Shown here: piece after piece, positions 1 through 64,000 of the stretch | Layout of the letters: the number at the start of each line of letters is the position of its first letter | How positions within the stretch are numbered: the stretch's first letter is position 1 | Source of the DNA: Candidatus Parcubacteria bacterium | GTDB lineage: Bacteria; Patescibacteriota; Microgenomatia; UBA12405 | Assembly (NCBI GenBank): GCA_023396915.1 | Contig: JAEWUV010000001.1 | Location: forward strand, 21,206 to 85,205 | Reading direction: 5' to 3' | DNA length: 64,000 bases | Notes under the pieces: model-generated | Seen by the model: only the letters and a program-made list of their open reading frames with translations | Told to the model about the DNA's origin: nothing | Databases searched by the model: none | Translations under genes and position numbers: made by a program

Positions 1-818
1 CTTCCTGCCATACTATAAAATGACACATCAGCTTCTCCGGCTACTGCTTTAGCCAACAAAGTTTTCCCCACTCCGCTTGGGCCGACTAACAACACTCCCT
101 TAGGCGCCCTGGCTCCCATTTTTTGATATTTTTCTGGGTGTTTCAAAAAATCAACCACTTCCATCAAATCATCCTTAGCCTCTTTTACCCCAGCCACATC
201 TTTAAAAGTCACATTTTGTTTACCTTTCACAAACAATTTTGCCGTTGATTTACCAAAACCAAACATTCCACCACCAGCTCCACCGGACTGCTTTCTAAAT
301 AACCACAAAATAAAAAGAATCGGAATTCCTATAGTCAGCAATATACTCAAAACATCCCCCATCATCTTCCAACCTTGTCGATTATTTACTTCCATATTTA
401 CTTTAGTCAAATCAATTCCTTCTCTTTGTAATATTTCTGTCAACGAAATCGTCGGTTCTTTGGAGGTTACCATTATTTTTTTATCATCCTTTAGTTGAGC
501 CACAATCTGATTATCCGAAACCATCAAACTCTCCACCTTGTCTTGTTTAATTGTATTTACCAACTCTGAAATAGAAACCTGATTTACTCCTGCCGATTCC
601 AACAAACCTCCCAAACTAGATAATAACCAAAAAATCAAAATCAAATAAATAAACCACTTAATTATTTGTTTTGGCCCAATTTCAATTTTTTTAATTTTTA
701 CCCCCGGTGGCAAATTTTTCAAAAAATCCTCTTCTAACTTCTTGTTTTTACCTATCTCTCCCTTATTTTTTATATCTTTACCCTCAGTTTTTTTCTTCAA
801 AACATCAAATATTTTCAT
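1..818 (-). CDS. ftsH: ATP-dependent zinc metalloprotease FtsH, N-terminal part (runs off the window at coordinate 1). TM segments plus the AAA Walker A motif.
   Basis: Reverse-strand translation from the ATG (complement of 816-818) gives [27 protein letters not shown]...[32 protein letters not shown], the classic FtsH N-terminus and AAA P-loop. Not in the ORF track because it is truncated by the window edge. Confidence 0.8.
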
Positions 819-861
819 CCTGTCATTATACCATCTCAACCAACGTCTATGAATTAATATT

Positions 862-945
862 TTGACGCAGACAATGTTTTTTGCAGGGCGCAGTCTCTGA
901 GTGGATATTACGATGGTTACAAGCCCGAAAAAAATATTGTCGAGT
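862..945. repeat. R2 repeat copy 1 (gcgcagtctctgagtggatattacgatggttacaagcccgaaaaaa core), about 44 nt upstream of the ftsH start.
   Basis: Near-identical to 7730-7830. The shared core is gggcgcagtctctgagtggatattacgatggttacaagcccgaaaaaa. Confidence 0.7.
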
Positions 946-1104
946 CAAAATAAATTTTCAAAATTCGTAACAAAAATTTAAATAAAATTATCTCCGCATT
1001 TTCTCCTTTTTTACTCCGCATCAATATTTTCAAACAAAACCTTCCTCCGGGTAAACCGGTATCCTCCCTTAAAAAAGGAGGAAGTATTCAAGCAAAAAAA
1101 AAGA

Positions 1105-1157
1105 CTGCTCCCTTTTTTAAGGGGAGCTGTCAAACGAAGTGAGACTGAGAGGTTTTT
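1105..1157. repeat. Composite GC-hairpin element, copy A: ctgctcccttttttaaggggagctgtc...gactgagaggttttt. On the minus strand it reads as a hairpin plus U-run, a possible terminator of the 95-aa gene.
   Basis: Same 5' half as the 7021-7077 copy. On the minus strand it reads gacagCTCCCCttaaaaaaGGGAGcagtcttttttttt. Further CCTCC...GGAGG and ccgggtaaaccgg hairpins lie at 1047-1082. Confidence 0.55.
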
Positions 1158-1164
1158 ACTTCAA

Positions 1165-1452
1165 TTAATACTTACTCAATTCTATCAACAAATCTTTATT
1201 ATCATTTCCTGCCGCTTCTACCCAAAAATGATGATTACAGTTCTCGCAATTATAAAAAATTCTAAATTTTCCATTTCGATATTCACTTCTGATCGGCCTC
1301 ATTAATCCTTTGCACATACTCGCCCTATCTCCTGGTATTTCTTCATCCACATGCTTTCCCCAAAGACACTTCGGACAATGATCAGTTGTCCCATTACCTA
1401 TCACTTTCTCCTCACACACTTCACAAACAAAATCTTCCACCACTTTTTTCAT
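1165..1452 (-). CDS. Small Cys-rich zinc-ribbon protein (RNHCP-like; CxxC x4).
   Basis: 95 aa with the pairs CEVC, CPKC, C...C and CENC. Resembles RNHCP-domain proteins. Confidence 0.45.
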   Translation of the reverse strand: MKKVVEDFVCEVCEEKVIGNGTTDHCPKCLWGKHVDEEIPGDRASMCKGLMRPIRSEYRNGKFRIFYNCENCNHHFWVEAAGNDNKDLLIELSKY

Positions 1453-1545
1453 ACCAAAATTATATCTTAAAATTTAAGTCTAAAACCACATTTTTATTTT
1501 TGACGAAGATATTTATTTTAAAAAATTCCATTTTTCACTTATAAA

Positions 1546-1626
1546 AATTCGAAGCTATAATTTTTCAACGAATTTCAACACGCCAGTATTGACTGAGGTG
1601 AAAAATTGATAGCAAGAATTTTAAGT
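1546..1626. repeat. R1 repeat copy 1 (~85 bp: aattcgaa..taatttttYRacgaatttcaacRcg.cagYattgactgagg..aaaaattc...agaattt).
   Basis: One of five copies of an ~85-bp family. It lies 94-174 nt upstream of the minus-strand 95-aa gene start. Confidence 0.75.
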
Positions 1627-1654
1627 AAAAAAAATAATAAATTTATTTTTAAAA

Positions 1655-4618
1655 TCATTTCCCCAACACCACTCCCATCTTCACATCCTCATCCAGTTTC
1701 AAATTAAACAACACCTTCCCCCCCACAATACTTGCTGTCGGTTCAACTTGTAATGGTTGCCAACTCTCGGGATATGATATCAGACTCACCAAACTCGTTT
1801 CTCCAGTCCCTGGCTGTTTTTGAATATACTTCATATAAGTAAACTCCTTCCCCGCACCAAAATCAAAATTACTATTGTATTTCACTTCTAAAATTCTTTT
1901 CTTCAAAACCGGTACTGTCATCAAAAACCCTACCTCTTTTTTCCCATCAACCTCCTTAATATTTATTTCGCTATTAACATAAACTTTTTTAACTGAAGTA
2001 TCATATCCATCAGCCACACTAATTTGACTTAATTCCACCTCTTTTGGCAAATAAATTCTCACATAATTCTTATAATCTCCTCCTGGCCAATTATCATTTT
2101 TAGCTGTATTTTCATAAGTCACCCGAATTGTTCTGTTTAAACTCGACTGAGTAATTTCGGTTACTTCTTCAATCCCCTTTTGAATAAAATAATTTGCCTT
2201 ATTTACACCTAAATTTGCTTCAACTAAATACCAAAAATCAGGGACACAATTTTCCCGAGCACATTTTCCATTATAAATTTTCCCATCCCATCCCAAATCA
2301 TTAATTTTCTTGGCCAAACCACTATTATTAACCGCTATCTGAATCTCATTTTTTTGAAGCAAGTCCAACATCGAATCAACCAATAACCCCATTTTTTCTA
2401 TATTTAAATTTTTAATTTCCTCAAACATCTGAGCCCCTAGCCCTCCCAAGAAACTCGCCTTTTGCACCGACCCTGGAAAAAATTTAGTCTCAGCATAAAA
2501 CTCTGCCTGTTCATAAAGATTGTCAGCCGATATTTTTTCATCAAAATCAGGTACGTGAACTTCCCCTATTACCCCCAACATCGACTTAGCCACCGCCAAA
2601 TCAATCCCTATAATTCCATCAACCTTCTGTCCTGTTTCTTTTTCCAAAAACCACTGAATGTCAGCCCCTGTCTTCACAAAATCCGCCTTCCAGTTAGCAT
2701 CTCTCATATACCAATTTGCCTCATTTAAATGACTTTTAATTTCCCAAGGAGGTTCTACATGACCCTCCAATTGACCATCTGCTTCATAAACATCTTTAAT
2801 TTTAAACTCTGTCAATTTTCCACCCTTAAAAGTTATCAACCCATAACTACCAATAAACCCTCCTGTCGGCCTCAACTCCGACTCGTTTTGAAATAAAATC
2901 ATATATTTTCTTTCCTTACCGTCTACCCCCAAAAATTCTGGCAATAAATTAACTGTCTCTTTCCCCAAAGTAATCTTCACCCTAGTCTCATCCAAAACTT
3001 TTTCACCTTTCTGCAAAGACGACCTCCAACCAGCCGGCAACCAACTATAATCCCCTGATAATCTCGCTTGTAATAAACCAATATTATTTTCTATGTCCCC
3101 AATTCCTGTTTTTAGTATATCCAATTCCGTTGTCCAGTCTATCTGATTTCCCTTAAAAATAGCATTATTAATTTCTTCTGCCGCTTTAACTGTTGTTGGT
3201 AAACTTTTTTCTAAAATCAAAAAATCCATCAAAACTTTTAACCCACTTTGATAATTTCTCCCTAAAACAAAACTATTTAAACCCAATTCGCTTATTCTAG
3301 TATCAATCTCCTCTAATCCTTTAAGTCTTTTATCTGCCAAAATCTCAACCTGATTATATTTTTTATCCTTTATCAATTCCGGTATTTCTTTAACACTCCT
3401 CATAGCTCTATTTGTCACCCAACCCCATCTCATTGGTTCAAACAACAAAACTATTAAAAAACACACTACTATCACCCACCAATATCTCCACCCTTTCCAC
3501 CTTTTTTGTTTCTTTACCTTTTTCTCATTCTTTGTCTCACCAAAGATTTCAGCGACAGCGGCCTCCTCACTTTCCTCTTCAATATAATCTTTTTCCTTTG
3601 TCTCCTTTGTCTCCTTTTTCCCTATCAACCTTGGTAAATCAAAATCGTCACTTTTTTCCTCATAAACTACCATTTTTGGTTCTACCTTCTCCTTTTCTTC
3701 GATTTTTTCCTTTGTCTCACCAAAACTTTCAACGAAAGTGGGTTTTTCCTCTACCATCTCATTTTCCTCAACTAAAATATCAAATAATTTTTCATGTGTA
3801 TCCTTTTTTATTTTTTCTTCCATTTTTTTATCCTGAGCTTGTCGAAGGACACTTGCTGTTTTTCGTCTATTCTCTTCATCCATTAAAGAAAAAAAATACT
3901 GCAAAGTTCCATCAATTCCTTTATTAAAATCCATTTCTGCTTTCCAACGTAATTGTCTTTCACTTTCATCAGCTAATTTTTCATTCCCTTGATTAATTTC
4001 TTGATTAACTTCCATCACTTTAAATCTCGTCATTTTTGCCTTATCCATCAAAACCTTAGCTAGTTGTTCAAAGGTTATCTCTTTGCCTAAAAGTAAAAAA
4101 TATTCATTAGCCGTCCCCGACAAAAAACAAGCTCTTAAAATAGCTTCCACTAAATCACTTACAGCCAATAATCTAATTGTTTTACCGGCTTCAGGTAGCT
4201 CTAAATTCTTATTTCGCACCGCCTCTTTTATAACCTTAGACAAAAAATTATTTTCACCCATTCTTTCTCCATAAACACCCAAAGCCTCTACAATTCGCCA
4301 ATCTCTATCCAAAGTAGTTGCTTCCCGACTCAAATAACTTTTTCTCGTTTCATTGTCCACTGAAACCAAAACCAGTTTCTCTCCTTTAATTTTCCCCCAA
4401 TCGTTTTTATCGCCATAGAAATCAAAAACATAATCAAATTCCCCCTCAACTTCATCCAAATTCATTGCCCATTCAAAATTTTTTAAATCAGACAATCCAT
4501 TTATCATCTCTCCCACCCCAACCACATGAATATCTTTTTCTACCAATTCTTCCGCCAATTTTTTTGCCACAAAATGATCAATTCCCAAAATTAATGCTGT
4601 TGGAACCCCATGACTCAT
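1655..4618 (-). CDS. Large membrane-anchored protein with an N-terminal Rossmann/epimerase-like domain, an E/K-rich low-complexity linker, one TM segment and a C-terminal DUF4012-like domain.
   Basis: N-terminus ALILGIDHFVAKKLAEELVEKDIHVVGVG is a Rossmann-like motif. TM segment at WVIVVCFLIVLLF. C-terminal region contains LRPTGGFIGSYGLITF, characteristic of DUF4012. Two FGETK(E/N)(K/E)K repeats sit in the linker. Confidence 0.55.
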   Translation of the reverse strand: MSHGVPTALILGIDHFVAKKLAEELVEKDIHVVGVGEMINGLSDLKNFEWAMNLDEVEGEFDYVFDFYGDKNDWGKIKGEKLVLVSVDNETRKSYLSREATTLDRDWRIVEALGVYGERMGENNFLSKVIKEAVRNKNLELPEAGKTIRLLAVSDLVEAILRACFLSGTANEYFLLLGKEITFEQLAKVLMDKAKMTRFKVMEVNQEINQGNEKLADESERQLRWKAEMDFNKGIDGTLQYFFSLMDEENRRKTASVLRQAQDKKMEEKIKKDTHEKLFDILVEENEMVEEKPTFVESFGETKEKIEEKEKVEPKMVVYEEKSDDFDLPRLIGKKETKETKEKDYIEEESEEAAVAEIFGETKNEKKVKKQKRWKGWRYWWVIVVCFLIVLLFEPMRWGWVTNRAMRSVKEIPELIKDKKYNQVEILADKRLKGLEEIDTRISELGLNSFVLGRNYQSGLKVLMDFLILEKSLPTTVKAAEEINNAIFKGNQIDWTTELDILKTGIGDIENNIGLLQARLSGDYSWLPAGWRSSLQKGEKVLDETRVKITLGKETVNLLPEFLGVDGKERKYMILFQNESELRPTGGFIGSYGLITFKGGKLTEFKIKDVYEADGQLEGHVEPPWEIKSHLNEANWYMRDANWKADFVKTGADIQWFLEKETGQKVDGIIGIDLAVAKSMLGVIGEVHVPDFDEKISADNLYEQAEFYAETKFFPGSVQKASFLGGLGAQMFEEIKNLNIEKMGLLVDSMLDLLQKNEIQIAVNNSGLAKKINDLGWDGKIYNGKCARENCVPDFWYLVEANLGVNKANYFIQKGIEEVTEITQSSLNRTIRVTYENTAKNDNWPGGDYKNYVRIYLPKEVELSQISVADGYDTSVKKVYVNSEINIKEVDGKKEVGFLMTVPVLKKRILEVKYNSNFDFGAGKEFTYMKYIQKQPGTGETSLVSLISYPESWQPLQVEPTASIVGGKVLFNLKLDEDVKMGVVLGK

Positions 4619-4942
4619 ATCAATATTTTAACCTGTTTTTACTCCTTACTACCAACCAATAACTAATAACTAAACAATACGGTAATATTTCGGTTTATTT
4701 GCGGTTATTAACTATTAAAAATGTATGAACAGCCATGAGAGGGAAGTATCAGAACGTGAAAAAACGTCATAACGTCAATATGTGTATCTGTATTTACAAA
4801 AAATTAAATTCCAAGCTAAAAATCTCAAAAACAAACAGTCTAATAATCAAAATTTACGTTCGAACCTGATTCCAAAGTTGTCAAAACAAAATCATATTTT
4901 GTACATATTCCAAAGCAAAAACAACATCAATAATTTTATATT

Positions 4943-5030
4943 TAAATTCGAAACTATAATTTTTTGACGAATTTCAACGCGACAGCATTGACTGAGGCAA
5001 AAAATTCGTAGTGAGAATTTAAAAAAACAA
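4943..5030. repeat. R1 repeat copy 2.
   Basis: aaattcgaaactataattttttgacgaatttcaacgcgacagcattgactgaggcaaaaaattcgtagtgagaattt. Followed by the shared tail aaaaaaacaaaattgttatcaggccaaaaaat. Confidence 0.75.
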
Positions 5031-5066
5031 AATTGTTATCAGGCCAAAAAATAAAATTATCCAAAC

Positions 5067-6284
5067 CTACTTTCTCTTTACCAACATCCCTGTCATCAAC
5101 ACTACCGCTATCAATTCTGTCAAAACCGTTATCCAAGCCGCTCCATTAATTCCAAAAGAGGGGATTAATAATAAGTTCCCCCCAATATTTACCACCAAAG
5201 AAACTAGACCTACCAACAAAACCTGTTTTTGTTTTCCTAAAGCAATCAAAGTAAAACCCACTAAATGCCCCAAATAAGCAAATATCATCGCTACCAACAA
5301 AATTCTCAAAACCAATACTGATTTTTCAAATCCATTTCCAGACAATACCCCAATAATCCACGGCGCCAAAAAATAAACCACCCCAGACACCACTATTGCT
5401 CCTAGAAACATCAAAACCCCGGTTTGCCAAAAAAGTCTCTTTCTGTCGTTTTGCTTATTCGACAGCATTGGAAATACACTGTTAATCAAATAATATGCTG
5501 GCTGAACCAAGTTCCCATAAATTTTGTACGCCAAACCATAAAAAGCCAAATCTCTTACCCCGATCAACTGTTTAATCAAAATCGAATCTACCGCCCTGTC
5601 GTAACCAGAAAACAAAATCATATACACCCCCATCGGCCACGACTGTTTCAAAAAATTTACCCAAAAAGTTTTATTAGGTCTAACTAGTTTTAACCTACCC
5701 AAAAGTTTACCTGTTAAACCCAAACCAACCCCCAAGCTAATAATCCGGGCTATCAAATAAACCCCAAAAACTCCAATTAAATTAACTTGGGCTTGCCAAC
5801 CGAATAACCAAACCACAAATATTAATGGGAATAAAATATCTATCCATACTTTTAACTCCATTCTCATTTCTGTTTGAAAAATTATTTCCAAACTTCCAGC
5901 CACAGCCGTAAACCCAACCATCAACAAACCCATTAACGCCTCTATTTCTATCCCATCAAAACCACTCCACAGTAAAATTACTCCCAATCCTACCAAAAAC
6001 ATTAGTAGGGAAGCAAACAACCTAAACCAAGCCACCTGAATATAAATTTCTTTTCTTTTTTCTTCGCTTTCTTTTGCTGCCTCCCTAACCCCCATCACTT
6101 TAGTTCCAAAATCAGCTGCCGAATCCAACAGTAGCCACATTGAACCAATCAACATATAATTTCCATAAACTTCCACCCCCAATTTTCTGGTCAAAATCGC
6201 TGTTGTTACCAAACTCAAACCCACAGTAATACATTTCCCCAACACTTGTACCAAGGTGTTCCAAATCGGTTTCTTCATCAACAT
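5067..6284 (-). CDS. Polysaccharide biosynthesis protein / oligosaccharide flippase (Wzx-like, MOP superfamily).
   Basis: Polytopic membrane protein. N-terminus LGKCITVGLSLVTTAILTRKLGVEVYGNYMLIGSMWLLLDSAADFG is typical of Wzx/PST-family flippases. Confidence 0.6.
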   Translation of the reverse strand: MLMKKPIWNTLVQVLGKCITVGLSLVTTAILTRKLGVEVYGNYMLIGSMWLLLDSAADFGTKVMGVREAAKESEEKRKEIYIQVAWFRLFASLLMFLVGLGVILLWSGFDGIEIEALMGLLMVGFTAVAGSLEIIFQTEMRMELKVWIDILFPLIFVVWLFGWQAQVNLIGVFGVYLIARIISLGVGLGLTGKLLGRLKLVRPNKTFWVNFLKQSWPMGVYMILFSGYDRAVDSILIKQLIGVRDLAFYGLAYKIYGNLVQPAYYLINSVFPMLSNKQNDRKRLFWQTGVLMFLGAIVVSGVVYFLAPWIIGVLSGNGFEKSVLVLRILLVAMIFAYLGHLVGFTLIALGKQKQVLLVGLVSLVVNIGGNLLLIPSFGINGAAWITVLTELIAVVLMTGMLVKRK

Positions 6285-6312
6285 AAATCTATTTTATCCT
6301 AAAATTTTTATT

Positions 6313-6400
6313 TAAATTCGAAATCGTAATTTTTTAACGAATTTCAACACGCCAGTATTGACTGAGGTAAAAAATTCATGATGAGAATTTAAAAAAATAT
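6313..6400. repeat. R1 repeat copy 3, 29-116 nt upstream of the flippase start.
   Basis: aaattcgaaatcgtaattttttaacgaatttcaacacgccagtattgactgaggtaaaaaattcatgatgagaattt, then tail aaaaaaatattaccaagccgaaaaat. Confidence 0.75.
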
Positions 6401-6418
6401 TACCAAGCCGAAAAATTT

Positions 6419-7690
6419 TTAAACCAGTGCTAATACCAAAGACAACAGCCACATGTTCTGGGGTAGGGTAAACCAATAATGATCTACCATCCCACTCATA
6501 AAAATTACCCCCAATACCACCCAACTCCATTTACCCAAGTCTCCCCATTTAATCTTTTTAGCCAATAACAAAATTGTTCCCATTAATCCCAAAATTCCTA
6601 CCTCTGACACCAAAAGCAAAAATATATTATGTACCGGTTGTAACCAAAAAGTATGGTTATTTTTTAAAACATTAGGCAAATTAGCCAAATAATTTCCCAG
6701 CCCTACTCCTACCCAAGGTGATTGTCGAATCATTTCTATTGCCGCTAAATTTAATTGACCTCTTTTGATCATTCCATTCTCATCCCACCCACCAAAAAAA
6801 TTACCCAAAGGATAATTAAAATCAACCAATTTTAATAAAAACAAAATTAAAATTAATCCCAATACTACAAATTTAATTTTATTTCTGATTTTCCAATCAT
6901 TTTGCCAAAACCAAAAACACATTACTCCCAAAGTTAAAAACCAAATTGTTCTACTTCCAGTCAAAAATATTCCCATCAATCCCAACCAAAATACCCCCCA
7001 CCATTTAATTTTTTCTAAGACTGCTCCCTTTTTTAAGGGGAGCTGTCCCGATTTATCGGGACTGAGAGGTTTGTTCCTTATCCACCACACCAACCCCACT
7101 AACAAAAAACCAGCCAAACTATTCGGGTGAGAAAAAGTTCCATAAGCCCTTACTAAACCTGTATTAACCACTGACATTTGAGCAATTCCTATTGTATTAA
7201 AATCAAATCTTCTTTCACCCAAAAACCACCACAAACCATTCAAACTTCCACCTTTAGATATTTGTCCCAATGCTAAAAGTGACTCAAGTATTATCCAATA
7301 GGGAATAACTTTAATCATAATATCTCCAACAATTCTCTTATTTTTTACTACCCAAAACCAAAAATAACCCAATTCCACCACTCTCAACCACTTATAAACC
7401 GCCACCCATTTATTAATCGACACTAAAATATTTATCCCCACAAAAACTAATCCCAATAAACACCAAAAACTAACCTCCCATTTCCTCTTCTTACTTTCTG
7501 CCAACAAATTAGTTATTAACCAAAGTACAAAGACTAAATCTACTAAATAAAAAGTCGGTGAAAAATAATCAATCCTTATTCCCAACACTGTCGACCAATC
7601 AAACCAAAAATGTTTTCCCAATTGTGTTGGAATTAACAAAATCAACCAAAACAACAAAATTTTTGTCACCTTACCCCAAAATCCTTTCAC
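6419..7690 (-). CDS. O-antigen ligase/polymerase-like (Wzy_C family) membrane protein carrying an in-frame hairpin-repeat insertion.
   Basis: C-terminal motif PVHNIFLLLVSEVGILGLMG (H-N...E.G..G) is typical of the O-antigen ligase family. Polytopic. Residues RNKPLSPDKSGQLPLKKGAV are encoded by repeat copy B at 7021-7077. Confidence 0.6.
   Translation of the reverse strand: MKGFWGKVTKILLFWLILLIPTQLGKHFWFDWSTVLGIRIDYFSPTFYLVDLVFVLWLITNLLAESKKRKWEVSFWCLLGLVFVGINILVSINKWVAVYKWLRVVELGYFWFWVVKNKRIVGDIMIKVIPYWIILESLLALGQISKGGSLNGLWWFLGERRFDFNTIGIAQMSVVNTGLVRAYGTFSHPNSLAGFLLVGLVWWIRNKPLSPDKSGQLPLKKGAVLEKIKWWGVFWLGLMGIFLTGSRTIWFLTLGVMCFWFWQNDWKIRNKIKFVVLGLILILFLLKLVDFNYPLGNFFGGWDENGMIKRGQLNLAAIEMIRQSPWVGVGLGNYLANLPNVLKNNHTFWLQPVHNIFLLLVSEVGILGLMGTILLLAKKIKWGDLGKWSWVVLGVIFMSGMVDHYWFTLPQNMWLLSLVLALV
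7021..7077. repeat. Composite GC-hairpin element, copy B (ctgctcccttttttaaggggagctGTCCCGATttaTCGGGACtgagaggtttgttcc), in frame inside the ligase-like CDS.
   Basis: First 27 nt are identical to copy A at 1105. The second hairpin CCCGAT-tta-ATCGGG is shared with the copies at 25641 and 19314. Confidence 0.7.
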
Positions 7691-7729
7691 AACCCAATCT
7701 TACCACAAAGCCAAAAGTTTAATTGTAAT

Positions 7730-7830
7730 TTTGGCGCAGATAATATTTTTGAAGGGCGCAGTCTCTGAGTGGATATTACGATGGTTACAAGCCCGAAAAA
7801 ATTGTTATCAAGCCAAAAAATTACAATAAA
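7730..7830. repeat. R2 repeat copy 2 plus the shared tail, about 40 nt upstream of the ligase-like gene start.
   Basis: ttttggcgcagataatatttttgaagggcgcagtctctgagtggatattacgatggttacaagcccgaaaaaattgttatcaagccaaaaaat. Confidence 0.7.
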
Positions 7831-7842
7831 AATATTATGTAC

Positions 7843-8313
7843 TTAAGCCTTTGGCTTAATCACCACATGCCTTTGTTCACCTTCGCCTTCCGACTCACTT
7901 ACCACCCCTTCCATTTCCGAAATCACCATATGACAAATCCGTCTTTCATAAGAACTCATATTAGCCAAAGCCACATCTTTATTGCTTACCAAACATTTCT
8001 CAGCCAGACCTCTCACCATATTTGTCAATCTTTCTTTTTGTTCATTTCGATAGTTATTAATATCAAGAAGAACTCTGACTTCTTCACCGACTTGATTCCG
8101 CACTATCAAAGCCAAAATTAACTGCACTGCCGCCAAGTTTCTTCCTCTAAAACCAATTAATCCTGCCGGATTAGCTACTGTAATTCCCACTAATACTTGA
8201 TTTTCTTCACCCTCAACGTCTTCCACAAAGGCTTTTTCCACTTCAAAATTGATCTGTGCCAAAAAATCACAAGTAAGTTGTAAGATTTTTTCATTTCTTT
8301 TTTTATTATCCAT
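7843..8313 (-). CDS. jag: Jag/KhpB-like RNA-binding protein (KH + R3H).
   Basis: R3H-like C-terminus (LTNMVRGLAEKCLVSNKDVALANMSSYERRICHMVI). Sits in the conserved yidC-jag position next to the origin. Confidence 0.7.
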   Translation of the reverse strand: MDNKKRNEKILQLTCDFLAQINFEVEKAFVEDVEGEENQVLVGITVANPAGLIGFRGRNLAAVQLILALIVRNQVGEEVRVLLDINNYRNEQKERLTNMVRGLAEKCLVSNKDVALANMSSYERRICHMVISEMEGVVSESEGEGEQRHVVIKPKA

Positions 8314-8354
8314 AGCCGCTATTTTAGCATAAAAATTTCCCGATAAAATAATAA

Positions 8355-8440
8355 ATTTAAATTTAGAAGTTATAATTTTTCAGCGAATTTCAACGCAAAG
8401 CATTGACTTAAGATGAAAAATTCGTAACAAGAAATTTAAA
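8355..8440. repeat. R1 repeat copy 4 (the most diverged), upstream of jag.
   Basis: aaatttagaagttataatttttcagcgaatttcaacgcaaagcattgacttaagatgaaaaattcgtaacaagaaattt. Confidence 0.65.
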
Positions 8441-8445
8441 TAGAA

Positions 8446-9228
8446 TTATTTTTTACTAAGTCTATTTACCAAAACCTGTTGGCCGACGGTTAATAGAGAC
8501 GTAGTAAACCAATACAACAACAAACCCAAAGCAAAATTCCAGCCAATAAAAATTGTCATCAATGGCATCATATAAAGTGATTGGGTTCTCATCGCCGCCA
8601 TCATATCATCACCTTTTTCCTTTGTAGTATCGGCAATATTTTCACTTACTTTAGGGCTAGGCATCATAATTTTTGCTGCTAAAAACTGTAAGGCTCCTGA
8701 ACCTAATAATAAAACTACTGCCATTATCAAATTCATTCCCATACCCTGAGCAAAAGCCTTTGATGGAGTCAAAGATAAATCACTCCCCAAAAAATTTAAA
8801 TTAAAATTAAAACCTTCCTCAATTCTAAAAGAGGGGATTAATTGGGCATTGATATCCGCCACACTACTTTTTTGTCCAGCTCTCGAAAAACCACTTACCA
8901 TATTAAAAGCCGAAAAGAAAAGCAATAGCACTACTATTTGTAAAATCTGTGGCAAACACCCCGACATTGGATTAACCCCTTCTTGTTTATATAAACTCAT
9001 CTGAGCCTGAGCCAAAGCTTGTTTATTAGTTCCATATTTCTCTTTTAATTTATTCAATTTAGGTTGTAATTCTCTTATTTTTCCGGCCGATTTTAAACTT
9101 GGCCAAATCAATGGAAAGAGTATTACTCTCAATAAAACTGTTACTGCTACAATCGACCAACCAAAATTCCCAAACCAATAATAAAAAGCAAACAATGCAT
9201 TAACAAATGGCGCTATTAATAAATTCAT
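8446..9228 (-). CDS. yidC: Membrane protein insertase YidC (short form).
   Basis: Motifs of the YidC/Oxa1 family (LLRVILFPL..., GCLPQILQIVVL) and the conserved origin-region gene order. Confidence 0.9.
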   Translation of the reverse strand: MNLLIAPFVNALFAFYYWFGNFGWSIVAVTVLLRVILFPLIWPSLKSAGKIRELQPKLNKLKEKYGTNKQALAQAQMSLYKQEGVNPMSGCLPQILQIVVLLLFFSAFNMVSGFSRAGQKSSVADINAQLIPSFRIEEGFNFNLNFLGSDLSLTPSKAFAQGMGMNLIMAVVLLLGSGALQFLAAKIMMPSPKVSENIADTTKEKGDDMMAAMRTQSLYMMPLMTIFIGWNFALGLLLYWFTTSLLTVGQQVLVNRLSKK

Positions 9229-9237
9229 AAGTAATAG

Positions 9238-9441
9238 TCATTTTAACAAATCAATTCCTTTTCCACCACCCGGCCTACACCTCAAAACCCGATTTAATCC
9301 CAACCATAAACCTTTTACAACTCCATATTTTTCTACCGCCTGATAGGTATATTCCGAACAAGAGGGGATAAATCTACATTGTTCACCCCTAGAAATATAT
9401 TTTTTATACCAAACCAACAACTTTAAAACTATTTTTTTCAT
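9238..9441 (-). CDS. yidD: Membrane protein insertion efficiency factor YidD.
   Basis: CRFIPSCSEY motif. 67 aa. Confidence 0.9.
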   Translation of the reverse strand: MKKIVLKLLVWYKKYISRGEQCRFIPSCSEYTYQAVEKYGVVKGLWLGLNRVLRCRPGGGKGIDLLK

Positions 9442-9773
9442 TAAAGCTTTGGGATTAACCTGTCCACCTCTTTTTCTAAATCAACCACACTTGCCTCTAA
9501 AGCTGCTTTTTTAACCAAAAACAATACCCTCAACCCACTCTGAAACTTATCCAACTTTTTACTTAAAACTACCATTAGTCTTCTCTTAATCTTATTTCTA
9601 TCAACCGCTCTTTTAGAAATCTTTTTAGAAATAATTACCCCAAATTTAAGTAATTTATCCTCTTTATCTTCCGTTACCACTCCAAAAAAAGGGGACGACA
9701 ACACCATTTTCCCTTTTTCTTTTAAATCCCCAAACTCCTTCCTTTTAGAAATCCTGTTTATCTTTTTCAGCAC
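9441..9773 (-). CDS. rnpA: RNase P protein component.
   Basis: Basic 110-aa protein immediately downstream of rpmH. Its stop overlaps the yidD start (ATGA). Confidence 0.8.
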   Translation of the reverse strand: MLKKINRISKRKEFGDLKEKGKMVLSSPFFGVVTEDKEDKLLKFGVIISKKISKRAVDRNKIKRRLMVVLSKKLDKFQSGLRVLFLVKKAALEASVVDLEKEVDRLIPKL

Positions 9774-9787
9774 AAGATAATTATACC

Positions 9788-9925
9788 TTAGGCACTAATC
9801 TTTTTTCGTCCCTTAGCCCTTCGTCTTTTCAAAACATTTCTGCCAGTAGCGCTTTTCATTCGCTTCAAAAATCCGTGAACCCGTGAATGTCTTTTACTTT
9901 TTGGTTGATATGTTCTTTTTGTCAT
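9788..9925 (-). CDS. rpmH: 50S ribosomal protein L34. Not in the ORF track because it is under 60 aa.
   Basis: Translation [45 protein letters not shown] is near-universal L34. Confidence 0.92.
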
Positions 9926-9954
9926 AAGTCGTATTTTAACATATAAAAAGTTAA

Positions 9955-10040
9955 TTATTATAAATTCGAAATCGTAATTTTTTGACGAATTTCAACACGC
10001 CAGTATTGACTGAGGCAAAAAATTCATGATAAGAATTTAT
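9955..10040. repeat. R1 repeat copy 5, 30-115 nt upstream of the rpmH start (minus strand).
   Basis: aaattcgaaatcgtaattttttgacgaatttcaacacgccagtattgactgaggcaaaaaattcatgataagaattt. Confidence 0.75.
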
Positions 10041-10051
10041 AAGTTTGCTTC

Positions 10052-10170
10052 AAATTATCCTCTTTCATTTTGTGGAAAACTCATTTATTATGATGTGGAT
10101 AACTCAAAAACAACTCCTCCGGTTGTTTGCAGTCCCGCTACTGCGGGATTATCCTTCCCCACACCACTGC
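10052..10170. promoter_or_regulatory. rpmH-dnaA intergenic region: DnaA boxes (TGTGGATAA at 10094-10102, TGTGGAAAA at 10071-10079, plus weaker ttatcctct/ttatccttc) and a palindromic hairpin TCCCGCtactGCGGGA (10133-10148).
   Basis: Direct read of 9-mers matching TTATCCACA or its reverse complement. The dnaA promoter and autoregulation region. Confidence 0.6.
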
Positions 10171-10213
10171 CTAATTTATTTTTTTAGTCATTAGAAGTTA
10201 GTTATTTTTATTT

Positions 10214-11554
10214 ATGGATTTAGATCGTCTTTGGAAAAATACTCAAGAAGAACTTAAAATTGTCATGGCTCCGGCTGTTTACCAAACATTTGTCAGTAAA
10301 ACCCAACTTATTAAATTAGAAAATAATCTTGCCATTCTAGCCTGTCCTAATTCCTATTTAGTAGATATCAACAAAAAACGCCATTATCAAACTTTTAAAC
10401 TAGCCCTAGATAACCAAACCAAAACAGATAATCATATTGAATTTACTATCCAGCAAACAGAAAAACAAAACACCTCAATAGACTCCTCTCCTTTATTTGA
10501 ATATTCTAAACAAAAAAACACTTTTCAGTCTGGTCTCCACCCAAAATACACTTTCGACACTCTTATTGTTGGTAATAGTAATAATTTTGCCTATGCTGCC
10601 GCCCAAGGTATTATCAAAAACCCCGGTCTGTCTTACAACCCTTTCTTTATTTGGGGTGGGGTAGGAGTCGGCAAAACCCATTTAATGCAAGCTATTGGTC
10701 ATGAGCTTTTAAAAAATAATCCTGATTATAAAATTTCTTATTTCCCCGCAGAAACTTTTGGTAATGAACTCATCGCCGCCCTTAAAAGCAAAACTATGAA
10801 CAAATTCAAAGATAAATACCGCAATCTTGATTGTATTTTAGTCGACGATATTCAATTCATTGCCGGAAAAGAATATATCCAAGAAGAGTTTTTCCACACT
10901 TTCAACAGTCTTCATATGAATGGCAAACAAGTAATTCTCACCTCTGACCGTAAACCCAGTGAAATTGACCACCTTGAAGACCGATTAGTTTCTCGTTTTA
11001 TGGGTGGATTAACCGTTGATATTCAACTTCCAGATTATGAAATGCGAACCGCTATTATTAACCAAAAAATAGAAGAAAAAGGCTTAAAAATTACCCCAGA
11101 AGCCGCTTCTTATTTAGCTAATAATATTGAATCAAATATTCGTGAAATTGACGGCAAATTACAACAAATAATTATTCAATCAATCGCCAATAAAACAGAA
11201 GAAATTGATATTAATTTTATTCACCAGTTTTATAGTCCCCAATCAAACTTTGGTTTTAATGACTCCAACCAAAACATTAACCCTCGTCATATTATTTCTG
11301 TTTGTGCCAAATTTTTTAATATTAAAACAGGGGATTTATGTGGTAAAAGCCGAAAAAAAGAACTTGTCCAAGCCCGTCATATTACCGCTTATCTTTTACT
11401 TAATGAAATTAATCTTCCACTTGAAGAGGTTGGTCGCCTTCTTGGGGGCCGTGACCACACCAGTATTATGCATGCCCGAGACAAAATCCACACTGACTTA
11501 TCCACTAATTCACAAATTAGCAAAGTTATTAACCAAATTAAATCTGCTTTTTAA
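10214..11554 (+). CDS. dnaA: Chromosomal replication initiator DnaA.
   Basis: AAA+ Walker A GGVGVGKTHLMQAIG and DnaA domain IV (ARHITAYLL...GGRDHTSIMHA). Confidence 0.95.
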   Translation: MDLDRLWKNTQEELKIVMAPAVYQTFVSKTQLIKLENNLAILACPNSYLVDINKKRHYQTFKLALDNQTKTDNHIEFTIQQTEKQNTSIDSSPLFEYSKQKNTFQSGLHPKYTFDTLIVGNSNNFAYAAAQGIIKNPGLSYNPFFIWGGVGVGKTHLMQAIGHELLKNNPDYKISYFPAETFGNELIAALKSKTMNKFKDKYRNLDCILVDDIQFIAGKEYIQEEFFHTFNSLHMNGKQVILTSDRKPSEIDHLEDRLVSRFMGGLTVDIQLPDYEMRTAIINQKIEEKGLKITPEAASYLANNIESNIREIDGKLQQIIIQSIANKTEEIDINFIHQFYSPQSNFGFNDSNQNINPRHIISVCAKFFNIKTGDLCGKSRKKELVQARHITAYLLLNEINLPLEEVGRLLGGRDHTSIMHARDKIHTDLSTNSQISKVINQIKSAF

Positions 11555-11833
11555 TCAAAATTTACTTATCCACAAAATTATTAGTTTATCCACCAACTTA
11601 TCCACAAAATTATTTTTCTTTTTCCCCCGAAACTTACCCCAACTCCATATTTATTTTATAAGATAATTAAAATCAAAAATAACCAAAATATCGCCAAATT
11701 TAGTTTTTAAACACAATTAATTTTCAAAAAACATGATTCTTACCACTTTTTCATCAAACTATTCCACTTATAAACCCCACCTAATAACTAACACTACTAT
11801 TTTTTTTATTAATTTATATCTATAATAAAGCCA
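11555..11833. promoter_or_regulatory. Candidate oriC between dnaA and dnaN. Three same-orientation DnaA boxes (TTATCCACA 11566-11574, TTATCCACC 11586-11594, TTATCCACA 11598-11606) are followed by an AT-rich putative unwinding element (about 11640-11830).
   Basis: Perfect consensus 9-mers read directly. The downstream stretch is extremely AT-rich with A/T tracts. Confidence 0.7.
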
Positions 11834-12949
11834 ATGAATCTCTCTCTTCTCCAGGAGAACCTCAACCTTGCCCTGACCAACGTTTCCCGTTTTGTTTCTT
11901 CTAAAAATCAACTACCAGTATTAAATAATATTTTATTGTCTACCAATCAGGGTCGTCTCAAGTTATCTGCCACTAATTTAGAACTAAGTATTAATTATTG
12001 GATTGGTGCCAAAATAGAAGAAGAGGGGAGTATCACTATCCCCTCAAAAGAAATCACCGAATTTGTTTCTTATCTACCAACAGGAAAAATTGACTTAGAA
12101 CTCAAAAACAACCTTTTAACTCTTTCTTCTGAAAAAACCAATTCCGAATTCACCACTACTCCAGCTACAGATTTCCCCGAGTTTCCTAAAATAAATCCTG
12201 AAACCATATTCGAAATTGATTTTGATCTTTTTACTCAAAGCATTAATCAAATTTCTTTTTCCGCTGCTCTTGATGACACTCGGCCTATTTTAACTGGTGT
12301 TTTATGTATTTTTGAAAAAAAATCTGTCAAATTTATTGCCACTGACGGTTTCCGTCTTTCTTTAAAAGAAATCAAATTAGAAATACCACTTGATATTAAA
12401 AAAGAATCTTTGAGTTTTTTGATTCCCGCTAAATCCTTAATAGAAGTCACTAAACTGGCTAAAAACGATTCAAAAATTAAAATAGGTCTTACATCTGATG
12501 AACACCAAGTAATATTCATTCTAGACGATATAGAACTAGTTTCTCGACTTATAGAGGGTGAGTTTCCGGATTATAAAAAATTAATTCCTGAAAACTACTC
12601 TACCAAAGTCTTTATAAATAAAGATGAATTATTCCAATCAGTTAAACTTGCCTCTGTTTTTGCCAGAGAGTCAGCTAATGTAGTTAAAATCAATATTAAA
12701 AATAATAATTTAGAATTAACCGCTAACGCCCCTCAGGTTGGCCAAAATTTAATTAAAATAGACTCAAAAACTGAAGGAGAGAACTTAGAAGTTGCTTTTA
12801 ATTATAAATTCCTAATCGATTTTCTTAATGTTTGCAAAAGTAATGAGATTCTAATTGAATTAAATGAGAGTCTCAGTCCTGTTTTTTTTCACGACCAATC
12901 CGACCCTTCCTTTACTCATATAATAATGCCAGTTCGTTTACAAGACTAA
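11834..12949 (+). CDS. dnaN: DNA polymerase III beta sliding clamp.
   Basis: MNLSLLQENLNLALTNVSRFVSS... beta-clamp N-terminus, about 370 aa, downstream of dnaA. Confidence 0.9.
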   Translation: MNLSLLQENLNLALTNVSRFVSSKNQLPVLNNILLSTNQGRLKLSATNLELSINYWIGAKIEEEGSITIPSKEITEFVSYLPTGKIDLELKNNLLTLSSEKTNSEFTTTPATDFPEFPKINPETIFEIDFDLFTQSINQISFSAALDDTRPILTGVLCIFEKKSVKFIATDGFRLSLKEIKLEIPLDIKKESLSFLIPAKSLIEVTKLAKNDSKIKIGLTSDEHQVIFILDDIELVSRLIEGEFPDYKKLIPENYSTKVFINKDELFQSVKLASVFARESANVVKINIKNNNLELTANAPQVGQNLIKIDSKTEGENLEVAFNYKFLIDFLNVCKSNEILIELNESLSPVFFHDQSDPSFTHIIMPVRLQD

Positions 12950-14688
12950 TTACTTGTCTCCACTGCATTTTCATCCCAGAATTGTGCTCCCTGAAAATAA
13001 CCTGGCCCAAAAACTTGTTGATTAGCAAGGAATAAGGACCCTGCTATAATTGCAATCAAAATTCCAGCCGACACTGCTACTGCCGCTTTTACTTTAAACC
13101 CTCCAATAGAAGAAAGTGCTCCCCCTAAACCATTAACTCCCTTCAAAAATCCACCTCCAAGCCTCGTAATTCCATTTCCCAACCCTTTTCTAATCCCTGG
13201 CCCTAATCTACTCCCTAAGTCTCCCAAAGATTTTTTCAAAAAACCACCTGTTGTTGCCGACAAGTTCTTTAATCCATTTGAAATATTTCCCATTAATCCC
13301 AATCTCATACCCCCTCCATTTGCCATACCAGCATAAACCCTCCCCATCGCATCACCAAGACTGTTCCCAGTAAACATTTTTATCGACCTTTCTATATTTT
13401 GATTTTGTTGGCTCCCAATTTTTCTTTGTCCGCCCATAAACCGGTACATATTTACTTTTGTTTCCCCAAAGAGAGCCCTTTTTCTTTGAATTCGCTCCAG
13501 TGCTCCTTTGACTTTCTCATCTTTTCTTAAAACCGCATTTACTCTGTCAAAAGCATCTAAATTAGAATCAGCTGGAATTTTTAAACCACCCAATACTACA
13601 TCTGCTTTTTCCGACTTTTCCAATATATCTCTTGTTTCTTTAGGAGATATATTTACATATCCCGCCGTTACATTAAAATTATCAACGGCAATTTTAGCTT
13701 TACCGGAAGGGTCTTTACTTAATATTGAATTTTCTTGATTTTTAATTTCATTGTCTAAATTAAGCACTTGACTAGATAATTTCTTTTTTACCCTTACAGC
13801 TTGTTTTTGCTCTTCGGTTATTTTCCCTCCATTTTCTTTTTTAACTTTTTCTACAAACCTTTCAGTCAAATAATTATCGACTGCCTCACGATGCTCAGAT
13901 GCCCATTTTTCTAACTCTAATGTTATCGCTTTAATTTTTACCTTATATTCCAATTGAGATATTTCTCCTTTAGCCACAGCTCTGGTTAAATCATTTATTT
14001 TTTCTTCATTACTCTTAATTTCTGACCCATCTATAATTCTTTCCATTTCAGTTTCAATTCTGCTTATTGTTTCCTTATCTACCTCACTCTTCCCGGATTC
14101 TTGAGCCAATTTTCTGCTTAAATCTTGAATTTTCCCCTTCACTAATTTCACATCTTCTTTAACTTTTTTATCAACAACTTCTTCCCTTACTACTGTCCCA
14201 TCTTCAGCCTTACTTTTATCTTCTGGTTTTTCCTCTATAACAACCCCTTCCTCCGCTTTAATTTTTTCACTTTTAAGTTTAGTTTGAGTCTCAATAAATC
14301 TTCTTATATTTTCATCAGCTAAACTTGGTTTTTTATCTAAAATATCTTGAATTTCTTTTAAAACAGCCTCACTACTATTATCATTTTTGGCTTGTTTTTC
14401 ATCAAACTCTTTTAATAATTCATCTAGTTTTTGCTTACTAATTTGCTCATCACCAATCTTTTTTTCCGCATCTGCTTTTCTTTCTAGACTATTGATTGCT
14501 TCGTCAACTTTGTCAGATATAACCCCTTTAACTAATTCATCGAGAGATTTTTTAAACTCACCATTTGGGTCTAACTCTCCTCCTAATTCTTTTAACTGTC
14601 GCAAATAAATTAAACCATCATCAAAAGAAATTACTTTTATACTATTCAAAAAAACAATTTGTCCTTCTCTGTCATTTGGTAACGCCAT
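12946..14688 (-). CDS. Hypothetical 580-aa protein: long coiled-coil N-terminal two-thirds, a Gly-rich (GxxG repeat) region and a C-terminal TM helix. Last gene of the VirB4 operon.
   Basis: E/K-rich heptad-like sequence, then GGGMRLGLMGNISNGLKN...GLGNGITRLGGGFLKGVNGLGGALSSIGG, then AAVAVSAGILIAIIAGSLFL. No recognisable catalytic motif. Confidence 0.4.
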   Translation of the reverse strand: MALPNDREGQIVFLNSIKVISFDDGLIYLRQLKELGGELDPNGEFKKSLDELVKGVISDKVDEAINSLERKADAEKKIGDEQISKQKLDELLKEFDEKQAKNDNSSEAVLKEIQDILDKKPSLADENIRRFIETQTKLKSEKIKAEEGVVIEEKPEDKSKAEDGTVVREEVVDKKVKEDVKLVKGKIQDLSRKLAQESGKSEVDKETISRIETEMERIIDGSEIKSNEEKINDLTRAVAKGEISQLEYKVKIKAITLELEKWASEHREAVDNYLTERFVEKVKKENGGKITEEQKQAVRVKKKLSSQVLNLDNEIKNQENSILSKDPSGKAKIAVDNFNVTAGYVNISPKETRDILEKSEKADVVLGGLKIPADSNLDAFDRVNAVLRKDEKVKGALERIQRKRALFGETKVNMYRFMGGQRKIGSQQNQNIERSIKMFTGNSLGDAMGRVYAGMANGGGMRLGLMGNISNGLKNLSATTGGFLKKSLGDLGSRLGPGIRKGLGNGITRLGGGFLKGVNGLGGALSSIGGFKVKAAVAVSAGILIAIIAGSLFLANQQVFGPGYFQGAQFWDENAVETSN

Positions 14689-14721
14689 TTACTAAATTAT
14701 AGCAACTAATTACTACGCAAA

Positions 14722-17007
14722 TTAAATTATTCCACTATCTAGTAAATCGTCAGGAGTAGGTTCGTTGCTGTTTGTTTTATTCTCAAACAAAGGCGTCGGT
14801 TTTTTTGCTAATTGTGGCGGTTGGGGAATATTGGTCTCTTCTGTTTTTACAAAAATCGGTTTTTGTTTTTGTTCTGGTTCTAGTACCTCCATTTTAGGTG
14901 GTACAAATCTGTCTTGTTTTTCTTGACTATCCAATCTAATCTCTCCTGATAAATTAGGCTTTTTAACCTCAGCTTTTTCTAACTCATCAATCTTTTTTTG
15001 AAGTATATCTTCTACTTCATTTTTTTGAACCTCTTTACTTTCCTCTGAACTTTCACTTTTTGGAGTTTCAGTCAGAGGCTGATTAACCACTGGCTGAGGA
15101 GCTGGAATTTCAGCTTTTGGTTGAGGAACTGGAGTCTCAGTCTTTGGCTGAGGAGTTGGAGTTTTTTCAAGTGTTTCCAATTTTCTTTTTCTCAAAACCT
15201 CTTCCGGGTCAGAAGTAATTAATTGATGTTCTTCCTCTGAAGCAATAACTTCTACTGCTACATGGTTCTGTCCAGCAAAAAAGAGACCTTGGCCTTTATC
15301 AGCGGTTAATAATAATTGTTTTTCTCCTTCACTTAAATAAAATACCTCACCCACCTGATCAATTGCCGCCGCGTGTTGTTTAAGTAAAATCTGAATCGAA
15401 CTATTAGTTACAATTTCTTTTCCGTAAGTACTCTTTAAAAAATCATTAACATCCTGAGTAATTGTAGTCACACCCAAATAATATTTTCTACCTCTTTTAA
15501 CTACCCCTCTTAAAAACTGAGCCGAATCTTCGTATTGCATCATATACCAAGCTTCATCTACCACTAAAATCCTTTTCTTTAATGTCTTTTTAACTATGGT
15601 CCAAATATAGTCCAAAATAATATGCATCGCTACTGGCCTCAAAGTTTCTTCTAGATTTTTTATCCCAAACACCACAAATTGATTGGTTAAATTAACTGTA
15701 GTTTTTTGATTAAAAATACCCGCAAACGACCCTTTAATATATTTTTCCATCCTAGCAGCTATCATTTGGGCTTTTTCTTCCTCTCTTCCTATTAAAGCTT
15801 TATAAACATCCTCAATCAAAGGTGGCTCTTTATTTTGGGTTTCTGGGTCTGGGGTTATCCCTTTTGCTTTATAAGCATCCATCAAAGCCTTATCTAAAAT
15901 AGACTCTTCCATTGGATCTAATGCCCCCAACATTACCTTCATTAATTTATGGACCGAAAGAGTTTTACTGTTCAAAGCATTCTCTCCTTCCTCTTCTACC
16001 AAAGACAAATCCATTGGGTTTATTTTCGACTCTTCATTGTAGCCAAAAGCAATATATTGCCCTCCGGCCGCATCGGCCAAGTCCTTATATTCGTTTTCAG
16101 GATCTATTACAATTACTTCTGTTCCAAACATCAAAGATCGCAATACTTCCAACTTAATCATATAAGACTTTCCTACGCCTGAGGTAGCAAAAACCACTGA
16201 GTTGTAGTTCGGCATGGAAAATCGGTCAAAAATTATTAACGATCCATTATGGGCATTAATCCCATACATTACTCCCTTATCGTCAGACAAATCAGAAGAT
16301 ACAAATGGAAAAGTTGTTGCCAACGAAGTGGTGTCCATATTTCTGGTTATTCCCAATCTGTCACTATTAGCCGGTAAACAAGTTATAAAACCATCTTCCA
16401 TCTGCAAAGTTGCTCTTTTACTCACTACCAACAAAGACCCTAATGCCGCCTCTAAATTTTTATTAATCCTATCCAAATCCTCTTTAGAATCTGCTGAAAT
16501 ATTTATATAAAGCCCAAACTGAAAAAACCTTTCTTCTCCTTTTACTAAATCTGCTTGTAAATTCAAAGCGTCTTCAAGCTTTGCTTGTGTTGCCGGATTT
16601 ACCAATCGACCACGTTGGATATCAGTACTTAATTCCGCCTCCATTTCTGTAATTTTGCGTCGTAAATCATCTAAAATCGCCTTGCCATCAGTTGGATAAA
16701 TATACATCGAGATATTCAGTGTCCAATCAAAATTAATCAAAGAAGACAGCCAATTCATCCCGACAAACCTTGGATAACCGGATACAAATAAGGTTCGAAA
16801 ATATTTATCACCAATTCTGACATGGTTAAAATCAACTTCCAAAGATGATGGGGCAATTATATCTTTAATCGAAACTAATCCATCGGAAAAATCTCTTTTT
16901 TTAGTATTATCAACAACTCCAGATTCCTCTGTTTTTTCCTTAGAATTACCCTTGTTTTCCACAGCCACAGTTTTTGGTTTTCTAATTATATTTTTCAATA
17001 AATCCAT
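14722..17007 (-). CDS. virB4: VirB4/TrsE/PrgJ-family type IV secretion ATPase (C-terminal 761-aa portion) with a P/Q/K/E-rich disordered tail.
   Basis: IAPSSLEVDFNHVRIGDKYFRTLFVSGYPRFVGMNWL is the CagE_TrbE_VirB N-region. Walker A is FATSGVGKS and Walker B is ILVVDEAWYMM. The tail has PTPQPKTETPVPQPKAEIPAPQP repeats. Confidence 0.85.
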   Translation of the reverse strand: MDLLKNIIRKPKTVAVENKGNSKEKTEESGVVDNTKKRDFSDGLVSIKDIIAPSSLEVDFNHVRIGDKYFRTLFVSGYPRFVGMNWLSSLINFDWTLNISMYIYPTDGKAILDDLRRKITEMEAELSTDIQRGRLVNPATQAKLEDALNLQADLVKGEERFFQFGLYINISADSKEDLDRINKNLEAALGSLLVVSKRATLQMEDGFITCLPANSDRLGITRNMDTTSLATTFPFVSSDLSDDKGVMYGINAHNGSLIIFDRFSMPNYNSVVFATSGVGKSYMIKLEVLRSLMFGTEVIVIDPENEYKDLADAAGGQYIAFGYNEESKINPMDLSLVEEEGENALNSKTLSVHKLMKVMLGALDPMEESILDKALMDAYKAKGITPDPETQNKEPPLIEDVYKALIGREEEKAQMIAARMEKYIKGSFAGIFNQKTTVNLTNQFVVFGIKNLEETLRPVAMHIILDYIWTIVKKTLKKRILVVDEAWYMMQYEDSAQFLRGVVKRGRKYYLGVTTITQDVNDFLKSTYGKEIVTNSSIQILLKQHAAAIDQVGEVFYLSEGEKQLLLTADKGQGLFFAGQNHVAVEVIASEEEHQLITSDPEEVLRKRKLETLEKTPTPQPKTETPVPQPKAEIPAPQPVVNQPLTETPKSESSEESKEVQKNEVEDILQKKIDELEKAEVKKPNLSGEIRLDSQEKQDRFVPPKMEVLEPEQKQKPIFVKTEETNIPQPPQLAKKPTPLFENKTNSNEPTPDDLLDSGII

Positions 17008-17009
17008 AG

Positions 17010-17708
17010 TTATTTGGTTGTGACCATTGGGCTGTAATAATTAACCTCTTTAAGTTTTTGGTTATCCGCTACTTCCGGGTTATATATTTTATAAAATAAT
17101 TCAGTTAACTCTTTGTTTTCCAAAAGTGAAACCTCCAAACCTAATCTCGAGAATAACCTTATCAAATGATCTTTTTTCGGTTCTAAACTCGCTTTCGCCT
17201 TTTCTAGAATATAACTTTTAGGATAAGGCAAACCAATATTTCTATCTTTTTTTATCAATCCTTTTAAACTTTGTTTACCCATACTCTTAATTCCCAATTC
17301 TGCCGAAGAAAACTTGACCACCACATAAAACGATTTAGATAAAACATCATTTCTTTTAACTATATCTTCGATAAACTTTCTATATTTTTTAATTCTCTCT
17401 TTCAACATTTTATTCTCCTGTTTTTCTTCCGCTTCATTCAACCTTTTCATATAAGACCCAATGTCTTTAGTGTCAGATTTAATTATTATTTGAACAGGAA
17501 AGTTTAAAGAATTTAAAATTCCACCGTAAGCCATTATCAACGCCGATTGTTCCCTCTCTGACAATAAATCAAAATTTACCGAAGAAACTCTTAATATTGA
17601 AACCGCTGAACCGTCTTTCAAAATAACTACATCCTCAATAATATCCTCAATCGGCAAATGCTCTTGAGTTGTACCTTTAATAGCTATTTTAAGAGGATCG
17701 TTTGGCAT
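17010..17708 (-). CDS. VirB4-family N-terminal domain fragment (232 aa). Probably the 5' part of the same virB4 gene, separated by a frameshift.
   Basis: LPIEDIIEDVVILKDGSAVSILRVSSVNFDLLSEREQSALIMAYGGILNSLNFPVQIII resembles the extreme N-terminus of Gram-positive VirB4 (PrgJ/TcpF-like). Its stop (17010-17012) lies 2 nt from the next ATG, which is in a different frame. Confidence 0.55.
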   Translation of the reverse strand: MPNDPLKIAIKGTTQEHLPIEDIIEDVVILKDGSAVSILRVSSVNFDLLSEREQSALIMAYGGILNSLNFPVQIIIKSDTKDIGSYMKRLNEAEEKQENKMLKERIKKYRKFIEDIVKRNDVLSKSFYVVVKFSSAELGIKSMGKQSLKGLIKKDRNIGLPYPKSYILEKAKASLEPKKDHLIRLFSRLGLEVSLLENKELTELFYKIYNPEVADNQKLKEVNYYSPMVTTK

Positions 17709-17722
17709 ATATTAATAATAAA

Positions 17723-18661
17723 CTAATTGTGAGCTATTATTCTAACTGGGTCAACAATTTCACCTTTCAAATCAATATTAACTCTATCAAAACCATAACC
17801 TTCCTTTTCGGCAATCAATAGATACCTTCCATTAGCCAGTGGAGTCGATATTTTAAACTGACCCAAAGCATTAGTTTTGATAACCCTAGTTGGATTCCCA
17901 TGCATGTCTTGAATTTCTATAATTACTCCATCAACTATCTTCCCTTCACTATCTGTCGCCATCCCTACAATTACATTGGAAATATCTGGTCTATTCGGCA
18001 TTGGAATACTGCCAAAAACTGCCTTTCCTGTGGCTTCCAATTTTTCTTTCTTTAAATTTAAATCAACTGTTTTCCTCTCTTGAATATTAATTTCCTCTAT
18101 TTTTTCTTCCGGTATCACTTCTGTTACTTTTCTGATTTCATCAGAAACAGGTTCAATTACTCTTTCTTTAACACTGTTTTGTTTTGGCTTTATTTCAATT
18201 GCCTCATTTTTTTTATTTTTAGCGATTTTAATTTTAAAATTACTCCCAACATTAGAAGTATTTGTTTGATCTATCTTTTTCTTAAAAACAATATCAGCGT
18301 TTTTATTTTCGTACAATTGAGCCGTTTCTTCCTCTTTTTTTTGAGGGCTACTTAATTCCAACCAGTCTTCATTTTTCTTCTTGTAAGTATATATTGTCGG
18401 AGCATAAATCGACTTTAGAAAAGCTATAGCCCATGTTTCCAAGGGCCTATCTTCAAAAGGAATAAAAGCCAACGCTAATCCTAAACCGCCGGTAGCAAAC
18501 ATTAACGGCCACTTAAATATCGCCAATAATTTCGTTTTATATATTAATATCGCAATTATTATGCCTCCGGCAGCTTTTGCAAACTGCTTTAACGTCATAT
18601 CTCCTACCAATTTAAATTCATAGGATGATATTTGTTGTGGAATCGGGTGTTGCATTTCCAT
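17723..18661 (-). CDS. PrgI-family (VirB3-like) T4SS membrane protein fused to a C-terminal carboxypeptidase-regulatory-like (CarboxypepD_reg) beta-sandwich domain.
   Basis: N-terminus QISSYEFKLVGDMTLKQFAKAAGGIIIAILIY...FIPFEDRPLETWAIAFLKSIYAPTIYTYKK matches PrgI family (PF12666) features. C-terminus GKIVDGVIIEIQDMHGNPTRVIKTNALGQFKISTPLANGRYLLIAEKEGYG matches the carboxypeptidase regulatory-like domain. Confidence 0.6.
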   Translation of the reverse strand: MEMQHPIPQQISSYEFKLVGDMTLKQFAKAAGGIIIAILIYKTKLLAIFKWPLMFATGGLGLALAFIPFEDRPLETWAIAFLKSIYAPTIYTYKKKNEDWLELSSPQKKEEETAQLYENKNADIVFKKKIDQTNTSNVGSNFKIKIAKNKKNEAIEIKPKQNSVKERVIEPVSDEIRKVTEVIPEEKIEEINIQERKTVDLNLKKEKLEATGKAVFGSIPMPNRPDISNVIVGMATDSEGKIVDGVIIEIQDMHGNPTRVIKTNALGQFKISTPLANGRYLLIAEKEGYGFDRVNIDLKGEIVDPVRIIAHN

Positions 18662-18670
18662 TACTAAATT

Positions 18671-19285
18671 CTACCGTAAAATCTCCGCCAGTTTCCAGTT
18701 TGATTTTTCATAATCACCTGGGTTATACCAATATGTTTGCCAACCCATTTGTTTAGGTATTTCTAAATTTTCCTGTTTATTATCTATGAACAAGATTTCA
18801 CTACTTTCAACCTCGGCTCTTTTTTGGGCAATTTCATAAATTTTTCTATCCGGCTTTCTGCATTTCTCTATTGACGAATCCGCAATCACATCCCAATTCA
18901 TGTTTGGAATCAATCCTTTTTCTTTAATCAAATTCAACATCCCTTCATACATATTTGTTAACAAACCCACTTTATATTTATTTTTAACACTATTTACTAT
19001 TTGCCAAATTCCTTCGTTTCTAACAAAAAAATTATTTACCATATCATCACCAATGGAATAATTATTCGGCAAATTAATCCCAAATCTATCTCTCATTATT
19101 AAGGGAAAATCTCTCAATTTTTTACCTTTTTCTAAATCTTTTTCAAAAATATCAAAAAAATCATCAAATTTTTGTTGTTGAGAATCCTTTAACCCTAGTT
19201 TTTTTAATAATACTTTCCAACCATTATCATCGTCACTCAAATCTTTTATCAATACCCCGCCAACATCAAAATAAACAAATTTCAT
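18671..19285 (-). CDS. HAD-superfamily hydrolase.
   Basis: FDVGGVL (DxG motif I), LLTN, KPD, FIDN motifs. Confidence 0.65.
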   Translation of the reverse strand: MKFVYFDVGGVLIKDLSDDDNGWKVLLKKLGLKDSQQQKFDDFFDIFEKDLEKGKKLRDFPLIMRDRFGINLPNNYSIGDDMVNNFFVRNEGIWQIVNSVKNKYKVGLLTNMYEGMLNLIKEKGLIPNMNWDVIADSSIEKCRKPDRKIYEIAQKRAEVESSEILFIDNKQENLEIPKQMGWQTYWYNPGDYEKSNWKLAEILR

Positions 19286-19313
19286 ATTTAATTCTACCTT
19301 AATCTATTTTTTA

Positions 19314-19365
19314 AGCCCTCCCTTTTTCAAGGGAGGGTGCCCGATAGGGCGGGTGGGTTTAATTC
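19314..19365. repeat. Composite GC-hairpin element, copy D (agCCCTCCCtttttcaaGGGAGGGtgCCCGatagggCGGGtgggtttaattc), immediately upstream of the 5'-3' exonuclease start.
   Basis: Shares hairpin-1 architecture and the gggtgggtttaatt tail with copy C at 25641. Confidence 0.65.
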
Positions 19366-19379
19366 TGCTAAACTACATC

Positions 19380-20270
19380 ATGTCTAAATTATTGATTATT
19401 GACGGTCATGCTGTTATTCATCGGGCTTACCATTCCATTCCTAACCTTACTGTCAATGGCCAACCAGTCAACGCTCTTTATGGGTTTTATTCCATGTTAC
19501 TTTCGGCCATTTCTCAAATTAACCCCAAATATTTAATTGTTTGCCTTGACTCTCCTGGTCCAACCTTTCGTCAATCAGAATTTGTTGGCTATCGGGCCAA
19601 ACGCAAAGCTCCAGACAGGGAATTAATTTCTCAACTTCCTCTTTTAGCCACCACTCTTGAACAATCTAATATCAAAACTTTTGCCATAGGTGGGTACGAA
19701 GCAGATGATCTTATTGGCACCATCGCTCGTAAGGCCTCAAAAAAGAAGTTTATCAGTGAAACTATAATTATCACTGGCGACAAGGATTTGATGCAATTAG
19801 TCGACTCTAAAACCCATTTACTTATGCCTCTTCGTGGTCTTTCAGAGACTAAATTATTTAAATCTCCAGATGTTGTCGAAAAATTAGGAGTAAAACCAGA
19901 CCAAGTCGTCGACCTTAAAGCTTTAATGGGGGACATGTCTGACTGCTATCCTGGCGTTGCCGGTATTGGTCCAAAAGCCGCGACAAATCTTTTATCTGAA
20001 TATCAAAATTTAGACAATATCTACTCTCACCTAGAAGAAATTAAACCAAGCATCAAAGAAAAATTAGCCAAAGAAAAAGACAATGCCTATCTTTCCCAAA
20101 AATTAGCCACTATTATTGACAACATCCCTCTTGATTTCAAATTCTCAGAAAGCAAATGGAGCCCGGAAATTATCTGTAGTCTCAAAAATATGTTTAAAAG
20201 TTATAATTTTAAATCTCTCATTTCTCGTCTCGACCAAGACACCAAACCCCAACAATCTTCTTTATTTTAA
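19380..20270 (+). CDS. 5'-3' exonuclease / FEN (Pol I N-terminal-like). The real start is likely the ATG at 19380 (MSKLLIIDGHAV...) rather than the track start at 19353.
   Basis: LLIIDGHAVIHRAYHS N-terminus and acidic metal-binding residues. The upstream in-frame codons lie within the hairpin element. Confidence 0.85.
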   Translation: MSKLLIIDGHAVIHRAYHSIPNLTVNGQPVNALYGFYSMLLSAISQINPKYLIVCLDSPGPTFRQSEFVGYRAKRKAPDRELISQLPLLATTLEQSNIKTFAIGGYEADDLIGTIARKASKKKFISETIIITGDKDLMQLVDSKTHLLMPLRGLSETKLFKSPDVVEKLGVKPDQVVDLKALMGDMSDCYPGVAGIGPKAATNLLSEYQNLDNIYSHLEEIKPSIKEKLAKEKDNAYLSQKLATIIDNIPLDFKFSESKWSPEIICSLKNMFKSYNFKSLISRLDQDTKPQQSSLF

Positions 20271-20271
20271 T

Positions 20272-21381
20272 ATGAAAAAAAATAACTTAAAAATTGCCCT
20301 TGTCCATGATTATTTAAACGAATTTGGTGGTGCTGAAAGAGTTTTGTCAGTTCTTTCAGAAATATATCCAAAAGCTCCAATTTATACCGCTTTTTACAAA
20401 AAAAACTCTACTGCTTACAACCACTTTAAAAATAAAAAAATAATTCCTTCATGGGTTCATTACATTCCTTTTTTTAGTTCAAAATTACACAGCCCTTTGC
20501 GGTTTTTAACTCCTTTAATTTGGGGAAGTTTTAATTTCTCAAAATATGATGTCATTATCGCCTCATCAAGCTGGTACATCACCAAAGGTTTTAAAAAAGG
20601 CCCAAATACCAAAGAAATTTGTTATTGTCACACTCCACCTCGTTGGCTTTATGGTTTTAAAACATCAGTTGGTTTTCAAAAATATTGGATAGTCAAACTT
20701 TATGCTATCGTCGTTGGTCATTTTATGCGTCTTTACGATTTTAAACAGGCCCAAAAAGTCGATATTTTTGTCGCCAATTCTAAAAATGTTGCCAATCGTA
20801 TCAAAAAATTTTATCGTCGTGATTCTGTTGTTATTTATCCACCAGTTTCTCTTTTACCAGTTCCAAAAGTTGAAAAAGAAGATTTTTATTTAATTATTTC
20901 TCGTATTGTTGGTGCCAAAGGTATTGATTTAGCCGTCAAAGCCGCCAATAAATTAGGAATTAATCTAAAAATTGTTGGCGAGCCAGCTGGTTATTATTCC
21001 GAATATAAGGAACTTCAAAAAATATCTGGCAACAATGTTGAATTTTTAGGCCGTCTTTCAGATGAAAATCTAGTTAAATATTATACCAAAGCTAAGGCGT
21101 TTTTAGCTTTATCAACCGATGAAGATTTCGGTATGACCCCAGTTGAATCAATGATGGCCGGTACTCCAGTAATTGCTTTTAAAGGTGGTGGTTATTTAGA
21201 AACTATTATTGATGGTAAAACTGGTGTCTTCTTTGACCAACCTACTGTTGAATCATTAATCTCTGCCATCAAACGATTTCAAAAATTAAATATAAAATCG
21301 TCAGATTGTATTTCTCAAGCTCAAAATTTTTCCAAAGCCAAATTTATTTCCAAAATTAAAAAATTGGTTTCACAAAAATAA
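20272..21381 (+). CDS. Glycosyltransferase family 4.
   Basis: MKKNNLKIALVHDYLNEFGGAERV, GT4 C-terminal E..G motifs (GEPAGY, FGMTPVESMMAGTPVIAF). The track ORF start at 20116 overlaps the exonuclease and was rejected. Confidence 0.85.
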   Translation: MKKNNLKIALVHDYLNEFGGAERVLSVLSEIYPKAPIYTAFYKKNSTAYNHFKNKKIIPSWVHYIPFFSSKLHSPLRFLTPLIWGSFNFSKYDVIIASSSWYITKGFKKGPNTKEICYCHTPPRWLYGFKTSVGFQKYWIVKLYAIVVGHFMRLYDFKQAQKVDIFVANSKNVANRIKKFYRRDSVVIYPPVSLLPVPKVEKEDFYLIISRIVGAKGIDLAVKAANKLGINLKIVGEPAGYYSEYKELQKISGNNVEFLGRLSDENLVKYYTKAKAFLALSTDEDFGMTPVESMMAGTPVIAFKGGGYLETIIDGKTGVFFDQPTVESLISAIKRFQKLNIKSSDCISQAQNFSKAKFISKIKKLVSQK

Positions 21382-21402
21382 TTATTTTTATATAATACAA
21401 GC

Positions 21403-22245
21403 ATGACTACTTTTAAAATAACCTGTCTTGCTGAAAATACCACCTATAGGCACAACTGTTTAGCTCAACACGGACAATCTTTTCTAATTGAAACTGATGG
21501 TTATAAATTACTTTTTGATGTTGGTGAAGTTCCTGGTGCCGTCGAATACAATCTTAATCAATTAGGAATTAGTTTAGATGAAATAAATGATGTTTTAATT
21601 TCTCACCGGCATATTGATCATGTGGGGGCATTAAACGAAATACTTCCAAAATTGAACAAACAACGTTTATTTTTACCAATACAACTTGGGGAAGATGATA
21701 TTAAAAACCACCCTTATAAATATAATTTTTTAAAGAAAGATAATGAGGATCAATATAATTTAGCGATTTCAAAAAAAGATTTATCGGTCATTGAAAACTA
21801 TCAATATAAAAATATCATTAGCAATGATGGCGTTGAATTACGCGATTCAATATTTTCAACCGGTTGTATCGGGGAACCAATGTCTGAACAAGCAGTAGTA
21901 ATTGACCAAGGCGATTTAGGTATCACTTTAATTTTAGGCTGTTCCCACCCAGGGGTGGAACCATTGATTAAAAAAGCTATGGAAGCAACGAAGAATAATA
22001 AACTTAGAGGAATTATTGGGGGAATGCATTATACTGATTTTTCAAATGAAGAAATGATAACCCACGCAACCAATTTAAAGCAACTTAACCCAGAGTTTAT
22101 CACTCCTGGTCACTGTACTACTATTCAAGGTTGTTCTGTTTTATCCGAGATCATCGGAAAATCTGTTATTCTATCAACAACAGGTTCTTTTGGAGCAGGT
22201 AATTCTGTTATCTTGGGAGAAAAAATTGAATTCGAATTCGTTTAA
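21403..22245 (+). CDS. MBL-fold metallo-hydrolase.
   Basis: HRHIDHVG (HxHxDH) motif. Confidence 0.75.
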   Translation: MTTFKITCLAENTTYRHNCLAQHGQSFLIETDGYKLLFDVGEVPGAVEYNLNQLGISLDEINDVLISHRHIDHVGALNEILPKLNKQRLFLPIQLGEDDIKNHPYKYNFLKKDNEDQYNLAISKKDLSVIENYQYKNIISNDGVELRDSIFSTGCIGEPMSEQAVVIDQGDLGITLILGCSHPGVEPLIKKAMEATKNNKLRGIIGGMHYTDFSNEEMITHATNLKQLNPEFITPGHCTTIQGCSVLSEIIGKSVILSTTGSFGAGNSVILGEKIEFEFV

Positions 22246-22246
22246 T

Positions 22247-23197
22247 TTATTCTTTTTCTAACCACTTCTCCGCATCCAGTGCCGCTCGACAACCTTCACC
22301 CGCCGCCACAATTGCCTGTTTATGTTTCACATTTACACAATCTCCGGCTGCAAAAATTCCTTCCATATTTGTCATCGTTACAAATTCACTATTTTTACCT
22401 GTCAATACCTGCCCGGTTTCCGATAAATCCACCAACCCTTCCAAAAATTTGGTTGCCGGTTGACTGCCAATAGCCACAAACAAACCATCTAAGACCAATT
22501 CTTTTTCTTCGTTAGTTTGATTATTAACCACTTTAATCGACTCTAGCATTTCTAGACCTTTTATTTCCTTCACTTCGCTATTCCATAAAATTTCTACATT
22601 TGGGTTATTCAAAACTTTTTTTTGTTCAGCTATTGACGCCCTAAATTGATCTCTTCGATGAATCAAATAAACTTTAGTACAAATCTTTGATAAAAAATTT
22701 GCCTCTTCACAGGCCGTATCTCCACCTCCAACCACCGCTACTGTTTTACCCCTAAAAAACATTCCATCGCAAGTGGCACAACCACTTACTCCGTGACCAA
22801 TTAATTTCTTTTCGTTTGGTAAATCCAACCATTTTACCGCCGCCCCTGTTGCCACAATTACTGCCTTACTTTCCAAAATTTCTCCGCTTTCCAACTCAAC
22901 CTTAAATTTCTCACTTATTTTTTTAACTAATCCCGATTTTATTTCCACTCCTAAATTCTTCACCTGTTGCTGCATATCCATCATTAACTTCACTCCACCA
23001 GTTCCAGTCGGAAACCCCGGCCAATTATCTACCAAAGTCGTAATTGTTAACTGTCCTCCCGGTTGATTTCCAGCAACTACTATTGTTTTTAAATCAGCCC
23101 TGGCATTATAAATTGCCGCCGTCAATCCAGCCGGCCCCGAACCAATAATTACTACATCATAAATTTGATTTTTTTCTTCCATAGATGATTTTAGCAT
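22247..23197 (-). CDS. trxB: Thioredoxin-disulfide reductase.
   Basis: FAD-binding IIGSGPAGLTAA, redox-active SGCATCDG, NAD(P)-binding VVGGGDTA. Confidence 0.9.
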   Translation of the reverse strand: MLKSSMEEKNQIYDVVIIGSGPAGLTAAIYNARADLKTIVVAGNQPGGQLTITTLVDNWPGFPTGTGGVKLMMDMQQQVKNLGVEIKSGLVKKISEKFKVELESGEILESKAVIVATGAAVKWLDLPNEKKLIGHGVSGCATCDGMFFRGKTVAVVGGGDTACEEANFLSKICTKVYLIHRRDQFRASIAEQKKVLNNPNVEILWNSEVKEIKGLEMLESIKVVNNQTNEEKELVLDGLFVAIGSQPATKFLEGLVDLSETGQVLTGKNSEFVTMTNMEGIFAAGDCVNVKHKQAIVAAGEGCRAALDAEKWLEKE

Positions 23198-23249
23198 TAC
23201 TTTTGGCTTTACTTTTTACTTCTTTAACCGGATAATTTAATAAACTGCC

Positions 23250-24170
23250 ATGATTAAAAAAACCAAAATTACCTTATTTTTAATTTTCAAGATTATCCAA
23301 GATAAGCCCCGTTTTTTGTTTTGGTTTTTTATTCGTTTTCTTTCCTCTCTTTTACCACTCCTAACCATTTATCTCTATTCCCGAGTTATTGAAAATATTG
23401 AAACTAAAGTAGTTTTTAGTACTCTTTTCTTTTTGATTCTTATTATCCTTCTGGTTCGTTTAGTAGATAATTTTCTGCGTTTAAAATCAATTTTTAAACT
23501 AGATGAGTGTATTAGTGATATTAGTTTTGATATTCATAATTTTTTTACCAAAGATCTCCATACCAAAGACAAAGAAGAACGCCATCAAAGCATTCAGGCC
23601 ATTAGAAACTTTTCCGATGCCAGCGCTATGACTTTAACTTTATTTCGGCAACCTGGAATCGACAGTATCGTTTCTTTGTCTATCATCCCTGCAATCTTGT
23701 GGTTTGTTGATCTTCGGGTATTTGTCTTAGAAATGGTTTACATCGTTATTTATATGATTATTGACTATTACACTACTCAAAAATATGTCAAACTCAGAGA
23801 TTTGCAAAACACTAAAACTGAAACTTATTATGGCAAATTACAAGAAAGTAATGATGTTGAATTAGAGCAAAAATCTTTTACCAGACATTTTACTCGTCTT
23901 TCAAACTGGAATTTTACAGAATGGTTTGTTCTCCAAAATGGTGCCGTTTTCTTTTATTGTCTTATTTTGGCTTATTCCATAATTGCTGTTTACTCTGGCA
24001 CAAAACAAATCTCGGACATAGTTTTAATCATGGGTTATGTTTCTTCCACCCAGACTTATCTTAATTCATTTTCAGATATCAAAGATAGTTTAGCTGACAT
24101 GACTGTTGCTGTCGATCACCTTGCTAAAAACAAAAGTATTTCCGTCATCGACCTCGACGATTTAGTCTAA
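23250..24170 (+). CDS. Membrane protein resembling an ABC-exporter transmembrane domain only (no nucleotide-binding domain encoded). Possibly a truncated or remnant gene.
   Basis: Six predicted TM helices. The N-terminus resembles ABC_membrane domain starts. The ORF ends where an NBD would begin. Confidence 0.35.
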   Translation: MIKKTKITLFLIFKIIQDKPRFLFWFFIRFLSSLLPLLTIYLYSRVIENIETKVVFSTLFFLILIILLVRLVDNFLRLKSIFKLDECISDISFDIHNFFTKDLHTKDKEERHQSIQAIRNFSDASAMTLTLFRQPGIDSIVSLSIIPAILWFVDLRVFVLEMVYIVIYMIIDYYTTQKYVKLRDLQNTKTETYYGKLQESNDVELEQKSFTRHFTRLSNWNFTEWFVLQNGAVFFYCLILAYSIIAVYSGTKQISDIVLIMGYVSSTQTYLNSFSDIKDSLADMTVAVDHLAKNKSISVIDLDDLV

Positions 24171-24171
24171 A

Positions 24172-24732
24172 TTAATTAAAAGGTTCATTAATTGCTGTAT
24201 CTACAATTAAATAAGCCTCGGTTGCTCCATGAATTAACATGTCTCTTTGTTCCGGTTCTTTACCTGCAGTTATTTTTGACATAAATTCTATAAACACCGG
24301 ATCAATCTCTCTAACTATTTCAATTTTTCTTTTAACAAAATCAACCAAATTCCCTGACATTTTCCCTTCCATATTTTTCGCAAGCCGTTTATCGACATCT
24401 TTATCCTTTATAGAAGGAAAAGGAAAGTTTCCATTACTAGTTTCAAAAGAATTCTTAATTAATTTTAATCCGAGATAAAAACCTTCTGTTATATCCCCAC
24501 GTTCTGTGTAATTAACCGTATTAACATCAGCAATACGACTTAATAATTTAATTAAACTCAAGTTTTCTTTTTTATTGGTAAAATCATACATTTCACGGCA
24601 CACCTGTGCCAAACCCCCAGAAGTAATTTCTACCAAAGTTCGTTCTGCGACATCTGTACTTATTGGCAAAGGAAGCCCGCTTCCTACTTTTTCCCCAATC
24701 ACCTTAAATTCTTTCATGGCGTATAGTAGCAT
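24172..24732 (-). CDS. Hypothetical protein (186 aa).
   Basis: Intact ORF with coding-like composition. No recognisable motifs. Confidence 0.4.
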   Translation of the reverse strand: MLLYAMKEFKVIGEKVGSGLPLPISTDVAERTLVEITSGGLAQVCREMYDFTNKKENLSLIKLLSRIADVNTVNYTERGDITEGFYLGLKLIKNSFETSNGNFPFPSIKDKDVDKRLAKNMEGKMSGNLVDFVKRKIEIVREIDPVFIEFMSKITAGKEPEQRDMLIHGATEAYLIVDTAINEPFN

Positions 24733-24796
24733 AAAGCTGTTTTTGGTTCTAGAGTTATACTAATAGCTACTTATTAATTAACTAGATTGCTAATTT

Positions 24797-25639
24797 ATGC
24801 CTGAGCTTCCCGAAGTCGAAACAGTCCGTCTCTTTTTAGACAGCCATATTTTAAATAAAACCATTTCTAATATCGAGATTTTAAACACTAAGTCTTTTGT
24901 CGGCGATCCAAAATTAGCTCTTAACCAAAAAATAATTTCTACATCCCGTCTAGGTAAACAACTTTCAATTCATCTAAAAAATGGTCTAATTCTTCTTTTC
25001 CATCTCAAAATGACCGGTCAGATTATTATTGGCGATTCAGTTTTAGGTCATCCTACCCCAAAAGAAAACAAGTCTCATCTACCCAATAAATCTACTCGTC
25101 TCATTTTCACCTTTTCCGATAGCACTAAACTATTTTTCAACGATCAACGCAAGTTCGGTTGGGTTAAATTATTTACTCAAACTGAATTAAAAAATTTTCA
25201 GAAAAATGTTGGTGTCGATATTTTGGATTCGGCATTTACTAATAATTATTTTTACAACCAAATCCAAAAAACCTCCCGAGCTATCAAATTAGTTTTACTT
25301 GATCAATCAAAATTTGCCGGCATTGGTAATATCTATGACAATGATGCTTTGTTTTTAAGCCATATTCACCCCGAAACTTCAGCCAATAAATTAACTAAAA
25401 ATCAATCTCAAAAACTTCATCAAAATTTAGTCGATTTAATGAAAGAATCACTGTTTCATGGTGGTTCTACCGCCAAAGATAATAAATATATTCACCCCGA
25501 CGGTTCTGTTGGTCAACATCAATATTTCTTTCGGGTTTATCAAAGAGCAGGGGAACCTTGTCTTGTCTGTAAAACGCCTATTAAACGAATAAAAATCGGT
25601 GGTCGGGGTACTTTCTTTTGTCCCCATTGTCAGAATTAA
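24797..25639 (+). CDS. mutM: Formamidopyrimidine-DNA glycosylase (Fpg/MutM).
   Basis: MPELPEVETVR N-terminus (catalytic Pro2, Glu3) and C-terminal zinc finger CLVCKTPIKRIKIGGRGTFFCPHCQ. Confidence 0.9.
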   Translation: MPELPEVETVRLFLDSHILNKTISNIEILNTKSFVGDPKLALNQKIISTSRLGKQLSIHLKNGLILLFHLKMTGQIIIGDSVLGHPTPKENKSHLPNKSTRLIFTFSDSTKLFFNDQRKFGWVKLFTQTELKNFQKNVGVDILDSAFTNNYFYNQIQKTSRAIKLVLLDQSKFAGIGNIYDNDALFLSHIHPETSANKLTKNQSQKLHQNLVDLMKESLFHGGSTAKDNKYIHPDGSVGQHQYFFRVYQRAGEPCLVCKTPIKRIKIGGRGTFFCPHCQN

Positions 25640-25640
25640 A

Positions 25641-25693
25641 AGCCTCCTTTTTTAAGGGAGGTCCCGATTTATCGGGGGTGGGTTTAATTTTCC
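25641..25693. repeat. Composite GC-hairpin element, copy C (agCCTCCttttttaaGGGAGGTCCCGATttATCGGGggtgggtttaattttcc), between mutM and the iscRS fusion.
   Basis: Two consecutive hairpins followed by the gggtgggtttaatt tail. May act as the mutM terminator and/or the isc leader. Confidence 0.65.
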
Positions 25694-25758
25694 TCATTGA
25701 CACATTTTTATTTTTTTAATAAAATCAATTCGGACAAGTTTAGTCCGATATAAACTAA

Positions 25759-27282
25759 ATGAAGTTATCTACTAAATCTCGTTATGCGCTTCGCGCTTTG
25801 GCCAACCTAATGGATCAAGGTTGTTGTTGCTCCGTCAAAAAAATTGCCCAAAATGAACATTTACCCTCTGATTATCTTGAAAAAATTTTTGCCAAACTAA
25901 AAAAAGTTGGAGTTCTTGAAGTCGAAAGAGGTGCGTCTGGCGGTTATATGCTTTCTCGTGACCCCAAAGATATTTCTCTAAAAGAGATTATTACCGCCCT
26001 AGAAAAACCGGAGTTTTCTTGCCCTGACGTCTGTCAGTGTCACACCAAAAATCTTTACCAACAAATTCAAACTGGATTTAATCAAGTTCTTAGTTCAATT
26101 AGTCTAGACTCTGTCGGTGATTCCAATAAAACAGTTTATTTAGATTATGCCGCCTCCACTCCAGTTGACCCCCAAGTTGTTTCCACTTTAGTTTCATATT
26201 TAAACCCTAAATACTCCGGTAATTCTTCTTCTCTTCATCAATTTGGTCTAAATGCGGCCCAGGTAGTCGAGGACAGTCGTACTGTTTTTGCTAAGATTTT
26301 AAATGCCAAAGAAGAGGAAATAGTTTTTACTTCTTCAGCTACCGAATCCAACAACACGGTTTTAAAAGGTGTTGCTTGGGCCAACTCTAAAAAAGGCAAA
26401 CACATTATAATTTCCAGTATTGAGCATGATTGTGTCAGAAATTCAGCCCAATGGTTAAAAACCCAAGGTTTTGAGATTACTCAAATTCCAGTAAATCAGC
26501 AAGGCTTTGTTGATATAGATTTTATAAAGTCCAGTATTCGTCCCGACACTGTTTTGGTTTCTGTCATTCATGGCAATAACGAAATTGGTACTGTTCAGGA
26601 TATCCGAAAAATCGGTGAAATTTGTCATAAACATGGAGCTTATTTCCATACAGATGCCGCTCAAAGTTTTTCAAAACTACCTATTGATGTCCAAAAAGAT
26701 AATATCGATTTTTTAACTATTTCCTCTCAAAAAATTTATGGCCCAAAAGGAGTTGCTCTTTTATATGTCAAATCTGGCTCAAAAATTACTCCACTACTTC
26801 ATGGTGGTGGTCATGAGTTTGGAATTCGTTCTTCCACGGTCAATGTGCCTTTAATCGCCGCCTTTACCAAGGCCGCCCAAATTGCTATTGATTCTATGGA
26901 TTCGGAGAACAAACGACTTACTCAACTTCGCGATTATCTTATTAAAAATATTTTAACCAAAATCCCAGATACTCATTTAAACGGTTCCGTCAAAAATCGT
27001 CTTTGTAATAATATCAATATTTCTTTTGACAAGATTGAAGGAGAGTCAATTTTACTTGATCTCGACATGAATGGCATTATTTGTTCTACTGGTTCCGCTT
27101 GCTCTTCACATTCTTTAGAACCAAGTCATGTTTTATTGGCTCTAGGCCAAAAACCAGAACAAGCCCACAGTTCCATTCGTTTTAGTCTTGGTCGTTTTAC
27201 TACCAAAGCCGATTTAGATTATTTGTTAAAAATTTTGCCTCAAACTATCAAAAAATTAAGGCAACTTTCACCCTTTAAATAA
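25759..27282 (+). CDS. iscS: Fusion protein: Rrf2/IscR-family transcriptional regulator (N-terminal, about 120 aa) plus cysteine desulfurase IscS/NifS (C-terminal).
   Basis: N-terminus MKLSTKSRYALRALANLM...GASGGYMLSRDP (Rrf2 HTH) and CPDVCQCH (3 Cys + His). Then VYLDYAASTPVDPQV...HGNNEIGTVQD...SSQKIYGPKGVALLYVK...STGSACSS (class V aminotransferase/IscS). Single continuous ORF. Confidence 0.8.
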   Translation: MKLSTKSRYALRALANLMDQGCCCSVKKIAQNEHLPSDYLEKIFAKLKKVGVLEVERGASGGYMLSRDPKDISLKEIITALEKPEFSCPDVCQCHTKNLYQQIQTGFNQVLSSISLDSVGDSNKTVYLDYAASTPVDPQVVSTLVSYLNPKYSGNSSSLHQFGLNAAQVVEDSRTVFAKILNAKEEEIVFTSSATESNNTVLKGVAWANSKKGKHIIISSIEHDCVRNSAQWLKTQGFEITQIPVNQQGFVDIDFIKSSIRPDTVLVSVIHGNNEIGTVQDIRKIGEICHKHGAYFHTDAAQSFSKLPIDVQKDNIDFLTISSQKIYGPKGVALLYVKSGSKITPLLHGGGHEFGIRSSTVNVPLIAAFTKAAQIAIDSMDSENKRLTQLRDYLIKNILTKIPDTHLNGSVKNRLCNNINISFDKIEGESILLDLDMNGIICSTGSACSSHSLEPSHVLLALGQKPEQAHSSIRFSLGRFTTKADLDYLLKILPQTIKKLRQLSPFK

Positions 27283-27283
27283 T

Positions 27284-27760
27284 ATGGCTCAACCCGTCGG
27301 TTATTCCAAAAAAGTTTTAGAACATTTCAGAAATCCACATAATTTTGGGGTTATTAAAAATGCCACTACTGTTGGCCAAGTAGGGAACCCCGCTTGTGGT
27401 GATGTTATGAAACTTTATTTAAAAATTGACAAAAATAAACAAGGTCAAGATTTTATTAAGGATGTTAAATTTGAAACCATGGGTTGTGCTGCCGCCATTG
27501 CCACCAGTAGTGTTGTTACCGATTTAGCTTTTAGTAAGACCATAGAAGATGCTCTAAAGTTGGACAATAAAGATGTTATCGAGGCGCTCGAATATCTTCC
27601 CGATATCAAGATTCATTGTTCTCTTTTAGCCATCGATGCTCTAAACGAAGCTATTTTTAATTATTACCAACAAATTAAACATTCCATTTCAGAGTCTCTT
27701 CAAAAGAAACACGATAGAATTACTGTTTGTCAAGCTAGGCTCCATGACCAACATCGATAA
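27284..27760 (+). CDS. iscU: Fe-S cluster assembly scaffold IscU/NifU-like, with a C-terminal extension.
   Basis: Three conserved Cys: GNPACGDVMKL, GCAAAIATSS, IHCSLLA. Confidence 0.88.
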   Translation: MAQPVGYSKKVLEHFRNPHNFGVIKNATTVGQVGNPACGDVMKLYLKIDKNKQGQDFIKDVKFETMGCAAAIATSSVVTDLAFSKTIEDALKLDNKDVIEALEYLPDIKIHCSLLAIDALNEAIFNYYQQIKHSISESLQKKHDRITVCQARLHDQHR

Positions 27761-28817
27761 ATTTTCTTGCCCAGATTGCCATCCTCAAAAGAAATCTAAC
27801 CTATTGTTTTTGGTTATTTTTATAGTTCTAGTTTTTTTCTTTTTTATCTTCAATCAATTTAATCTTCTTCCGTTACTTAGTCTTGATTTTCAAAGTTCTC
27901 TCCCTTTATTTTTTCTTCTGGGTGTTTTAGCCAGCCTTTCCAGTTGTAGCGCTATTATTGGCGGCCTATTGCTTTCAATTTCTAAAAATTGGTTGGATTT
28001 TAAATCACATTTATTTTTCAATTTATCCAGAATTATCACTTTTGTCCTTCTAGGTGGATTACTTGGACTAATTGGTTCTTTTATTAATATTTCTTCCTCA
28101 GTTTTTCCAATCATAATTACTACTATTTCCTTAATTATGATTTACTCTTCTTTACCACTTTTAGGGATTAACCTTCCAAAAATTTCTTTTCTCCCCAAAA
28201 AGTTTCTTAACAAAACATTTTCTCAAAATCTTTCACCAATTATTTTTGGTATTTTAACCTTTCTTCTCCCTTGTGGTTTTACTTTTACCGCCCAAAGTTC
28301 TGCTTTAATTTCAGCCAATCCGCTTAGAGGTTCTCTTATTCTTCTCTTCTTTGTTCTGGGTACTACCCCCAGTCTTTTATTAATCGGTTTTTTTAGTTCC
28401 AAACTTTTCAAAAACCCTGCTCTTTCTAAAAAATTTTCTCTTTTAGCTGGCTTTCTTATATTATTTTTCGCCTTATCCAACATTTTTATTCAGGCCAAAA
28501 ATCTATTCCCATCAAAAAACAGTTCATCGGTTGTCATCTCCGATCAAAAACAAATTATCAATATGACCGTGACCAACTCTGCTTATTCCCCCAGTTATTT
28601 TGAAGTCAAAACCAACACTCCAATTGTCTGGCAAATTACCCCAAAAGGTATTACTAGCTGTACCACCACTTTAGTCTCACCTTTAATTTTGGATAAACCA
28701 ATTAATCTTTCACCTTTTCAAAGTACAACCGTTGAATTTACTATCAAAAAGCCAGGAACATATAGTTTTTTCTGTTCTATGGGGATGGTTACTGGAATTA
28801 TCAAAGCAGTCGACTGA
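27744..28817 (+). CDS. Membrane protein with an N-terminal CxxC, a TauE/DsbD_2-like TM domain and a C-terminal cupredoxin-like domain. Putative metal handling.
   Basis: FSCPDCHP, LLGGLLGLIGS...LTFLLPCGFTF TM motifs. C-terminus TTVEFTIKKPGTYSFFCSMGM resembles cupredoxin-like domains, although His ligands are not evident. Confidence 0.45.
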   Translation: MTNIDKFSCPDCHPQKKSNLLFLVIFIVLVFFFFIFNQFNLLPLLSLDFQSSLPLFFLLGVLASLSSCSAIIGGLLLSISKNWLDFKSHLFFNLSRIITFVLLGGLLGLIGSFINISSSVFPIIITTISLIMIYSSLPLLGINLPKISFLPKKFLNKTFSQNLSPIIFGILTFLLPCGFTFTAQSSALISANPLRGSLILLFFVLGTTPSLLLIGFFSSKLFKNPALSKKFSLLAGFLILFFALSNIFIQAKNLFPSKNSSSVVISDQKQIINMTVTNSAYSPSYFEVKTNTPIVWQITPKGITSCTTTLVSPLILDKPINLSPFQSTTVEFTIKKPGTYSFFCSMGMVTGIIKAVD

Positions 28818-28842
28818 TTATTAATTTAAAGGGAGGCCACAT

Positions 28843-28929
28843 ATGGCAGCATCAAAAAAATGTAGCTGCGGTTGCACTAGCTGCAATTGCGGTCCAAAGT
28901 GTTCTTGCGGTTGTAATTCTAAAAAATAA
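28843..28929 (+). CDS. 28-aa Cys-rich metallothionein-like peptide (MAASKKCSCGCTSCNCGPKCSCGCNSKK). Not in the ORF track.
   Basis: Strong SD aaagggagg 7-15 nt upstream and 9 Cys in CxC/CxxC arrays like small fungal Cu-metallothioneins. Followed by a strong terminator hairpin. Confidence 0.55.
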   Translation: MAASKKCSCGCTSCNCGPKCSCGCNSKK

Positions 28930-28932
28930 ACC

Positions 28933-28972
28933 GCCCACAAGATAGCCCCGCTTTTAGGGGCTGTCTTGTTGT
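28933..28972 (+). terminator. Rho-independent terminator-like hairpin (ACAAGAtAGCCCCgctttta GGGGCTgTCTTGTtgtt) after the Cys-rich peptide gene.
   Basis: Near-perfect 12-bp inverted repeat with a T-rich tail. Confidence 0.6.
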
Positions 28973-28989
28973 TATAATTTAAACATCTT

Positions 28990-29448
28990 ATGTTTCTAGT
29001 AAAAGCTGCTTACGCTCAATGCCCGGTTTGTATTGTCACCGTTGGGGGGGGGATGATTTTGGCCAAAAAACTTGGTATTGATGATTTTTTGGTTTCTCTT
29101 TGGATTTCAGGACTCAACACGGCTATCTCTTTTTGGCTAGCTCAAAAAATAAAAAATAAATTTTTTGGCAATCCAATTATCTTGTCTGTTTTAATGTTGG
29201 GAGCCACCTTGTCTTATTTTATGTTTACTGACCAAACCGGTTCTGCCAGTAATCAATTGTTTGGTCTAGATAAAATTATTTTTGGCCAATCTTTAGGTTT
29301 ATTAATTTGGCTTTTGGGTATTTTTGTTGATCGTAAAACACGTGTTTTAAATGGTGGTAAAATTCTTTTCCCTTATCAAAAAGTTATTTTCCCTCTTGGA
29401 ATTTTAACTTTACTAACTATTTTATTTAAATTAATATTTAAGTTATAA
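28990..29448 (+). CDS. Hypothetical membrane protein (152 aa, 4 TM).
   Basis: Hydrophobic segments. No motif. Confidence 0.45.
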   Translation: MFLVKAAYAQCPVCIVTVGGGMILAKKLGIDDFLVSLWISGLNTAISFWLAQKIKNKFFGNPIILSVLMLGATLSYFMFTDQTGSASNQLFGLDKIIFGQSLGLLIWLLGIFVDRKTRVLNGGKILFPYQKVIFPLGILTLLTILFKLIFKL

Positions 29449-29502
29449 AACCCCATTCCCCGTCTTGTCAAAGAAGGGGTTAGGGGAAGATTGAATTAAA
29501 TT

Positions 29503-30036
29503 ATGAATTCAAAAGACCTTCAAAAATTTATCGACAAAGCCAAATCACTTGAAAAAGGTCATCAAATGGACTTATCTTCCGGTGAAGATTTATCCGTTGC
29601 TATCATGAATCTTATTGGAATTGAGGAACATATGTTTTTTACCTCTCAAAAACTAGGCGACACCAAGTATATTGATGTTTTAAATACTGCCCGAGAAATG
29701 AGAAAGGAGTTAATGAAAAAAATAGTCAAAGAAGGCCAAGGTGAAGTTTGGTGTACCAGTAAACACCTTTTATCAGCTTCTATGAGACTTATGGAAGTTG
29801 GCACAAAAAGTTTAACTAAAGGTGACAAAAAAGAGGCCAATGATTATTTCAAAAAATCTTTTGATCTTTATAATCTTTTTTGGAGTTTAAATTTAGGTTT
29901 AATCAAACCAGATAATTCTGTAGAGACGCATCATGATGCGTCTCTACCTGTAAAAGAAAAGCCACTACCAACCAAAGATTTTTTGGGTAAAGTCGGCCAG
30001 ACTATCAATAAAATTCTTGATTGCTGCCGAGAATAA
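29503..30036 (+). CDS. Hypothetical protein (177 aa).
   Basis: Intact ORF preceded by a hairpin and AT-rich leader. No motif. Confidence 0.4.
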   Translation: MNSKDLQKFIDKAKSLEKGHQMDLSSGEDLSVAIMNLIGIEEHMFFTSQKLGDTKYIDVLNTAREMRKELMKKIVKEGQGEVWCTSKHLLSASMRLMEVGTKSLTKGDKKEANDYFKKSFDLYNLFWSLNLGLIKPDNSVETHHDASLPVKEKPLPTKDFLGKVGQTINKILDCCRE

Positions 30037-30069
30037 TTACTTTTTAAAATATCATTTTAATATCCAAAC

Positions 30070-30738
30070 ATGTCAGGTGAGGGGGGCGAAAAACCACAAC
30101 CAAAAATTCACATAAAACACGGGCTTAATCAAACTCGTGCCGATCAAGTCCTTCAAACACCTCACCCTTATCAAGGTCCCTCTGTTATAGATACCGCCCA
30201 AAATATTTTTGATCATATAGAATCACTCAAAAAAATAATTGAAAGATTAAAAAATGAAAAGAAAATTAATTCACGGACCCAACTTCCTAATGAAGAGGCT
30301 CTAAATGAATTTATTAACATTTTTGATAATAAACCAGGTAGTATTATTGCCACCTATATAGATCTTAAAGGTTTTGGAGAAATTAACCGAACCGTTGGTC
30401 ATAATGCGGCCAATAAAAAAATTTATGAATTTGGTAATTTCTTTCAAGAAAAAATTAGAGAAAATGATCTATTGTTCCATTTACACGGGGATGAGTTTGT
30501 ATTACTTTCTACTTATAGAATTGACCCCAAGGAACCAAATAACCCACAAGAAGGTTTAAAAAATCACCTAGAATCTATAAACGGGGAATCAGAAGTTAAA
30601 TTTGATTTTGTTTCAGTTATTTATGATAAGAGTAAACACAAAAGTCTTATTGATACTGTAAAAGAAGCGGATAAAATCCTTATGGCAAAAAAAGAAGCTG
30701 CTCGGGAAGCTAGAAAAACAACCCCAAATTCATCCTAA
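30070..30738 (+). CDS. GGDEF-like domain protein with a degenerate HGDEF signature.
   Basis: YIDLKGFGEINRTVGHNAANKK...LLFHLHGDEFVLL follows the GGDEF domain pattern (D.K.F..iN...GH ... GGDEF) with the first Gly replaced by His. Confidence 0.55.
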   Translation: MSGEGGEKPQPKIHIKHGLNQTRADQVLQTPHPYQGPSVIDTAQNIFDHIESLKKIIERLKNEKKINSRTQLPNEEALNEFINIFDNKPGSIIATYIDLKGFGEINRTVGHNAANKKIYEFGNFFQEKIRENDLLFHLHGDEFVLLSTYRIDPKEPNNPQEGLKNHLESINGESEVKFDFVSVIYDKSKHKSLIDTVKEADKILMAKKEAAREARKTTPNSS

Positions 30739-30747
30739 CTCTAGTTT

Positions 30748-31992
30748 TCATAACTTCTCTAACTCATAAAACCTAATATTTTCATTTAAACTTTCCTCTC
30801 TTTTTACCTCAAACTTTCCAAAGGAATTCACTTCCCATACCGTTTCAATTTCTGGTGGTCGATCGACTGGCGCGACTAAAAATAATGTTTTTGCTTTTGG
30901 ATATTCTTCCACTCCCATCGGTTTACATCCTTTAATAATCAATAAAAATCTCAAATCATAAGATCTCGTATCACCCGTAAGAGTACTTGTTATGTTGTAA
31001 TTTTCAGGACATCCGTTTATTAAGATTTTATTTACTGCTTCTTTTTGTCTTAAATAATTCCATCCTTTTGGACTTTTATATGGCAAAGGATAATTAAGCA
31101 AACGCATTTGTATCAAACTAACTCCTATAATCATTACTAAACAAACTAAAAGTTTACCCTTTTTAATTTTATTTAATATCCAAGCCAATCCCCAAAAAAT
31201 AAAAATACCCAAGGAATGGGTAAAATAATATAGTTCTAAGTGTTCTTTACCTAAAGTTTGTCCCATTACCAAAAAGACTGTCTTTATATTGTAAAAATTA
31301 TTTCTAATTTCAAAAATAAACCAAGGTAAATCGCCTATTACAAAAAATAAAGAAACAATTAATATTTTCCAATTCAACAATTTTTTATTTTTCAATAAAA
31401 CTATTAACAATGGGATAGCCCAAAGTACGGATGAATAGTGGAACCCAAATGCTAACCCCCACAAAATACCAAAACCTAAAATATATTTAATTTTTTCAGT
31501 TTGAACATATTTATCCAACGCTACCACTGCCATTATTCCTAGTGGTAACAAAAAATGTGGGTTCCAAAAAAAACGACTATGCATAATAAAGTACTTTGAA
31601 AAAGATATTAATCCAAATATTGTCAACGCTTCCACCACCCCATATTTTTTACGTATCCAATTTACAAAATATACGAAAAATATTAATTCAATAAACAAAA
31701 AACTTAGGCTAATCAATATTGGATTCCATCTGGTCAATTGGCCAAAAATTGCCAAGACATAATAATATTGAGGTCCAATAAAAAACCCTCTATCCAAAAA
31801 CGTCTTTGAAGTCACCATTGGGCCAATCAGTCGAATATCTTTATTAGTCACCATTTCCCAAGTTTCTAATAATTGAAAACCTTGATCTAAACCAAAGGCT
31901 GTTTTTTCTTCAAACTTAAAAATCCGTAAAAATAAATAGATCCCTACTAAAGTCATTAACCCAATCACGAAAATTATTTTTTTACCTTTCAT
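30748..31992 (-). CDS. Polytopic membrane glycosyltransferase-like protein (GT39/GT83 ArnT/PMT-like).
   Basis: More than 10 TM helices and a conserved loop after the N-terminal TM helix. Weak family assignment. Confidence 0.4.
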   Translation of the reverse strand: MKGKKIIFVIGLMTLVGIYLFLRIFKFEEKTAFGLDQGFQLLETWEMVTNKDIRLIGPMVTSKTFLDRGFFIGPQYYYVLAIFGQLTRWNPILISLSFLFIELIFFVYFVNWIRKKYGVVEALTIFGLISFSKYFIMHSRFFWNPHFLLPLGIMAVVALDKYVQTEKIKYILGFGILWGLAFGFHYSSVLWAIPLLIVLLKNKKLLNWKILIVSLFFVIGDLPWFIFEIRNNFYNIKTVFLVMGQTLGKEHLELYYFTHSLGIFIFWGLAWILNKIKKGKLLVCLVMIIGVSLIQMRLLNYPLPYKSPKGWNYLRQKEAVNKILINGCPENYNITSTLTGDTRSYDLRFLLIIKGCKPMGVEEYPKAKTLFLVAPVDRPPEIETVWEVNSFGKFEVKREESLNENIRFYELEKL

Positions 31993-32017
31993 TAATTCTT
32001 AAGTTTATAATACATTA

Positions 32018-33748
32018 ATGCGTTGGTTGGCCAAAACTATTTTTATTTTTGTCTTATTTTTATTTCTTCACCAATCTACTCTCGCCAACGAAAAGTTTGT
32101 TACTATAGTCAACCCGGTCAGAAGTCGCGAGTTGTGGAAAGACAAGAGCTTAAAACCTCTAGATAATCAATATCAAATCATCGACAGGCTTCAACTCAAG
32201 GCCACCTGGTTACTCCAAAATGATGTTTTTAGTGACGTCGATTTAGTTTCTAAATTTAAAAAATTTAACTCCAATCAAGAATTCGGACTTTTTTTGGAAA
32301 TCAGTCCCCATTTAGCCACCAAAGCCAGAGTTTATTACCCCAGCCAAACTGAGTGGTATTCACCCAAGGCTGTTTTTCTTTCTGCCTATAATCCCACCGA
32401 CCGAAAAAAACTCATTGATCAGATAGTTTTAGATTTCAAAAATACTTTCGGCTTTATCCCAAAATCTGCCGGTGCTTGGTGGATTGACAGTTGGTCCCAA
32501 AATTATTTGGCTCAAAAGTACAAAATTTATTCATTAATGATTGTTGCTGACCAAAAAACCACCGATAATTACGGGGTTTGGGGACAGTGGTGGGGTTATC
32601 CTTACATTGCTTCATCTCAAAATATTTTAGTTCCCGGAAATTCTCAAACTGTTGTTATCCAATGGGCTCAGAGGGATTTAGAAAAAGCTTACAACGGTTC
32701 TGGACCTTTAGTTTCTAACTATTCACTCCAGGCCAATGATTATTTAAGTCAAAAGTTAGATTTTAACTATTTTAAAAATTTAGCTAGTCAATATTTATCA
32801 GTTGAACCATTGGGACAAATTACCGTTGGTTTAGAAACCGGTATGGAAAGTGTTGGTTATGAACAGGAATATAAAAAACAGTTAACCTGGATTTCAGAAA
32901 ATAAAATAAATCCTCTTACCATGAGTCAGTTTTCTGATGTTTACAAACAAATTTACAATAACCACAATCCATCAGAAATTAAGTTGGGGAATTGGTCATT
33001 AACTTCTCAATCACGTAGCAATCCAAATTTATCTGATGAAATTATTTATCAGCCAAATATTAGTTTTTCTGACAAATTTATTGCCGACCAAAATTCCTTT
33101 TTAAATCGGGATTTGAATAATTTATCAGCCAAAATTGAAATTTTTTATTTTCCTTTTTTTCTCTTATTAATCCCAGTTTTATGTTGGTACAGTAAAAGTT
33201 TTGTCCCGGTTATTTTTACTCTCATATTATATTTTCCTATTTTTAGATCATTTTATGGATCTGGTTGGAAAATATTTTATGGTCCGGTTCTAAATAATTT
33301 ATTACTTTGGCAGGTTTTAATCTTAATTATTTTTACAGTTTTAATTACTAAATTTAATCAAAAATTTAAAATTCACTGGACATCCTGGTTTTCTGTCTGG
33401 GTTTTGAATTTACTTCTTTTCACTGCTAGGTATTCAATTGTCGACGGTCAACGCTATTTTGGTTTTTTGCTCGATAAATTTAGGTTTATCGGAATTACTC
33501 TCGGAAATAGGGTTCACTTTTTTAACCAAGATTTATCCGGTTTGGTTGCTTCGTCTATGCTCAAATTTGACCCGAGTTGGATTTGGCAAAACTGGTGGTC
33601 CTGGACTTTGGTTTATCCAATCATGGAAATAATTTTAGTTTTAATAATTAACAAAATTATTCTCAAAAAGTTAAGATTTTTTATGTTTATTTTGTCAGGC
33701 TTATTTATAATTTACTTATTCAACCAAATTCCTTTATGGGTAAAGTAA
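32018..33748 (+). CDS. Hypothetical exported protein with a C-terminal multi-TM region (576 aa).
   Basis: Signal peptide or TM at the N-terminus, Trp-rich soluble domain, hydrophobic C-terminal third. Overlaps the next gene by 13 nt. Confidence 0.4.
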   Translation: MRWLAKTIFIFVLFLFLHQSTLANEKFVTIVNPVRSRELWKDKSLKPLDNQYQIIDRLQLKATWLLQNDVFSDVDLVSKFKKFNSNQEFGLFLEISPHLATKARVYYPSQTEWYSPKAVFLSAYNPTDRKKLIDQIVLDFKNTFGFIPKSAGAWWIDSWSQNYLAQKYKIYSLMIVADQKTTDNYGVWGQWWGYPYIASSQNILVPGNSQTVVIQWAQRDLEKAYNGSGPLVSNYSLQANDYLSQKLDFNYFKNLASQYLSVEPLGQITVGLETGMESVGYEQEYKKQLTWISENKINPLTMSQFSDVYKQIYNNHNPSEIKLGNWSLTSQSRSNPNLSDEIIYQPNISFSDKFIADQNSFLNRDLNNLSAKIEIFYFPFFLLLIPVLCWYSKSFVPVIFTLILYFPIFRSFYGSGWKIFYGPVLNNLLLWQVLILIIFTVLITKFNQKFKIHWTSWFSVWVLNLLLFTARYSIVDGQRYFGFLLDKFRFIGITLGNRVHFFNQDLSGLVASSMLKFDPSWIWQNWWSWTLVYPIMEIILVLIINKIILKKLRFFMFILSGLFIIYLFNQIPLWVK

Positions 33749-35076
33749 TTTCCCAAAAAATTAAAATTCTCTTTTTCTCCTTAGCCTTTATCATTTTATT
33801 TCTTTTGCCTGCCAAAACTTTTGATTCAATTGATGGGTTAATGTATTTAAACACAGCCAAAAGTATTGTTTATCAGGGTAATTTTTCAATCAATGAAAAA
33901 ATACCCAGTTTAATCAAGGGAGTTACCGGAGAATTCTATTCTGTTGGTGGTCTAGGTTGGACTATTTGTTTAGTAATTCCAATTTGGATTAATAAAATTG
34001 CTGGCGGAAATATTGAAAATATTCAACTTGTTGCCAATTTTACTAATCCGTTTTTATCTTTTTGTTTACTTATAGTTTTATATAAACTCTATTCACTTAT
34101 TTCTAAAAATCAAAAAATTGCTTTAATTGTCGCCGCTATCACTGTTTTTTCCACTAACTTATTACCCTTATCCAAGCATTCATTTGCCCACATGTTTTCA
34201 ATTTTAACCATAATTTCCAGTATTTATTTTGGGTTGAAATGCTCTTCACTTAAGAAAACTAAAAATCTGATTCTATCAGGAATCTTTTATGGATTATTTA
34301 TTCTTAGTTACAATTATAGTTTTGTTTTGGTTAGTTTTGTCTTATTTTTAGTCTTAATTTTCAAAAAAGTTCTTAATAAAAAAATTATCACTTACTGGTT
34401 TATTGGAGTAATCCCGTTTATCTCTCTCTTCTTCTTTTACAATTACTTCCGGTTCGGAAATATTTTTGAAACTGGTTATCTTGCCGGCAGCAGTACCAGT
34501 ACAGAAACCAATCTTAGAAATAGTTTTATCGACGGATTTTGGGGGTTACTCTTAAGTCCTGGTAAAAGTATTTGGGTTTATAGCCCTATTCTGATTTATA
34601 GTTTTTATTTAAGTCTTAAAAATATCAAAAAAAACTGGGTTTATGCCCTGTTTGTAAGTTTCCTCACCTTAAACACTATTTTCTATGCCAGACTGGCTTT
34701 TTGGAGTGGAGAACTAAGTTATGGCCCTCGATATTTTGCCATACTTATTCCATTTGGTGGTTTAGTTTTGGTTCAGCATTGGCACCAAATTAATAAAAAA
34801 ATCTTGACTGGTTTAGTGCTACTTGGGCTATGGGTTCAGTTTGTTGGAGTATCAATCCCTTATACAAAACAGTACCAATGGTACGATATGGAATTTATGT
34901 GTGTTGGCAGTCAAGGCCTAAGTCGTCAAGGCGAGTTTGATTATTGGTCTATTGGCCAATTTATTCCTCGATATTCTCCTCCATATAGGCTTAAAAAAGA
35001 ATTATTTCAAAGATGGAATAATCTAATTTTTAAACGAAATGGGGATCTTCCTGATTTTTGGTGGGTAAAAGACTAA
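33736..35076 (+). CDS. Polytopic membrane protein, GT39/ArnT-like glycosyltransferase family (tentative).
   Basis: More than 10 TM helices. Gene context with the other envelope glycosylation genes. Confidence 0.4.
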   Translation: MGKVISQKIKILFFSLAFIILFLLPAKTFDSIDGLMYLNTAKSIVYQGNFSINEKIPSLIKGVTGEFYSVGGLGWTICLVIPIWINKIAGGNIENIQLVANFTNPFLSFCLLIVLYKLYSLISKNQKIALIVAAITVFSTNLLPLSKHSFAHMFSILTIISSIYFGLKCSSLKKTKNLILSGIFYGLFILSYNYSFVLVSFVLFLVLIFKKVLNKKIITYWFIGVIPFISLFFFYNYFRFGNIFETGYLAGSSTSTETNLRNSFIDGFWGLLLSPGKSIWVYSPILIYSFYLSLKNIKKNWVYALFVSFLTLNTIFYARLAFWSGELSYGPRYFAILIPFGGLVLVQHWHQINKKILTGLVLLGLWVQFVGVSIPYTKQYQWYDMEFMCVGSQGLSRQGEFDYWSIGQFIPRYSPPYRLKKELFQRWNNLIFKRNGDLPDFWWVKD

Positions 35077-35684
35077 CTCTTAAACTTTTCTCCCCACGCC
35101 TCTACCAACGAATAACAACAACCGCAATAATTTTGCTTATAGAACCCGCTGGTTTTTAAATCTTTTACAACTTTTTTCGGTATCAAAAATTTTATTCCAT
35201 ATTCTTTTTCTAGCGTCTTTCCGATTTCCTCAATTTTATTTTTATTCTGATAATGACTGGTTAATAGGGTAGTTGAAACCGCCTCAAAATTATTTTTAGA
35301 TGCATACTCAAACGTCTTTCTTAATCTCAACTCCCAACACCCATCGCATCTGGTTTTACTTTTTAATGGCTCCATTTCATCAAGGGGAGCTGTCCGCAGG
35401 ACTGAGGGGTTTTGTTTTAAAGTCTCCCTTTCTTCAAAGGGAGAAGCGGCGTAGCCGAGAGGGATTTTAGAAAACCATTCTCTTGGGCTCCAATCAGCCA
35501 CCACCAATTTAATTTTATTCTCTTCCGCTATTTTTTGAATCGCTTTTAATCTGGATAAATATTCTGCTCTCGGATGAATATTTGGATTATAAAAATAAGC
35601 CGTTACTTCAATGTCTTCATTCTTCAATGACGCCACCATTTTTACCAAACAATCCGCACAACAAGCATGAATTAGAACCTTCAT
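35073..35684 (-). CDS. queH: Epoxyqueuosine reductase QueH (DUF208) containing an in-frame insertion of about 34 codons derived from tandem hairpin repeats.
   Basis: HACCADC, YFYNPNIHPRAEYLSRL, RCDGCWELRLRKT, TTLLTSHYQNK are QueH hallmarks. The insert is GYAASPFEERETLKQNPSVLRTAPLDEMEPLKSK. Confidence 0.75.
   Translation of the reverse strand: MKVLIHACCADCLVKMVASLKNEDIEVTAYFYNPNIHPRAEYLSRLKAIQKIAEENKIKLVVADWSPREWFSKIPLGYAASPFEERETLKQNPSVLRTAPLDEMEPLKSKTRCDGCWELRLRKTFEYASKNNFEAVSTTLLTSHYQNKNKIEEIGKTLEKEYGIKFLIPKKVVKDLKTSGFYKQNYCGCCYSLVEAWGEKFKS
35369..35470. repeat. Two tandem copies of the composite GC-hairpin element (copies E1 and E2) inside queH, in frame.
   Basis: E1 is gGCTCCatttcatcaaGGGGAGCtGTCCgcaGGACtgaggggtttt. 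E2 is gtCTCCCtttcttcaaaGGGAGaagCGGCgtaGCCGagagggatttt. Confidence 0.7.
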
Positions 35685-36841
35685 TTTTTTGCCAAAAGCT
35701 CCCTTATTCCTTCTAACCCTTCTTTTGCCTCTCCGCTTTCAAAATGTTTTCTGGCCGGCTCTAACTTTTCAATCAACCAATCAGCCAAGCCATTTTTTAA
35801 ATCTAATGGGAATAATTCTCCTGATTTATAGTCTTCAATTAATTTATTAACGTTTGTATACAACAAATCACCTCCAAATTTTTCTGGTCTAGAAATTTTA
35901 AATTCACCCGTTTTTTCTCCCCAAAAGACTAAGGTTTCTACCCAATTTATTAATGGGTTAAACTCAATTTCTTGTGGTGGTCCGTATGCTTTTCTCACTT
36001 TATCCCTAATTTCATCAGGTGTGTCATGAATAAAAATTGCACTATTTGGCTTTGATTTACTCATTTTCAAACTTTCTTCAACTGCAATTTCTCTGTTTTC
36101 TTCAACTGCTTTTTTATCTTGTTTAATTTCAAAAGCTTTATCTGGTCCAGTTAATCCCGCAATCAAATTTTGGTGAATTGCAATTGGAGCAATTACTTCA
36201 CCTTTTTTATTTCTAAGTGGGTTAATAGTTAGTTTTTTGGCCACATCTCGGGCAATCACATGGGCCTTTCTTTGGTCCATTCCTGCATGAGCAATGTTTG
36301 CTTTTAAGGTAAAAATATCGGCCACTTGCAGTGGAGGATAAAACAGTGTTGACATATTTACGTCTGTCCCTTGAGTCTTACCCATAATCGAAATTGACCG
36401 TAAATTTCTGGATAAAGTTACATTACTACCTACTTCCATAAATGTTTCCCAGTGAATCAAGTTGTTTTCATATAAATCTCGTCCCATCACAAATTCAACC
36501 TGATTTTCTTCCACTCCAAAACATTTTAACGAGGCAATTAACCCTTGTTTAAAGTAATGCTCAGTTGCCCAGCGAATATTTTCCCAGTTCCCTCCAAGTT
36601 TGTTATTTAAATAAGAATGGAAATCTGCCAAAAATATCTTACATTTAATCCCAGCTTTTATAAAATCAGCAATTTTCCCCATCGACATTAATCCTGTGCC
36701 TAAGTGAATTAATCCTGAAATTTCAAATCCAATATAATGATTTATTTCAGTTCCAGATTCAATTAGCTTCCTTAAATCTTCTTCGGTCAAAACTTCCTGA
36801 CAGTTTCTGGTTATCAAATGGATTTTTTCTTCAGTAGTCAT
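35681..36841 (-). CDS. tyrS: Tyrosyl-tRNA synthetase, archaeal/eukaryal type. Probable start is MTTEEK at 36841; the track start is at 36895.
   Basis: YIGFEISGLIHLG (HIGH-like), KMSKS, RPEKFGGDL and LDLKN align closely to M. jannaschii-type TyrRS. Confidence 0.85.
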   Translation of the reverse strand: MTTEEKIHLITRNCQEVLTEEDLRKLIESGTEINHYIGFEISGLIHLGTGLMSMGKIADFIKAGIKCKIFLADFHSYLNNKLGGNWENIRWATEHYFKQGLIASLKCFGVEENQVEFVMGRDLYENNLIHWETFMEVGSNVTLSRNLRSISIMGKTQGTDVNMSTLFYPPLQVADIFTLKANIAHAGMDQRKAHVIARDVAKKLTINPLRNKKGEVIAPIAIHQNLIAGLTGPDKAFEIKQDKKAVEENREIAVEESLKMSKSKPNSAIFIHDTPDEIRDKVRKAYGPPQEIEFNPLINWVETLVFWGEKTGEFKISRPEKFGGDLLYTNVNKLIEDYKSGELFPLDLKNGLADWLIEKLEPARKHFESGEAKEGLEGIRELLAKK

Positions 36842-36852
36842 ATTTTTTAGCC

Positions 36853-37338
36853 TTATTTTTTGTAGTATTCCTTTACTTGGAACAAGACATACCAACTTAA
36901 CCCGGTTCCGATAATTAATTTTCCTAAATCCATACTCAAAAGTGCCCCGACTGCATTAATTAAAGACATCCAAAACATTATTTTCCAAACTCTTTTTTCT
37001 CTTTTAAATAATCCCGGAATAATTATTACTGCCAAAATTGCTCCTACCAACAAAAATAATATTGAAAGTGAATAAGTCAGACCAAAATGCATCCCTCTCA
37101 TAAAGTAAAACGGAGTCAACATCGAGAAACCCAAAAGTGCTAAAACCATTGGAATAGTTACTATCAAACTTAAAATCACCAAATAAGGGGCAATTTTAAC
37201 TATTACTTCCCGTACTTTTTTAGGTAATTGCCAAACTTTTTTGGTAAAAAACTCATCTAATTTTTTCTCTAAATTATTAACCATCTCGACAAAACCAGTT
37301 GCTTTTTTATTTGTTTCTTTTTTTACTTCTTTTTTCAT
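36853..37338 (-). CDS. Hypothetical membrane protein (161 aa, about 4 TM).
   Basis: Hydrophobic helices. No motif. Confidence 0.45.
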   Translation of the reverse strand: MKKEVKKETNKKATGFVEMVNNLEKKLDEFFTKKVWQLPKKVREVIVKIAPYLVILSLIVTIPMVLALLGFSMLTPFYFMRGMHFGLTYSLSILFLLVGAILAVIIIPGLFKREKRVWKIMFWMSLINAVGALLSMDLGKLIIGTGLSWYVLFQVKEYYKK

Positions 37339-37393
37339 ATAACCGATTTTATCATTCTTTTCTTGTTTTTATAAAAATATTGGTTTATAGTAA

Positions 37394-38779
37394 ATGACTC
37401 TTACCCCTATGTTTACCAAAACCAAAGCTATTATCAAAAAACCCATCTTTAAATCGTTAATTAGTCTTTCTATTCCCATAATTTTAGCTAACCTTTTTCA
37501 GGTTATGTATCAGATGACCGATTCTTTTTGGCTAGGTCGTCTAGGCGGTGCTGCTTTGGCTTCAGTTTCAATTTGTTCCCCAATTATTTTTTTAACTGTA
37601 GCCTTGGGAATTGGCTTTGCTATCGCCGGATCAACTTTAGTGGCTCAATATTTCGGTGCCAAAAATTATCACATGGTTTCTCATTCAGCCGCTCAAACCC
37701 TTTTAATGATTACTGCTACCTCATTAGTTTTTAGTACTCTTGGTTTTATTTTTGCTCCTCAAATTCTTCATTTTATGGGAGCCAATAGTGAAATATTTCC
37801 CTCTGCCCTCGGATTTTTAAGAGTTTCATTCTTGGCCATTATCTTTAATTTTTCTTTTTTCATGTTTCAATCTATTATGCGGGGGATTGGTCGACCCCAG
37901 ATTCCAGTTTACATTGTTGTTGGTACCGTTTTGCTCAATTTTTTTCTTGACCCATTGTTTATTTTTGGTTGGAAATCAATTCCTGCTTTGGGAGTTTTAG
38001 GAGCCGTTATTGCCACTATTATTACCCAAGGAATTGCCGCCATAATTGGCTTAGCTATTCTTTTTGGTGGTAAATATGGAGTCGATTTAAAAATAAAACA
38101 TTTTATTCCTGATTTTAAATTCATTAAAAAATCGTTTTTTATTGGATTGCCAGCATCAATTGAACAATCCAGTCGTAATTTAGCCATGGCTTTCATGATT
38201 TCTTTGGTTGCTGGTTTTGGTACCACCGCCGTCGCTTCTTATGGTGCCGGATCAAACATTATCCAAGTAGCCATTTTCATTGGTATGGGTTTAGCAGTTG
38301 CTAATGGTACTTTAGTTGGTCAAAATATTGGCGCAAATCAAATCGACGAGGCAGTTAAAGTTTCCAAACTTAGTGCTGTAATCTCTTTTTTAGTTTTATC
38401 CCTCCTCGGTGTTGTTACTTTTATTTTTTCCAAAAACTTAGTTTCCTTTTTTATTCCAAACGACTCAAATGTTATTCAAAGTGGTTCAATTTTTATAAAA
38501 ATTGTTGCCCTAAGTTTTGGTTTTATTGGACTTCATATGTCTTTTGGAAATGTTTTTTCAGCCGCCGGTCTTACTCGAGTTCCTATGTTTTTAACCATTG
38601 CTTCCCAATGGCTTTTCCAAATTCCTTTGTCTTTTATTCTTTCTAAATATACTTCTCTTGGTCTTTATGGTGTTTGGCTCTCTATCCCTTTTACTAATAT
38701 CCTCGTTTCTTCGATTGCCTTTATTTTATACGCCCGTGGTTCTTGGAAAAAAGTTCGACTTATCGAAGATCATAAATAA
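37394..38779 (+). CDS. MATE-family efflux transporter.
   Basis: 12 TM helices. N-terminus PIILANLFQVMYQMTDSFWLGRLG is typical of MATE. Confidence 0.8.
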   Translation: MTLTPMFTKTKAIIKKPIFKSLISLSIPIILANLFQVMYQMTDSFWLGRLGGAALASVSICSPIIFLTVALGIGFAIAGSTLVAQYFGAKNYHMVSHSAAQTLLMITATSLVFSTLGFIFAPQILHFMGANSEIFPSALGFLRVSFLAIIFNFSFFMFQSIMRGIGRPQIPVYIVVGTVLLNFFLDPLFIFGWKSIPALGVLGAVIATIITQGIAAIIGLAILFGGKYGVDLKIKHFIPDFKFIKKSFFIGLPASIEQSSRNLAMAFMISLVAGFGTTAVASYGAGSNIIQVAIFIGMGLAVANGTLVGQNIGANQIDEAVKVSKLSAVISFLVLSLLGVVTFIFSKNLVSFFIPNDSNVIQSGSIFIKIVALSFGFIGLHMSFGNVFSAAGLTRVPMFLTIASQWLFQIPLSFILSKYTSLGLYGVWLSIPFTNILVSSIAFILYARGSWKKVRLIEDHK

Positions 38780-38820
38780 TTTTTCAGCTTCTTTTCAGTT
38801 TCCGGACTATAATAATACTT

Positions 38821-39489
38821 ATGAAAATACTTGTTATCGAAGACGAACATTTAATCGCCACTTCACTCAAAAAAGGTCTAGAGCAAGAGCACTATACTGT
38901 TGATGTCGCTTTTGATGGTATCGAAGGTTATGATTTGGCCTCAGCCGAAAATTATGATCTTATTCTTCTTGACCTCATGCTTCCGGGTATGGACGGACTT
39001 TCTATTTGTAAAAAATTACGAGAAGACAAAAATAATACCCCAATTTTAATGCTAACTGCCAAAAGCCAATTAGAAGATAAAGTTAATGGTCTAAATTGTG
39101 GTGCTGACGATTATCTAACCAAACCTTTTGCTTTCGAAGAATTATTAGCCAGAATTCGTGCCCTTAGTCGTCGTCCTCAACAAAGTACGGGTAAAGCACT
39201 AATCGTAGGCGACTTAACCCTTGATACTACTTCTTATCAAGTTAAACGAGCTAACAAAGAAATTCGTTTATCTAGCAAAGAATATTCCCTTCTCGAGTGT
39301 CTCATGCGTCATTCCGGCCAAATTTTAAACAAAGATCAACTTATTCAATATGTCTGGAGTTATGAATCTGACATCCTCCCCAACACTGTCGAAGTTTATA
39401 TTAGAAATCTCCGTCAAAAAATCGACAAAAATTTCAAGAAAAAGTTAATCCAAACCATTCGTGGTTTCGGTTACAAATTAAGTGAATAA
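38821..39489 (+). CDS. OmpR-family two-component response regulator.
   Basis: Receiver DLILLDLMLPGMDG and a winged-helix C-terminus. Confidence 0.9.
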   Translation: MKILVIEDEHLIATSLKKGLEQEHYTVDVAFDGIEGYDLASAENYDLILLDLMLPGMDGLSICKKLREDKNNTPILMLTAKSQLEDKVNGLNCGADDYLTKPFAFEELLARIRALSRRPQQSTGKALIVGDLTLDTTSYQVKRANKEIRLSSKEYSLLECLMRHSGQILNKDQLIQYVWSYESDILPNTVEVYIRNLRQKIDKNFKKKLIQTIRGFGYKLSE

Positions 39490-39523
39490 TATAAATACTA
39501 AAAAATTTTTTGAATTAATATTT

Positions 39524-39570
39524 CTCCCTTTCATCAAGGGGAGATATCAATTTATTGACAGAGGGGTTTT
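39524..39570. repeat. Composite GC-hairpin element, copy F (CTCCCtttcatcaaGGGGAGatATCAATttaTTGAcagaggggtttt), ending 3 nt before the kinase ATG.
   Basis: Hairpin1 + hairpin2 + AGAGGGG SD-like tail, then tttaa and ATG. Confidence 0.65.
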
Positions 39571-39572
39571 AA

Positions 39573-40589
39573 ATGTTTAAACAAGCCCGTCTTAAATTAA
39601 CTGCCTGGTACCTTTTAATCATCACTGTCATTAGTTTATTTTTTAGTTTTTTAATTTATAATCTTGCCGACAAAGAAATTAATCGTTTTGCCGCTTCTCA
39701 ACGAAATCGAATTGAGCGTCGTTTGGTTATCCTTAACCCGGAATTACCGCCCCAACCAGTTACTATCGTCGATCAAGATCTCATTAACGAAAGTCGAGAG
39801 CGCCTTAAATTAAGCCTTTTAATAATTAATGGAATCATTATATTTTTATCCGGCAGTCTTTCTTATTTTTTGGCAGGTCTTACTCTTAAACCAATCCAAG
39901 AAATGTCCGAAGACCAAAAGCGTTTTATTTCCGATGCTAGTCATGAATTAAAAACTCCGATTACCGCCTTAAAATCTCTTTTTGAAGTTACTCTTCGTGA
40001 TAAAAAACTAAGTCTAAAAGAAGCCCAAAATGCTCTTAAATTAGGTATTGACCAAAGTAATCGTCTTACCAATCTCTCCAATTCTCTTTTAGAGCTTAGC
40101 CGTCTTGAAATAAATCATATTGCCAGTCAATTTTCACTTCTTGATCTAAAGAAAATAATTTCTGAATCCATCTCTCAAATCAAACCACAAGCTGACAAAA
40201 AAAAGATAAAAATTATTTCTCGCCTTACCTCTTCAAAAGTCAAAGGAGATCAAAACAGACTTGTTGAACTTTTTACTATCTTTCTTGATAACGCCATCAA
40301 ATATAGTCCCCAAAAAACTACCATAAAAATCATTTCTGAAAACAAAAACAAACAAGTATCGATAAAAATTATTGATCACGGTATAGGTATTGACCAAAAA
40401 GATTTAAATAAAATTTTTGATCGTTTTTATCAAATAGACAATTCTCGAACTAAAGTAAATAATTCTGGTTATGGCCTAGGACTTGCCATTGCCAAAAAAA
40501 TTATCAGCTCACACCACGGTTCCATCAAAGTTTTTAGTAAACTCAACCAAGGAAGTAAATTTATTATTACCTTGCCTCTTTTCAGTTAG
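39573..40589 (+). CDS. Sensor histidine kinase.
   Basis: 2 TM helices, H-box FISDASHELKTPITAL, G-box GYGLGLAIAKKII. Confidence 0.9.
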   Translation: MFKQARLKLTAWYLLIITVISLFFSFLIYNLADKEINRFAASQRNRIERRLVILNPELPPQPVTIVDQDLINESRERLKLSLLIINGIIIFLSGSLSYFLAGLTLKPIQEMSEDQKRFISDASHELKTPITALKSLFEVTLRDKKLSLKEAQNALKLGIDQSNRLTNLSNSLLELSRLEINHIASQFSLLDLKKIISESISQIKPQADKKKIKIISRLTSSKVKGDQNRLVELFTIFLDNAIKYSPQKTTIKIISENKNKQVSIKIIDHGIGIDQKDLNKIFDRFYQIDNSRTKVNNSGYGLGLAIAKKIISSHHGSIKVFSKLNQGSKFIITLPLFS

Positions 40590-40619
40590 TCTTCAGTTTA
40601 GAATCCTAAACTCCCGATT

Positions 40620-42005
40620 ATGAAAGCTATCAAAACTTTTTTTGCCACTTTTTTGGCAAAATTTACCTCTTTACCAAAGTTTTTAAGAATTTTAATTATC
40701 ATTGTTTTGGCCGGCGGAATCGCTTTTTTTACCTACTCTAAAATTCATAATTCAGGTAAATCTCAAACCAGTTACAAAACTACTACTGTTGAAAAAGGCA
40801 CCTTAATTACCTCAATTTCTGCCACTGGTACCATCACTTCCAGCAACAAAACCGCCATTACTACCGGAGCTACCGGTACTATCAAAAAAGTTTATGTTAA
40901 AAATGGCGACACTGTCACCAAAGGTCAAAAAATTGCCGATATTACTCTAGATGATGATGGTATTTATAATCAAACCACTGCTTGGGCCAACTACACTTCC
41001 ATGCTTGAAAAACAGCAACAAGCCATTGCTGATCAGACCAGTGCTGATATTCAAATGTGGAATGATCGTCAAAGCCTTTTAGATGCCGAAAAAGAATATA
41101 ACAAGATGATTGCCGGCGCTTGGAACGATAAAACCAAAGCCGAATACACTTATAACGAAAAGGCCATTGTCACCAAGACTTTTGAATTAGCCAAAGAAAA
41201 ATTTACCACCGATGAAACTACTTTTAATAACTATAACGCCGTTATTGCCAAAGCCAAACAACAAACTAGTAATGCCTATAATAACTACAAAAAAGTTTCT
41301 TCGGTTATTTATGCCCCTGTATCTGGTGTTATTAGCAATTTAAGTCTCGCCGAAGGTGTCATTATCAGTAATTCTTCCACCTCTATTACTGTTTCTACTG
41401 GCACCAATAGCAGTGAAAATTCATCTTCTGTTACCTCTCATACTGTTGGTAGTATCACTAATCCAAAAGGTCAATATCAATCAACCTTAAGCCTGACCGA
41501 ATCGGAAATTGTCAAAATCAAATCTGGTCAAAAAGTTACTATGACTTTAGATGCCTTTTCGGATGCTACCTTTACTGGTGAAGTTTTATCAGTTGATGTC
41601 GCTGGGTCCACCAATTCCGGGGTTACTTCTTACTCGGTTGTGGTTTTACTTGACGATACCGACAAAGAAATTTATACCAATATGGCCGTAACTGCCACTA
41701 TTATTATTAACTCTCAATCAGACGTTTTATTAATTCCATCCACTGCCATTGATACTGACGCCAATGGAAATTCTACAGTCCAGTTAATCAAAGACGGAGT
41801 AACTTCTAGCGTTATTATTACTGTTGGCTCTACTAATGACAGTCAAACCGTAGTTACTCAAGGCCTAAGTGAAGGCGACACTATTATTGCTTCATCCGTT
41901 ACCAATCAGGCCAAATCCAACAATAATACTTCCTCTGACTTCAGTTCTAGCAACAACAGAAGTGGTGCTGGATTTATTATGGGTGGTGCTCCTTTGGGAA
42001 GATAA
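40620..42005 (+). CDS. HlyD/MacA-family periplasmic adaptor (membrane fusion protein).
   Basis: N-terminal TM helix, lipoyl-like KGQKIADI hairpin, beta-barrel C-terminus. Sits upstream of the MacB-type ABC pair. Confidence 0.7.
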   Translation: MKAIKTFFATFLAKFTSLPKFLRILIIIVLAGGIAFFTYSKIHNSGKSQTSYKTTTVEKGTLITSISATGTITSSNKTAITTGATGTIKKVYVKNGDTVTKGQKIADITLDDDGIYNQTTAWANYTSMLEKQQQAIADQTSADIQMWNDRQSLLDAEKEYNKMIAGAWNDKTKAEYTYNEKAIVTKTFELAKEKFTTDETTFNNYNAVIAKAKQQTSNAYNNYKKVSSVIYAPVSGVISNLSLAEGVIISNSSTSITVSTGTNSSENSSSVTSHTVGSITNPKGQYQSTLSLTESEIVKIKSGQKVTMTLDAFSDATFTGEVLSVDVAGSTNSGVTSYSVVVLLDDTDKEIYTNMAVTATIIINSQSDVLLIPSTAIDTDANGNSTVQLIKDGVTSSVIITVGSTNDSQTVVTQGLSEGDTIIASSVTNQAKSNNNTSSDFSSSNNRSGAGFIMGGAPLGR

Positions 42006-42007
42006 TT

Positions 42008-42748
42008 ATGTCCAAAACCAAGGCAATTATTGTTGTTAAAAATCTTTCCAAGATTTATCAAACCGACATGCTAAAAACGGTTGCTGTCGATAATGTTTCC
42101 TTCCAAATTAACCAAGGTGAATTTGTGGCCATTATGGGTCCATCCGGTTCTGGTAAATCAACCTTAATGCATATTTTAGGTGCTTTAGACAAACCCACCT
42201 CTGGTCAATATATTCTTGACGGCAAAGATGTTAGTCATCTTTCCGAAGATGACTTAGCTGACATCAGAAACCGTAAAATTGGTTTTATCTTTCAGGCATT
42301 TAATCTTTTACCTCGTACTTCAACTCTAAAAAATGTTATGTTGCCCATGTCTTATGCCGGCATTCCCAAAGAAGAACGTGAAGCCACTGCCACTAAATTT
42401 TTAAAAATGGTTGGGCTAGGGGATCGCCTCAATCACACCAGTAATCAAATTTCGGGCGGTCAACAACAACGGGTCGCTATTGCCCGATCTTTAGTTTTAA
42501 ATCCAGCCCTAATCTTAGCCGACGAACCCACCGGTAATATCGCCACTTCTCAGGCCGACGAAATTATGGAAATTTTTGAAAAGTTAAACGACGACGGCCA
42601 CACCATTGTCATGATTACTCACGAACCCGATATTGCCGAGCACGCCAAAAGAATTATTTTTATTCGAGACGGCAAAATTGTCAAAGACAGTATCAACCAC
42701 CAACGTCGTGGTTCCTCAATCAAAAAGGAGGTTGCCAAAAATGACTGA
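42008..42748 (+). CDS. ABC transporter ATP-binding protein (MacB/LolD-like).
   Basis: Walker A GPSGSGKST, signature LSGGQQQRVAIARSL, Walker B ILADEPTGN. Confidence 0.95.
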   Translation: MSKTKAIIVVKNLSKIYQTDMLKTVAVDNVSFQINQGEFVAIMGPSGSGKSTLMHILGALDKPTSGQYILDGKDVSHLSEDDLADIRNRKIGFIFQAFNLLPRTSTLKNVMLPMSYAGIPKEEREATATKFLKMVGLGDRLNHTSNQISGGQQQRVAIARSLVLNPALILADEPTGNIATSQADEIMEIFEKLNDDGHTIVMITHEPDIAEHAKRIIFIRDGKIVKDSINHQRRGSSIKKEVAKND

Positions 42749-43964
42749 ATTTTGGGAATTACTCAAAGAAAGTTTTTTAAGTCTTAAACTCAACAAAATG
42801 AGAACTGGCCTAGCTATGCTGGGCATTATTATTGGTATTGGATCAGTCATTGGTCTTATTTCTATTGGTGAATCATCAAAAAAATCCATCACTTCTCAAA
42901 TCGAGGCCTTGGGTTCTAATCTAATTACTGTTTCGCCTGGTTCTCAGCGTTCCGGTATGGTTCGAAGTTCTAGTACTGTCAAAACTCTCACTCTAGCCGA
43001 TGCTCAAGCCTTAGAAAAGGAAAATTTATCAGCCATTTCTTTAGTTTCTCCAGAATATTCAAATCGTTACCAAGTTGTTGCCGGTGACGCTAATACCAAT
43101 ACCACCATTTATGGGGTTACCTCCGCCTATACCACTGTTCATAATCTCAAGGTCAGCAGTGGTCGTTTTATTACTGACAGTGACAATAATTCCAATTCTC
43201 ATGTAGCTGTTATTGGGCCCGATACCGTTTCCGAACTTTATGGTGATGCCAATTACAATTGTCTAGGGCAAACCATTCGTATTAATGGTCAAAATTTTAC
43301 CATCATTGGTATTACTGTCGCCAAAGGAACCACTGGTATGAGCAGTACCGACAGTGCTATTTATATTCCGCTTTCAACGGGGCTAAAACAGCTTTTTGGA
43401 GTTAATTATTTAACTTCTTTATCCATCCAGTCTGCTAGTAGTGATGTTATTATTCAGGCCCAAAATCAAGTTGGTTATTTTCTTCTTGCTCGTCACCAAA
43501 TTAGTGATCCATCCAGTGCCGATTTTTATATTCGATCTTCTGCCGAAATGTTAGAAACTGTCAATAGTGTTACCGGCACTTTTACCTCTCTTTTATCCGG
43601 CGTTGCCGCTATATCACTAATTGTCGGCGGTATCGGTATTATGAATATTATGTTAGTGACCGTCACTGAACGTACCCGCGAAATTGGTCTTCGCAAAGCT
43701 CTTGGTGCCAAGAAAAAAACCATTATCACTCAATTTTTAACCGAGTCAGTTATCCTTACATTTGGCGGAGGCGTCATTGGGGTAGTCTTAGGAATTGCCC
43801 TATCTTATGGTTATTCTATTTACAATTCGTCCATTTTCACTATTTCTATCAACTCTGTTTTATTAGCCTTTTTTGTCTCTGTCGGTATTGGAATTCTTTT
43901 TGGTTGGTATCCTGCCAAAAAAGCTTCATCTCTTCAACCCATCGAAGCCCTAAGATACGAGTAA
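42741..43964 (+). CDS. ABC transporter permease (FtsX/MacB-type). The start at 42741 overlaps the previous stop (ATGACTGA); the longer track ORF start was rejected.
   Basis: MTEFWELLKESFLSLKLNKMRTGLAMLGIIIGIGSV N-terminus and four FtsX-type TM helices. Confidence 0.88.
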   Translation: MTEFWELLKESFLSLKLNKMRTGLAMLGIIIGIGSVIGLISIGESSKKSITSQIEALGSNLITVSPGSQRSGMVRSSSTVKTLTLADAQALEKENLSAISLVSPEYSNRYQVVAGDANTNTTIYGVTSAYTTVHNLKVSSGRFITDSDNNSNSHVAVIGPDTVSELYGDANYNCLGQTIRINGQNFTIIGITVAKGTTGMSSTDSAIYIPLSTGLKQLFGVNYLTSLSIQSASSDVIIQAQNQVGYFLLARHQISDPSSADFYIRSSAEMLETVNSVTGTFTSLLSGVAAISLIVGGIGIMNIMLVTVTERTREIGLRKALGAKKKTIITQFLTESVILTFGGGVIGVVLGIALSYGYSIYNSSIFTISINSVLLAFFVSVGIGILFGWYPAKKASSLQPIEALRYE

Positions 43965-44079
43965 TTTTTTTAGTTTAAATAGGTCGAATTTTGAAGCATA
44001 GCATCAAAATTTGCCTATTTACACAATCCCGCTACTGCGGGACAAAACACATTATTAATTAATTATTAATTAAAAAAAT

Positions 44080-44565
44080 ATGACAGAAAAAAATAAAAAA
44101 TATATTCTTCCCGTCTCTTTGTCCGTCGTCTTTTTAGTTGTTGGTTTTGGTCTAGGCATTCTTTATCAAAACAATCATATTAAATCTACTTTCACCTCTC
44201 GCATGGGTCAATTTCAAACCGGTGAAGGCTTAGGTAATCGCACCGGCACTGTTCGTAACAATACTGGCACCAGAGGTACTGGTATGGGTCTTCGGGATGG
44301 TTCTGGTAGTGGTGCCACTTTTGGTGAAGTTACCAAATTGGACGACTCTTCTTTAACCATCAAAACCGCCGATGGTAGTTCCAAAATTATTTTACTTTCC
44401 GATAGCACTGTTTTTAACCAATCTATTACCGCCGCCAAAACTGACTTAAAAGTTGGCGATCAAGTCCGAGTTGATGGTACTACTGACAGCAATACCGGCA
44501 GTGTTAATGGCGAAACTATTGAAATAAATCCCGCCAGAATCGGTCAAGATACCCCTCAACAATAA
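44080..44565 (+). CDS. Hypothetical membrane-anchored Gly/Thr-rich protein.
   Basis: N-terminal TM, then GNRTGTVRNNTGTRGTGMGLRDGSGSG. Confidence 0.45.
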   Translation: MTEKNKKYILPVSLSVVFLVVGFGLGILYQNNHIKSTFTSRMGQFQTGEGLGNRTGTVRNNTGTRGTGMGLRDGSGSGATFGEVTKLDDSSLTIKTADGSSKIILLSDSTVFNQSITAAKTDLKVGDQVRVDGTTDSNTGSVNGETIEINPARIGQDTPQQ

Positions 44566-44581
44566 TAAATTCTTAAAATAT

Positions 44582-44625
44582 TTCCCCTCCTTTCCTCAAA
44601 GGAGGGGAATAAGTGGTAGATTTTG
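44582..44625. repeat. GC-hairpin element copy G (CCCCTCCtttcctcaaaGGAGGGGaataagtggtagatttt). Likely a terminator for the upstream + gene.
   Basis: 7-bp GC stem with a U-rich loop, followed by a T-rich tract. Confidence 0.55.
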
Positions 44626-44675
44626 ATTTATTTTATTCTAAATCTGACTAACTGATTAACTGAAAAGCTGACAAT

Positions 44676-44969
44676 CTAATTTTTATTTTTCCCCGCCCAC
44701 AAATTCAACCCACCAATCACCATCGCCGGCATATAAATTACCCACGCTTCCAAACTCATCACCATAAAAGCTATTTCCAAAACCAGCCACAAAATCCCTC
44801 CCAAAACCTCTTTCTTCCACGAAATTATTGTCACTATTATCAATACAAAACTCGGTATCAAATGCATCATCAACGCCACCAACCATTGTTCTTCTCCAAC
44901 CACATCCACCACAAACAAACTAATAAACAAAATAAAAACTATCGATAATATCCTAGTTATTTTCTTCAT
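44676..44969 (-). CDS. Small membrane protein (97 aa, 3 TM). Last gene of the island operon.
   Basis: Hydrophobic helices. Overlaps the fic stop region. Confidence 0.4.
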
Positions 44970-45819
44970 AATAATAAGAATAATCTATTCCTTTCATAAA
45001 TATTTCCCGACTATTAATTTTATTAGTTAAAGCCTTTTTTAATAATTTTTTTATTTCACTATTATCTTTCGGGCTTTGTATCATCGCTTTTAGATAATCA
45101 TTTTTGCCTATTTTGCTCCAGTCAACGCATTTTTTTAGCTGTTTTTTAAAAATCAAATCCAACCAGATCCGGGTAGTTCTACCGTTACCTTCCATAAATG
45201 GATGAGCCAGATTCATCTCCACATATTTATCGGTAATTTGGTTAAAAGTATCTTGAGGCATTTGCTCAATCTGTTTTAGAGTATTGTCTAAAAATTGAGC
45301 CATGGCAAATTGAAACCCGCCTTTTGATATATTTTTTTGCCTGATTTGCCCGGCAAAATTATATAATCCACCAAACAAATAAGCATGGATCTGTTGCAAA
45401 CCTTTAATTGTACCGATTTCTATTTCATCTATTAAATTACTTTCAAACAAAGCATAAGCTTTTTTCTTGCTTTGCCCATCAATAGTATTGTCACTATAAG
45501 TAAACCAATCAAGAAACGACATAGATTTTTTACTCGGAATTGCTTTTACCACCTCAACAATGTCATCTTGTGAAAAACAATCAGTAGCGTATTTTTTCCC
45601 ATCTGATGCGACTAATTTCAGTTGCCTACATTTTGTAGTCAACTGATTTCCTTCTTTTTTTAATCGTGTTTTCAACACACTCCAATATTTTCGTGGATTC
45701 GCACTTTCCGTCAAAGCAGCCACGATATCAAGAACTGAAAACCACCACTTATTTTTCTCTTCATCCCAAACCGCCCGCACTTCTTTATCATCAAAAAACC
45801 GAATTGATATTTTATCCAT
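44953..45819 (-). CDS. Fic/DOC-family protein with an N-terminal BRO-N/DinD-like domain.
   Basis: Fic motif [12 protein letters not shown] (HPFx[DE]GNGR). N-terminus [34 protein letters not shown] resembles BRO-N/RhuM-N. Confidence 0.8.
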
Positions 45820-45845
45820 AATTATTCTTTAACCTATCTTAACAT

Positions 45846-46607
45846 TTATTTAATCTTTTCAACTGCCTTCACATAATTGCAGTAATCACAATCAGCACTA
45901 GATTCAGGAATTTCTTTGCTATTCAAACACTTATAAATATCCTTAATCGTTTGCTCAATCCAATCAGTCTTGCCAGTATAAGGTAGTAATTTAATATCAA
46001 ATTCCAATTTTCCATCAAAAGCCACTCTATCAGTTTTCCCGTTACAATAGACAAAATAGCCAGTATCCGACACCTCAAAACCATTTTTTCTAAATAGCCA
46101 CTGATACACTTCCATCTGTCTTTTGTATCCATCTTGCCATTCCGCATCCAAGTTTACTTCACTTTCTTTTGATGTCGATTTGTAATCTACAATTATCAAT
46201 TCATTTTTTGAATTAATCCAAACATCATCGACTGCTCCAGTAATTAACAAATTAGTTTCTGGATCCAAATAGGTAATTCCTTTAAAATTTTCTCGCCATT
46301 CATCCATTTTTGGATGTTCAAAAGGTACTGCATCCAATCCATAAGCTTTCATCAATGGGTGAGTTGTATGTTTATTTCTATGAATATCAAATTCTTTTTT
46401 AAGCAGCTTATCAACCGCTGAATTTAATGAAAAGGGGAATCCTGGTGGTTGGGCAATTCCAAGCACTCGATCCAAATAAAAACACCTTGGACATTTTATA
46501 AACAAATCAATCTTCGACCGACTTATCTTAAACGCTTGTCGGCCTGTGGCCGAGTTTTTTCCTTCATACAATCCCAGTTGTCTGTTTGGCTTATAGTATT
46601 GCGACAT
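45846..46607 (-). CDS. PD-(D/E)xK nuclease with a 4-Cys (Fe-S) cluster, Cas4/AddB-nuclease-like.
   Basis: N-terminal CPRCFYL, core IIVDYKS (D...(D/E)xK), C-terminal CDYCNY. This is the Cas4-type Cx(n)CxxC arrangement. Confidence 0.65.
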   Translation of the reverse strand: MSQYYKPNRQLGLYEGKNSATGRQAFKISRSKIDLFIKCPRCFYLDRVLGIAQPPGFPFSLNSAVDKLLKKEFDIHRNKHTTHPLMKAYGLDAVPFEHPKMDEWRENFKGITYLDPETNLLITGAVDDVWINSKNELIIVDYKSTSKESEVNLDAEWQDGYKRQMEVYQWLFRKNGFEVSDTGYFVYCNGKTDRVAFDGKLEFDIKLLPYTGKTDWIEQTIKDIYKCLNSKEIPESSADCDYCNYVKAVEKIK

Positions 46608-46662
46608 AAGCTATTTTACTCTAAGAACAAATCGTATCAAAAAATAGTTGTTAAAGATTACT

Positions 46663-47541
46663 CTAAGCAATCCTAAAAATTGCAGTATCCGAAGGCTGGA
46701 ACTCACTGTGTTTAATGTATTTCTTTAATGAAAAAAAATCTTCATTATTTGATGACAATATTTTTGGTGTAATTGTACCTTCTTTGATATGTACATCAAT
46801 ATTTTTATCTTTGCAAAATTTTATTACGTAATTTACCATAGAATTATAAAACTCTTTGACACCAACTTGATTAGAAATCATACTATTATAATTCCATCTA
46901 CCAAACACAATTTTATCCACAAATGAAATCGACTCCAAGATAGTCTTAATGTCTTGCTTTACTATATTTGATGTTGGATATGGTTCCATACTAACCCATG
47001 TTTTTAACCCAGATTTATGTAGCTCTTTTAGAGACTCTATTCTCTTTTTAATCGGAGCAGCTCCAGGTTCAAATTTCTTCCTATATTCTTCTGATAACGA
47101 AACTATTGTTGAACCATATTCGTTTAAAGAATTATATTTACTAGCGTTAATTAATTCTTTTGGATATATCCCTTTTGTTATTATTGTTGACCTTATACCA
47201 TAAGTATTTAATTTTTCTAGTATTTTCAACGTCAATTTAATAACTTCTAGTTGTTTATACATAAATGGATCAGATGAAAAACACAAAAACACACAGTGGA
47301 TTTTATTTTTTAGTCTTGGAAGTTCTTTATCCAATAATTCCATTGCATTTCCAACAATTTTTGGGGATATCCACTCATTATAACTTTTAACGACTCCACA
47401 TCTTTTTTTCATCATGTATGCATAACAGGGAAATTTACATCCATGAGAACAACCTTCGATATGATTCAATCCATAATCCGCATATTCGACATTACTTTTG
47501 TATAGAAGTGATTTACGATTTATTTTAGGTAAACTTTTCAC
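46663..47541 (-). CDS. Three-Cys-motif (CSHGCKFPC = Cx3Cx3C) radical-SAM-like protein.
   Basis: GCSHGCKFPCYAY near the N-terminus. Paired with the RlmJ/TcmP-like gene 21 nt upstream. Confidence 0.45.
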   Translation of the reverse strand: MKSLPKINRKSLLYKSNVEYADYGLNHIEGCSHGCKFPCYAYMMKKRCGVVKSYNEWISPKIVGNAMELLDKELPRLKNKIHCVFLCFSSDPFMYKQLEVIKLTLKILEKLNTYGIRSTIITKGIYPKELINASKYNSLNEYGSTIVSLSEEYRKKFEPGAAPIKKRIESLKELHKSGLKTWVSMEPYPTSNIVKQDIKTILESISFVDKIVFGRWNYNSMISNQVGVKEFYNSMVNYVIKFCKDKNIDVHIKEGTITPKILSSNNEDFFSLKKYIKHSEFQPSDTAIFRIA

Positions 47542-47562
47542 TTATTTAGTTTAGCAGTATTT

Positions 47563-48486
47563 TTACTTTGGAGTATAGTCTTCTTTATCAAACATATACA
47601 TTTGTCCTGTGTATGTGGATTTATCTTTATTTTTAAATATATGGTCTATTATTTTTTTTGCACTTGGACATCTTGATGCAAATAAAAGAAAATAGGAGGT
47701 TTCATTTTTATTCGGTCTTAACATTTGGTATACAGATAATTGATTTAATTTTGAATCAGCAAATATTTCTTTAATAATCATCAACATTAAATCTTTGTCT
47801 TTTTTACTAAAACTATCAGTTAATGATTCAATCTCATGAAGCGATTTTACAGAATTTAATAGTTTTTCTATTTTTTCTTTATTTCCATTGTTACTAATTA
47901 ATTTCTTTACATAAGCCAAAACTCTCGATGTTCCACAAATATAGTTTAATATCAAATCATTAGGGCTTTTCTCTCCACGGCTTACTATTTGTTTTATTGT
48001 TTCTTTCTTTATTTCTTTTGGTCCCCACGGATCAATAAAAAATAAAACTGGTCTATATTTTATTTTTTCAATAATATTTCCAATTTCTATATTAATATCA
48101 CCCAGTATAAGATCAATATTAACAAATTTTCTGTAAGGTTCACAAAAATTCTCCAATTCTTTAACTGATTTTTTATTTTTTTCAACAAAAATACAATTCA
48201 GCTTTACAGTTCCAGAGTGTTTCAAATAAAGAGATTTTGCATATTCTAAGGCAATTAATGGAGATCCATTTATCGAATCCATTATTCCATTATTGTGATA
48301 CATTCCTCTCCCAGCATAACAGTCTATATAATAAGCAGTTTTTGCCCATTGTTTTTGATGATTTAGATATTGAGCAAAAATAATAGTAGCCCATTTATTA
48401 AGATATTCTTTTAAAATTTCCAATTTTCTTTTAGTATGGGGTCTATTTGTTATATCCCAATAATTACTTTTATTCATAAAACACAA
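47563..48486 (-). CDS. RlmJ-like / TcmP-like protein (putative N6-adenine methyltransferase fold; 'three-Cys-motif partner protein').
   Basis: YIDCYAGRGMY, GSPLIALEYAK and LFFIDPWGPKE parallel RlmJ motifs (YLDTHAGAGRY, GSPLIA, LIDPPYE). Its start is 1 nt after the upstream RM-like gene stop. Confidence 0.5.
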   Translation of the reverse strand: MCFMNKSNYWDITNRPHTKRKLEILKEYLNKWATIIFAQYLNHQKQWAKTAYYIDCYAGRGMYHNNGIMDSINGSPLIALEYAKSLYLKHSGTVKLNCIFVEKNKKSVKELENFCEPYRKFVNIDLILGDINIEIGNIIEKIKYRPVLFFIDPWGPKEIKKETIKQIVSRGEKSPNDLILNYICGTSRVLAYVKKLISNNGNKEKIEKLLNSVKSLHEIESLTDSFSKKDKDLMLMIIKEIFADSKLNQLSVYQMLRPNKNETSYFLLFASRCPSAKKIIDHIFKNKDKSTYTGQMYMFDKEDYTPK

Positions 48487-48487
48487 T

Positions 48488-51400
48488 CTATTTTACATTT
48501 TCTTCTGTAATTTTAATTTCTTCCTCAATTTTTAAATATACTTTATCAATTCTAATTTGAATTTCTTTTGTTAATTTTAATACTGTCACCACCCTACAAT
48601 AATGTCGAATATCTTCATCTGATAAAGTTTTTTCCACCCTATCTTTAAGCCACTTATCTAATACTTGATATCCGCCAATATAATAATTCCAAATCTCAGG
48701 AGTAACATCATCAAAATATTGAGAATCATTTATATAAACACGATTGTTTTCTAGATCGTATTTTCTTTTGTTAACTTTTCCTTCTCCCTGACCAAAAAAT
48801 CTTGTAGAAGGGTTATCTAATTCTGATGAATTTAATAAATGTAGATTTATTAAATCTTCACCTAAAGAAGATAGTAATTGAAAAGTTTCTAAGTTTTCTG
48901 TAAAAGGAATCCTAGGAAAATCTATTTTTAAAAATTCTTTGTATTTCTCTCGATAGATATTTGAATAAAGAATCGCATAAATATAATAAAAAATTGCCTC
49001 ATTTGTTTGAATAAAATTACCTGATATTTTTGATGCGAATGATGGAACTTGTTGGATAAAATTTGGTAACTTTGACCAGTTGTAATTTGACGACCTAATT
49101 TTTGATTCCGACAACTCTTGTTGAGAACTGTAAATATAAAGTGGAAATGTATATGCCGAATCTTGAGCATTATCTAAATAATGAAAATCGGTTATGGTAT
49201 TTGTTATACCAAAATAATTTAAACTTAACTGACGGTTTCTTTTAGCAGATATTAATATCAAATTGTTCCGCATAAAAATATGTTTTGTAACTTCATTGCG
49301 TACTCTCCATATAGCAGATGGATGATTGAATATCCAACGATTATCAAATGGTCTATAACTGTAGTTTGAATAATATTTATTAATATTCTCAAGATTTTTT
49401 AATTTCAATTTTGTTTCAGGAATTCGTTCAGAATAAATCTTACTTAATTTAAAAGTATTTTTAATAAATTCATCATCACCAACACTGTTTATAAAACTAT
49501 TAATTTTTGTTTCGAGTTTATGTTTATCAAAATCAATCACAAAGTTATCATTCGCGGTTAGAATACCAGTACTATAAATATTAAAAATATCCGTTAAAGG
49601 TATAAACTTTTGGTATTTTTCATTACCTTCTTCATTTCTTGGAACTAAGAAATAATAAGGTTTAGATGGAATTAATTTTTGCCATTTTGTTGTTGTAATA
49701 TCATTTGATTCAAGCCATTTATATTTATCTTCACGTAAACCCCATTGATCACAATAGAATATTTGTTTAGTTTTAACAGGTGTCTTACATAATAAAACAA
49801 TAGATACTCCAGTTTGAATATCAAAAACATTTTCGTCTTTTTTACCTTCAGGTGTCTTTTCCTTTTTAAGGATACTACCGTGTAAATTAACAACATATAT
49901 TTCATTAAAAGTATTTAACATGGAATATCTCATACCACGGAAAGTTGGATTATCAAGCCAAGCATGATTAGTAATAAATCCTAAAATTCCCTGTTTATTT
50001 TGTTCAATCTTCCATTGAGAAAATCTGAAAAATTTTACATAATCATCTTGCAACCAATCTTTTTTTTCATTTAATTTTTCTCCCTCAATCTGGCGATATT
50101 CATTAATTTCCCCCAGTATCCAATCTCCTTTATTTGTAGAAACAGCTGAATAGGGTGGATTACCCATAATAACCATTACCTTTTTATTTTTTTTAACATC
50201 ATTAGCTTGACGAGATTCTTCTGATAAATCAGAAAATAATGGAAGATCCATGTGTGGAAGATTATTCAAATCAAGCGTATTAGTTAAAAAAAGATTAAAT
50301 CGTTCATACTGCCCTAATTTATATTTGTGTTCATCAAAAATCAAAGATGCTTTAATGTGTCCTAAAACATAAGGTGACATCATTAATTCAAAAGCAAAAA
50401 AATGAGGGATAATATGATTTTTTATCAAATTATTAATTCCTCCATCACCATATCTGTTTTTATATTCATCTATGGCTACTTTAATTGCTTCAATCGGAAA
50501 GGTTAATGTACCAGCAGCAGGATCAAGTAAAGTTACTGAATTACTAGCTAATCCATCCGGTCTTTTAAATTTTTTTTGAAGAATTTTATGAACTGAATTT
50601 ACTATATATTTAACTACTGGCTCCGGTGTGTAATATACTCCTCTTTTTGCCCTCTCTTTTGGATCATACTCAGCAAGAAAAGTTTCATAAAAATGGATAA
50701 TAGGATCATTACCCTTACCATTTAAATAATAATTATCAACAATCTTTGTAACATCCGTGTTTTTAAGTAATTCGGCAATATCGTCAATAATCCATTCCAT
50801 ATTTTTAGGTAAATCGTTAGATGAAATGAAACGAAATATGCTTCTTAAAACTCCAATTGTAGATGGAATAGTTTTAAAAGCATTTAAACGATTAAAATCT
50901 GATGATGATCGAAGACGAGCTGCGAATAAACCAAAAGTAATGGTTTGAGAAAACAAATTTGCAAAATCATCAAGATTTAAAGAGGATATTAAATATTCTT
51001 TGAACAGTTTATAAATTCCCTCAAGTGTTTGAGTTCCAGTTTGTGTTTCCTCTTTTAACTCCTCAATAATGCAGTTTTCTTTAAGAAAACTAGTTCTTTT
51101 AGCAAGTTCTATTGCTAAAGTTTTAGCTGTATTGATTTTTGGAGTAGAAAAAGAGAAAAATTCAGCTAATAACTTTTGGAGATATAACTCATTTTCTACC
51201 GGCGGAACAATCCCAAGCTGATTAAGGATAACAGGACGACCTATCATTACTTTATCTATTTGTTCTCCGTTGCGGTAAAGTCTAAATTCGAGAAAATTTG
51301 TCAAAATCAAATTAGGGAAAGTTTTAAGGTATCTTTGTAGTTGTTCTGTTTGTTCTATAGCGTCGAGGTTTTCAATATTTGGTTCTTTTGCTTCTATATA

Positions 51401-51607
51401 ACCAATAAGTTGATATTTCTGAGTTTGAATTCTGAAATCAGGATTTCCTGCTTCAGTTTTTTTAGGCAAAATAGTTACACTAATTTCTTTTTTATTTTGG
51501 ATTGCATAAGCCTCAATTAATTTTTTCAGATCTGGGTAATAACTTTCTTCACGAACATCTCCAGCGTTAGTAGTCGCAGACAAATCAGATAAATATTCTT
51601 TAAACAT
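48488..51607 (-). CDS. MmeI-like type IIL/IIG restriction-modification enzyme: N-terminal PD-ExK nuclease, gamma-class N6-adenine methyltransferase, C-terminal target-recognition region.
   Basis: NPDFRIQ...GYIEAKEP (PD...ExK), MTase motif I LLDPAAGTLTF, motif IV MGNPPYS. 1039 aa. Very AT-rich codon usage. Confidence 0.75.
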   Translation of the reverse strand: MFKEYLSDLSATTNAGDVREESYYPDLKKLIEAYAIQNKKEISVTILPKKTEAGNPDFRIQTQKYQLIGYIEAKEPNIENLDAIEQTEQLQRYLKTFPNLILTNFLEFRLYRNGEQIDKVMIGRPVILNQLGIVPPVENELYLQKLLAEFFSFSTPKINTAKTLAIELAKRTSFLKENCIIEELKEETQTGTQTLEGIYKLFKEYLISSLNLDDFANLFSQTITFGLFAARLRSSSDFNRLNAFKTIPSTIGVLRSIFRFISSNDLPKNMEWIIDDIAELLKNTDVTKIVDNYYLNGKGNDPIIHFYETFLAEYDPKERAKRGVYYTPEPVVKYIVNSVHKILQKKFKRPDGLASNSVTLLDPAAGTLTFPIEAIKVAIDEYKNRYGDGGINNLIKNHIIPHFFAFELMMSPYVLGHIKASLIFDEHKYKLGQYERFNLFLTNTLDLNNLPHMDLPLFSDLSEESRQANDVKKNKKVMVIMGNPPYSAVSTNKGDWILGEINEYRQIEGEKLNEKKDWLQDDYVKFFRFSQWKIEQNKQGILGFITNHAWLDNPTFRGMRYSMLNTFNEIYVVNLHGSILKKEKTPEGKKDENVFDIQTGVSIVLLCKTPVKTKQIFYCDQWGLREDKYKWLESNDITTTKWQKLIPSKPYYFLVPRNEEGNEKYQKFIPLTDIFNIYSTGILTANDNFVIDFDKHKLETKINSFINSVGDDEFIKNTFKLSKIYSERIPETKLKLKNLENINKYYSNYSYRPFDNRWIFNHPSAIWRVRNEVTKHIFMRNNLILISAKRNRQLSLNYFGITNTITDFHYLDNAQDSAYTFPLYIYSSQQELSESKIRSSNYNWSKLPNFIQQVPSFASKISGNFIQTNEAIFYYIYAILYSNIYREKYKEFLKIDFPRIPFTENLETFQLLSSLGEDLINLHLLNSSELDNPSTRFFGQGEGKVNKRKYDLENNRVYINDSQYFDDVTPEIWNYYIGGYQVLDKWLKDRVEKTLSDEDIRHYCRVVTVLKLTKEIQIRIDKVYLKIEEEIKITEENVK

Positions 51608-51656
51608 ATCCCTATTTTACCTCAAACCTCATCTTTTCTCGCGCTATACTTTACCT

Positions 51657-52178
51657 ATGGAATATTTAATTATCATTGTTTTAATGGTTGTACTTTTTAA
51701 GATTTTTTATAAACGCATTTTTATACAAGATGAATCAGAAAGTCATAATAAAAAATTTTCAAATTCATCCAAAATCACTCCAGGCAATTTTCGACTTCGT
51801 CCATCACTTTTAAATAGTAATGAACGAGTCTTTTTTGAACAACTCAAATTAGCAGTAGGGAATCAATACGATATCTATCCTCAAACTTCTTTAAGTGCTA
51901 TTTTTGAACCAATTGAACATTGGAATAACTGGGGTGATCTAAGTCGTTTGAACAAAAGAATTGATTTTGTTTTGTTTGACAAAAATACTCAAACTCCAAA
52001 GATTGCTATCGAGCTAGACGGTGACTCCCATTCTAAGTTTAAAAGTATTAAACGTGATGAATTTGTTGGCGATCTTTTTGAAAAATTTAATATTCCTTTA
52101 GTCCGCTTTAATAATGGCAATTATTCTGCCGAAGAGATTAAAAACAAACTTTCTATTTTTCAATTACTTTCTTTTTAA
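51657..52178 (+). CDS. DUF559/Vsr-like PD-(D/E)xK endonuclease-domain protein with an N-terminal TM helix.
   Basis: RIDFVLFDKNTQTPKIAIELDGDSHS...KRDEF...NIPLVRF is the DUF559/DUF2726 signature. Convergent with, and overlapping, the RhuM gene's 3' end. Confidence 0.55.
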   Translation: MEYLIIIVLMVVLFKIFYKRIFIQDESESHNKKFSNSSKITPGNFRLRPSLLNSNERVFFEQLKLAVGNQYDIYPQTSLSAIFEPIEHWNNWGDLSRLNKRIDFVLFDKNTQTPKIAIELDGDSHSKFKSIKRDEFVGDLFEKFNIPLVRFNNGNYSAEEIKNKLSIFQLLSF

Positions 52179-53163
52179 CTTTTTTCTCTACTGCTTTGAT
52201 ACTTTCCAAATAATCTTCTTCCACCGGTGACAGAGTTTTTATTTGATATTTTTTATATTCTGCCAAGGCTTTTACTTCAGCTTCAATTTTGCTGATTTTA
52301 CCGGCATTTTGTAATACAGTTCTGTCCATTGAAACCACCAACTTATCCAATTGATTTATATAATCTTCCATAGTTGTCTGTATTCCGTCAATTGCCCTCA
52401 ATTCGGCGATGTCAAAATAAGCCGATACTATATTATTTAATTTTTTAAGTTCCTGTTCGGTCAAATAATTTTTAGCCACAGTTATATCGGATTTTCTGAC
52501 TCCGTCTTTTGAAAAAGTCATCAATCCCATAAATGGTTTATCTGCATCAGCCCGTTCAGAAATTAATTCAGATGCTGTTTTTCCGTTGGCAGCATAATGA
52601 AGTTTATTTTGTACTATGGCAAAAAACTTTTTCGATTCCTGACTTTGTGGATTGTAATCAATACTGGTGGCATACAAATCTAATACTTGTCTGTACAAAA
52701 CCTTTTCACTACTACGAATATCCCGAATTCTATCCAAAAGCTCTTTCCAATAATTTCCACCACCATTATTTTTTAGTCGCTCATCATCCAAAGTAAAACC
52801 TTTAACAATATACTCGCGAAGTCGTGCCGTTGCCCATTGGCGAAAACGAGTCCCTTCTATTGAACTAACCCTATACCCAACAGAAATGATAACGTCCAAA
52901 TTGTAATGTTTTACGACATATTCTTTACCATCAGATCCAGTCCGTCGGAATTCCCGACATACTGAATTTTCTTCCAATTCTCCTTCATTAAAAATATTTA
53001 AAATGTGTTCAGTAATAGTAGATCGACCTTTATTAAACAGTTCAGCAAGCTGATCCTGATTAAGCCATACTGTTTCACTCTCTATTCGTACCTCAATTTT
53101 CGGCTGACCGCCGTCTCCTTGATAAATAATTATTTGGTTATCCGGTTGTTTATTTTTATCCAT
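52153..53163 (-). CDS. RhuM-family (DinD-like) protein.
   Basis: KIEVRIESETVWLNQDQLAELFNKGRSTITEHILNIFNEGEL...YNLDVIISVGYRV...FRQWATARLREYIVKGF matches RhuM-family hallmarks. Confidence 0.8.
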   Translation of the reverse strand: MDKNKQPDNQIIIYQGDGGQPKIEVRIESETVWLNQDQLAELFNKGRSTITEHILNIFNEGELEENSVCREFRRTGSDGKEYVVKHYNLDVIISVGYRVSSIEGTRFRQWATARLREYIVKGFTLDDERLKNNGGGNYWKELLDRIRDIRSSEKVLYRQVLDLYATSIDYNPQSQESKKFFAIVQNKLHYAANGKTASELISERADADKPFMGLMTFSKDGVRKSDITVAKNYLTEQELKKLNNIVSAYFDIAELRAIDGIQTTMEDYINQLDKLVVSMDRTVLQNAGKISKIEAEVKALAEYKKYQIKTLSPVEEDYLESIKAVEKKVKKKVIEK

Positions 53164-53241
53164 GTTTTATTTATAACCCAAATAAAACCCGAAATCAATC
53201 ACTATTGCTAATTTTTTTTATTTACTTCTATAATTAACCAA

Positions 53242-53628
53242 ATGCTTAAACAATTTTTTGTGGCTTTGGGGAGTTTTTTAGTTGTTGATGGTCTGTGGCT
53301 TACCCTAATTGCCAAAAATTTTTATAACAAACACCTTGGTTTTTTGATGGCTAAAACCCCAAATTTAATTGCCGCCGGCATTTTTTACCTCATCTACGTT
53401 TTTGCCATGGTATTTTTTGTTGTTTCCCCGGGAATTGAAAAAGGTTCTTTTTGGTCCACTGTTTTAAGTGGTGCTTTGTTTGGTTTAGTTTGCTATGCCA
53501 CTTATGATTTAACTAACCTGGCCACTGTCCAGGGTTGGCCGTTAGTCGTCACTATTGTTGATTTAATCTGGGGAACTTTTTTGTCGGCCACTATTGCCGC
53601 TATTAGTTTTTTGATTTTTCAAAAATAA
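53242..53628 (+). CDS. DUF2177-like small membrane protein.
   Basis: 4 TM. GSFLVVDGLWLTLIAKNFY...ATYDLTN pattern. Confidence 0.45.
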   Translation: MLKQFFVALGSFLVVDGLWLTLIAKNFYNKHLGFLMAKTPNLIAAGIFYLIYVFAMVFFVVSPGIEKGSFWSTVLSGALFGLVCYATYDLTNLATVQGWPLVVTIVDLIWGTFLSATIAAISFLIFQK

Positions 53629-53630
53629 AT

Positions 53631-54497
53631 TTATCTCGACAACCCTAGTGCTCCTAAAATCATCACTGCTGCTGCCGCAAATCGAACTATATATACTTTG
53701 ACTGTATGTTTTTCCAATAAATCCGGTTTCCAAAAAACAAAAAATAACGACAATACCATCGATAATGGCAAGCTAAAAATTATTGACGACACCCCAACAT
53801 TCCCTTCATATGCCTTGTATACTGCCAAATCACTTAATCCTCCAAAAATTGCCAACAACACCACCCCACTATAATCCTTTATTTTTGTCTTTTTTAAATC
53901 TTTATAAAATCGCGGGTAGTTTATCCCAAAAGAAAAAATAATGGATATAATCACCATCCACATCATCCCGGTCCAATAACTGTTTTGACTTAAGGCTCTG
54001 TTAATCAAAAGTACTTGGATTGAAGCAAAAAACATTAAAAATATCCCTAACATTATATTTTTATTCAAAAATGACTTTAAACTAAAACGTTCATCCATAG
54101 TGGCAAAAATTCCGGCTACCACCACCACTCCTATCAAAACCATCATTCTGGTTGTTAATATTTCACCCAAGAAAAAATATCCCAATAAAACTGTCGCCAC
54201 CGATTTTAAATTAAATAAAGGGGACAAGACTGTCACGTCTAATTTTTTAACTACTATCAGATAAATTAAGTTACTAATGGCCAAAAATAACCCGGCCAAA
54301 ATAATGAAAGTCCAATTTTTTGGCCACCCGGCTCCATTTAATAACGCCATTCCGATAGTGATAAATCCTCCAAATAAAGTGGCAAAAAAAGAAAATTGAG
54401 ACGGATTAGTAATCTTATATTTTCCCGTTAGTTTGGCAATAATCGCATAAAATCCCAGCAAAAGTGTTCCTACCCAAGCATAAACATAATAAGGCAT
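53631..54497 (-). CDS. EamA/DMT-family transporter.
   Basis: 10 TM helices in two EamA-like halves. Confidence 0.55.
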   Translation of the reverse strand: MPYYVYAWVGTLLLGFYAIIAKLTGKYKITNPSQFSFFATLFGGFITIGMALLNGAGWPKNWTFIILAGLFLAISNLIYLIVVKKLDVTVLSPLFNLKSVATVLLGYFFLGEILTTRMMVLIGVVVVAGIFATMDERFSLKSFLNKNIMLGIFLMFFASIQVLLINRALSQNSYWTGMMWMVIISIIFSFGINYPRFYKDLKKTKIKDYSGVVLLAIFGGLSDLAVYKAYEGNVGVSSIIFSLPLSMVLSLFFVFWKPDLLEKHTVKVYIVRFAAAAVMILGALGLSR

Positions 54498-54535
54498 GAA
54501 GTGATTTTAGTACAAATCAATAACCACCACAATGA

Positions 54536-55060
54536 TTGGAATTTTACACATTTTTGCTACTATTAAATATGTCTCTTAAAATTAATCCAGATTATTTTCG
54601 CAGTATTGTTTTTGGTTGCCAAGATGCTTTGGTTTCTACCACCGGTGTTGTCGTTGGTATCAGTGTTGGTGTTCAAAATCGTCAATTTATTATTCTTTCG
54701 GGTTTAGTCACCATTGCCGTCGAAGCTTTGTCCATGGGTGTCGGCCAATATTTATCCGAAAAATCAGTTCATCAATTACCTGGAAGTAACCACAAAGACA
54801 ATTTAATTACCGGGGGAGTATTGATGTTTTTATTTTATCTTATCGGTGGTTTTGTCCCTCTTTTACCAATATTTTTTACTCTACCTCCATTTAGCTCACT
54901 TTTATCTGTTGCTTTTGCTTTTGTCGGTTTATTTACCTTAGGTTTTTTCAAAGCCAAATTATTTGCCAGTCATATTTGGCGCAGTGCTTTTGAAATGTTA
55001 GTCCTTGGTGGTTTAGCTACCTTAATTGGTCTGGCTGTCGGTCTTATTTTCAAAATTTAG
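54536..55060 (+). CDS. VIT1/CCC1-family (DUF125) metal transporter. Alternative start at 54569.
   Basis: GCQDALVSTTGVVVGIS...LSMGVGQYLSEKS signature. Confidence 0.65.
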   Translation: MEFYTFLLLLNMSLKINPDYFRSIVFGCQDALVSTTGVVVGISVGVQNRQFIILSGLVTIAVEALSMGVGQYLSEKSVHQLPGSNHKDNLITGGVLMFLFYLIGGFVPLLPIFFTLPPFSSLLSVAFAFVGLFTLGFFKAKLFASHIWRSAFEMLVLGGLATLIGLAVGLIFKI

Positions 55061-55467
55061 TTTTTCTTTTCCAATATTTCCAAAATCTTATTTAGTTTTT
55101 CGTTTTCAATTCTAGCCAAAGATTTTTGCAAATCTTCAATTTCCCGCTTGGCTGCTTTATTTGTATCAAAATCACTTTTTGCCTGTACTCTATCGCGCTG
55201 ATTTTGTCGGTTTTGAGCCATCATGATAATTGGTGCCGCATAAGCCGCTTGAGTCGAGAATAATAAATTAAGCAAAATAAACGGATATGGATCCCAATGA
55301 TTAATATAAGCGGTCAAGTTAAAGGCTATCCAAACCAAAATCATCACTGTTTGGGCGATTATAAAAGCCCAACTTCCCATAACCCTAGTTATTTCATCAG
55401 CAATTTTTTGTCCGGGGGTTAATTTTTGACGATGTTGTTGATGCCAATCTAAAGTATTTTCATCCAT
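55057..55467 (-). CDS. DUF1003 family membrane protein.
   Basis: GSWAFI...WDPYPFILLNLLFSTQAAYAAPIIMMAQNRQNQRDR is the DUF1003 signature. Confidence 0.75.
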   Translation of the reverse strand: MDENTLDWHQQHRQKLTPGQKIADEITRVMGSWAFIIAQTVMILVWIAFNLTAYINHWDPYPFILLNLLFSTQAAYAAPIIMMAQNRQNQRDRVQAKSDFDTNKAAKREIEDLQKSLARIENEKLNKILEILEKKN

Positions 55468-55528
55468 AACTTAACTATACACTATATTTTTTTAGCGTTT
55501 ATAGCTTTAATGTTAAAATAGGCTATCT

Positions 55529-56026
55529 ATGAAACAAAAAAGAATTGCCGTTTATGCCGGTACTTTTGACCCTCCTACCAATGGTCATCTTTGGATGATT
55601 CAAAAAGGAGCCTCTCTTTTTGACCAGCTTATTGTCGCCATCGGTAGCAATCCTGACAAAAAAGCTGTTTTTACAGTTGAGCAACGCCTGGAGATGCTCA
55701 AAGCCTTAGGAAAAAATATTAAAAATATTACTTTGACCCATTTTGATAATCAATATTTGGTTGATTTTGCCAAAACCACCAAAGCTAATTTTATTCTTCG
55801 CGGTGTTCGCAGTCAGTCAGATTTCCTTTACGAGCAAGAAATGTGCAATATTAATCAGGATATAAACAAAAATATTACCACCGTATTTTTAATGCCCCCC
55901 AGAAAACTTTGTGAAGTCAGTTCCAGTATGGTCAAAGGCCTGGTTGGTCCCGCTAGTTGGCCGGAAAATGTCAGCAAATATGTCCCTTCTGCAGTTCTTG
56001 ATCAAATGGTCAAAAAATTCAAATAA
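55529..56026 (+). CDS. coaD: Phosphopantetheine adenylyltransferase.
   Basis: IAVYAGTFDPPTNGHLWMI (T/HxGH). Confidence 0.9.
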   Translation: MKQKRIAVYAGTFDPPTNGHLWMIQKGASLFDQLIVAIGSNPDKKAVFTVEQRLEMLKALGKNIKNITLTHFDNQYLVDFAKTTKANFILRGVRSQSDFLYEQEMCNINQDINKNITTVFLMPPRKLCEVSSSMVKGLVGPASWPENVSKYVPSAVLDQMVKKFK

Positions 56027-56028
56027 TT

Positions 56029-56610
56029 TTACAAAACCAATTTTGCCTTCGTCGGTTTCATTAAGTATTTGTATAATTTTTCTGTTTTTTCTTCTAATTC
56101 TTTCAAACTACATTCCGTATCAATTACCACATCCGCTTTTTTCTTTATCAAACTTTCTTTACTTTGGTTTTTAATCCTTAAATTAATCTCTTTATCAGTC
56201 AAATTATTTCTCTTTTTTATTCTCTTTTTTCGTTCATCAATTTCACAAACTGTCACTATATTTTTTACCATGTCCTTGTTTTTGCCGGTTTCAAACAAAA
56301 TCGCTGTTTCCACTAAAACTATTTTTTCTTCACTTAGTTTTTTAATTAATTTATCTAATTTTAACCATACCTTAGGGTGAATTAAACTTTCAACCTCTTT
56401 TTTCTTTTTTGAATTTTTAAAAATAATTTCTTTATTTTTTCCCCAAATTTTTTCCAAGCTTTTTTTAATTTTACTTATTTTACTTATTTTTTTTGCCTCT
56501 GCATCACAGTCAAAAACTACTATATTAGAATATTTTTTTTGTAACATTTTTGCCACCGTACTTTTTCCACTTCCAATTCCACCAGTTAACCCAAAAATTT
56601 TTTTAGTCAT
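56029..56610 (-). CDS. coaE: Dephospho-CoA kinase. Start taken at MTKKIFGLTGG; the track extends to 56652.
   Basis: P-loop GLTGGIGSGKST. Confidence 0.8.
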   Translation of the reverse strand: MTKKIFGLTGGIGSGKSTVAKMLQKKYSNIVVFDCDAEAKKISKISKIKKSLEKIWGKNKEIIFKNSKKKKEVESLIHPKVWLKLDKLIKKLSEEKIVLVETAILFETGKNKDMVKNIVTVCEIDERKKRIKKRNNLTDKEINLRIKNQSKESLIKKKADVVIDTECSLKELEEKTEKLYKYLMKPTKAKLVL

Positions 56611-57700
56611 TTTTATAAAAAGCGGCGATAGCCACTCCCTGAGCACAGGCATTAATACTCATGTCATCGCCACACAAAACCGGTTGTTCTCCTTTTGCTT
56701 TATCTATTATTTGACTAACTCTATTCATTACTCCCGGCACTCTAAAACCACCACCATGGTAGGCTACTACTGTGTCTCCGGCTTTAGTCATTAAATTATT
56801 AATGTTAGCCACTCCAACTATTCCACAAGCGAGCAATATTGCCGAATTTTCATAAAGTTTTTTGGCCAGTTCATCACCTTGTTGGTATTTATTACTTATT
56901 TCTATTCCACTCAAACTCTCTCCGGTTATTTTTTTATAAATACTTTCCACTCCGGCTCCACTAGCCGCCACTCTTTCAATACAAACATAATCTCGTCCCA
57001 ACAAACCACATGGGGTATCTTGTTTATGCCAATTTAGTTCATCTGCCAATCTGGTATGACCCACTTCAGTGGCAATGATTTTATTGTTTTTTATAAACGC
57101 TAACCCAAATCCACCCCCATCTATTACAAATTCCAACGACCCGTTTTCTTTCATTTTGCCGCTTATTCTGGCTTCTACTGCCGCAGTTTTAATTCCCGCC
57201 TGAGCATCATTATTAACTGCTTTTAAAGTCGGGAACAAATTGGCAAAATCTCCATTATATTTTCTGTCTAAATCAGCTTTAAAATCAGTCGCATTGGGGA
57301 TTCCCTGAGGGCATGTTCCTGTCAAAGGTCCAGCAAAAGAAATTGCTACATTCATTTTTCTTACTCTTGCTTCCTCAGCCGCTTTTTCAAAAAATTCTGT
57401 ATAGTTAGCTCCCTTATCTATTTTTTTAACTCTTTCAATTGAATTAGTGTCGGCTACCAATCGTCCCTTAATTATTTTCCAAAAAATCCTAGTTACCTTA
57501 TCTCCACCCATATCTACTGTTAACAATTCGGCTCCTTCATTATCTTGAATTAATCTTATCGCCTTATCCGGATTAAACTCTTCCACTTCCTGTTGAAATA
57601 CATTCTCAGGTACAAATAATTTCATCTGTTCATCGGGCAAATTTGGCACTTCTGCCAAAGTCAATAAATCTTTTCCCAAAGACGTATCTATGCAATGCAT
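56603..57700 (-). CDS. ASKHA-superfamily sugar kinase (ROK/BadF-like, N-acetylglucosamine-kinase-like).
   Basis: VDMGGDKV, DGGGFGLAF, HGGGF gly-rich ATPase motifs. Confidence 0.5.
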   Translation of the reverse strand: MHCIDTSLGKDLLTLAEVPNLPDEQMKLFVPENVFQQEVEEFNPDKAIRLIQDNEGAELLTVDMGGDKVTRIFWKIIKGRLVADTNSIERVKKIDKGANYTEFFEKAAEEARVRKMNVAISFAGPLTGTCPQGIPNATDFKADLDRKYNGDFANLFPTLKAVNNDAQAGIKTAAVEARISGKMKENGSLEFVIDGGGFGLAFIKNNKIIATEVGHTRLADELNWHKQDTPCGLLGRDYVCIERVAASGAGVESIYKKITGESLSGIEISNKYQQGDELAKKLYENSAILLACGIVGVANINNLMTKAGDTVVAYHGGGFRVPGVMNRVSQIIDKAKGEQPVLCGDDMSINACAQGVAIAAFYKND

Positions 57701-57775
57701 AAAGTCATTATAGCAACCCTCGTCAAATTAAAATTATCAAATTCAAAATTTAGTAATTTTGTATTATAATTCCCT

Positions 57776-59128
57776 GTGACTAAAAAAACTTTTGACGTTG
57801 TTGTCGTCGGTGCCGGTCCGGCTGGAATTTTTGCCTGTTATCAACTTATCCAAAAAAACAAAAAACTCAAGATCGCTTTAATTGATCGAGGTAATCGAAT
57901 TGAAAATCGCAAAGCTAATGAAATCATGTTTGGTTTTGGTGGTGCCGGAGCTTATTCCGACGGCAAACTTCACTTCACCCCTAAACTTTCTCACGAACGA
58001 ACCTTTGATATTATCGACCCCGAAGATTATGCCAAAATCCTTGATCAAGTAGATAAGATTTTTATGGATTTTGGAGTTGATACCCCGGAATTTCCCAAAA
58101 ACAAAGCCGAAGTTAATCAGTTAGTTGAAGAAGCCCAAATCCACGACATTGAATTAGTTGTCAGAAGAGCCAAACACGTTGGTACCGACAAACTAAAAAT
58201 CGTTATGGAAAAATTCCAAAAATATTTAGAGAAAAATGGCGTCACTTTTTTTGATAAAACCGAAGTAACCGATTTAATTGTCAAAAACAAAGAACTTACT
58301 GGTGTTAAAACCGAAAAGTTTGATTTATTTGCCAAAAAAGTTTTACTTGCCCCGGGGCGGGGAATGGCTCGATGGTTTCAAATCATGTCTGATAAATACA
58401 AAATCCAATACACCTATGATATGGTCGAAGTTGGTGTCAGAGTCGAATTTCCTGCTTATGTTATGCGCCGTCATGCCGAAGCCTTGTATGAAGTCGTTTT
58501 TAAGATTAGAACCAAAACTTTTGACGATATTATCCGAACCTTTTGTAGTTGTCCTAACGGTTATGTTGCCAAAGAAGATTACGCTGGTTATGTTTGTGTC
58601 AACGGCCATTCACTTTCTGACCACGCTTCACCCAATTCTAATTTTGCCTTTGTTTGTGAAGTTCATTTAACCGAACCGGTCGAAAATTCATTACTTTACG
58701 CCCGATCTATTGCCGAATTAGCTACTACCATTGGTGGTGGTAAACCTGTTCTTCAGCGCCTTGCCGATTTAAAAATGGGTCGCCGCACTACTGTTTCTCG
58801 TCTCCGAAAATCCATGGTTACTCCTTCATTAAAAGATGTTACCCCGGGGGATATTTCTATGGCCCTACCTCATCGTATTGTTACCGACATCCTCGAAGGT
58901 TTAGAACAACTAGACAAAGCTATGCCGGGAATTAACTCTGGTTCAACTTTATTGTATGCTCCCGAAGTTAAATTTAGATCTACCAAAGTCAAAGCTGATT
59001 CTAATATGCAAGCCAATATTAAAAATTTATTTATTGCCGGTGATGCTTCTGGTATGGCTGGTTCAATTACTGGTGCCGCCGCTACCGGTATCATGGCCGC
59101 TGATGGTATTCTTAACACTTTAAAGTAA
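57776..59128 (+). CDS. FAD-dependent oxidoreductase (COG2509-like).
   Basis: VVVGAGPAGIFA dinucleotide-binding motif at the N-terminus and GDASGMAG near the C-terminus. Confidence 0.6.
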   Translation: MTKKTFDVVVVGAGPAGIFACYQLIQKNKKLKIALIDRGNRIENRKANEIMFGFGGAGAYSDGKLHFTPKLSHERTFDIIDPEDYAKILDQVDKIFMDFGVDTPEFPKNKAEVNQLVEEAQIHDIELVVRRAKHVGTDKLKIVMEKFQKYLEKNGVTFFDKTEVTDLIVKNKELTGVKTEKFDLFAKKVLLAPGRGMARWFQIMSDKYKIQYTYDMVEVGVRVEFPAYVMRRHAEALYEVVFKIRTKTFDDIIRTFCSCPNGYVAKEDYAGYVCVNGHSLSDHASPNSNFAFVCEVHLTEPVENSLLYARSIAELATTIGGGKPVLQRLADLKMGRRTTVSRLRKSMVTPSLKDVTPGDISMALPHRIVTDILEGLEQLDKAMPGINSGSTLLYAPEVKFRSTKVKADSNMQANIKNLFIAGDASGMAGSITGAAATGIMAADGILNTLK

Positions 59129-59137
59129 AATTAGTTA

Positions 59138-60544
59138 ATGAAACAAACATCTGTTGTTGATTTTTCTTCTTATACCTCTCCTTTTACTTGGCGTTACTCC
59201 TCTCCCGAAATGCGTTTTCTCTTTAGTGAAGAATATAAATTCAAAACCTGGCGTCAACTTTGGGTGGCTTTAGCCGAATCTCAATACAAATTAGGTCTAA
59301 TTAGTAAACAAGAATTTTTAGATTTAAAAAATAATCAAGACAATCTCGACATCGACAGAATTTTAGAAATCGAAAAAGAAACCAAACACGATGTGGTTGC
59401 CGCTATCAAAGAATTTAGCGAAAAAGCCACAGTCGGTGGGGGGAAGATTCATTTAGGGGCTACCAGTATGGACATTAATGATAATGCCGAAACTTACCGC
59501 ATTAAACAAGCCTTAGATTTAATCGAAAGCAAAGTAAAAGATATTCTCAAACTTTTTTCCCAAAAAATTAATGAATTTATTGATGTTCCTTGCATTGGTT
59601 ATACTCATCTTCAACCAGCCGAACCAACCACTATTGGTTACCGCTTTGCTCTTTATGCTCAAGATTTATTAATCGATTTTAATTTCCTTCAATTTGTCAA
59701 AAAAGAATTAAAGACCAAAGGTTTTAAAGGCGCTGTTGGCACTGCCGCCAGTTATGACGAACTATTTAATCACAAACATTCTGACACTCAAAAAATGGAA
59801 GATTTAATTATGAAATCTCTCGGACTCGAGGCTTTTTTAATTACTTCCCAAACCTCTACCAGAAAAATTGATTACCTTCTTCTATGTCTCCTTTCATCAA
59901 TTGCCTCAACTCTTGCTAAATTTTCTGGTGATCTTCGAATTCTCCAATCACCTAACAATGGCGAATGGCAAGAACCTTTTTCATCAACTCAAGTTGGATC
60001 TTCAGCCATGCCTTTCAAAAAAAATCCCATAAGTTCCGAAAAAATTTGTTCTTTAGCTCGTTATATTAGTACTCTTCCTCAAGTCGCTCTCGAAAATGCT
60101 ACCCTTTCGTATCTCGAGCGAACTCTTGATGATTCAGCTAATCGCCGCATTATTATTTCTGAAAGCTTTCTAGCTCTTGATGAAATTTTAATTACCGCCC
60201 AAAAAAATATTTCCGGGCTTATTATTAACAAAACCAAAGTCCAACAAAACTTTGACAATTTTGCTCCTTTTGCCGCTACCGAATCAATTATTATCGAATC
60301 AGTCAAAAAAGGTGCCAATCGCCAGGAAATGCACGAAACCCTCAGACAATTATCTCTAACTGCTTGGGCCGAAATCCAACAAGGCAAATCAAATCCGCTC
60401 AAAGAACTTATTATTAACAACCCCGAAATTAAAAAATATTTATCAGAAATTGAAATAAATAGTCTTTTTAATCTGAATTCTCACTTGGGGACTGCTACTA
60501 TTCGTTCCCAAAAACTAGTCAAACTTATCAATCAAATCCTCTAA
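59138..60544 (+). CDS. purB: Adenylosuccinate lyase.
   Basis: Fumarate-lyase family (GATSMDINDN, SSAMPFKKNP signature region). Confidence 0.85.
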   Translation: MKQTSVVDFSSYTSPFTWRYSSPEMRFLFSEEYKFKTWRQLWVALAESQYKLGLISKQEFLDLKNNQDNLDIDRILEIEKETKHDVVAAIKEFSEKATVGGGKIHLGATSMDINDNAETYRIKQALDLIESKVKDILKLFSQKINEFIDVPCIGYTHLQPAEPTTIGYRFALYAQDLLIDFNFLQFVKKELKTKGFKGAVGTAASYDELFNHKHSDTQKMEDLIMKSLGLEAFLITSQTSTRKIDYLLLCLLSSIASTLAKFSGDLRILQSPNNGEWQEPFSSTQVGSSAMPFKKNPISSEKICSLARYISTLPQVALENATLSYLERTLDDSANRRIIISESFLALDEILITAQKNISGLIINKTKVQQNFDNFAPFAATESIIIESVKKGANRQEMHETLRQLSLTAWAEIQQGKSNPLKELIINNPEIKKYLSEIEINSLFNLNSHLGTATIRSQKLVKLINQIL

Positions 60545-61477
60545 CCAGGATTCTCCGTAACCACCTAAACTTATCGAGGCTAATTTTGTTCCAATTTGTG
60601 CTGCCTCTTCAATAGTTTTATTTTTAATCATCCCATACAAAAACCCGGCCGCAAAAGTATCTCCCGCTCCAGTACTATCAATAATTTTTTTTGGTTTAAC
60701 CGAAGGCATTTTAAATTGTTTTTCAGCCGTTGTTATCAAAACTCCATCACTCCCCAAAGTACAAACCACTATTTTAGGGCCATATTCTAGCAGTTTTTTA
60801 CTTTCATAAACAAAATCTTTGGTTTCATTCAATCTTTCCATTTCCCATTTATTAGAAAAATATACTTCTGTTTTTTTTAGTATTGGTTTTAATTTATTTA
60901 ATCCATAACCAACATATGTGGCCGAAGGGGTAAAAGTAATTTTTGGTCCTTTAATTTCATCCACTAAATCAACTACTTTTTCAAAAGTAACTTCCATATC
61001 TTTAGTAAAAAATGGCGACAAATGAATAAATTTAGACTGGTTTATATAATCCATATTAATCTTATTAAAGACATTATCTTCTTTTTTATTTGCATAAACT
61101 ACAAAAGTTCTTTCTTGCCCTTTATTAGTTATTAGGCAAAAACATTTAGCCGTTTCTCCTCCGCTTATGACTTCATCGATATCAATACTTTTTATTTTTT
61201 CGCGAACAAATTTCCCATCACTATCATTACCAATAATTCCCAAAGTACCGCATTTTAATCCTAATTTAGACAAAACCATTATCGTATTTACGGTCATTCC
61301 TCCCAGACTTTTAGTTTTTAATTTCAATCCTTTTAAAAACAATTTTTGATTTTTTTTAAATTTATCTTCCCACAGACAGTCTTCTTCTATCGTTAGACCA
61401 ACTTTTTTTAAGTGATCTACTTCAGTTTCAAAAAAATAATCAACAAAAATTGATCCTAAGCCGACGACATCAAGCAT
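60515..61477 (-). CDS. PfkB-family carbohydrate/ribo-kinase.
   Basis: [16 protein letters not shown] signature. Confidence 0.85.
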
Positions 61478-62036
61478 GCCTTTATGTTATCATCAATTTA
61501 TCATGAATAATCCAACTATTAGCATCATTATGGGTTCAGATTCCGATTTGCCTATAATGCAAGACGCCGCTACTTTTTTAGAAGAAATGGGAATTAGTTG
61601 TGAAGTTTCGGTAATTTCAGCTCATCGTACTCCGGATTTAGCCTTTGATTACGCCAAAAAAGCCAAAGACAGGGGAGTTAAAGTTATCATTGCCGGTGCC
61701 GGCTACGCTGCACATCTTCCTGGTGTCATTGCCGCTTTAACCACTTTACCGGTTATTGGCGTTCCTATCATGAGTAAATCCCTCCAGGGACTAGATGCTC
61801 TTTTATCAATTGTTCAAATGCCTTCCGGTATTCCTGTGGCTACTGTCGGTATCGACAATGCCAAAAATGCCGCTATTTTAGCCGCCAAAATTTTAGCTCT
61901 TAACAACCAAGATTTACACCAAAAACTGGTTGAATTCCAACAACAATTAGCTACTAAAGTTTCTGAAAAAAATACTAAACTTCAACAAATTGGTTACCAA
62001 CAATATGTTAATGATTTACTTAAGGATAAAAAATAA
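61476..62036 (+). CDS. purE: N5-carboxyaminoimidazole ribonucleotide mutase PurE.
   Basis: [14 protein letters not shown]...VISAHRTP. Confidence 0.9.
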
Positions 62037-63002
62037 ATGGTCTCAGAGTTAGATGTCAAAAATGCTTTAGACAATGTTTTAAAAACAGTCGATCTCCCTT
62101 TTTTGGGCGAAAAACACCAAGGTAAGGTTCGTGATTTTTATATGGTTGGGGATAAAAGAGTTTTAATCACCACCGACCGCCAATCAGCTTTTGACGTAAT
62201 TTTAGGACATATCCCTTACAAAGGTACCGTTTTAAATTTACTAACTCAATTTTGGCTCGAAAATACCAAAGACATTGTTCAAAACCATATGGTTTCTGTT
62301 CCTGACCCAAACGTTATGATCAGTCAAAATTGTGGCCTTATTCCTATCGAAATGATTGTCCGAGGTTACATTACTGGCGTTACCAACACTTCTATTTGGA
62401 CTGCTTATCAAAAAGGGGAAAGAGTTTTTTGTGGCAATGTTCTTCCTGAAGGTTTAGTTAAAAATCAAAAACTAGAAAAACCCATTATTACTCCTTCAAC
62501 TCACGCCGAAGCCGGAGCCCACGACGTCAATATGAGTCGAGCCGAAATTATTGAGCAAGGAATTGTCAGTGAGGATATTTATTCCCAAATGGAAACAGCC
62601 GCTCTAAAATTATTCGCTCGTGGTACTGAAATTTGTCAACAAAAAGGCTTAATTTTAGTTGATACTAAATACGAATTTGGATTGCTTAATGGAGAATTGA
62701 TATTAATTGACGAAATTCATACTCCGGACTCTTCTCGTTTCTGGAAACTTGATTCTTACCAAGATAGATTATCCCAAGGCCTAGAACCAGAAAATTTTGA
62801 CAAAGAATTTATCCGTCTTTGGTATGTTGATCATGGTTACAAAGGCGACGGGGAACCTCCCAAAATGCCCATAGAGTTGGCTGTCGCCGCTTCTCAAAGA
62901 TATGTTGGAAATTATGAGCTTATAACAGGGAATGAATTTAAACCTTACCAATATCCTATCAATCAACGCATCATCGACAATCTAAAAGATTTGAAGATTT
63001 AA
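62037..63002 (+). CDS. purC: SAICAR synthetase (long form).
   Basis: GKVRDFYMVGDKRVLITTDRQSAFD. Confidence 0.85.
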   Translation: MVSELDVKNALDNVLKTVDLPFLGEKHQGKVRDFYMVGDKRVLITTDRQSAFDVILGHIPYKGTVLNLLTQFWLENTKDIVQNHMVSVPDPNVMISQNCGLIPIEMIVRGYITGVTNTSIWTAYQKGERVFCGNVLPEGLVKNQKLEKPIITPSTHAEAGAHDVNMSRAEIIEQGIVSEDIYSQMETAALKLFARGTEICQQKGLILVDTKYEFGLLNGELILIDEIHTPDSSRFWKLDSYQDRLSQGLEPENFDKEFIRLWYVDHGYKGDGEPPKMPIELAVAASQRYVGNYELITGNEFKPYQYPINQRIIDNLKDLKI

Positions 63003-63003
63003 T

Positions 63004-63405
63004 TTATCTTTTGTCTCCACATTTGAGACAAAAATCTCTGTGAACACAAAGTAATTCCCAACACTTTTTACACGTCCATTTCTTTTTCTGATTATCAAAA
63101 AACTTTTTAAGCCCCAACTTTTTAATATTTTCCAAATTTTCAATCATACTCATTTGATATTTTGTTCTGTATCTTTTATCTAAATCTTTTAGTCGTTTAC
63201 ATGGATATTTTTCACATTTACTCGAACAAAATTCCATTTTATTGTCTTTTAAAATCTGACAACTTCTAATAATACATTTTCTCCCATAACTACTCTCATA
63301 GGCGTCTCTTTTTTTACATCCCGGACATCTATTTTTTTCTCTTTGATACCCCAAACAAAGTCGACAATCCATTCCGCACGGTGCAATTAAGTTTTTATTT
63401 GTCAT
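63004..63405 (-). CDS. DUF3795-like Cys-rich protein.
   Basis: CGMDCRLCLGY...CPGC...C arrays. Confidence 0.5.
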   Translation of the reverse strand: MTNKNLIAPCGMDCRLCLGYQREKNRCPGCKKRDAYESSYGRKCIIRSCQILKDNKMEFCSSKCEKYPCKRLKDLDKRYRTKYQMSMIENLENIKKLGLKKFFDNQKKKWTCKKCWELLCVHRDFCLKCGDKR

Positions 63406-63424
63406 ATACAGTTATAATACCAAT

Positions 63425-64000
63425 ATGAAAGCAAAGAGGGTGATTATCGTTACCAATGGGGTATTAGACCAAGATTTTATTAAAGATATAAAAGCATCTG
63501 ATTTTATTATTGGCGTTGACCATGCCGCTTATTGGCTAATCAAACACAACATTACCCCTAACCTGGCTATTGGCGATTTTGACTCTACCACCAAAAAAGA
63601 ATTACTCGATATAAAAAAATCTTGTCCAAATACTCAAATTTTTTCATCCAAAAAAGATTTCACTGACACTGAGTTAGCTGTTAAAAAAGCCATTAAACTA
63701 AACCCTCAAAGTGTTATAATTTACGGGGCCATAGGTAACAGAATAGACCATACATTAGGCAATATTTTACTTTTAGAAAAACTACTAAAAAAAGGAATAG
63801 TCACCTCTATTAAAAATTCAAACAACCAAATTTATTTAATTGATAAAACTTTAATTTTAGACAAAGACAAAAATTTTCCTTATCTTTCCATTTTGCCGCT
63901 TACTAAATCTATTAATATTTCCTTAACTGGTTTTGCATATAATCTAAACCACAAAATCATTACCCGCGGCCAATCTATTGGTGTTAGTAATCAGATCACA
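63425..64000 (+). CDS. Thiamine pyrophosphokinase (5' partial; runs off the window).
   Basis: MKAKRVIIVTNGVLD...AIGDFDST...TDTELAV...YGAIGNRIDHTLGN are TPK motifs. Confidence 0.7.
   Translation, partial: MKAKRVIIVTNGVLDQDFIKDIKASDFIIGVDHAAYWLIKHNITPNLAIGDFDSTTKKELLDIKKSCPNTQIFSSKKDFTDTELAVKKAIKLNPQSVIIYGAIGNRIDHTLGNILLLEKLLKKGIVTSIKNSNNQIYLIDKTLILDKDKNFPYLSILPLTKSINISLTGFAYNLNHKIITRGQSIGVSNQIT

Follow-up and report, generated by a model that had tools for sequence, protein, structure and literature searches.

The question raised by this locus is why two copies of a repeat, R2, stand shortly before the minus-strand starts of ftsH and of a Wzy-like gene (called ligase-like in the preliminary description) in the window, that is, the whole 64-kb stretch of DNA analysed here, and whether, as the preliminary description proposed, they are upstream elements composed of modules shared with a second repeat, R1. 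It is most likely that R2 is selfish mobile DNA comparable to the Rickettsia palindromic elements (RPE), and not a promoter control module, since its members are found in many relatives, in intergenic positions and even in-frame within essential genes.

Both copies were recovered at the places previously assigned to them by a repeat search (878–950 and 7746–7818, 92% identity), and their full extents were obtained with a covariance model (Table 1); the 42-nt core GGGCGCAGTCTCTGAGTGGATATTACGATGGTTACAAGCCCG has exactly two matches in the 64-kb window, where shuffles expect 0. The distance of about 40 nt to the minus-strand starts was also correct, the copies ending 37–40 nt before the start codons (ATG at 818 for ftsH, GTG at 7690 for the Wzy-like gene), with -10/-35-like boxes just downstream. 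The preliminary description had not spotted that the 'tail' on one side of the core is the reverse complement of the 'prefix' on the other, so that together they form the arms of a single imperfect hairpin of ~92 nt, which carries the core at its apex. In the family consensus, this long hairpin of ~28 bp has UUUUGRC/GYCAAAA as its outermost helix, followed inwards by GAYAA/UURUC, by a U5/A5 helix that does not vary, by a short G+C helix, and by an apical loop of ~20 nt with a conserved UCG...CUCAG; the 5' arm of copy 1 matches helices 1–3. The hairpin folds of the R2 copies beat those of shuffled sequences, with z values for copy 1 of -3.9 on the sense and -6.5 on the antisense strand.

The common tail, which had been reported also beside R1 copies 2 and 3, is not a product of A/T bias; indeed, its degenerate motif occurs at 5 sites where 1.46 are expected, and the three that match best (≤2 mismatches) are those of the two R2 copies and of R1 copy 2, while beside R1 copy 3 it is present in a weaker form. 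An R2-type tail arm is kept in ~40 elements of other genomes. What had been taken for tails at R1 copies 2 and 3 are R2-type arms standing alone; another such solo arm, of the 'prefix' type and previously overlooked, accompanies R1 copy 1, and in L076 an R1-like piece is followed by a solo arm. Since the five R1 copies of the window align weakly, and on the same strand, to the R2 model, R1 is probably a sister subfamily of R2. The notion of modular composite upstream elements is therefore half right: the modular composite nature is borne out by the solo arms at R1 copies 1–3, by L076 and by divergent members in which the same apex is combined with different arms, but the promoter-regulatory meaning of 'upstream' is not.

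Table 1. R2 and R1 elements and solo arms in the window (5' and 3' arms in gene sense).
Feature	Position	Strand	Evidence
R2 copy 1, complete ~93-nt palindromic element, RNHCP→ftsH spacer	859..951	-	covariance model 94.5 bits, E=3e-17; long hairpin fold
R2 copy 1, 5' arm ('tail'), AAAAAAATATTGTCGAGTCAAAAT on + strand	928..951	-	pairs with 859-882
R2 copy 1, apical core, 42 nt	886..927	-	same in both window copies; homologous cores in 40 members
R2 copy 1, 3' arm ('prefix')	859..882	-	inverted repeat of 928-951; fits right-arm motif AAAAAYATTRTCTKCGYCAAA
R2 copy 2, complete 92-nt element, jag→Wzy spacer	7728..7819	-	covariance model 104.3 bits; hairpin fold
R2 copy 2, 5' arm ('tail')	7796..7819	-	hairpin fold, arm-motif scan, covariance model
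R2 copy 2, apical core	7754..7795	-	exact 42-nt match
R2 copy 2, 3' arm ('prefix')	7728..7750	-	hairpin fold, arm-motif scan, covariance model
R1 copy 1, probable sister-subfamily hairpin element	1543..1623	-	R2 model 26 bits, same strand; hairpin z -5.0
R1 copy 2	4942..5022	-	R2 model 23.6 bits; hairpin fold
R1 copy 3	6312..6392	-	R2 model 19.9 bits
R1 copy 4	8358..8438	-	R2 model 13.8 bits; hairpin fold z -5.6
R1 copy 5, directly beside DnaA-box cluster, upstream of rpmH	9960..10040	-	R2 model 19.7 bits
Solo R2-type 3' ('prefix'-type) arm downstream of R1 copy 1	1499..1519	-	right-arm motif, 3 mismatches
Solo R2-type 5' arm directly upstream of R1 copy 2	5028..5048	-	2 mismatches to left-arm consensus; 1 to tail motif (site 5032-5049)
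Degenerate solo R2-type 5' arm upstream of R1 copy 3	6392..6412	-	left-arm consensus, 3 mismatches

In GTDB genomes and JGI metagenomes, 23 full members were retrieved by the arm-motif scan; the covariance model yielded 41 matches at E<5e-5, 40 of them distinct, from ~20 Shapirobacteria-like Patescibacteria assemblies. Shape and apex are conserved among them, the arm sequences being exchangeable by compensatory changes: in the family alignment, paired cells amount to 96.6% compared to 84.7% in shuffles, cells changed on both sides are 74 against 16.7 expected (at most 20 in slid controls), and in two arm helices all the pairs (11/11) covary, as exemplified by TATTGCCAGAT/ATCTGGCAATA and GTGATGAAT/ATTCATCAC. 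Divergent members carry arms which are unrelated in sequence yet complementary, around a conserved apex. Within one genome the cores are identical while the arms differ (in the window and in L017), an observation that either gene conversion or co-evolution with a trans-acting factor would explain.

Copies change spacers between genomes, are absent from a close relative and nest side by side. Genome by genome, members occupy differing spacers of the array yidC-jag-Wzy-flippase-DUF4012-RNHCP-ftsH, with occupancy varying among L006, L017, L022, L058, L069, and L094; the jag→Wzy spacer is also occupied in L017 and L092, L006 carries an R1-type element at the place of the window's R2, and the arm subtype GACTCGRCAATAT is found in the RNHCP→ftsH spacer of the window and L022 and in the yidC→jag spacer of L017 and L094. 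The RNHCP→ftsH spacer is filled in nearly all the relatives examined. In L005, the closest relative (Jag 92% identical), neither the jag→Wzy spacer (48 nt) nor the yidC→jag spacer contains an element, with the same genes and -10 boxes in place. Sites away from the array include frr→rseP, comEC junctions, ruvC, leuS, and murB.

These observations bear on the original proposal, according to which R2 would be a promoter-upstream module bound by a transcription factor that controls ftsH and the ligase-like gene, their common operator being the shared tail. The spacing of the window copies from start codons and promoter-like boxes, together with the good conservation of arm sequences among close members, would agree with it; among all members, however, the next start is ~20 to 400 nt away, two members (in L051 and L099) lie between convergent genes, three are in-frame within ORFs, and L005 retains genes and -10 boxes without the element. 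Moreover, no conserved promoter or terminator signal, and no fixed-position -10 or U-tract, was found on either side in the member flanks, and the compensatory replacement of arms in divergent members favours a conserved structure over a duplex recognition sequence. Regulation of the two genes by an upstream element is therefore hardly credible.

The intragenic copies, all outside the window, are in-frame and stop-free in three genes, encoding LeuRS, MurB, and a radical-SAM protein, where their reading frames predict translated loops of ~30 residues in essential genes. The LeuRS copies (L030 and L056) coincide with a gap relative to PDB 1h3n, and the same insertion site is filled in P0144 by the other apex type; the MurB copy (L064), which is antisense, corresponds to ~30 extra residues relative to 3tx1, and the radical-SAM copy (L016) is antisense to its host gene. 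Of 39 members, 35 have a stop-free frame on the sense strand (27.1±2.6 in shuffles) and 31 have one on the antisense strand (19.6±3.0), differences whose significance is overstated because the members are related. Neither the three intragenic copies nor those of the window are bordered by direct repeats, L005 being too diverged to serve as the empty member of a clean filled/empty pair.

The position of the element with respect to transcription is regular: its start usually falls within ~25 nt after the stop codon of the upstream same-strand gene, and 37/39 members are carried by the local majority coding strand. Both features, together with the strong covariation and the conserved apex, could indicate a structured cis-acting RNA, in which the element would be transcribed with the preceding gene, at the 3' end of its mRNA or between cistrons, and the ~28-bp hairpin with its apical loop would serve as an RNase III-type processing site, a stabiliser, or a protein-binding element, spread being secondary; Correia and ERIC hairpins are indeed targets of RNase III and RNase E (PMC10969869), and such a role is compatible with the mobile-element reading as a secondary effect. 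As the primary explanation it is unlikely, given that the copies in LeuRS, MurB, and radical-SAM genes would cleave or destabilise essential mRNAs, that in the antisense MurB and radical-SAM copies the host transcript would bear the complement of the apex, that the same spacers are empty in L005, and that neither consensus energy nor the G-U versus A-C counts favour the sense strand. In line with this, Rfam 15 gave 0 matches at gathering thresholds across the window and none on the elements at E≤5.

The lack of an Rfam family equally disfavours a family of small-RNA genes transcribed independently, each with promoter and terminator of its own, an idea with which size, structure, and covariation agree. 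The strand opposite the genes has a G-rich core and gives better folds of single sequences, but this antisense folding advantage vanishes in the consensus analysis; some copies are inside ORFs, and with flanks devoid of a conserved fixed-position -10 or U-tract such genes are highly improbable. An intrinsic terminator was considered and rejected, as, whichever strand is read, the U-run comes before the hairpin and the A-run after it, and a terminator scan calls none of the elements. Canonical terminators occur separately in a spacer shared with an R2 element.

The distribution along the genome is uneven. One origin-proximal gene array, the one described above, holds 14 of the 23 motif-found members; all 7 copies of the R2/R1 superfamily in the window fall within the 10 kb beside the DnaA boxes, its remaining 54 kb being free of them; the DnaA-box cluster has an element immediately next to it both in the window (R1 copy 5) and in L010; and the apex carries a DnaA-box-like TATCCAC. 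An origin-linked site in single-stranded or duplex DNA, acting as a priming, unwinding, or organising signal, would explain the enrichment beside dnaA and the uniform strand orientation (37/39), but is very unlikely in view of the members far from the array, of two R1-type copies 80–100 kb from the origin of the same genome, of the two array spacers empty in L005, and of one entire apex class in which TATCCAC is missing. A small probability can be assigned to a domesticated structured nucleic-acid signal, namely a strand-specific hairpin concentrated beside oriC, whose ~20-nt apical loop would be read by a genome-specific, co-evolving trans-acting factor and which would work either during replication, on the lagging-strand template, or in RNA, by separating the leaderless transcription units of the array; a factor co-evolving genome by genome would explain why cores are identical within genomes and different between them. 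More generally, a functional role is conceivable, given that the apex is conserved, that copies are few, that one strand is favoured and that elements are enriched near the origin; the conservation of apex and hairpin over ~20 assemblies, with the near-constant occupancy of the RNHCP→ftsH spacer, would also fit a selected function.

On balance, the R2 family would represent new RPE/MITE-like palindromic mobile elements, and R2 itself appears to be a non-autonomous ~92-nt palindromic repeat of a previously uncatalogued superfamily including R1 as sister subfamily. Spread, past or present, may have occurred by a hairpin-dependent, strand-specific process on single-stranded DNA, comparable to that of REPIN/RAYT or IS200/IS605-derived palindromes; copies would then exchange short tracts by gene conversion, which would even out the cores within a genome. 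The R2 copies of the window would be passengers in the jag→Wzy and RNHCP→ftsH spacers, and, if transcribed with the upstream gene, would provide its 3' end with the hairpin. R2-type elements number 2 per ~88 kb sampled of the window's genome (the 64-kb window, ~2 kb more in L001 and the 22-kb L124), a figure from which the genome-wide total may differ; R1 and R2 types together reach 9 copies in the sampled part, and other MAGs have 1–3 exact-arm matches each. The tens of copies per genome typical of MITE-like elements were not found in the ~88 kb sampled, nor was a transposase or other mobilising enzyme identified in the genome fragments of 8–22 kb.

The comparison with RPE and MITEs relies on features taken from PMC10969869, the R2 family being set beside RPE by description. 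RPE are short palindromic repeats (~100–150 bp) of a reduced-genome, host-dependent lineage, found in intergenic regions and in-frame in unrelated housekeeping ORFs, which thereby gain an extra translated peptide; they are stop-free and lack an associated transposase (PMC10969869). The R2 family shares the long hairpin, the reduced-genome, host-dependent lineage, intergenic as well as in-frame copies in intact unrelated genes and the stop-free frame, and no transposase was identified for it in the genome fragments sampled; it differs in being shorter (~92 nt), in its far lower copy number (~88 kb sampled), in keeping the apical ~45 nt while the arms covary, in its strong strand bias and in its enrichment in one origin-proximal array. 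Sequence homology to RPE is not expected, since the host phylum, Patescibacteria, is unrelated.

ERIC elements (~30 copies in E. coli) and Correia elements, which duplicate TA (PMC10969869), are likewise ~100-nt imperfect palindromes, found for the most part close to gene ends in intergenic DNA that is transcribed, with size variants, nested or composite copies, hairpins that would form in transcripts and, in some hosts, low copy number; by contrast, no target-site duplication was seen at the R2-family copies examined, and neither an internal promoter nor an IHF site could be recognised in the family. The R2 arms resemble MITE terminal inverted repeats, except that they covary and are not constant across members, and presence/absence and location differences between related genomes are a further MITE-like trait. 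With REPIN/RAYT and IS200/IS605-derived palindromes, the family has in common two inverted arms around a spacer and selection on hairpin integrity; those systems make no target-site duplications, and none was seen at the R2-family copies examined. The strand-specific orientation of the family is the expected product of a single-stranded-DNA mechanism; in REPINs, however, the arms (REP sequences) are conserved and the spacer varies, the reverse of R2, in which conservation lies in the apex and variation in the arms. A genome usually contains tens to hundreds of REPINs. Integron attC sites are also imperfect palindromes placed right after the preceding stop codon in fixed orientation, with structure kept more than sequence; an attC assignment was rejected, because the R2 ends are TTTTGRC ... 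GYCAAAA and not RYYYAAC ... GTTRRRY, the neighbours are syntenic, conserved housekeeping genes and not cassettes, the apex is conserved and copies lie inside ORFs.

The genomes of Patescibacteria are very small and dense, and mobile DNA is usually said to be scarce in them. If the mobile-element reading is true, a lineage-wide palindromic family persists in their few long spacers, nesting within itself and lengthening essential enzymes, LeuRS and MurB among them, by loops of ~30 residues; it would be the first RPE-like system outside Rickettsiales within the literature searched, in which no paper linking RPE-like elements with Patescibacteria was found. Such a family would help to explain the unusual protein-length variation of the clade (LeuRS ranges from 788 to 975 aa), the spurious ORFs and split genes in MAG annotation and the oversized spacers of the origin-proximal array; the clean covariation around a conserved apex makes it a tractable case for distinguishing selection on structure from hairpin-templated repair. 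Finally, another small palindrome, different from R2, sits in-frame inside the Wzy gene of the window, indicating that small palindromes do move in this genome.

The two copies of R2 recovered by a repeat search of the window are 92% identical, and their shared 42-nt core occurs there exactly twice, none being expected from shuffled sequences; a start codon lies 37–40 nt past the end of each copy, as claimed in the preliminary description. What had been missed is that the 'prefix' of that description (TTTTGRCGCAGAYAAT...) is the reverse complement of its 'tail' (...ATTGTYRTCRAGYCAAAA), and therefore each R2 is a single imperfect hairpin of about 92 nt carrying the 42-nt core at its apex. These hairpins fold with z values from -2.6 to -6.5, and where the arms of the two window copies differ, the changes compensate each other (GAC/GTC vs GGC/GCC, ACAAT/ATTGT vs ATAAT/GTTAT); R1 is likewise a hairpin, of about 85 nt, whose between-copy differences are also compensatory. 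The idea that the stem continues past the arms into the non-conserved flanks was dropped, the signal being no more than marginal (own -2.6 vs cross -1.8 kcal/mol, p=0.017). Assignment of a functional strand from folding was likewise abandoned: single sequences fold better in antisense in 21 of 23 cases, an advantage attributed to their G-richness, but on one alignment the consensus is equal for the two strands, both in energy (-37.8 vs -39.7) and in the counts of G-U to A-C (47:15 vs 41:16).

Positions of the features discussed (window unless another locus is named)
Feature	Locus	Position	Remark
R2 copies, repeat search	window	878-950; 7746-7818	
Shared R2 core	window	886-927; 7754-7795	42 nt
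Array with every gene on the minus strand	window	1-9800	
Divergence of dnaA and dnaN from the array	window	10214	
DnaA boxes	window	~10050-10110	
Element by DnaA boxes	window	9950-10110	R1 copy 5 and box cluster
Element by DnaA boxes	L010	1090-1222	R2-like copy and box cluster
Double-hairpin terminator after RNHCP gene	window	1095-1145	
Wzy-like ORF	window	6419-7690	minus strand
In-frame recurrence of the double hairpin	window	7010-7065	in Wzy-like ORF
Identical 31-mer	window	1101-1131; 7017-7047	AAGACTGCTCCCTTTTTTAAGGGGAGCTGTC
~150-nt repeat	L009	17370-17520; 19940-20090	
TAnAAT-box gene starts	window	818; 1452; 6284; 7690; 8313; ~9925	also L005, L006, L009, L022
TraC-like/TraG-like gene cluster	window	12946-19285	minus strand
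ComEC domains as separate ORFs	L030	621-3193	
ComEC domains as separate ORFs	L124	6548-8953	window's genome

A 24-mer of the R2 core has no match in the GTDB species representatives, a collection lacking the window species, and Rfam gives no match to a known RNA family. The right-arm motif AAAAAYATTRTCTKCGYCAAA was found at 55 loci in the genome collection and at 55 in the metagenome collection, the majority being lone chance matches in coding DNA of unrelated phyla; when the left arm is also required, 23 distinct full elements are left, all on AT-rich Patescibacteria-like contigs. Some loci (L015, L017, L030, L040, L047, L052, L056, L058, and L064) belong to GTDB-representative MAGs titled 'uncultured Gammaproteobacteria', yet they have a Shapirobacteria-like gene array and encode proteins that hardly differ from those of the window; the titles chosen by the depositors are probably wrong. 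From the motif-found members a covariance model was then built, which at a cut-off of E<5e-5 gave 41 matches, 40 of them distinct and many devoid of the exact search motif. In the resulting alignment, which was fitted to the model itself, paired cells make up 96.6% vs 84.7% in shuffles, 74 cells are changed on both sides vs 16.7 expected (at most 20 in slid controls), and the two arm helices covary in 11 of 11 pairs. The covariation is nevertheless independent of model fitting, because divergent members visibly carry arms which are unrelated yet complementary (TATTGCCAGAT/ATCTGGCAATA, GTGATGAAT/ATTCATCAC). The apex, on the other hand, is recognisable across all members as UUUUU-NN-GUGCUCGCA(U)CCUUCG-[9-12 nt]-CUCAGCGGCUUGCGCGC-NN-AAAAA; since the arms are replaced compensatorily and the apex is kept, what is conserved is the shape of the hairpin together with the sequence of its apex, not that of the arms. 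Within a genome the cores are identical, but they differ from one genome to another, examples being the window and L017.

When the R2 model was run with filters off, the five R1 copies of the window were the best non-R2 matches, all on the same strand and scoring between 26 and 13.8 bits. In R1 the outer helix is swapped compensatorily (AAAUUC/GAAUUU in place of UUUGGC/GCCAAA), the unpaired linkers are conserved, a U6/A6 helix is common to both types, and the R1 apex is shorter; judging from these sequences, R1 is probably a sister subfamily of R2. The 'tails' beside R1 copies 2 and 3, together with an arm beside R1 copy 1, are extra solo R2-type arms, that is, partial elements, nested or adjacent, and the same R1-plus-solo-arm arrangement is found in L076. 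The likeness of the tails is not a matter of A/T bias, as the degenerate tail motif has 5 sites vs 1.46 expected, the three best all adjoining R1 or R2 elements. Of the proposed 'modular composite upstream elements', the modular composite nature is thus correct, but a regulatory role as upstream element is not supported. The arms themselves were considered as promoters (TTGACT/GATAAT) and rejected, the spacing being wrong and GATAAT changing to GATAAC or GACAAT with compensation in the partner arm; a promoter scan gave no more sites than shuffles, and the flanks of members revealed no conserved -10 box or U-tract. An intrinsic terminator was discarded, its U-run being on the wrong side, as was a DnaA box in the apex (TATCCAC), which one whole apex class lacks. 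A hammerhead-like CUGA...GAAA on the antisense strand misfits at core positions and has no Rfam counterpart; an integron attC is rejected by the absence of the end motifs, and phage carriage by the absence of members from IMG/VR and from viral contigs.

As transcribed, the minus-strand array reads rpmH, rnpA, yidD, yidC, jag, the Wzy_C 'ligase-like' gene, a flippase-like gene, DUF4012, RNHCP, and ftsH. The 2 R2-type and 5 R1-type copies of the window all lie within the 10 kb adjoining dnaA, the remaining 54 kb, where genes are tightly packed, containing none. A second sample of 22 kb from the same scaffold (906,714 bp; ENA ERZ28596294), 80-100 kb from the origin, holds two R1-type copies and no R2; the superfamily formed by the two types is therefore dispersed, though enriched where long spacers exist. 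Gene order is kept in relatives whose Jag is 92-74% identical, the Jag homologues bearing Shapirobacteria and Woesebacteria names. In the closest relative (L005), the jag-to-Wzy spacer is 48 nt long and without element, and R1 is also missing ahead of jag; in another (L006), an R1-type hairpin sits where the window carries R2, and R2 arms in the RNHCP-to-ftsH spacer enclose a different core. Each spacer of the yidC-to-ftsH array, which holds 14 of the 23 motif-found members, is occupied in some genome; members elsewhere lie between frr and rseP, at comEC junctions, and ahead of ruvC, and two (L051, L099) occupy convergent-gene spacers. In most cases a same-strand gene ends no more than about 25 nt before the element begins, and the next start codon is anywhere between about 20 and 400 nt away. 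Of 39 members, 37 lie on the strand that encodes most of the genes nearby, observations which are not independent, and stop codons are depleted on both strands of members vs dinucleotide shuffles.

Copies are also found inside genes. That of L030/L056 adds 93 nt (31 residues) in-frame to a LeuRS that is full-length (865 aa), corresponding to a gap vs the T. thermophilus LeuRS, and in the homologue P0144 the same site is filled by the other apex type; one copy in L064 lies antisense within MurB (about 30 extra residues), and one in L016 antisense within a radical-SAM gene. No target-site duplication was seen, the empty site of L005 and the LeuRS homologues being too diverged for exact junctions. 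The LeuRS homologues P0121-P0240 range from 788 to about 975 aa across the clade, with many lineage-specific in-frame inserts at several sites (e.g., ...CHGLRPRNDV..., ...ILDIRSQKE..., N/Q-rich runs), which suggests that several repeat families are translated within essential proteins. The ComEC domains are separate ORFs both in L030, where R2-family elements fill the junctions, and in the window's genome (L124), where only 4 nt and no element separate the Competence piece from the MBL piece; the proposal that an element split comEC in L030 was withdrawn, the pieces being separate even without it.

The facts above rule out, as the primary nature of R2, an operator upstream of promoters, a terminator, or a small-RNA gene of its own; they match palindromic repeats of the small mobile kind. 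Among these the Rickettsia palindromic element (RPE) comes closest, because intragenic copies are in-frame and presumably translated; other properties are common to ERIC, Correia, and REPIN elements (features of all four from PMC10969869). The R2 family departs from a plain MITE in several respects: no target-site duplication was seen and no transposase identified, the copy number is low, the apex is conserved and the arms covary, the strand bias is strong, and cores are genome-specific. Short-tract gene conversion would account for core identity within a genome, and the hairpin would be kept by hairpin-dependent propagation or repair; R2 may also serve a selected function, in RNA or in connection with replication. 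It forms a new family within a class of elements already known, in a lineage previously not known to carry such elements; a literature search for leaderless genes, palindromic repeats, or RPE in Patescibacteria found nothing relevant.

Other repeats occur in the region. The double-hairpin terminator after the RNHCP gene recurs in-frame in the Wzy-like ORF, where, compared with L005, it adds about 13 codons (PLSPDKSGQLPLKKGAVL); it is a second small palindrome, unrelated to R2 and RPE-like in behaviour. In L009 (Jag 74% identical), a different repeat with several G+C-rich hairpins lies upstream of ftsH and of a 749-aa gene, at the positions of the window's R-type elements. Nearly all gene starts, the GTG of the Wzy-like gene included, have a TAnAAT box, often after TG, 5-7 nt ahead of ATG/GTG and no Shine-Dalgarno, the hallmark of leaderless mRNAs. 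A superfamily element directly adjoins the DnaA-box cluster (TTATCCACA, TTTTCCACA), in the stretch that separates oriC from the rpmH promoter. GC skew on the plus strand is extreme over the minus-strand array (-0.35 to -0.53, window 1-10000) and negative (-0.03 to -0.33) over the rest of the window, plus-strand dnaA and dnaN included, without sign change at the putative origin. Just past dnaN, Pfam matches for L001 (P-loop, DUF87, AAA_10) identify a cluster of TraC-like and TraG-like genes.

Follow-up and report, generated by a model that had tools for sequence, protein, structure and literature searches.

Rickettsia palindromic elements (RPE) are about 100-150 bp long, are found in Rickettsia, and encode one conserved peptide per family. 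REPs, extragenic by definition, are marked by a conserved 5′ tetranucleotide of the GTAG type; IS608 and ISDra2 have sub-terminal hairpins, lack inverted termini, leave no duplication, and have an orientation tied to the replication strand. RPE are palindromic repeats that occur between genes and, unusually often, in frame within unrelated housekeeping genes, to which they add a peptide while the host protein stays intact (PMC10969869). Bacterial MITEs can be co-transcribed, and at times they act as promoters or terminators or give rise to in-frame fusions, according to the same review (PMC10969869). Outside bacteria, double-hairpin elements have been described in the mitochondria of Allomyces (Paquin et al. 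2000, cited in PMC7218506).

The stretch of DNA analysed here, 64,000 nucleotides long and called the window, belongs to a genome of the Candidatus Shapirobacteria type (CPR/Patescibacteria, Microgenomates) with a G+C content of 34%, and it contains a real family of GC-rich hairpin repeats of about 50 bases. A preliminary description of the window had listed eight copies with a common architecture, which was found at all eight coordinates. Each unit begins with a short A-rich edge (AAG or AAGACT), continues with hairpin 1 and usually with a further short hairpin whose sequence varies, and ends in a G-rich tail, GRKRGGTTT. Hairpin 1 is 21-25 nt long and has the general form CTCCCTTT-loop-AAGGGGAG, with nine base pairs (YCTCCCTTT / AARGGGAGR) and a loop of 3-5; hairpin 2 is optional, can have nearly any sequence, and resembles a palindrome nested between the T and the A of a TA step. 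Whole elements measure 39-74 nt (median 52), and their minimum-free-energy folds form two hairpins in most copies. A simple pattern for hairpin 1 gave 10 matches versus 0.25 expected from shuffles, and the composite pattern gave four versus none.

Two covariance models were used, R1 with the window copies as its seed and R2 built from 99 metagenome copies alone, with no window copies. R1 matched seven of the listed copies at E≤2e-7, and R2 recovered all eight, together with a ninth, at E≤3e-6. The ninth full copy, absent from the preliminary description, lies at 1032-1085 on the minus strand (R1 37.5 bits, E=1e-8, outside the seed; R2 44.6 bits, E=3e-12), inverted and head-to-head with the copy at 1104-1159; its hairpin 2 reads CCGG-GTAAA-CCGG on the plus strand. 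The window holds nine dispersed copies, unevenly spaced, with all nine between 1 and 45 kb and none between 45 and 64 kb. Some copies form tandem, nested and head-to-head clusters, and most are singletons. No match to the elements was found in Rfam.

The stems are well supported by their alignment: 94-96% of stem cells are paired (shuffles reach 78-80% and slid controls 45-73%), double changes occur in 13-14 of the 16 stem pairs, and all pairs of helix 2 covary. In 51 of 99 copies, pair 10-31 of hairpin 1 is a U.G wobble, which the opposite strand would present as a C.A mismatch. Such covariation does not prove that the structure is selected, because template-switch (quasipalindrome) repair can keep the arms perfect. 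The preliminary description had taken the copies for dispersed structured repeats of REP or MITE type, and had proposed to build a covariance model, scan relatives with it, and look for compensatory changes in the stems, giving up the idea if neither further copies nor such changes turned up. Compensatory changes are abundant in both stems and further copies occur in related genomes and metagenomes, so this part of the description holds.

Within a set of loci totalling 1.21 Mb, 17 hits fell below E=0.06, all of them in Shapirobacteria-like loci (L005-L019); the remaining loci, which represent further CPR lineages and also different phyla, yielded a single chance-level hit (L080, E=0.08). Metagenomes supplied at least 120 matching contigs, with 99 model hits in 482 kb of matching sequence, and no match was found among 2.9 million viral contigs. 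The family is lineage-specific, being found in Shapirobacteria-like genomes and metagenomes.

The eight listed copies all lie on the plus strand and match both models. Five of them are intergenic. The copy at 1104-1159 is located just beyond the stop codon of a gene transcribed from the minus strand (1165-1452) that encodes an RNHCP domain according to Pfam. The copy at 19313-19364 occupies the spacer between two divergent genes, one for a HAD hydrolase (18671-19285, minus strand) and the other for a 5′-3′ exonuclease with its ATG at 19380; an extended −10 element (TGCTAAACT) is found between this copy and the exonuclease ATG, and the orthologous copies in L005 and L006 are without hairpin 2. 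The copy at 25639-25689 follows the stop codon of mutM and precedes a gene for an iscR-iscS fusion, that at 39520-39573 separates a response-regulator gene from a histidine-kinase gene, and that at 44582-44627 is in a convergent spacer. The last is the weakest member (R1 18.8 bits; R2 26.2 bits, E=3e-6): its hairpin 1 has 12 bp, hairpin 2 is missing, and the tail is degenerate. A marginal match at 29455-29496 on the plus strand (CCCCGTCTTGTCAAAGAAGGGGTTAGGGGAAGATTGAA; R2 E=0.055; R1 E=0.13 on the minus and E=2.7 on the plus strand) is a degenerate relic of a single-hairpin subtype; it lies upstream of an ORF at 29503-30036 and resembles those found ahead of mutM in L005 and L010.

The other three listed copies are antisense, in-frame insertions that add 20-35 residues to QueH and to a Wzy_C/O-antigen-ligase-like protein. 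The preliminary description had made no mention of insertions within genes. The gene for the Wzy_C-family membrane protein (6419-7690, minus strand; PF04932, E=5e-15, residues 233-371) runs unbroken through the copy at 7020-7076, which encodes RNKPLSPDKSGQLPLKKGAV in a loop that immediately precedes the Wzy_C domain, and L110 has an orthologous copy at the identical position. The queH gene (35073-35684, minus strand; epoxyqueuosine reductase, PF02677) contains a tandem pair of copies (35366-35416 and 35420-35471) that jointly encode SKIPLGYAASPFEERETLKQNPSVLRTAPLDEMEP. The loop contributed by the elements (residues 72-106) divides the Pfam match of QueH into two stretches, the second of which aligns amino acids 109-193 with profile positions 81-173, and an AF2 model has pLDDT below 50 for exactly residues 72-111, with confident flanks. 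Homologues of QueH have zero, one, two or three modules in this loop.

Proteins interrupted in relatives include MutM, TrmD, a TrxB-like reductase, a PolyA_pol-family tRNA nucleotidyltransferase, GT4, an ADP-forming acyl-CoA-synthetase-like protein and a DsbD/HMA membrane protein. Pfam domains lying across or flanking an insert represent at least nine families (QueH, Wzy_C, MutM, TrmD, Pyr_redox_2, PolyA_pol, GT4, CoA-ligase/ATP-grasp and DsbD_2/HMA). Overall, 27 of 97 copies (~28%) are within reading frames that run for 150 or more codons without a stop, 20 of them antisense and seven sense to the host gene, and they are read in several frames as well as both orientations; homologues of the host genes exist without the insert. 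Copies persist in the spacers between genes and also, where length and frame permit, within genes, adding 13-35 residues to poorly conserved loops. We infer from the intact frames that the inserted segments would be translated; together with the AF2 model of QueH, these frames are an indirect indication that the segments may be tolerated in the folded protein.

Comparison of orthologous sites shows that copies have been gained or lost at A/T-rich positions. The site between mutM and the iscR-iscS fusion is empty in L008, with flanks that are otherwise alignable, and the inserted block (25641-25688, 48 nt) has TTAA on both sides. The spacers of L014 and L016 that correspond to the one before the histidine-kinase gene are 3-5 nt long and empty; filled and empty orthologues were found for this spacer, for the mutM loop and for the 5′ end of the GT4 gene. 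The exact ends of the elements are ambiguous because the filled and empty sites being compared belong to species of only 65-90% identity. No insertion polymorphism was found at strain level, where three other assemblies of the species match the window at 100% identity. At the orthologous QueH, GT4 and mutM sites, different species have different variants, which could be due to re-insertion at hot spots, to gene conversion, or to a hairpin function under long-term selection.

The sense strand of the element coincides with the C-rich strand of the chromosome in 84 of 97 copies (87%; low-GC loci) and in eight of the nine window copies. The orientation follows the replication strand, with the lagging-strand template assigned from skew alone, and the copies in the minority orientation are mostly members of inverted pairs. 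A strong chromosome-strand bias was not part of the preliminary description. By inspection, there are no terminal inverted repeats: AAGACTTCTCCC at the 5′ end does not match AAACCCCTCTGTC, which is the 3′ end in reverse complement. The termini have a weak C-run/G-run resemblance and no other. No target duplication was detected in 88 copies, for which the longest string shared by the two flanks has a mean of 3.94, compared with 4.04 ± 0.11 for shuffled pairings. A duplication of 3 nt or less would escape this test, and one of 2-4 nt would escape the comparison of filled and empty sites; the copy at 25639-25689 has TTAA on both sides. The flanks are A/T-rich with no fixed target motif beyond that, and the 5′ edges, reading AAG or AAGACT, lack the GTAG tetranucleotide.

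The explanation that we consider likely is that the elements are a selfish repeat family, similar to REP and RPE, that inserts in frame into genes: very small (~40-60 nt), non-autonomous, GC-rich hairpin repeats that would combine REP/REPIN-like anatomy with RPE-like behaviour. With regard to their movement, we infer mobilization as single strands by a Y1 enzyme because terminal inverted repeats and detectable target duplications are absent, the G.T wobble is strand-specific, orientation is biased by strand, and copies occasionally form head-to-head pairs and tandem arrays. The elements would move as single-stranded DNA by means of a RAYT-type or IS200-IS605-type Y1 (HUH) transposase acting in trans; this mechanism is proposed tentatively, as a possibility that falls short of being probable. 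A Y1_Tnp protein (PF01797) is encoded on L126, which also bears an element. Its close homologues, labelled Shapirobacteria, are single-copy with conserved synteny and are flanked by hairpins of their own that differ from those of the family, and R1 detected no family copy in the 133 kb around the RAYT-like gene in that species. Queries for IS200-type and RAYT-type transposases had no homologue in the window. A RAYT-like gene does occur in the clade and is a candidate for the enzyme. A more elaborate and rather unlikely version is that the double-hairpin elements are transposed as single strands by a domesticated, RAYT-like Y1 enzyme of the clade, that their near-uniform orientation records essentially one-directional replication, that hairpin 2 is a second palindrome nesting in hairpin-1 units at TA steps, and that the process is a major ongoing source of loop insertions in these CPR proteins. 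On that version, the repeats would represent an RPE-like system of "selfish DNA in genes" in ultra-small genomes.

An alternative reading takes the hairpins for cis-regulatory RNA modules, acting as terminators, attenuators or transcript stabilisers with the purine-rich tail as a Shine-Dalgarno site for the downstream gene. The preliminary description had placed the family just before start codons, citing three copies, a position that does not hold for most of the copies. Two of these are indeed close to an ATG (the copies listed at 39524, 2 nt away, and 19314, 15 nt away), while the third, 25641, before the iscRS fusion, is ~70 nt off; as for the others, 7021, 35369 and 35418 are inside ORFs, and 1105 and 44582 are at gene 3′ ends. 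The tail of the copy at 39520-39573, GAGGGG, is 6 nt before the ATG of the kinase gene, which lacks its own −10 box, and this is the one copy that could serve as a Shine-Dalgarno site. A general role as ribosome-binding site or leader is not supported in the window, in which one copy of nine is at Shine-Dalgarno distance and any such motif precedes only 6 of 52 genes; a −10 box ends only 5-8 nt before the ATG in 25 of the 52, which suggests leaderless mRNAs for about half of the gene starts. The suggested role as terminator, requiring a GC-rich stem at a gene 3′ end with a T-run within 0-2 nt, fares no better as a property of the family: among six copies scanned (25001-45000), the pattern is found only in the copy at 44582, on the minus strand behind an ORF at 44676-44969, and the others have their T-run 6-9 nt past the last stem. 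The U.G wobble fits an RNA fold, the copies at 25639, 1104 and 44582 lie just past gene 3′ ends, and the related subtype upstream of mutM in L005 and L010 is conserved between both species. Against these points, three of the nine window copies, and ~28% overall, are within coding frames in either orientation, the copy at 19313-19364 is in a divergent spacer upstream of the −10 box of a promoter, and orientation tracks the chromosome strand rather than the direction of transcription, with the consequence that half of the window copies would be transcribed antisense. Regulation as the common role is improbable. The elements are not mainly ribosome-binding sites or terminators; regulatory effects such as the Shine-Dalgarno-like tail before the kinase gene and the terminator-like hairpin at 44582 are occasional by-products and not the reason why the family exists.

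The strand bias itself could be explained by two other hypotheses. Selection might keep the orientation of fixed, functional polar DNA motifs that are read, as KOPS or Chi are, by the machinery of replication, segregation or repair, or of sites for nucleoid proteins. In favour of this hypothesis, 87% of copies follow the G/C strand asymmetry in their orientation, and hairpin pairing is perfect at orthologous sites where neighbouring proteins are just 65-85% identical. In related Microgenomates, moreover, a single-strand G/C disparity extends over the whole chromosome and may be a sign of replication that is unusual and possibly unidirectional (PMC7143001). Against it, orthologous sites differ in the presence of copies, the QueH loop has zero to three modules, copies form tandem, nested and head-to-head clusters, hairpin 2 is very variable in sequence, copies are tolerated within unrelated proteins, and the spacing in the window is uneven for an architectural signal; we regard this hypothesis as improbable. 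Alternatively, the elements may be selfish and mobile with a bias that arises after insertion, if copies having the more stable (G.T) hairpin on the single strand exposed by replication are lost through slippage or deletion; insertion itself could then be due to a conventional double-strand (DDE-type MITE) mechanism, to recombination or to template switching. The wobble pair makes the hairpins of the two strands unequally stable, the minority orientation is mostly confined to inverted pairs, the flanks are A/T-rich as in many MITE targets, and the TTAA on both sides of one copy is compatible with a short target duplication. This scheme is unlikely, although less so than the previous two, as the copies have no visible terminal inverted repeats and no copy-specific duplication is detectable across 88 of them; the IS200-type and RAYT-type queries that found nothing in the window count on the same side.

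The selfish family favoured here can be compared with several known systems. With classical MITEs (Correia/NEMIS, ERIC, RUP, BOX), the elements share small size, non-autonomy and structured sequence, but MITEs are bounded by terminal inverted repeats and by defined target duplications (e.g. TA), neither of which was found here, and are usually longer than 100 bp. The Allomyces double-hairpin elements and the GC clusters of yeast mitochondria are similarly tiny, GC-rich, two-hairpin units in AT-rich genomes, optional between relatives and located in spacers or at times in coding regions; they belong to another domain of life and another type of genome, and the resemblance is one of analogy alone, with no shared sequence or known common mechanism. 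Palindrome-associated elements derived from IS200/IS605 also combine hairpins and a replication-strand orientation with the absence of inverted termini and duplication, whereas the present elements have no TnpA or TnpB remnant and no identified cleavage or target tetranucleotide, and are far smaller than known derivatives. The REP/BIME/REPIN sequences associated with RAYT (TnpA-REP) are likewise short (~20-40 nt), GC-rich imperfect palindromes in many copies, some in inverted pairs, without terminal inverted repeats or target duplications, and a single-copy, syntenic RAYT-like Y1 gene with flanking hairpins is present in the same clade. In contrast to REPs, the elements are intragenic in ~28% of cases, have AAG(ACT) as their 5′ edge and mostly occur singly, and the hairpins flanking the RAYT-like gene are of another type. 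No sequence relationship to RPE families was found, and the elements differ from RPE in their length of 40-60 nt, their CPR host, their use of several frames and both orientations, their freely variable hairpin 2 and their strong chromosome-strand bias. Like RPE, they insert in frame in at least nine protein families with the frame of the host kept, and in the QueH structure model the insert maps to a predicted low-confidence loop.

The composite architecture attributed in the preliminary description to eight stretches of the window, consisting of a first hairpin, a variable second hairpin and a purine-rich tail, was present in all eight on inspection of the sequence. Single-sequence folds contained hairpin 1 in all copies and hairpin 2 in most, and the hairpin-1 pattern was matched 10 times against 0.25 expected, the composite pattern four times against 0. 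A covariance model (R1) was seeded with seven copies of the window and two that lie in the QueH loop of relatives, which were registered by hand and padded with N because plain MAFFT alignment put hairpin 1 out of register; later alignments were model-based. With filters off, R1 gave nine strong matches in the window, including a copy absent from both the seed and the preliminary description (1032-1085, minus strand, 37.5 bits) that lies head-to-head with the copy at 1105. A second model (R2), seeded with 99 copies that all come from other metagenomes, retrieved the eight listed copies and the ninth, all with E ≤ 3e-6. The weakest copy is that at 44582, and marginal model matches at 29455-29496 indicate a degenerate relic. 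A search of the window for hairpin 2 on its own gave no repeat, no tRNAs were found in the window, and Rfam searches of the whole window at gathering thresholds and of 1-10.3 kb at permissive thresholds yielded nothing relevant.

Compensatory changes in the stems, a check that had been proposed for the family, are many in both alignments. In alignments that were fitted to the model, stem cells are paired in 94.4% of cases among 31 matches from the window and related genomes (77.6% when shuffled, 45-71% with slid partners), with two-sided changes at 14 of 16 stem pairs, and in 95.9% of cases among the 99 independent metagenome copies (80.1% in the control). Hairpin 2 covaries at all seven pairs in the metagenome copies, and its sequence is almost free (GTCCCGA/TCGGGAC, GCCCCGC/GCGGGGC, GTTTTGA/TCAAAAC, GTCAC/GTGAC and others). 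The arms of a DNA palindrome can, however, be made complementary again by template-switch repair, with no selection acting on the fold. One hairpin-1 pair is U·G in 51 of 99 copies and pairs only on the sense strand, on which hairpin 1 reads YCTCCCTTT / AARGGGAGR; therefore, the two strands of hairpin 1 are not equivalent.

The QueH protein of the window is identical to one encoded on a 906,714-bp metagenome scaffold. The named relatives are Candidatus Shapirobacteria, CPR bacteria of the Microgenomates group, and the further copies sought in related genomes were found in Shapirobacteria-like loci and in metagenomes. Among 80 QueH-centred loci of GTDB representative genomes (1.21 Mb), R1 gave 17 matches with E < 0.06, all of them Shapirobacteria-like; the sole match in the other CPR lineages and other phyla of those 80 loci (L080, E = 0.08) is at chance level. 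At least 120 metagenome stretches match a 25-letter pattern of the family, and R1 located 99 copies in 80 of the pattern-matching metagenome loci, while the same pattern had no match in 2.9 million viral contigs. The models, the stems and the copies in relatives thus support the earlier interpretation of the family as structured repeats of REP/MITE type.

The preliminary description placed the elements before start codons and overlooked that three of its eight copies lie inside genes, antisense to the gene and with the reading frame kept. One (7020-7076) is within a 423-codon orf on the minus strand (6419-7690) encoding a Wzy_C-family protein, and two (35366-35416 and 35420-35471) are within queH (35073-35684, minus strand). 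Predicted peptides from these proteins include QNPSVLRTAPLDEMEPLK for QueH and PLSPDKSGQLPLKK for the Wzy protein. The Pfam match of QueH is broken into two stretches around residues 72-108, and an alignment of 30 homologues shows that the loop between the invariant residues F71 and R112 contains no module, either module alone, both, or three, with further variants; homologues without a module are 167-173 residues long. In related genomes, the DNA of this loop consists of family units with differing second hairpins, single-hairpin units, or nothing. The AlphaFold2 model of QueH has pLDDT < 50 at exactly residues 72-111 and up to 94 in the flanks, a prediction that fits a tolerated addition to a surface loop.

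QueH is one of several such hosts. In-frame copies occupy one site of mutM in two related loci (L010 and L089), a site that is empty in six orthologues including that of the window, and one site of a GT4 glycosyltransferase gene in three loci (L006, L010 and L143), each of which has a second hairpin of its own. Further in-frame hosts in relatives are TrmD, a TrxB-like reductase, a PolyA_pol-family tRNA nucleotidyltransferase, an ADP-forming acyl-CoA-synthetase-like protein, a DsbD/HMA membrane protein and another Wzy protein, and Pfam domains flank or span the insert in every such host. Overall, 27 of 97 copies of low-GC loci are in long open frames (stop-free for 150 codons or more, of which 40 or more lie to either side of the copy), 20 antisense and seven sense to the gene. 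Pre-adaptation of the elements to openness in all frames was considered and rejected, the open-frame fraction being 0.54 in sense and 0.48 in antisense compared to 0.44 for random segments. As the elements are not unusually stop-free, the in-frame copies look like survivors of selection. A search with an element-encoded peptide of 37 residues against 1.84 billion protein representatives gave one match, to an irrelevant repetitive protein, and a protein-level search with a 109-residue concatenation of six element-encoded modules gave nothing; the breadth of in-frame insertion is accordingly demonstrated at the level of DNA.

Gain or loss of whole units is evident from filled and empty sites, the cleanest pair being the copy upstream of the iscR-iscS fusion (25639-25689). 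There the window reads GAATTAA, an element running from AAGCC to GGGTGGGT, then TTAA and TTTTCC, versus AAAAATAA followed directly by TTTTCC in a related locus (L008) of which the adjacent IscRS is 90% identical. The fusion itself is a single orf of 507 residues (25759-27282, plus strand), with an Rrf2/IscR-type regulator at residues 3-119 and an IscS/NifS-like class-V aminotransferase at residues 126-489, and is kept in L008 at 90% identity. Filled and empty states also contrast at the kinase spacer, in the mutM and QueH loops and at the 5′ end of the GT4 gene. The window shares the copy before the exonuclease gene with two relatives (L005 and L006), in which it has no hairpin 2: the window has GGGAGGGT-GCCCGATAGGGC-GGGTGGG and the relatives have GGGAGGGT-A-GGGTGGG. 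Units without hairpin 2 generally have T(T)(T)A in its place, which gives hairpin 2 the appearance of a palindrome nested into a TA step. Strain-level polymorphism was sought and none was found: L001-L004 are 100% identical to the window, and the identity of three other assemblies of the same species to it gives no sign of recent movement.

The supply of ribosome-binding sites, leaders or terminators near start codons, as proposed earlier, is not supported as a role of the family, except as an occasional by-product. Leaderless mRNAs are suggested by 25 of 52 window genes, in which the ATG comes 5-8 nt after the end of a -10 hexamer that is often TGn-extended (for example TGATAAACT); a Shine-Dalgarno-like motif is present at just six of the 52. 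The hexamers are TATAAT, TAAAAT or TAAACT (for example at 19362-19379, 25740-25758 and 40600-40619), and several related genomes have kept the motif TGATAAACTA-N5-7-ATG ahead of exo and mutM. A -10 box lies between the copy at 19313 and the exonuclease ATG, and the next start after the copy at 25639 is about 70 nt away. Only at the copy before the histidine kinase gene (39520-39573) is GAGGGG found 6 nt before an ATG; in orthologues the corresponding spacer is 3-5 nt (L014 and L016) or long yet free of the element (L005, L006 and L010). Use of this tail as a Shine-Dalgarno sequence is plausible as a one-off exaptation. In L006 (about 5770-5880) and L010 (about 4490-4600) the spacer between response regulator and histidine kinase is about 110 nt long and filled with palindromes rich in A and T (AATTTAAATTTTAAAATTGATTAAAAATTGTAAATTTAAAATT), perhaps a small repeat of a different kind. 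Among the six copies of the scanned region 25001-45000, the hairpin-plus-T-run pattern of a terminator was found only at the copy at 44582, on the minus strand.

The window contains other repeats and features. An unrelated family of about 96 nt, 64-86% identical (1533-1628, 4932-5027, 6302-6397, 8348-8443 and 9950-10045), has each of its copies upstream of a minus-strand gene of the first 10 kb, such as jag or a gene on the rpmH/rnpA side of dnaA; its minus-strand fold is a long AT-rich hairpin (AAATTC...GAATTT) with compensatory changes at 8 of 29 pairs in the five copies, and it has no Rfam match. A direct repeat of 73 nt, 92% identical (TTTTTGCAGGGCGCAGTCTCTGAGTGGATATTACGATGGTTACAAGCCCG...), is located in the orf-free first 1.1 kb (878-950) and in the gap that separates the start of the Wzy gene from the stop of jag (7746-7818). 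Positions 1-1164, where this repeat and the two head-to-head hairpin elements lie, have no orf of more than 52 codons and may contain an unannotated RNA gene or be a decayed region. Downstream of a small cysteine-rich orf (28843-28929, plus strand; MAASKKCSCGCTSCNCGPKCSCGCNSKK) with a metallothionein-like composition is a GC-rich hairpin of 13 bp (28937-28969) outside the family. The low-GC stretch 44953-51607 (0.28 at 48-52 kb) encodes a Bro-N/Fic protein, several unannotated orfs and an orf of 1039 residues, and may be a mobile or defence island; hairpin elements are absent from this stretch onward to the window end (zero copies in 45-64 kb).

The sense strand of the element is on the C-rich strand in 84 of 97 copies of low-GC loci and in eight of nine copies of the window (median flank skew -0.18), the exceptions being mostly partners in inverted pairs. 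As both orientations relative to genes occur, it is the chromosome strand, rather than transcription, that the bias tracks. The window is 34% G+C, with 13,238 C and 8,416 G and a GC skew of -0.08 to -0.48 throughout; it contains rnpA-yidC-jag and dnaA-dnaN, and the skew is negative in each 4-kb bin, its sign unchanged at the rnpA/dnaA-dnaN locus (about 9.4-13 kb). Comparison of minus-gene and plus-gene regions gives estimated components of about -0.3 strand-wide and +0.16 for the coding strand. This disparity matches that of related Microgenomates, in which a chromosome-wide G/C disparity has been tentatively attributed to near-unidirectional replication (PMC7143001). The orientation bias could instead have been made after insertion, if copies were lost when replication exposed the more stable of their two strands.

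As to mobility, no terminal inverted repeats were found. A TTTAA-like target duplication, seen by eye at many flanks, was rejected on a shuffled-pairing control: flank similarity is 3.94 compared to 4.04 ± 0.11 in shuffled pairings, and no copy-specific target duplication was found. The flanks are A/T-rich, the 5′ edge is conserved as AAG or AAGACT, and copies cluster as head-to-head pairs, tandems and nested copies. Together with the strand orientation, such a set of features belongs to REP/REPIN or IS200/IS605-type elements, which are moved as single-stranded DNA by Y1 HUH transposases. A tblastn search with IS200 and E. coli RAYT (REP-associated Y1 transposase) sequences identified one Y1 gene among the element-bearing loci (L126, 1476-1976, minus strand), on a contig that also bears an element; RAYT-like genes are also present in L205 (10001-10510) and L206-L212. 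Close homologues of the L126 gene are labelled as Shapirobacteria transposase and are single-copy, with the conserved synteny PDDEXK_1 - Y1_Tnp - RNase_H_2 - DinB, a PD-(D/E)XK (Cas4-like) nuclease gene being on one side and RNase_H_2-exonuclease and DinB genes on the other. The gene has GC hairpins of its own, GGGGTTTCG-GCTAG-CGAAACCCC upstream and GGGCTTCG-CTAGC-CGAAGCCC at the 3′ end of the orf; its single copy, synteny and flanking hairpins are typical of a domesticated RAYT. These hairpins are not of the family studied here, and R1 found no family copies in 133 kb around the Y1 gene in another species. A link between the family and a RAYT-like Y1 enzyme is possible, if rather doubtful.

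The chief interest of the family is its in-frame colonization of housekeeping genes in a minimal genome, together with its near-uniform strand orientation. In CPR proteins such as QueH, MutM and TrmD it accounts for loops of variable length, and it can cause errors in gene calling, domain annotation and alignment. The orientation offers an independent marker with which to test the unusual, possibly unidirectional, replication proposed for Microgenomates, and the elements are a concrete substrate for asking what the single-copy RAYT-like gene of the clade does. The searchable literature yielded no description of elements like these in CPR bacteria. In anatomy the family is closest to REP/REPIN sequences, from which it is set apart by its copies within genes and its lack of GTAG; it differs from classical MITEs in having neither inverted termini nor a duplication, and resembles mitochondrial double-hairpin elements by analogy. 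In behaviour it is closest to the Rickettsia palindromic elements, which also insert in frame, whereas its size, host and encoded peptide are different. To our knowledge, in-frame palindromic repeats in housekeeping genes are regarded as nearly specific to Rickettsia. The CPR units are far smaller (about 50 nt), have two hairpins and reside in streamlined genomes, yet behave within genes as the Rickettsia elements do, which shows that in-frame colonization has independent origins in genomes that are reduced and AT-rich and leave little room between genes.

Follow-up and report, generated by a model that had tools for sequence, protein, structure and literature searches.

R1, a palindromic repeat with strict strand polarity in Microgenomates-type Patescibacteria

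Introduction

A reading of the 64-kb window, the whole stretch of DNA analysed here, made from the sequence without database searches, had recognized near dnaA five copies of an element of about 85 bp, here designated R1, and had offered three interpretations: a shared promoter/operator module, a leader RNA, or a dispersed small mobile repeat. The locus raises the question of what kind of element R1 is, and whether it acts for the genes that follow it. As the best reading of the evidence below, R1 behaves as structured repeat DNA rather than as a promoter or an RNA leader, and represents an undescribed, new palindromic repeat family; the earlier interpretation as a whole is partly supported.

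Results

Five R1 copies in the window

A repeat search of the window returned R1 as a family of five 96-nt direct copies, all on the + strand (1533-1628, 4932-5027, 6302-6397, 8348-8443 and 9950-10045), with 64-86% identity to the reference copy. A 32-nt core pattern, allowed up to three mismatches, found four matches against 0.00 expected from 100 shuffles; c4, the fifth copy, is more diverged. A covariance model scored all five copies at 88-108 bits (E 1e-19 to 1e-25) and, applied with filters off to the whole 64 kb, found no further R1 copy in the other 54 kb. The repeat and covariance-model searches confirm the five same-orientation copies reported earlier, and the consensus proposed for them was essentially right.

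Neighbouring genes were identified from Pfam. Copy c1 (1543..1628, + strand; covariance model 104.9 bits; RNA fold -20.2 kcal/mol, z -4.9) lies between the stop codon of a DUF4012 gene at 1655 and the start at 1452 of a 95-aa RNHCP-domain gene. Copy c2 (4942..5027, + strand; 107.9 bits; fold -23 kcal/mol, z -4.8) lies between the stop of a minus-strand flippase gene (5067-6284) and the DUF4012 start codon (4618). Copy c3 (6312..6397, + strand; 104.5 bits) occupies the whole intergenic region between the Wzy_C stop (6419) and the flippase start (6284). Copy c4 (8358..8443, + strand; 88.1 bits), between yidC (stop codon 8446) and jag (start codon 8313), is the most diverged in the window, with an apical hairpin GC-AAA-GC and CTTAAG replacing CTGAG. 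Copy c5 (9960..10045, + strand; 103 bits) sits in the rpmH-dnaA intergenic region, between the rpmH start (9925) and the first DnaA box (10071-10079), 26 nt away. None of the five is intragenic. The sequence-only reading had placed four copies close upstream of a minus-strand start, and the measured distances agree (90, 27, 44 and 34 nt for the RNHCP-domain gene, flippase, jag and rpmH), as does the greater distance of 323 nt to the DUF4012 start codon. The stop codon of the preceding gene is nevertheless the tighter relation, at 26, 39, 21 and 2 nt for c1-c4.

A covarying hairpin with a conserved core

Each R1 copy is an imperfect palindrome of 79-92 nt. We aligned 37 distinct copies, drawn from at least 11 genomes, on their structure: 95.9% of the cells pair, double-sided changes occur in 21 of 27 pairs, and compensatory cells number 163; none of 500 shuffles matched these pairing and covariation values, and registers slid by 1-3 columns gave only 33-52% pairing. 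The covariation that had been suggested as a check is present, in the outer stem as in other pairs.

The hairpin has three stems: an outer one that covaries, one of 5 bp that is hypervariable, and one of 9 bp formed by an A/T run. It also has an asymmetric internal loop (CGAATTT / CTGAG) with almost no variation and a short apical hairpin, in which one C.A mismatch (T.G when read on the other strand) is always present. The outer stem joins the 5' AAATTC to a GAATTT located at the element's 3' end, and its covariation yields AAAACC/GGTTTT and CAATTC/GAATTG. Four copies do have the 7-bp inverted repeat AAATTCG...CGAATTT described earlier; covariation, however, backs the outer-stem pairing instead, while the internal CGAATTT is invariant. 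The A/T-run stem and the internal-loop core of about 30 nt are nearly invariant, while the element ends are the least conserved part: column identity is 86-92% in the core versus 75-78% in the stems, and 86-95% for core and A/T run together. The G+C content of R1 is 23-42%.

Fold z-scores range from -2 to -5.5 on both strands, computed as RNA and as DNA. The scattered G.T and A.C cells occur in similar numbers (16 versus 13), and so favour neither RNA strand. An invariant U.G completes the pairing of the apical helix on the gene-sense strand; in copies with a change at this pair, the wobble shifts (L142:19192) or doubles (L089:26) rather than disappearing. On the + (consensus) strand, the tetraloops are all GNNA (GCCA, GACA, GAAA, GCAA, GTAA, GTGA, GCGA, GAGA), the pair beside the bulge is U.G in 21 of the 37 copies, and tandem G.A pairs are possible in the internal loop. 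The apical hairpins include GNNA loops of the GCGAAAGC type, known to form very stable mini-hairpins in DNA.

Between genomes 72-82% identical, orthologous copies show changes that preserve pairing (GTTAT/GTAAC versus GTCAT/GTGAC), as do c3 and its orthologue in L089 (1993-2077; ATCGT/ATGAT against ATCAT/GTGAT). Orthologues of c4 occupy the same intergenic region in L069, L119 and L089. By alignment, L069, about 80% identical to the window, does not have the rpmH-dnaA copy c5, and a covariance-model search of L089 and L132 did not find c1. R1 positions are otherwise largely stable between relatives. Judged from these sequence comparisons, the hairpin and core of resident copies are evidently under purifying selection. 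Stable positions and such selection are no less compatible with a host function than with selfish spread.

A sister family, D2

The jag-Wzy_C intergenic region contains a related element, D2 (7728..7824, + strand), which matches the R1 model weakly (23.3 bits) and folds at -32.8 kcal/mol (z -4.4). Another D2 element (859..956, + strand) separates the RNHCP-domain gene from ftsH, scores 22.3 bits and folds at -37 kcal/mol (z -5.2); the two pair as a repeat over 73 nt at 92% identity. D2 is a longer palindromic repeat, of about 105 nt, with an A/T-run scaffold as in R1 and a different conserved core, CTGAGTGGATATTACGATGGTT. A true R1 copy stands in L089 in the jag-Wzy_C region, where the window has D2, and another in L132 at the position equivalent to 859-956. 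L149 has two further D2 copies of the same polarity, whose stems covary. D2 is a sister family of R1.

Genomic distribution

At least 11 Patescibacteria genomes have R1 homologues, spread over many unrelated loci; in relatives, these loci include recR, dnaX/ybeY, murB, rpmG, ATP-grasp, rpsA and 5S rRNA. Typical sites are 0-40 nt past stop codons, and copies often fill the whole intergenic region, some with merely 7-9 nt of flank per side; one copy lies 24 nt after a 5S rRNA gene. The scaffold that carries the window has three R1 copies just outside it and one about 150 kb away. On one side of dnaA, at least eight copies cluster in about 32 kb (of about 45 kb searched), and none occurs in 54 kb on the opposite side.

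Some copies lie in-frame within genes, in both orientations to the host gene, and the ORFs are intact. In RimK-like ORFs (L106), the R1 copy forms an insert of about 31 aa where solved RimK structures have 4 residues. In radical-SAM ORFs (L075, L150, L151) the copy runs opposite to the gene; many orthologues have this insert and others, 49-75% identical, do not. The many unrelated loci, the presence that varies among relatives and the in-frame copies support the suggestion of a dispersed small repeat, and from them we infer that R1 may be mobile.

Polarity follows chromosome strand asymmetry

The consensus strand is C-rich at all 30 of 30 loci, with GC skew of -0.17 to -0.48. This polarity holds, too, at the four independent positions whose flanking or host genes share the consensus strand, and nine R1 copies on one 906,714-bp scaffold share one absolute strand while gene direction varies among the loci. 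R1 orientation is locked to chromosome-wide strand asymmetry, not to the direction of neighbouring genes. We take the asymmetry to reflect replication direction. The GC skew keeps its sign across dnaA; whole-chromosome strand asymmetry has been documented in Microgenomates, and unidirectional replication has been proposed for those without a change of skew sign at dnaA (PMC7143001).

Comparison with known elements

An Rfam scan, another of the checks suggested earlier, gave no match at gathering threshold in the whole window, and around c3 only chance-level hits (E 0.27-9.7). No transposase, integrase, HUH, RAYT or IS gene was found in about 106 kb of the 907-kb scaffold. No direct repeat of the kind left by target-site duplication recurs consistently in the flanks of 36 copies, although very short ones could be hidden by the A+T-richness of these flanks, and a comparison of empty and filled sites yielded no clean pair.

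The closest analogues of R1 appear to be RPE and REP elements. Rickettsia palindromic elements, or RPE, are 105-146 bp long (Ogata et al. 2000; reviewed in PMC2229807). Like them, R1 is a short, lineage-restricted palindromic repeat forming one long stem-loop; it is found both in intergenic regions and as in-frame fusions that leave conserved protein genes intact, sits beside stable-RNA genes in small, reduced genomes, and encodes no protein and has no known mobilising enzyme. It is shorter (79-92 nt) and from a different phylum, and is likened to RPE by features, not by sequence; homology is not expected, because the lineages are unrelated. The invariant central core with freely covarying ends and the strict polarity to strand asymmetry are not mentioned for RPE in the review PMC2229807.

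REP elements are 20-40 nt, G+C-rich, with a terminal GTAG/CGTC tag and hundreds of copies together with a RAYT gene (PMC3733652). R1 shares with REP/BIME the habit of an extragenic hairpin repeat just past stop codons in operons, structure kept by compensatory change, transcribed copies that can serve as mRNA 3' hairpins, and plausible handling as a ssDNA hairpin by a strand-specific enzyme. R1 differs from the REP/RAYT class in its size of about 85 nt, its 23-42% G+C, the lack of a GTAG/CGTC tag in the alignment and its in-frame copies in ORFs. In about 106 kb of the scaffold no RAYT gene was found.

IS200/IS605 elements and their miniature derivatives likewise have imperfect hairpins recognised on one DNA strand and leave no target-site duplication. 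Ton-Hoang et al. are said to have tied their orientation bias to the replication fork in 2010, and the orientation of R1 follows the replication strand at 30 of 30 loci, replication direction being inferred from skew. Those elements, however, have two differing end hairpins, a conserved target tetranucleotide and, elsewhere or nearby in the genome, a TnpA/TnpB gene; R1 forms one symmetrical hairpin between unconserved flanks, without distinct left and right ends or such a tetranucleotide, and no TnpA/TnpB was seen in the 106 kb.

Integron attC sites (57-141 bp) are also imperfect palindromes immediately 3' of ORFs, uniformly oriented along an array, polar to replication, and recognised in a folded, single-stranded form in which unpaired or mismatched bases matter for function. 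They conserve R''/L''-L'/R' boxes at the hairpin base and vary in the centre, whereas R1 does the opposite; R1 moreover flanks core housekeeping genes (rpmH-rnpA-yidC, rRNA) rather than cassettes, with no integrase among annotated neighbours and no attI site seen. The TIR-type bacterial MITEs Correia/NEMIS, ERIC and RUP (PMC2229807) resemble R1 as small, A+T-rich, non-coding, co-transcribed stem-loop elements, intergenic with occasional ORF fusions. Their terminal inverted repeats are conserved, they end in TA and they are flanked by target-site duplications, in contrast to R1, in which no duplication was seen and the termini are least conserved. R1 thus does not fit a TIR-type MITE: its outer stem is 75-78% identical against 86-95% for core and A/T run, and no parent IS or transposase was found in the 106 kb.

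Interpretation

We consider it reasonably probable that R1, with D2 as its sister family, is RPE/REP-like structured palindromic repeat DNA specific to Microgenomates-type Patescibacteria (CPR), probably a ssDNA hairpin tied to replication polarity. Copies would have accumulated at gene boundaries and occasionally in-frame within genes; resident copies would then have been inherited, with hairpin and core kept under selection. R1 probably acts or spreads as a ssDNA hairpin, its active form most likely exposed on one template strand during replication, and the conserved core would be a putative recognition site for a protein, which could be a host factor or an enzyme of mobilisation or recombination. 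Copies that are co-transcribed would also form RNA hairpins at cistron 3' ends, probably as a side effect. Against this explanation stand the absence of a mobilising enzyme in the 106 kb and of a target-site duplication, the least-conserved ends, which set R1 apart from classical transposable repeats, a partial bias (about 18 of 22 positions) towards sites after genes on the G-rich strand, which hints at an RNA-level effect, and the clustering on one side of dnaA, for which it has no account.

A cis-acting RNA hairpin in operon transcripts, selected as a REP-like 3' stabiliser or as an intercistronic processing or protein-binding site like the RNase III sites of phage T7, is unlikely but the best of the alternatives, and could coexist with a repeat-DNA origin. 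The sites just past stop codons and the 5S rRNA gene, the copies that fill intergenic regions, the fully paired gene-sense apical helix with its retained wobble, and purifying selection all agree with it. So does orientation: about 18 of 22 independent positions share the same orientation relative to the upstream gene. However, the four independent positions opposite to their genes are conserved in sequence, and strand asymmetry explains all four; intact ORFs with in-frame copies in both orientations are hard to square with cleavage or termination; and the G.T and A.C cells are balanced. An intrinsic terminator is likewise contradicted by the in-frame copies, and a terminator scan reported none of the R1 copies, which have no U-tract. 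The leader RNA suggested earlier is not supported, R1 being nearer the upstream stop than the next start, among unrelated flanking genes, in one case after a 5S rRNA gene, and in both orientations to genes.

Somewhat less probable again is a host DNA element with a one-orientation role in replication, such as lagging-strand priming, a single-strand initiation hairpin or a polar fork barrier. Strict polarity, the cluster beside dnaA with c5 next to the DnaA boxes, the constant skew sign, as in Microgenomates with proposed unidirectional replication, and the stable GNNA apical loops speak for it. L069 does not have c5, and the near-origin copy is therefore dispensable; copies lie 150 kb from dnaA and inside ORFs; none occurs on the opposite side of dnaA, where a barrier to the 'wrong' fork would be needed; and covarying stems would be unnecessary for a protein site in dsDNA.

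A multi-copy small RNA gene or cis-antisense RNA from the consensus (window +) strand is improbable. The GNNA tetraloops, the bulge-adjacent U.G and the possible G.A pairs would suit such an RNA, as would D2, which also folds better on the + strand (-33 to -37 versus -23 kcal/mol). On the other side are the invariant C.A mismatch on that strand, the very short flanks of some copies, the in-frame copies, and the lack of a conserved promoter or terminator and of an Rfam match.

The shared promoter/operator module for downstream minus-strand genes, the leading idea of the sequence-only reading, is very improbable: four of five window copies do end 27-90 nt before a start codon, and A/T-rich -10-like hexamers occur at the gene-proximal edge (TATAAT in c5, for example), but promoter-like sites in the region are at chance (34 found versus 32.3 expected), no conserved sigma-70 -35/-10 pair at 16-18 nt spacing exists, orientation is independent of gene direction, copies lie after a 5S rRNA gene, in ORFs and inverted to genes at several loci, and in Shapirobacteria the -35-like TTGACT/TTGAAA change jointly to TTCACT/TTCAAA, a compensatory change that keeps the pairing and destroys the hexamer.

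A dispersed palindromic repeat near dnaA

The five same-orientation copies of the ~85-nt repeat R1 pointed out by the sequence-only reading are real. A repeat search recovers them as one family of direct repeats on the plus strand, at 1533-1628, 4932-5027, 6302-6397, 8348-8443 and 9950-10045 (c1 to c5). A 32-nt core pattern with up to three mismatches matches four of the five, against 0.00 matches expected by chance, and a covariance model built from the five scores each at 88-108 bits; with its filters off, the model finds no sixth copy in the 64-kb window. Pfam matches give the minus-strand gene order as RNHCP-domain gene, DUF4012, flippase, Wzy_C, jag, yidC, yidD, rnpA and rpmH, after which dnaA follows on the plus strand. 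The copies had been placed before start codons, and the next start does lie 27-90 nt away (323 nt for c2), but the preceding stop is nearer, at 2-39 nt.

Anatomy and covariation of the hairpin

R1 is a family of hairpin-forming repeats with a conserved core, each copy a single long imperfect palindrome of 79-92 nt. The outermost element is a stem, AAATTC/GAATTT, inside which lie a 3-nt/2-nt internal loop and a 5-bp variable stem that is complementary though different in almost every copy (GCTAT/ATAGC, ACTAT/GTAGT, ATCGT/ATGAT, GTTAT/GTAAC and others). A one-base bulge separates the variable stem from a 9-bp A/T-run stem, whose final two pairs covary (TG/CA, CA/TG, TA/TA). The structure is completed by a nearly invariant asymmetric internal loop, with (A/G)CGAATT on its 5' side and CTGAG(G/A) on its 3' side, and by an apical hairpin, TCAAC-NN-loop-NN-ATTGA. 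The 7-bp inverted repeat AAATTCG...CGAATTT described earlier is not the pairing that the data support.

A model-guided alignment took in 37 distinct copies, drawn from at least 11 genomes. In it, standard pairs make up 95.9% of cells, both sides have changed in 21 of 27 pairs, and compensatory cells number 163. An alignment fitted to the model favors the structure, but the margin is nonetheless large: none of 500 shuffles matches the observed values, registers slid by one to three columns pair in only 33-52%, and nine compensatory pairs were already present in an unguided RNAalifold run on five sequences. The A/T run has 93-95% column identity and the core 86-92%; the outer and variable stems reach 75-78%, and the two closing pairs 43-50%. 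The center of R1 is therefore conserved, and its ends are not.

Distribution and turnover among relatives

The window is part of a 906,714-bp metagenomic scaffold. Three further copies occur just beyond the window, one each after the stop codons of an ATPgrasp_ST and a RimK-like gene, and one 24 nt after a 5S rRNA gene; a ninth, at a distance of ~150 kb, separates rpmG from a radical-SAM gene. R1 resides at gene boundaries, and copies are strongly clustered on one side of dnaA. A loose genome-wide pattern returned 116 stretches, mostly chance matches, and true homologs came from the covariance model. Metagenome-assembled genomes (MAGs) with 72-82% identity to the window carry them, as do a further Patescibacteria MAG, Shapirobacteria and a genome labelled Woesebacteria, and the genes they flank there are unrelated (recR, dnaX/ybeY, murB, amidohydrolase, S9 peptidase, rpsA, ftsH). 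The family is rare, with only 19 metagenome stretches matching a tighter, specific pattern, and a pattern scan of viral contigs gave no true match.

R1 turns over between relatives. The yidC-jag, Wzy-flippase and ATPgrasp_ST-RimK positions are kept, while the rpmH-dnaA spacer of L069, a related locus, has no copy; this empty site of c5 lies in an intergenic region too diverged for exact boundaries. In two other related loci (L089 and L132), the covariance model detected nothing equivalent to c1. At two positions that the longer palindrome D2 occupies in the window (859-956 and 7728-7824), relatives carry R1. D2 has a conserved core of its own, covarying stems and the same polarity as R1, and two more copies are present on the scaffold. 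At the kept R1 positions, differences between orthologous copies preserve the pairs. Resident copies therefore evolve in place, under purifying selection on hairpin and core.

A diverged R1 subtype occurs in the Woesebacteria-labelled genome and a second Shapirobacteria genome (L145 12334-12423, 349-437 and 20454-20543; L144 19245-19335). It has a paired GTAAT/ATTAT segment in place of the internal loop and an apical hairpin CGAAC-GTGC-GAC-GCAC-ATTCG, in which the C.A mismatch is retained.

Copies inside genes

R1 also resides within open reading frames. In L106, a Shapirobacteria locus, three copies are in-frame within two RimK-like ATP-grasp ORFs; in an alignment with solved RimK structures, 4 residues of RimK correspond to 35 in the query, and the surplus is the R1 copy. 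A radical-SAM gene of L075 contains an in-frame copy that runs opposite to the gene, and a 49%-identical ortholog lacks the insert. An insert of ~30 residues (ENSADAFFSSIQRATHIGRLEKNRVKEFSN) is found at the same site in many radical-SAM orthologs, and in L150 and L151 it is an R1-family copy. A strong terminator or a cleavage site is hard to reconcile with ORFs that read through R1 intact in either orientation, and such ORFs are the hallmark of Rickettsia palindromic elements (RPEs) (PMC2229807).

Small palindromes other than R1 also lie within coding sequence here. A 31-nt G+C-rich hairpin, AAGACTGCTCCCTTTTTTAAGGGGAGCTGTC, has two identical copies, at 7017-7047 and 1101-1131. One, with a minus-strand U-run, resembles a terminator of the RNHCP-domain gene; the other is in-frame in the Wzy_C ORF (SPDKSGQLPLKKGAVLEK), adjoining a second small hairpin, TCCCGATAAATCGGGA. 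A G+C-rich hairpin repeat at gene ends, CCTTTTTYAAGGGAGG...CCCGAT..GGG..GGGTTTAATT, occurs at 19321-19369 and 25646-25694; its copies probably belong with the hairpins at 1101 and 7017 as related elements of the terminator type.

Polarity and strand asymmetry

The most informative result on R1 is its strand polarity, which is strict. About 18 independent positions carry the consensus antisense to the neighboring genes, and four carry it in the sense direction (rpmG-radical SAM, 67-aa gene-NTP transferase, murB, and the copies within radical-SAM genes). However oriented to genes, the strand that reads the R1 consensus is C-rich in 30 of 30 loci, with whole-locus GC skew from -0.17 to -0.48; the skew is -0.07 to -0.40 for genes on the consensus strand and -0.20 to -0.67 for genes on the opposite strand. 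All nine scaffold copies lie on one absolute strand, despite the genes of the rpmG locus running the opposite way. The plus strand of the window has strongly negative skew throughout (-0.03 to -0.53 in 2-kb windows). The skew keeps its sign across dnaA (10214), the bias is common to genes of either strand, and it is the same in all related loci, L142 and L149 included. R1 orientation therefore tracks a property of the chromosome rather than transcription. A whole-chromosome G/C disparity in some Microgenomates has been interpreted as one-directional replication (PMC7143001), and the skew of the window matches it. The lock of R1 to the C-rich strand links a repeat family with this unexplained asymmetry, and makes R1 a sequence marker for strand polarity.

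Pairs of DnaA boxes (TGTGGAAAA/TGTGGATAA) lie at 10071-10102, in the rpmH-dnaA spacer, and at 11566-11606, in the dnaA-dnaN spacer. This flanking of dnaA is an oriC-like arrangement, yet without a GC-skew switch.

Features that bear on which strand folds are found on both strands. On the plus strand of the window, every R1 tetraloop is GNNA, the bulge-adjacent pair is T.G in 21 of 37 copies, and tandem G.A pairs are possible in the internal loop. The apical stem of this strand has a C.A mismatch in every copy, which on the opposite strand is a T.G wobble. Where altered, the mismatch is shifted by one pair (L142:19192) or doubled (L089:26), so the minus-strand apical helix is always fully paired. 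Over all wobble cells, G.T numbers 37 (21 at one position) and A.C 13 plus the one invariant C.A; outside the bulge-adjacent pair and the apical mismatch the two are balanced, at 16 versus 13. Folding energies are alike on the two strands, as RNA and as DNA.

Comparison with known systems

RPEs are nearest to R1 in function and genomic behavior, followed by REP elements, and the polarity of R1 recalls that of IS200/IS605-type single-strand elements and integron attC sites. R1 fails defining tests of MITE, REP, attC and IS200/IS605 elements. Size, composition and the lack of a tag exclude a REP element, conservation falls in the wrong part of the hairpin for an attC site, and variable ends with no target duplication exclude a MITE of the terminal-inverted-repeat type; no target-site duplications were found at R1 copies. 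No transposase, integrase or HUH gene was found in ~106 kb of this genome. Within palindromic repeat DNA, R1 is set apart by its conserved center, covarying ends and strict lock to strand asymmetry.

Of the three roles initially proposed, a dispersed repeat is the one supported, by the occurrence of the family at unrelated loci with turnover between relatives. A leader RNA does not fit unrelated flanking genes, a copy after 5S rRNA, and both orientations to genes. A promoter or operator fares no better: promoter and terminator scan matches are at chance level without consistent overlap with R1, and the -35-like hexamer of each arm is altered in step with the other, to TTCACT/TTCAAA. R1 is not a canonical terminator, as it has no U-tract and has copies inside ORFs. 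Conserved intergenic blocks such as this should not be annotated as promoters, operators or riboswitch-like leaders. The suggested Rfam check was empty, both for the window at the gathering threshold and in an E-value scan around c3, and a scan found no tRNA or tmRNA in the window. TIGR-Tas arrays and box C/D-like kink-turns were rejected, since ATGATGA, present in c3 and c5, is not a conserved motif and the copies are scattered rather than arrayed in tandem; similarity to parS or DnaA boxes was unconvincing.

Probable mechanism and a possible strand-specific DNA system

Most likely, R1 is read in the cell as single-stranded DNA, folded into a hairpin on one template strand while replication proceeds, and a putative protein would recognize the invariant loop and mismatch. 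Such recognition would lie behind either the spread of R1 or its use by the host. RNA hairpins in operon transcripts are probably secondary, although a partial preference of R1 for the place after G-rich-strand genes leaves room for an RNA-level effect. As a speculative proposal, which we think unlikely to be right, R1 and D2 could be the cis sites of a not previously recognized strand-specific DNA system in Microgenomates, with a putative protein that reads a hairpin extruded on one template strand by its invariant internal loop and mismatch. Such a system would be either a new, transposase-independent mode of hairpin-DNA spread at replication forks or a domesticated polar signal tied to the unusual and apparently one-directional replication of these chromosomes. 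The invariant core hairpin offers a specific bait for finding the putative protein.

The genomes of CPR/Patescibacteria are seen as streamlined, with little mobile DNA. They do contain structured palindromic repeats, and those of the R1 type shape the DNA between genes and give conserved enzymes inserts of ~30 residues, a parallel to RPEs in Rickettsia. We found no description of an R1-like element in Patescibacteria in the literature searched.

Other features of the region and relatives

A low-G+C stretch (26-30%) at ~44950-53200 encodes Type ISP restriction-modification (1039 aa), Fic/Bro-N, PD-(D/E)XK, radical-SAM, DUF2726 and RhuM-like proteins. It looks like a defense or mobile island, and contains no R1 copy. 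TraG/VirB4-like ATPase and TraC-like genes adjoin dnaN (12946-17708), and seven T4SS-pilin genes form an array beside a 7TM_transglut-ATPgrasp_ST-RimK-RimK cluster (L142 6186-8971). The TraG/VirB4-like, T4SS-pilin and ATP-grasp arrangement is kept in Shapirobacteria and the Woesebacteria-labelled genome (L144-L146).

Several related MAGs are titled "uncultured Gammaproteobacteria bacterium" (CAZWUG01, CAZCWF01, CAYRYK01, CAYOPC01 and CAZLCB01; loci L004, L019, L025, L027, L056, L069, L089, L098 and L107). Some of their contigs are 72-81% identical to the window, and their ATP-grasp protein has 73-80% identity to proteins named for Shapirobacteria or Woesebacteria. The Gammaproteobacteria label is almost certainly wrong.
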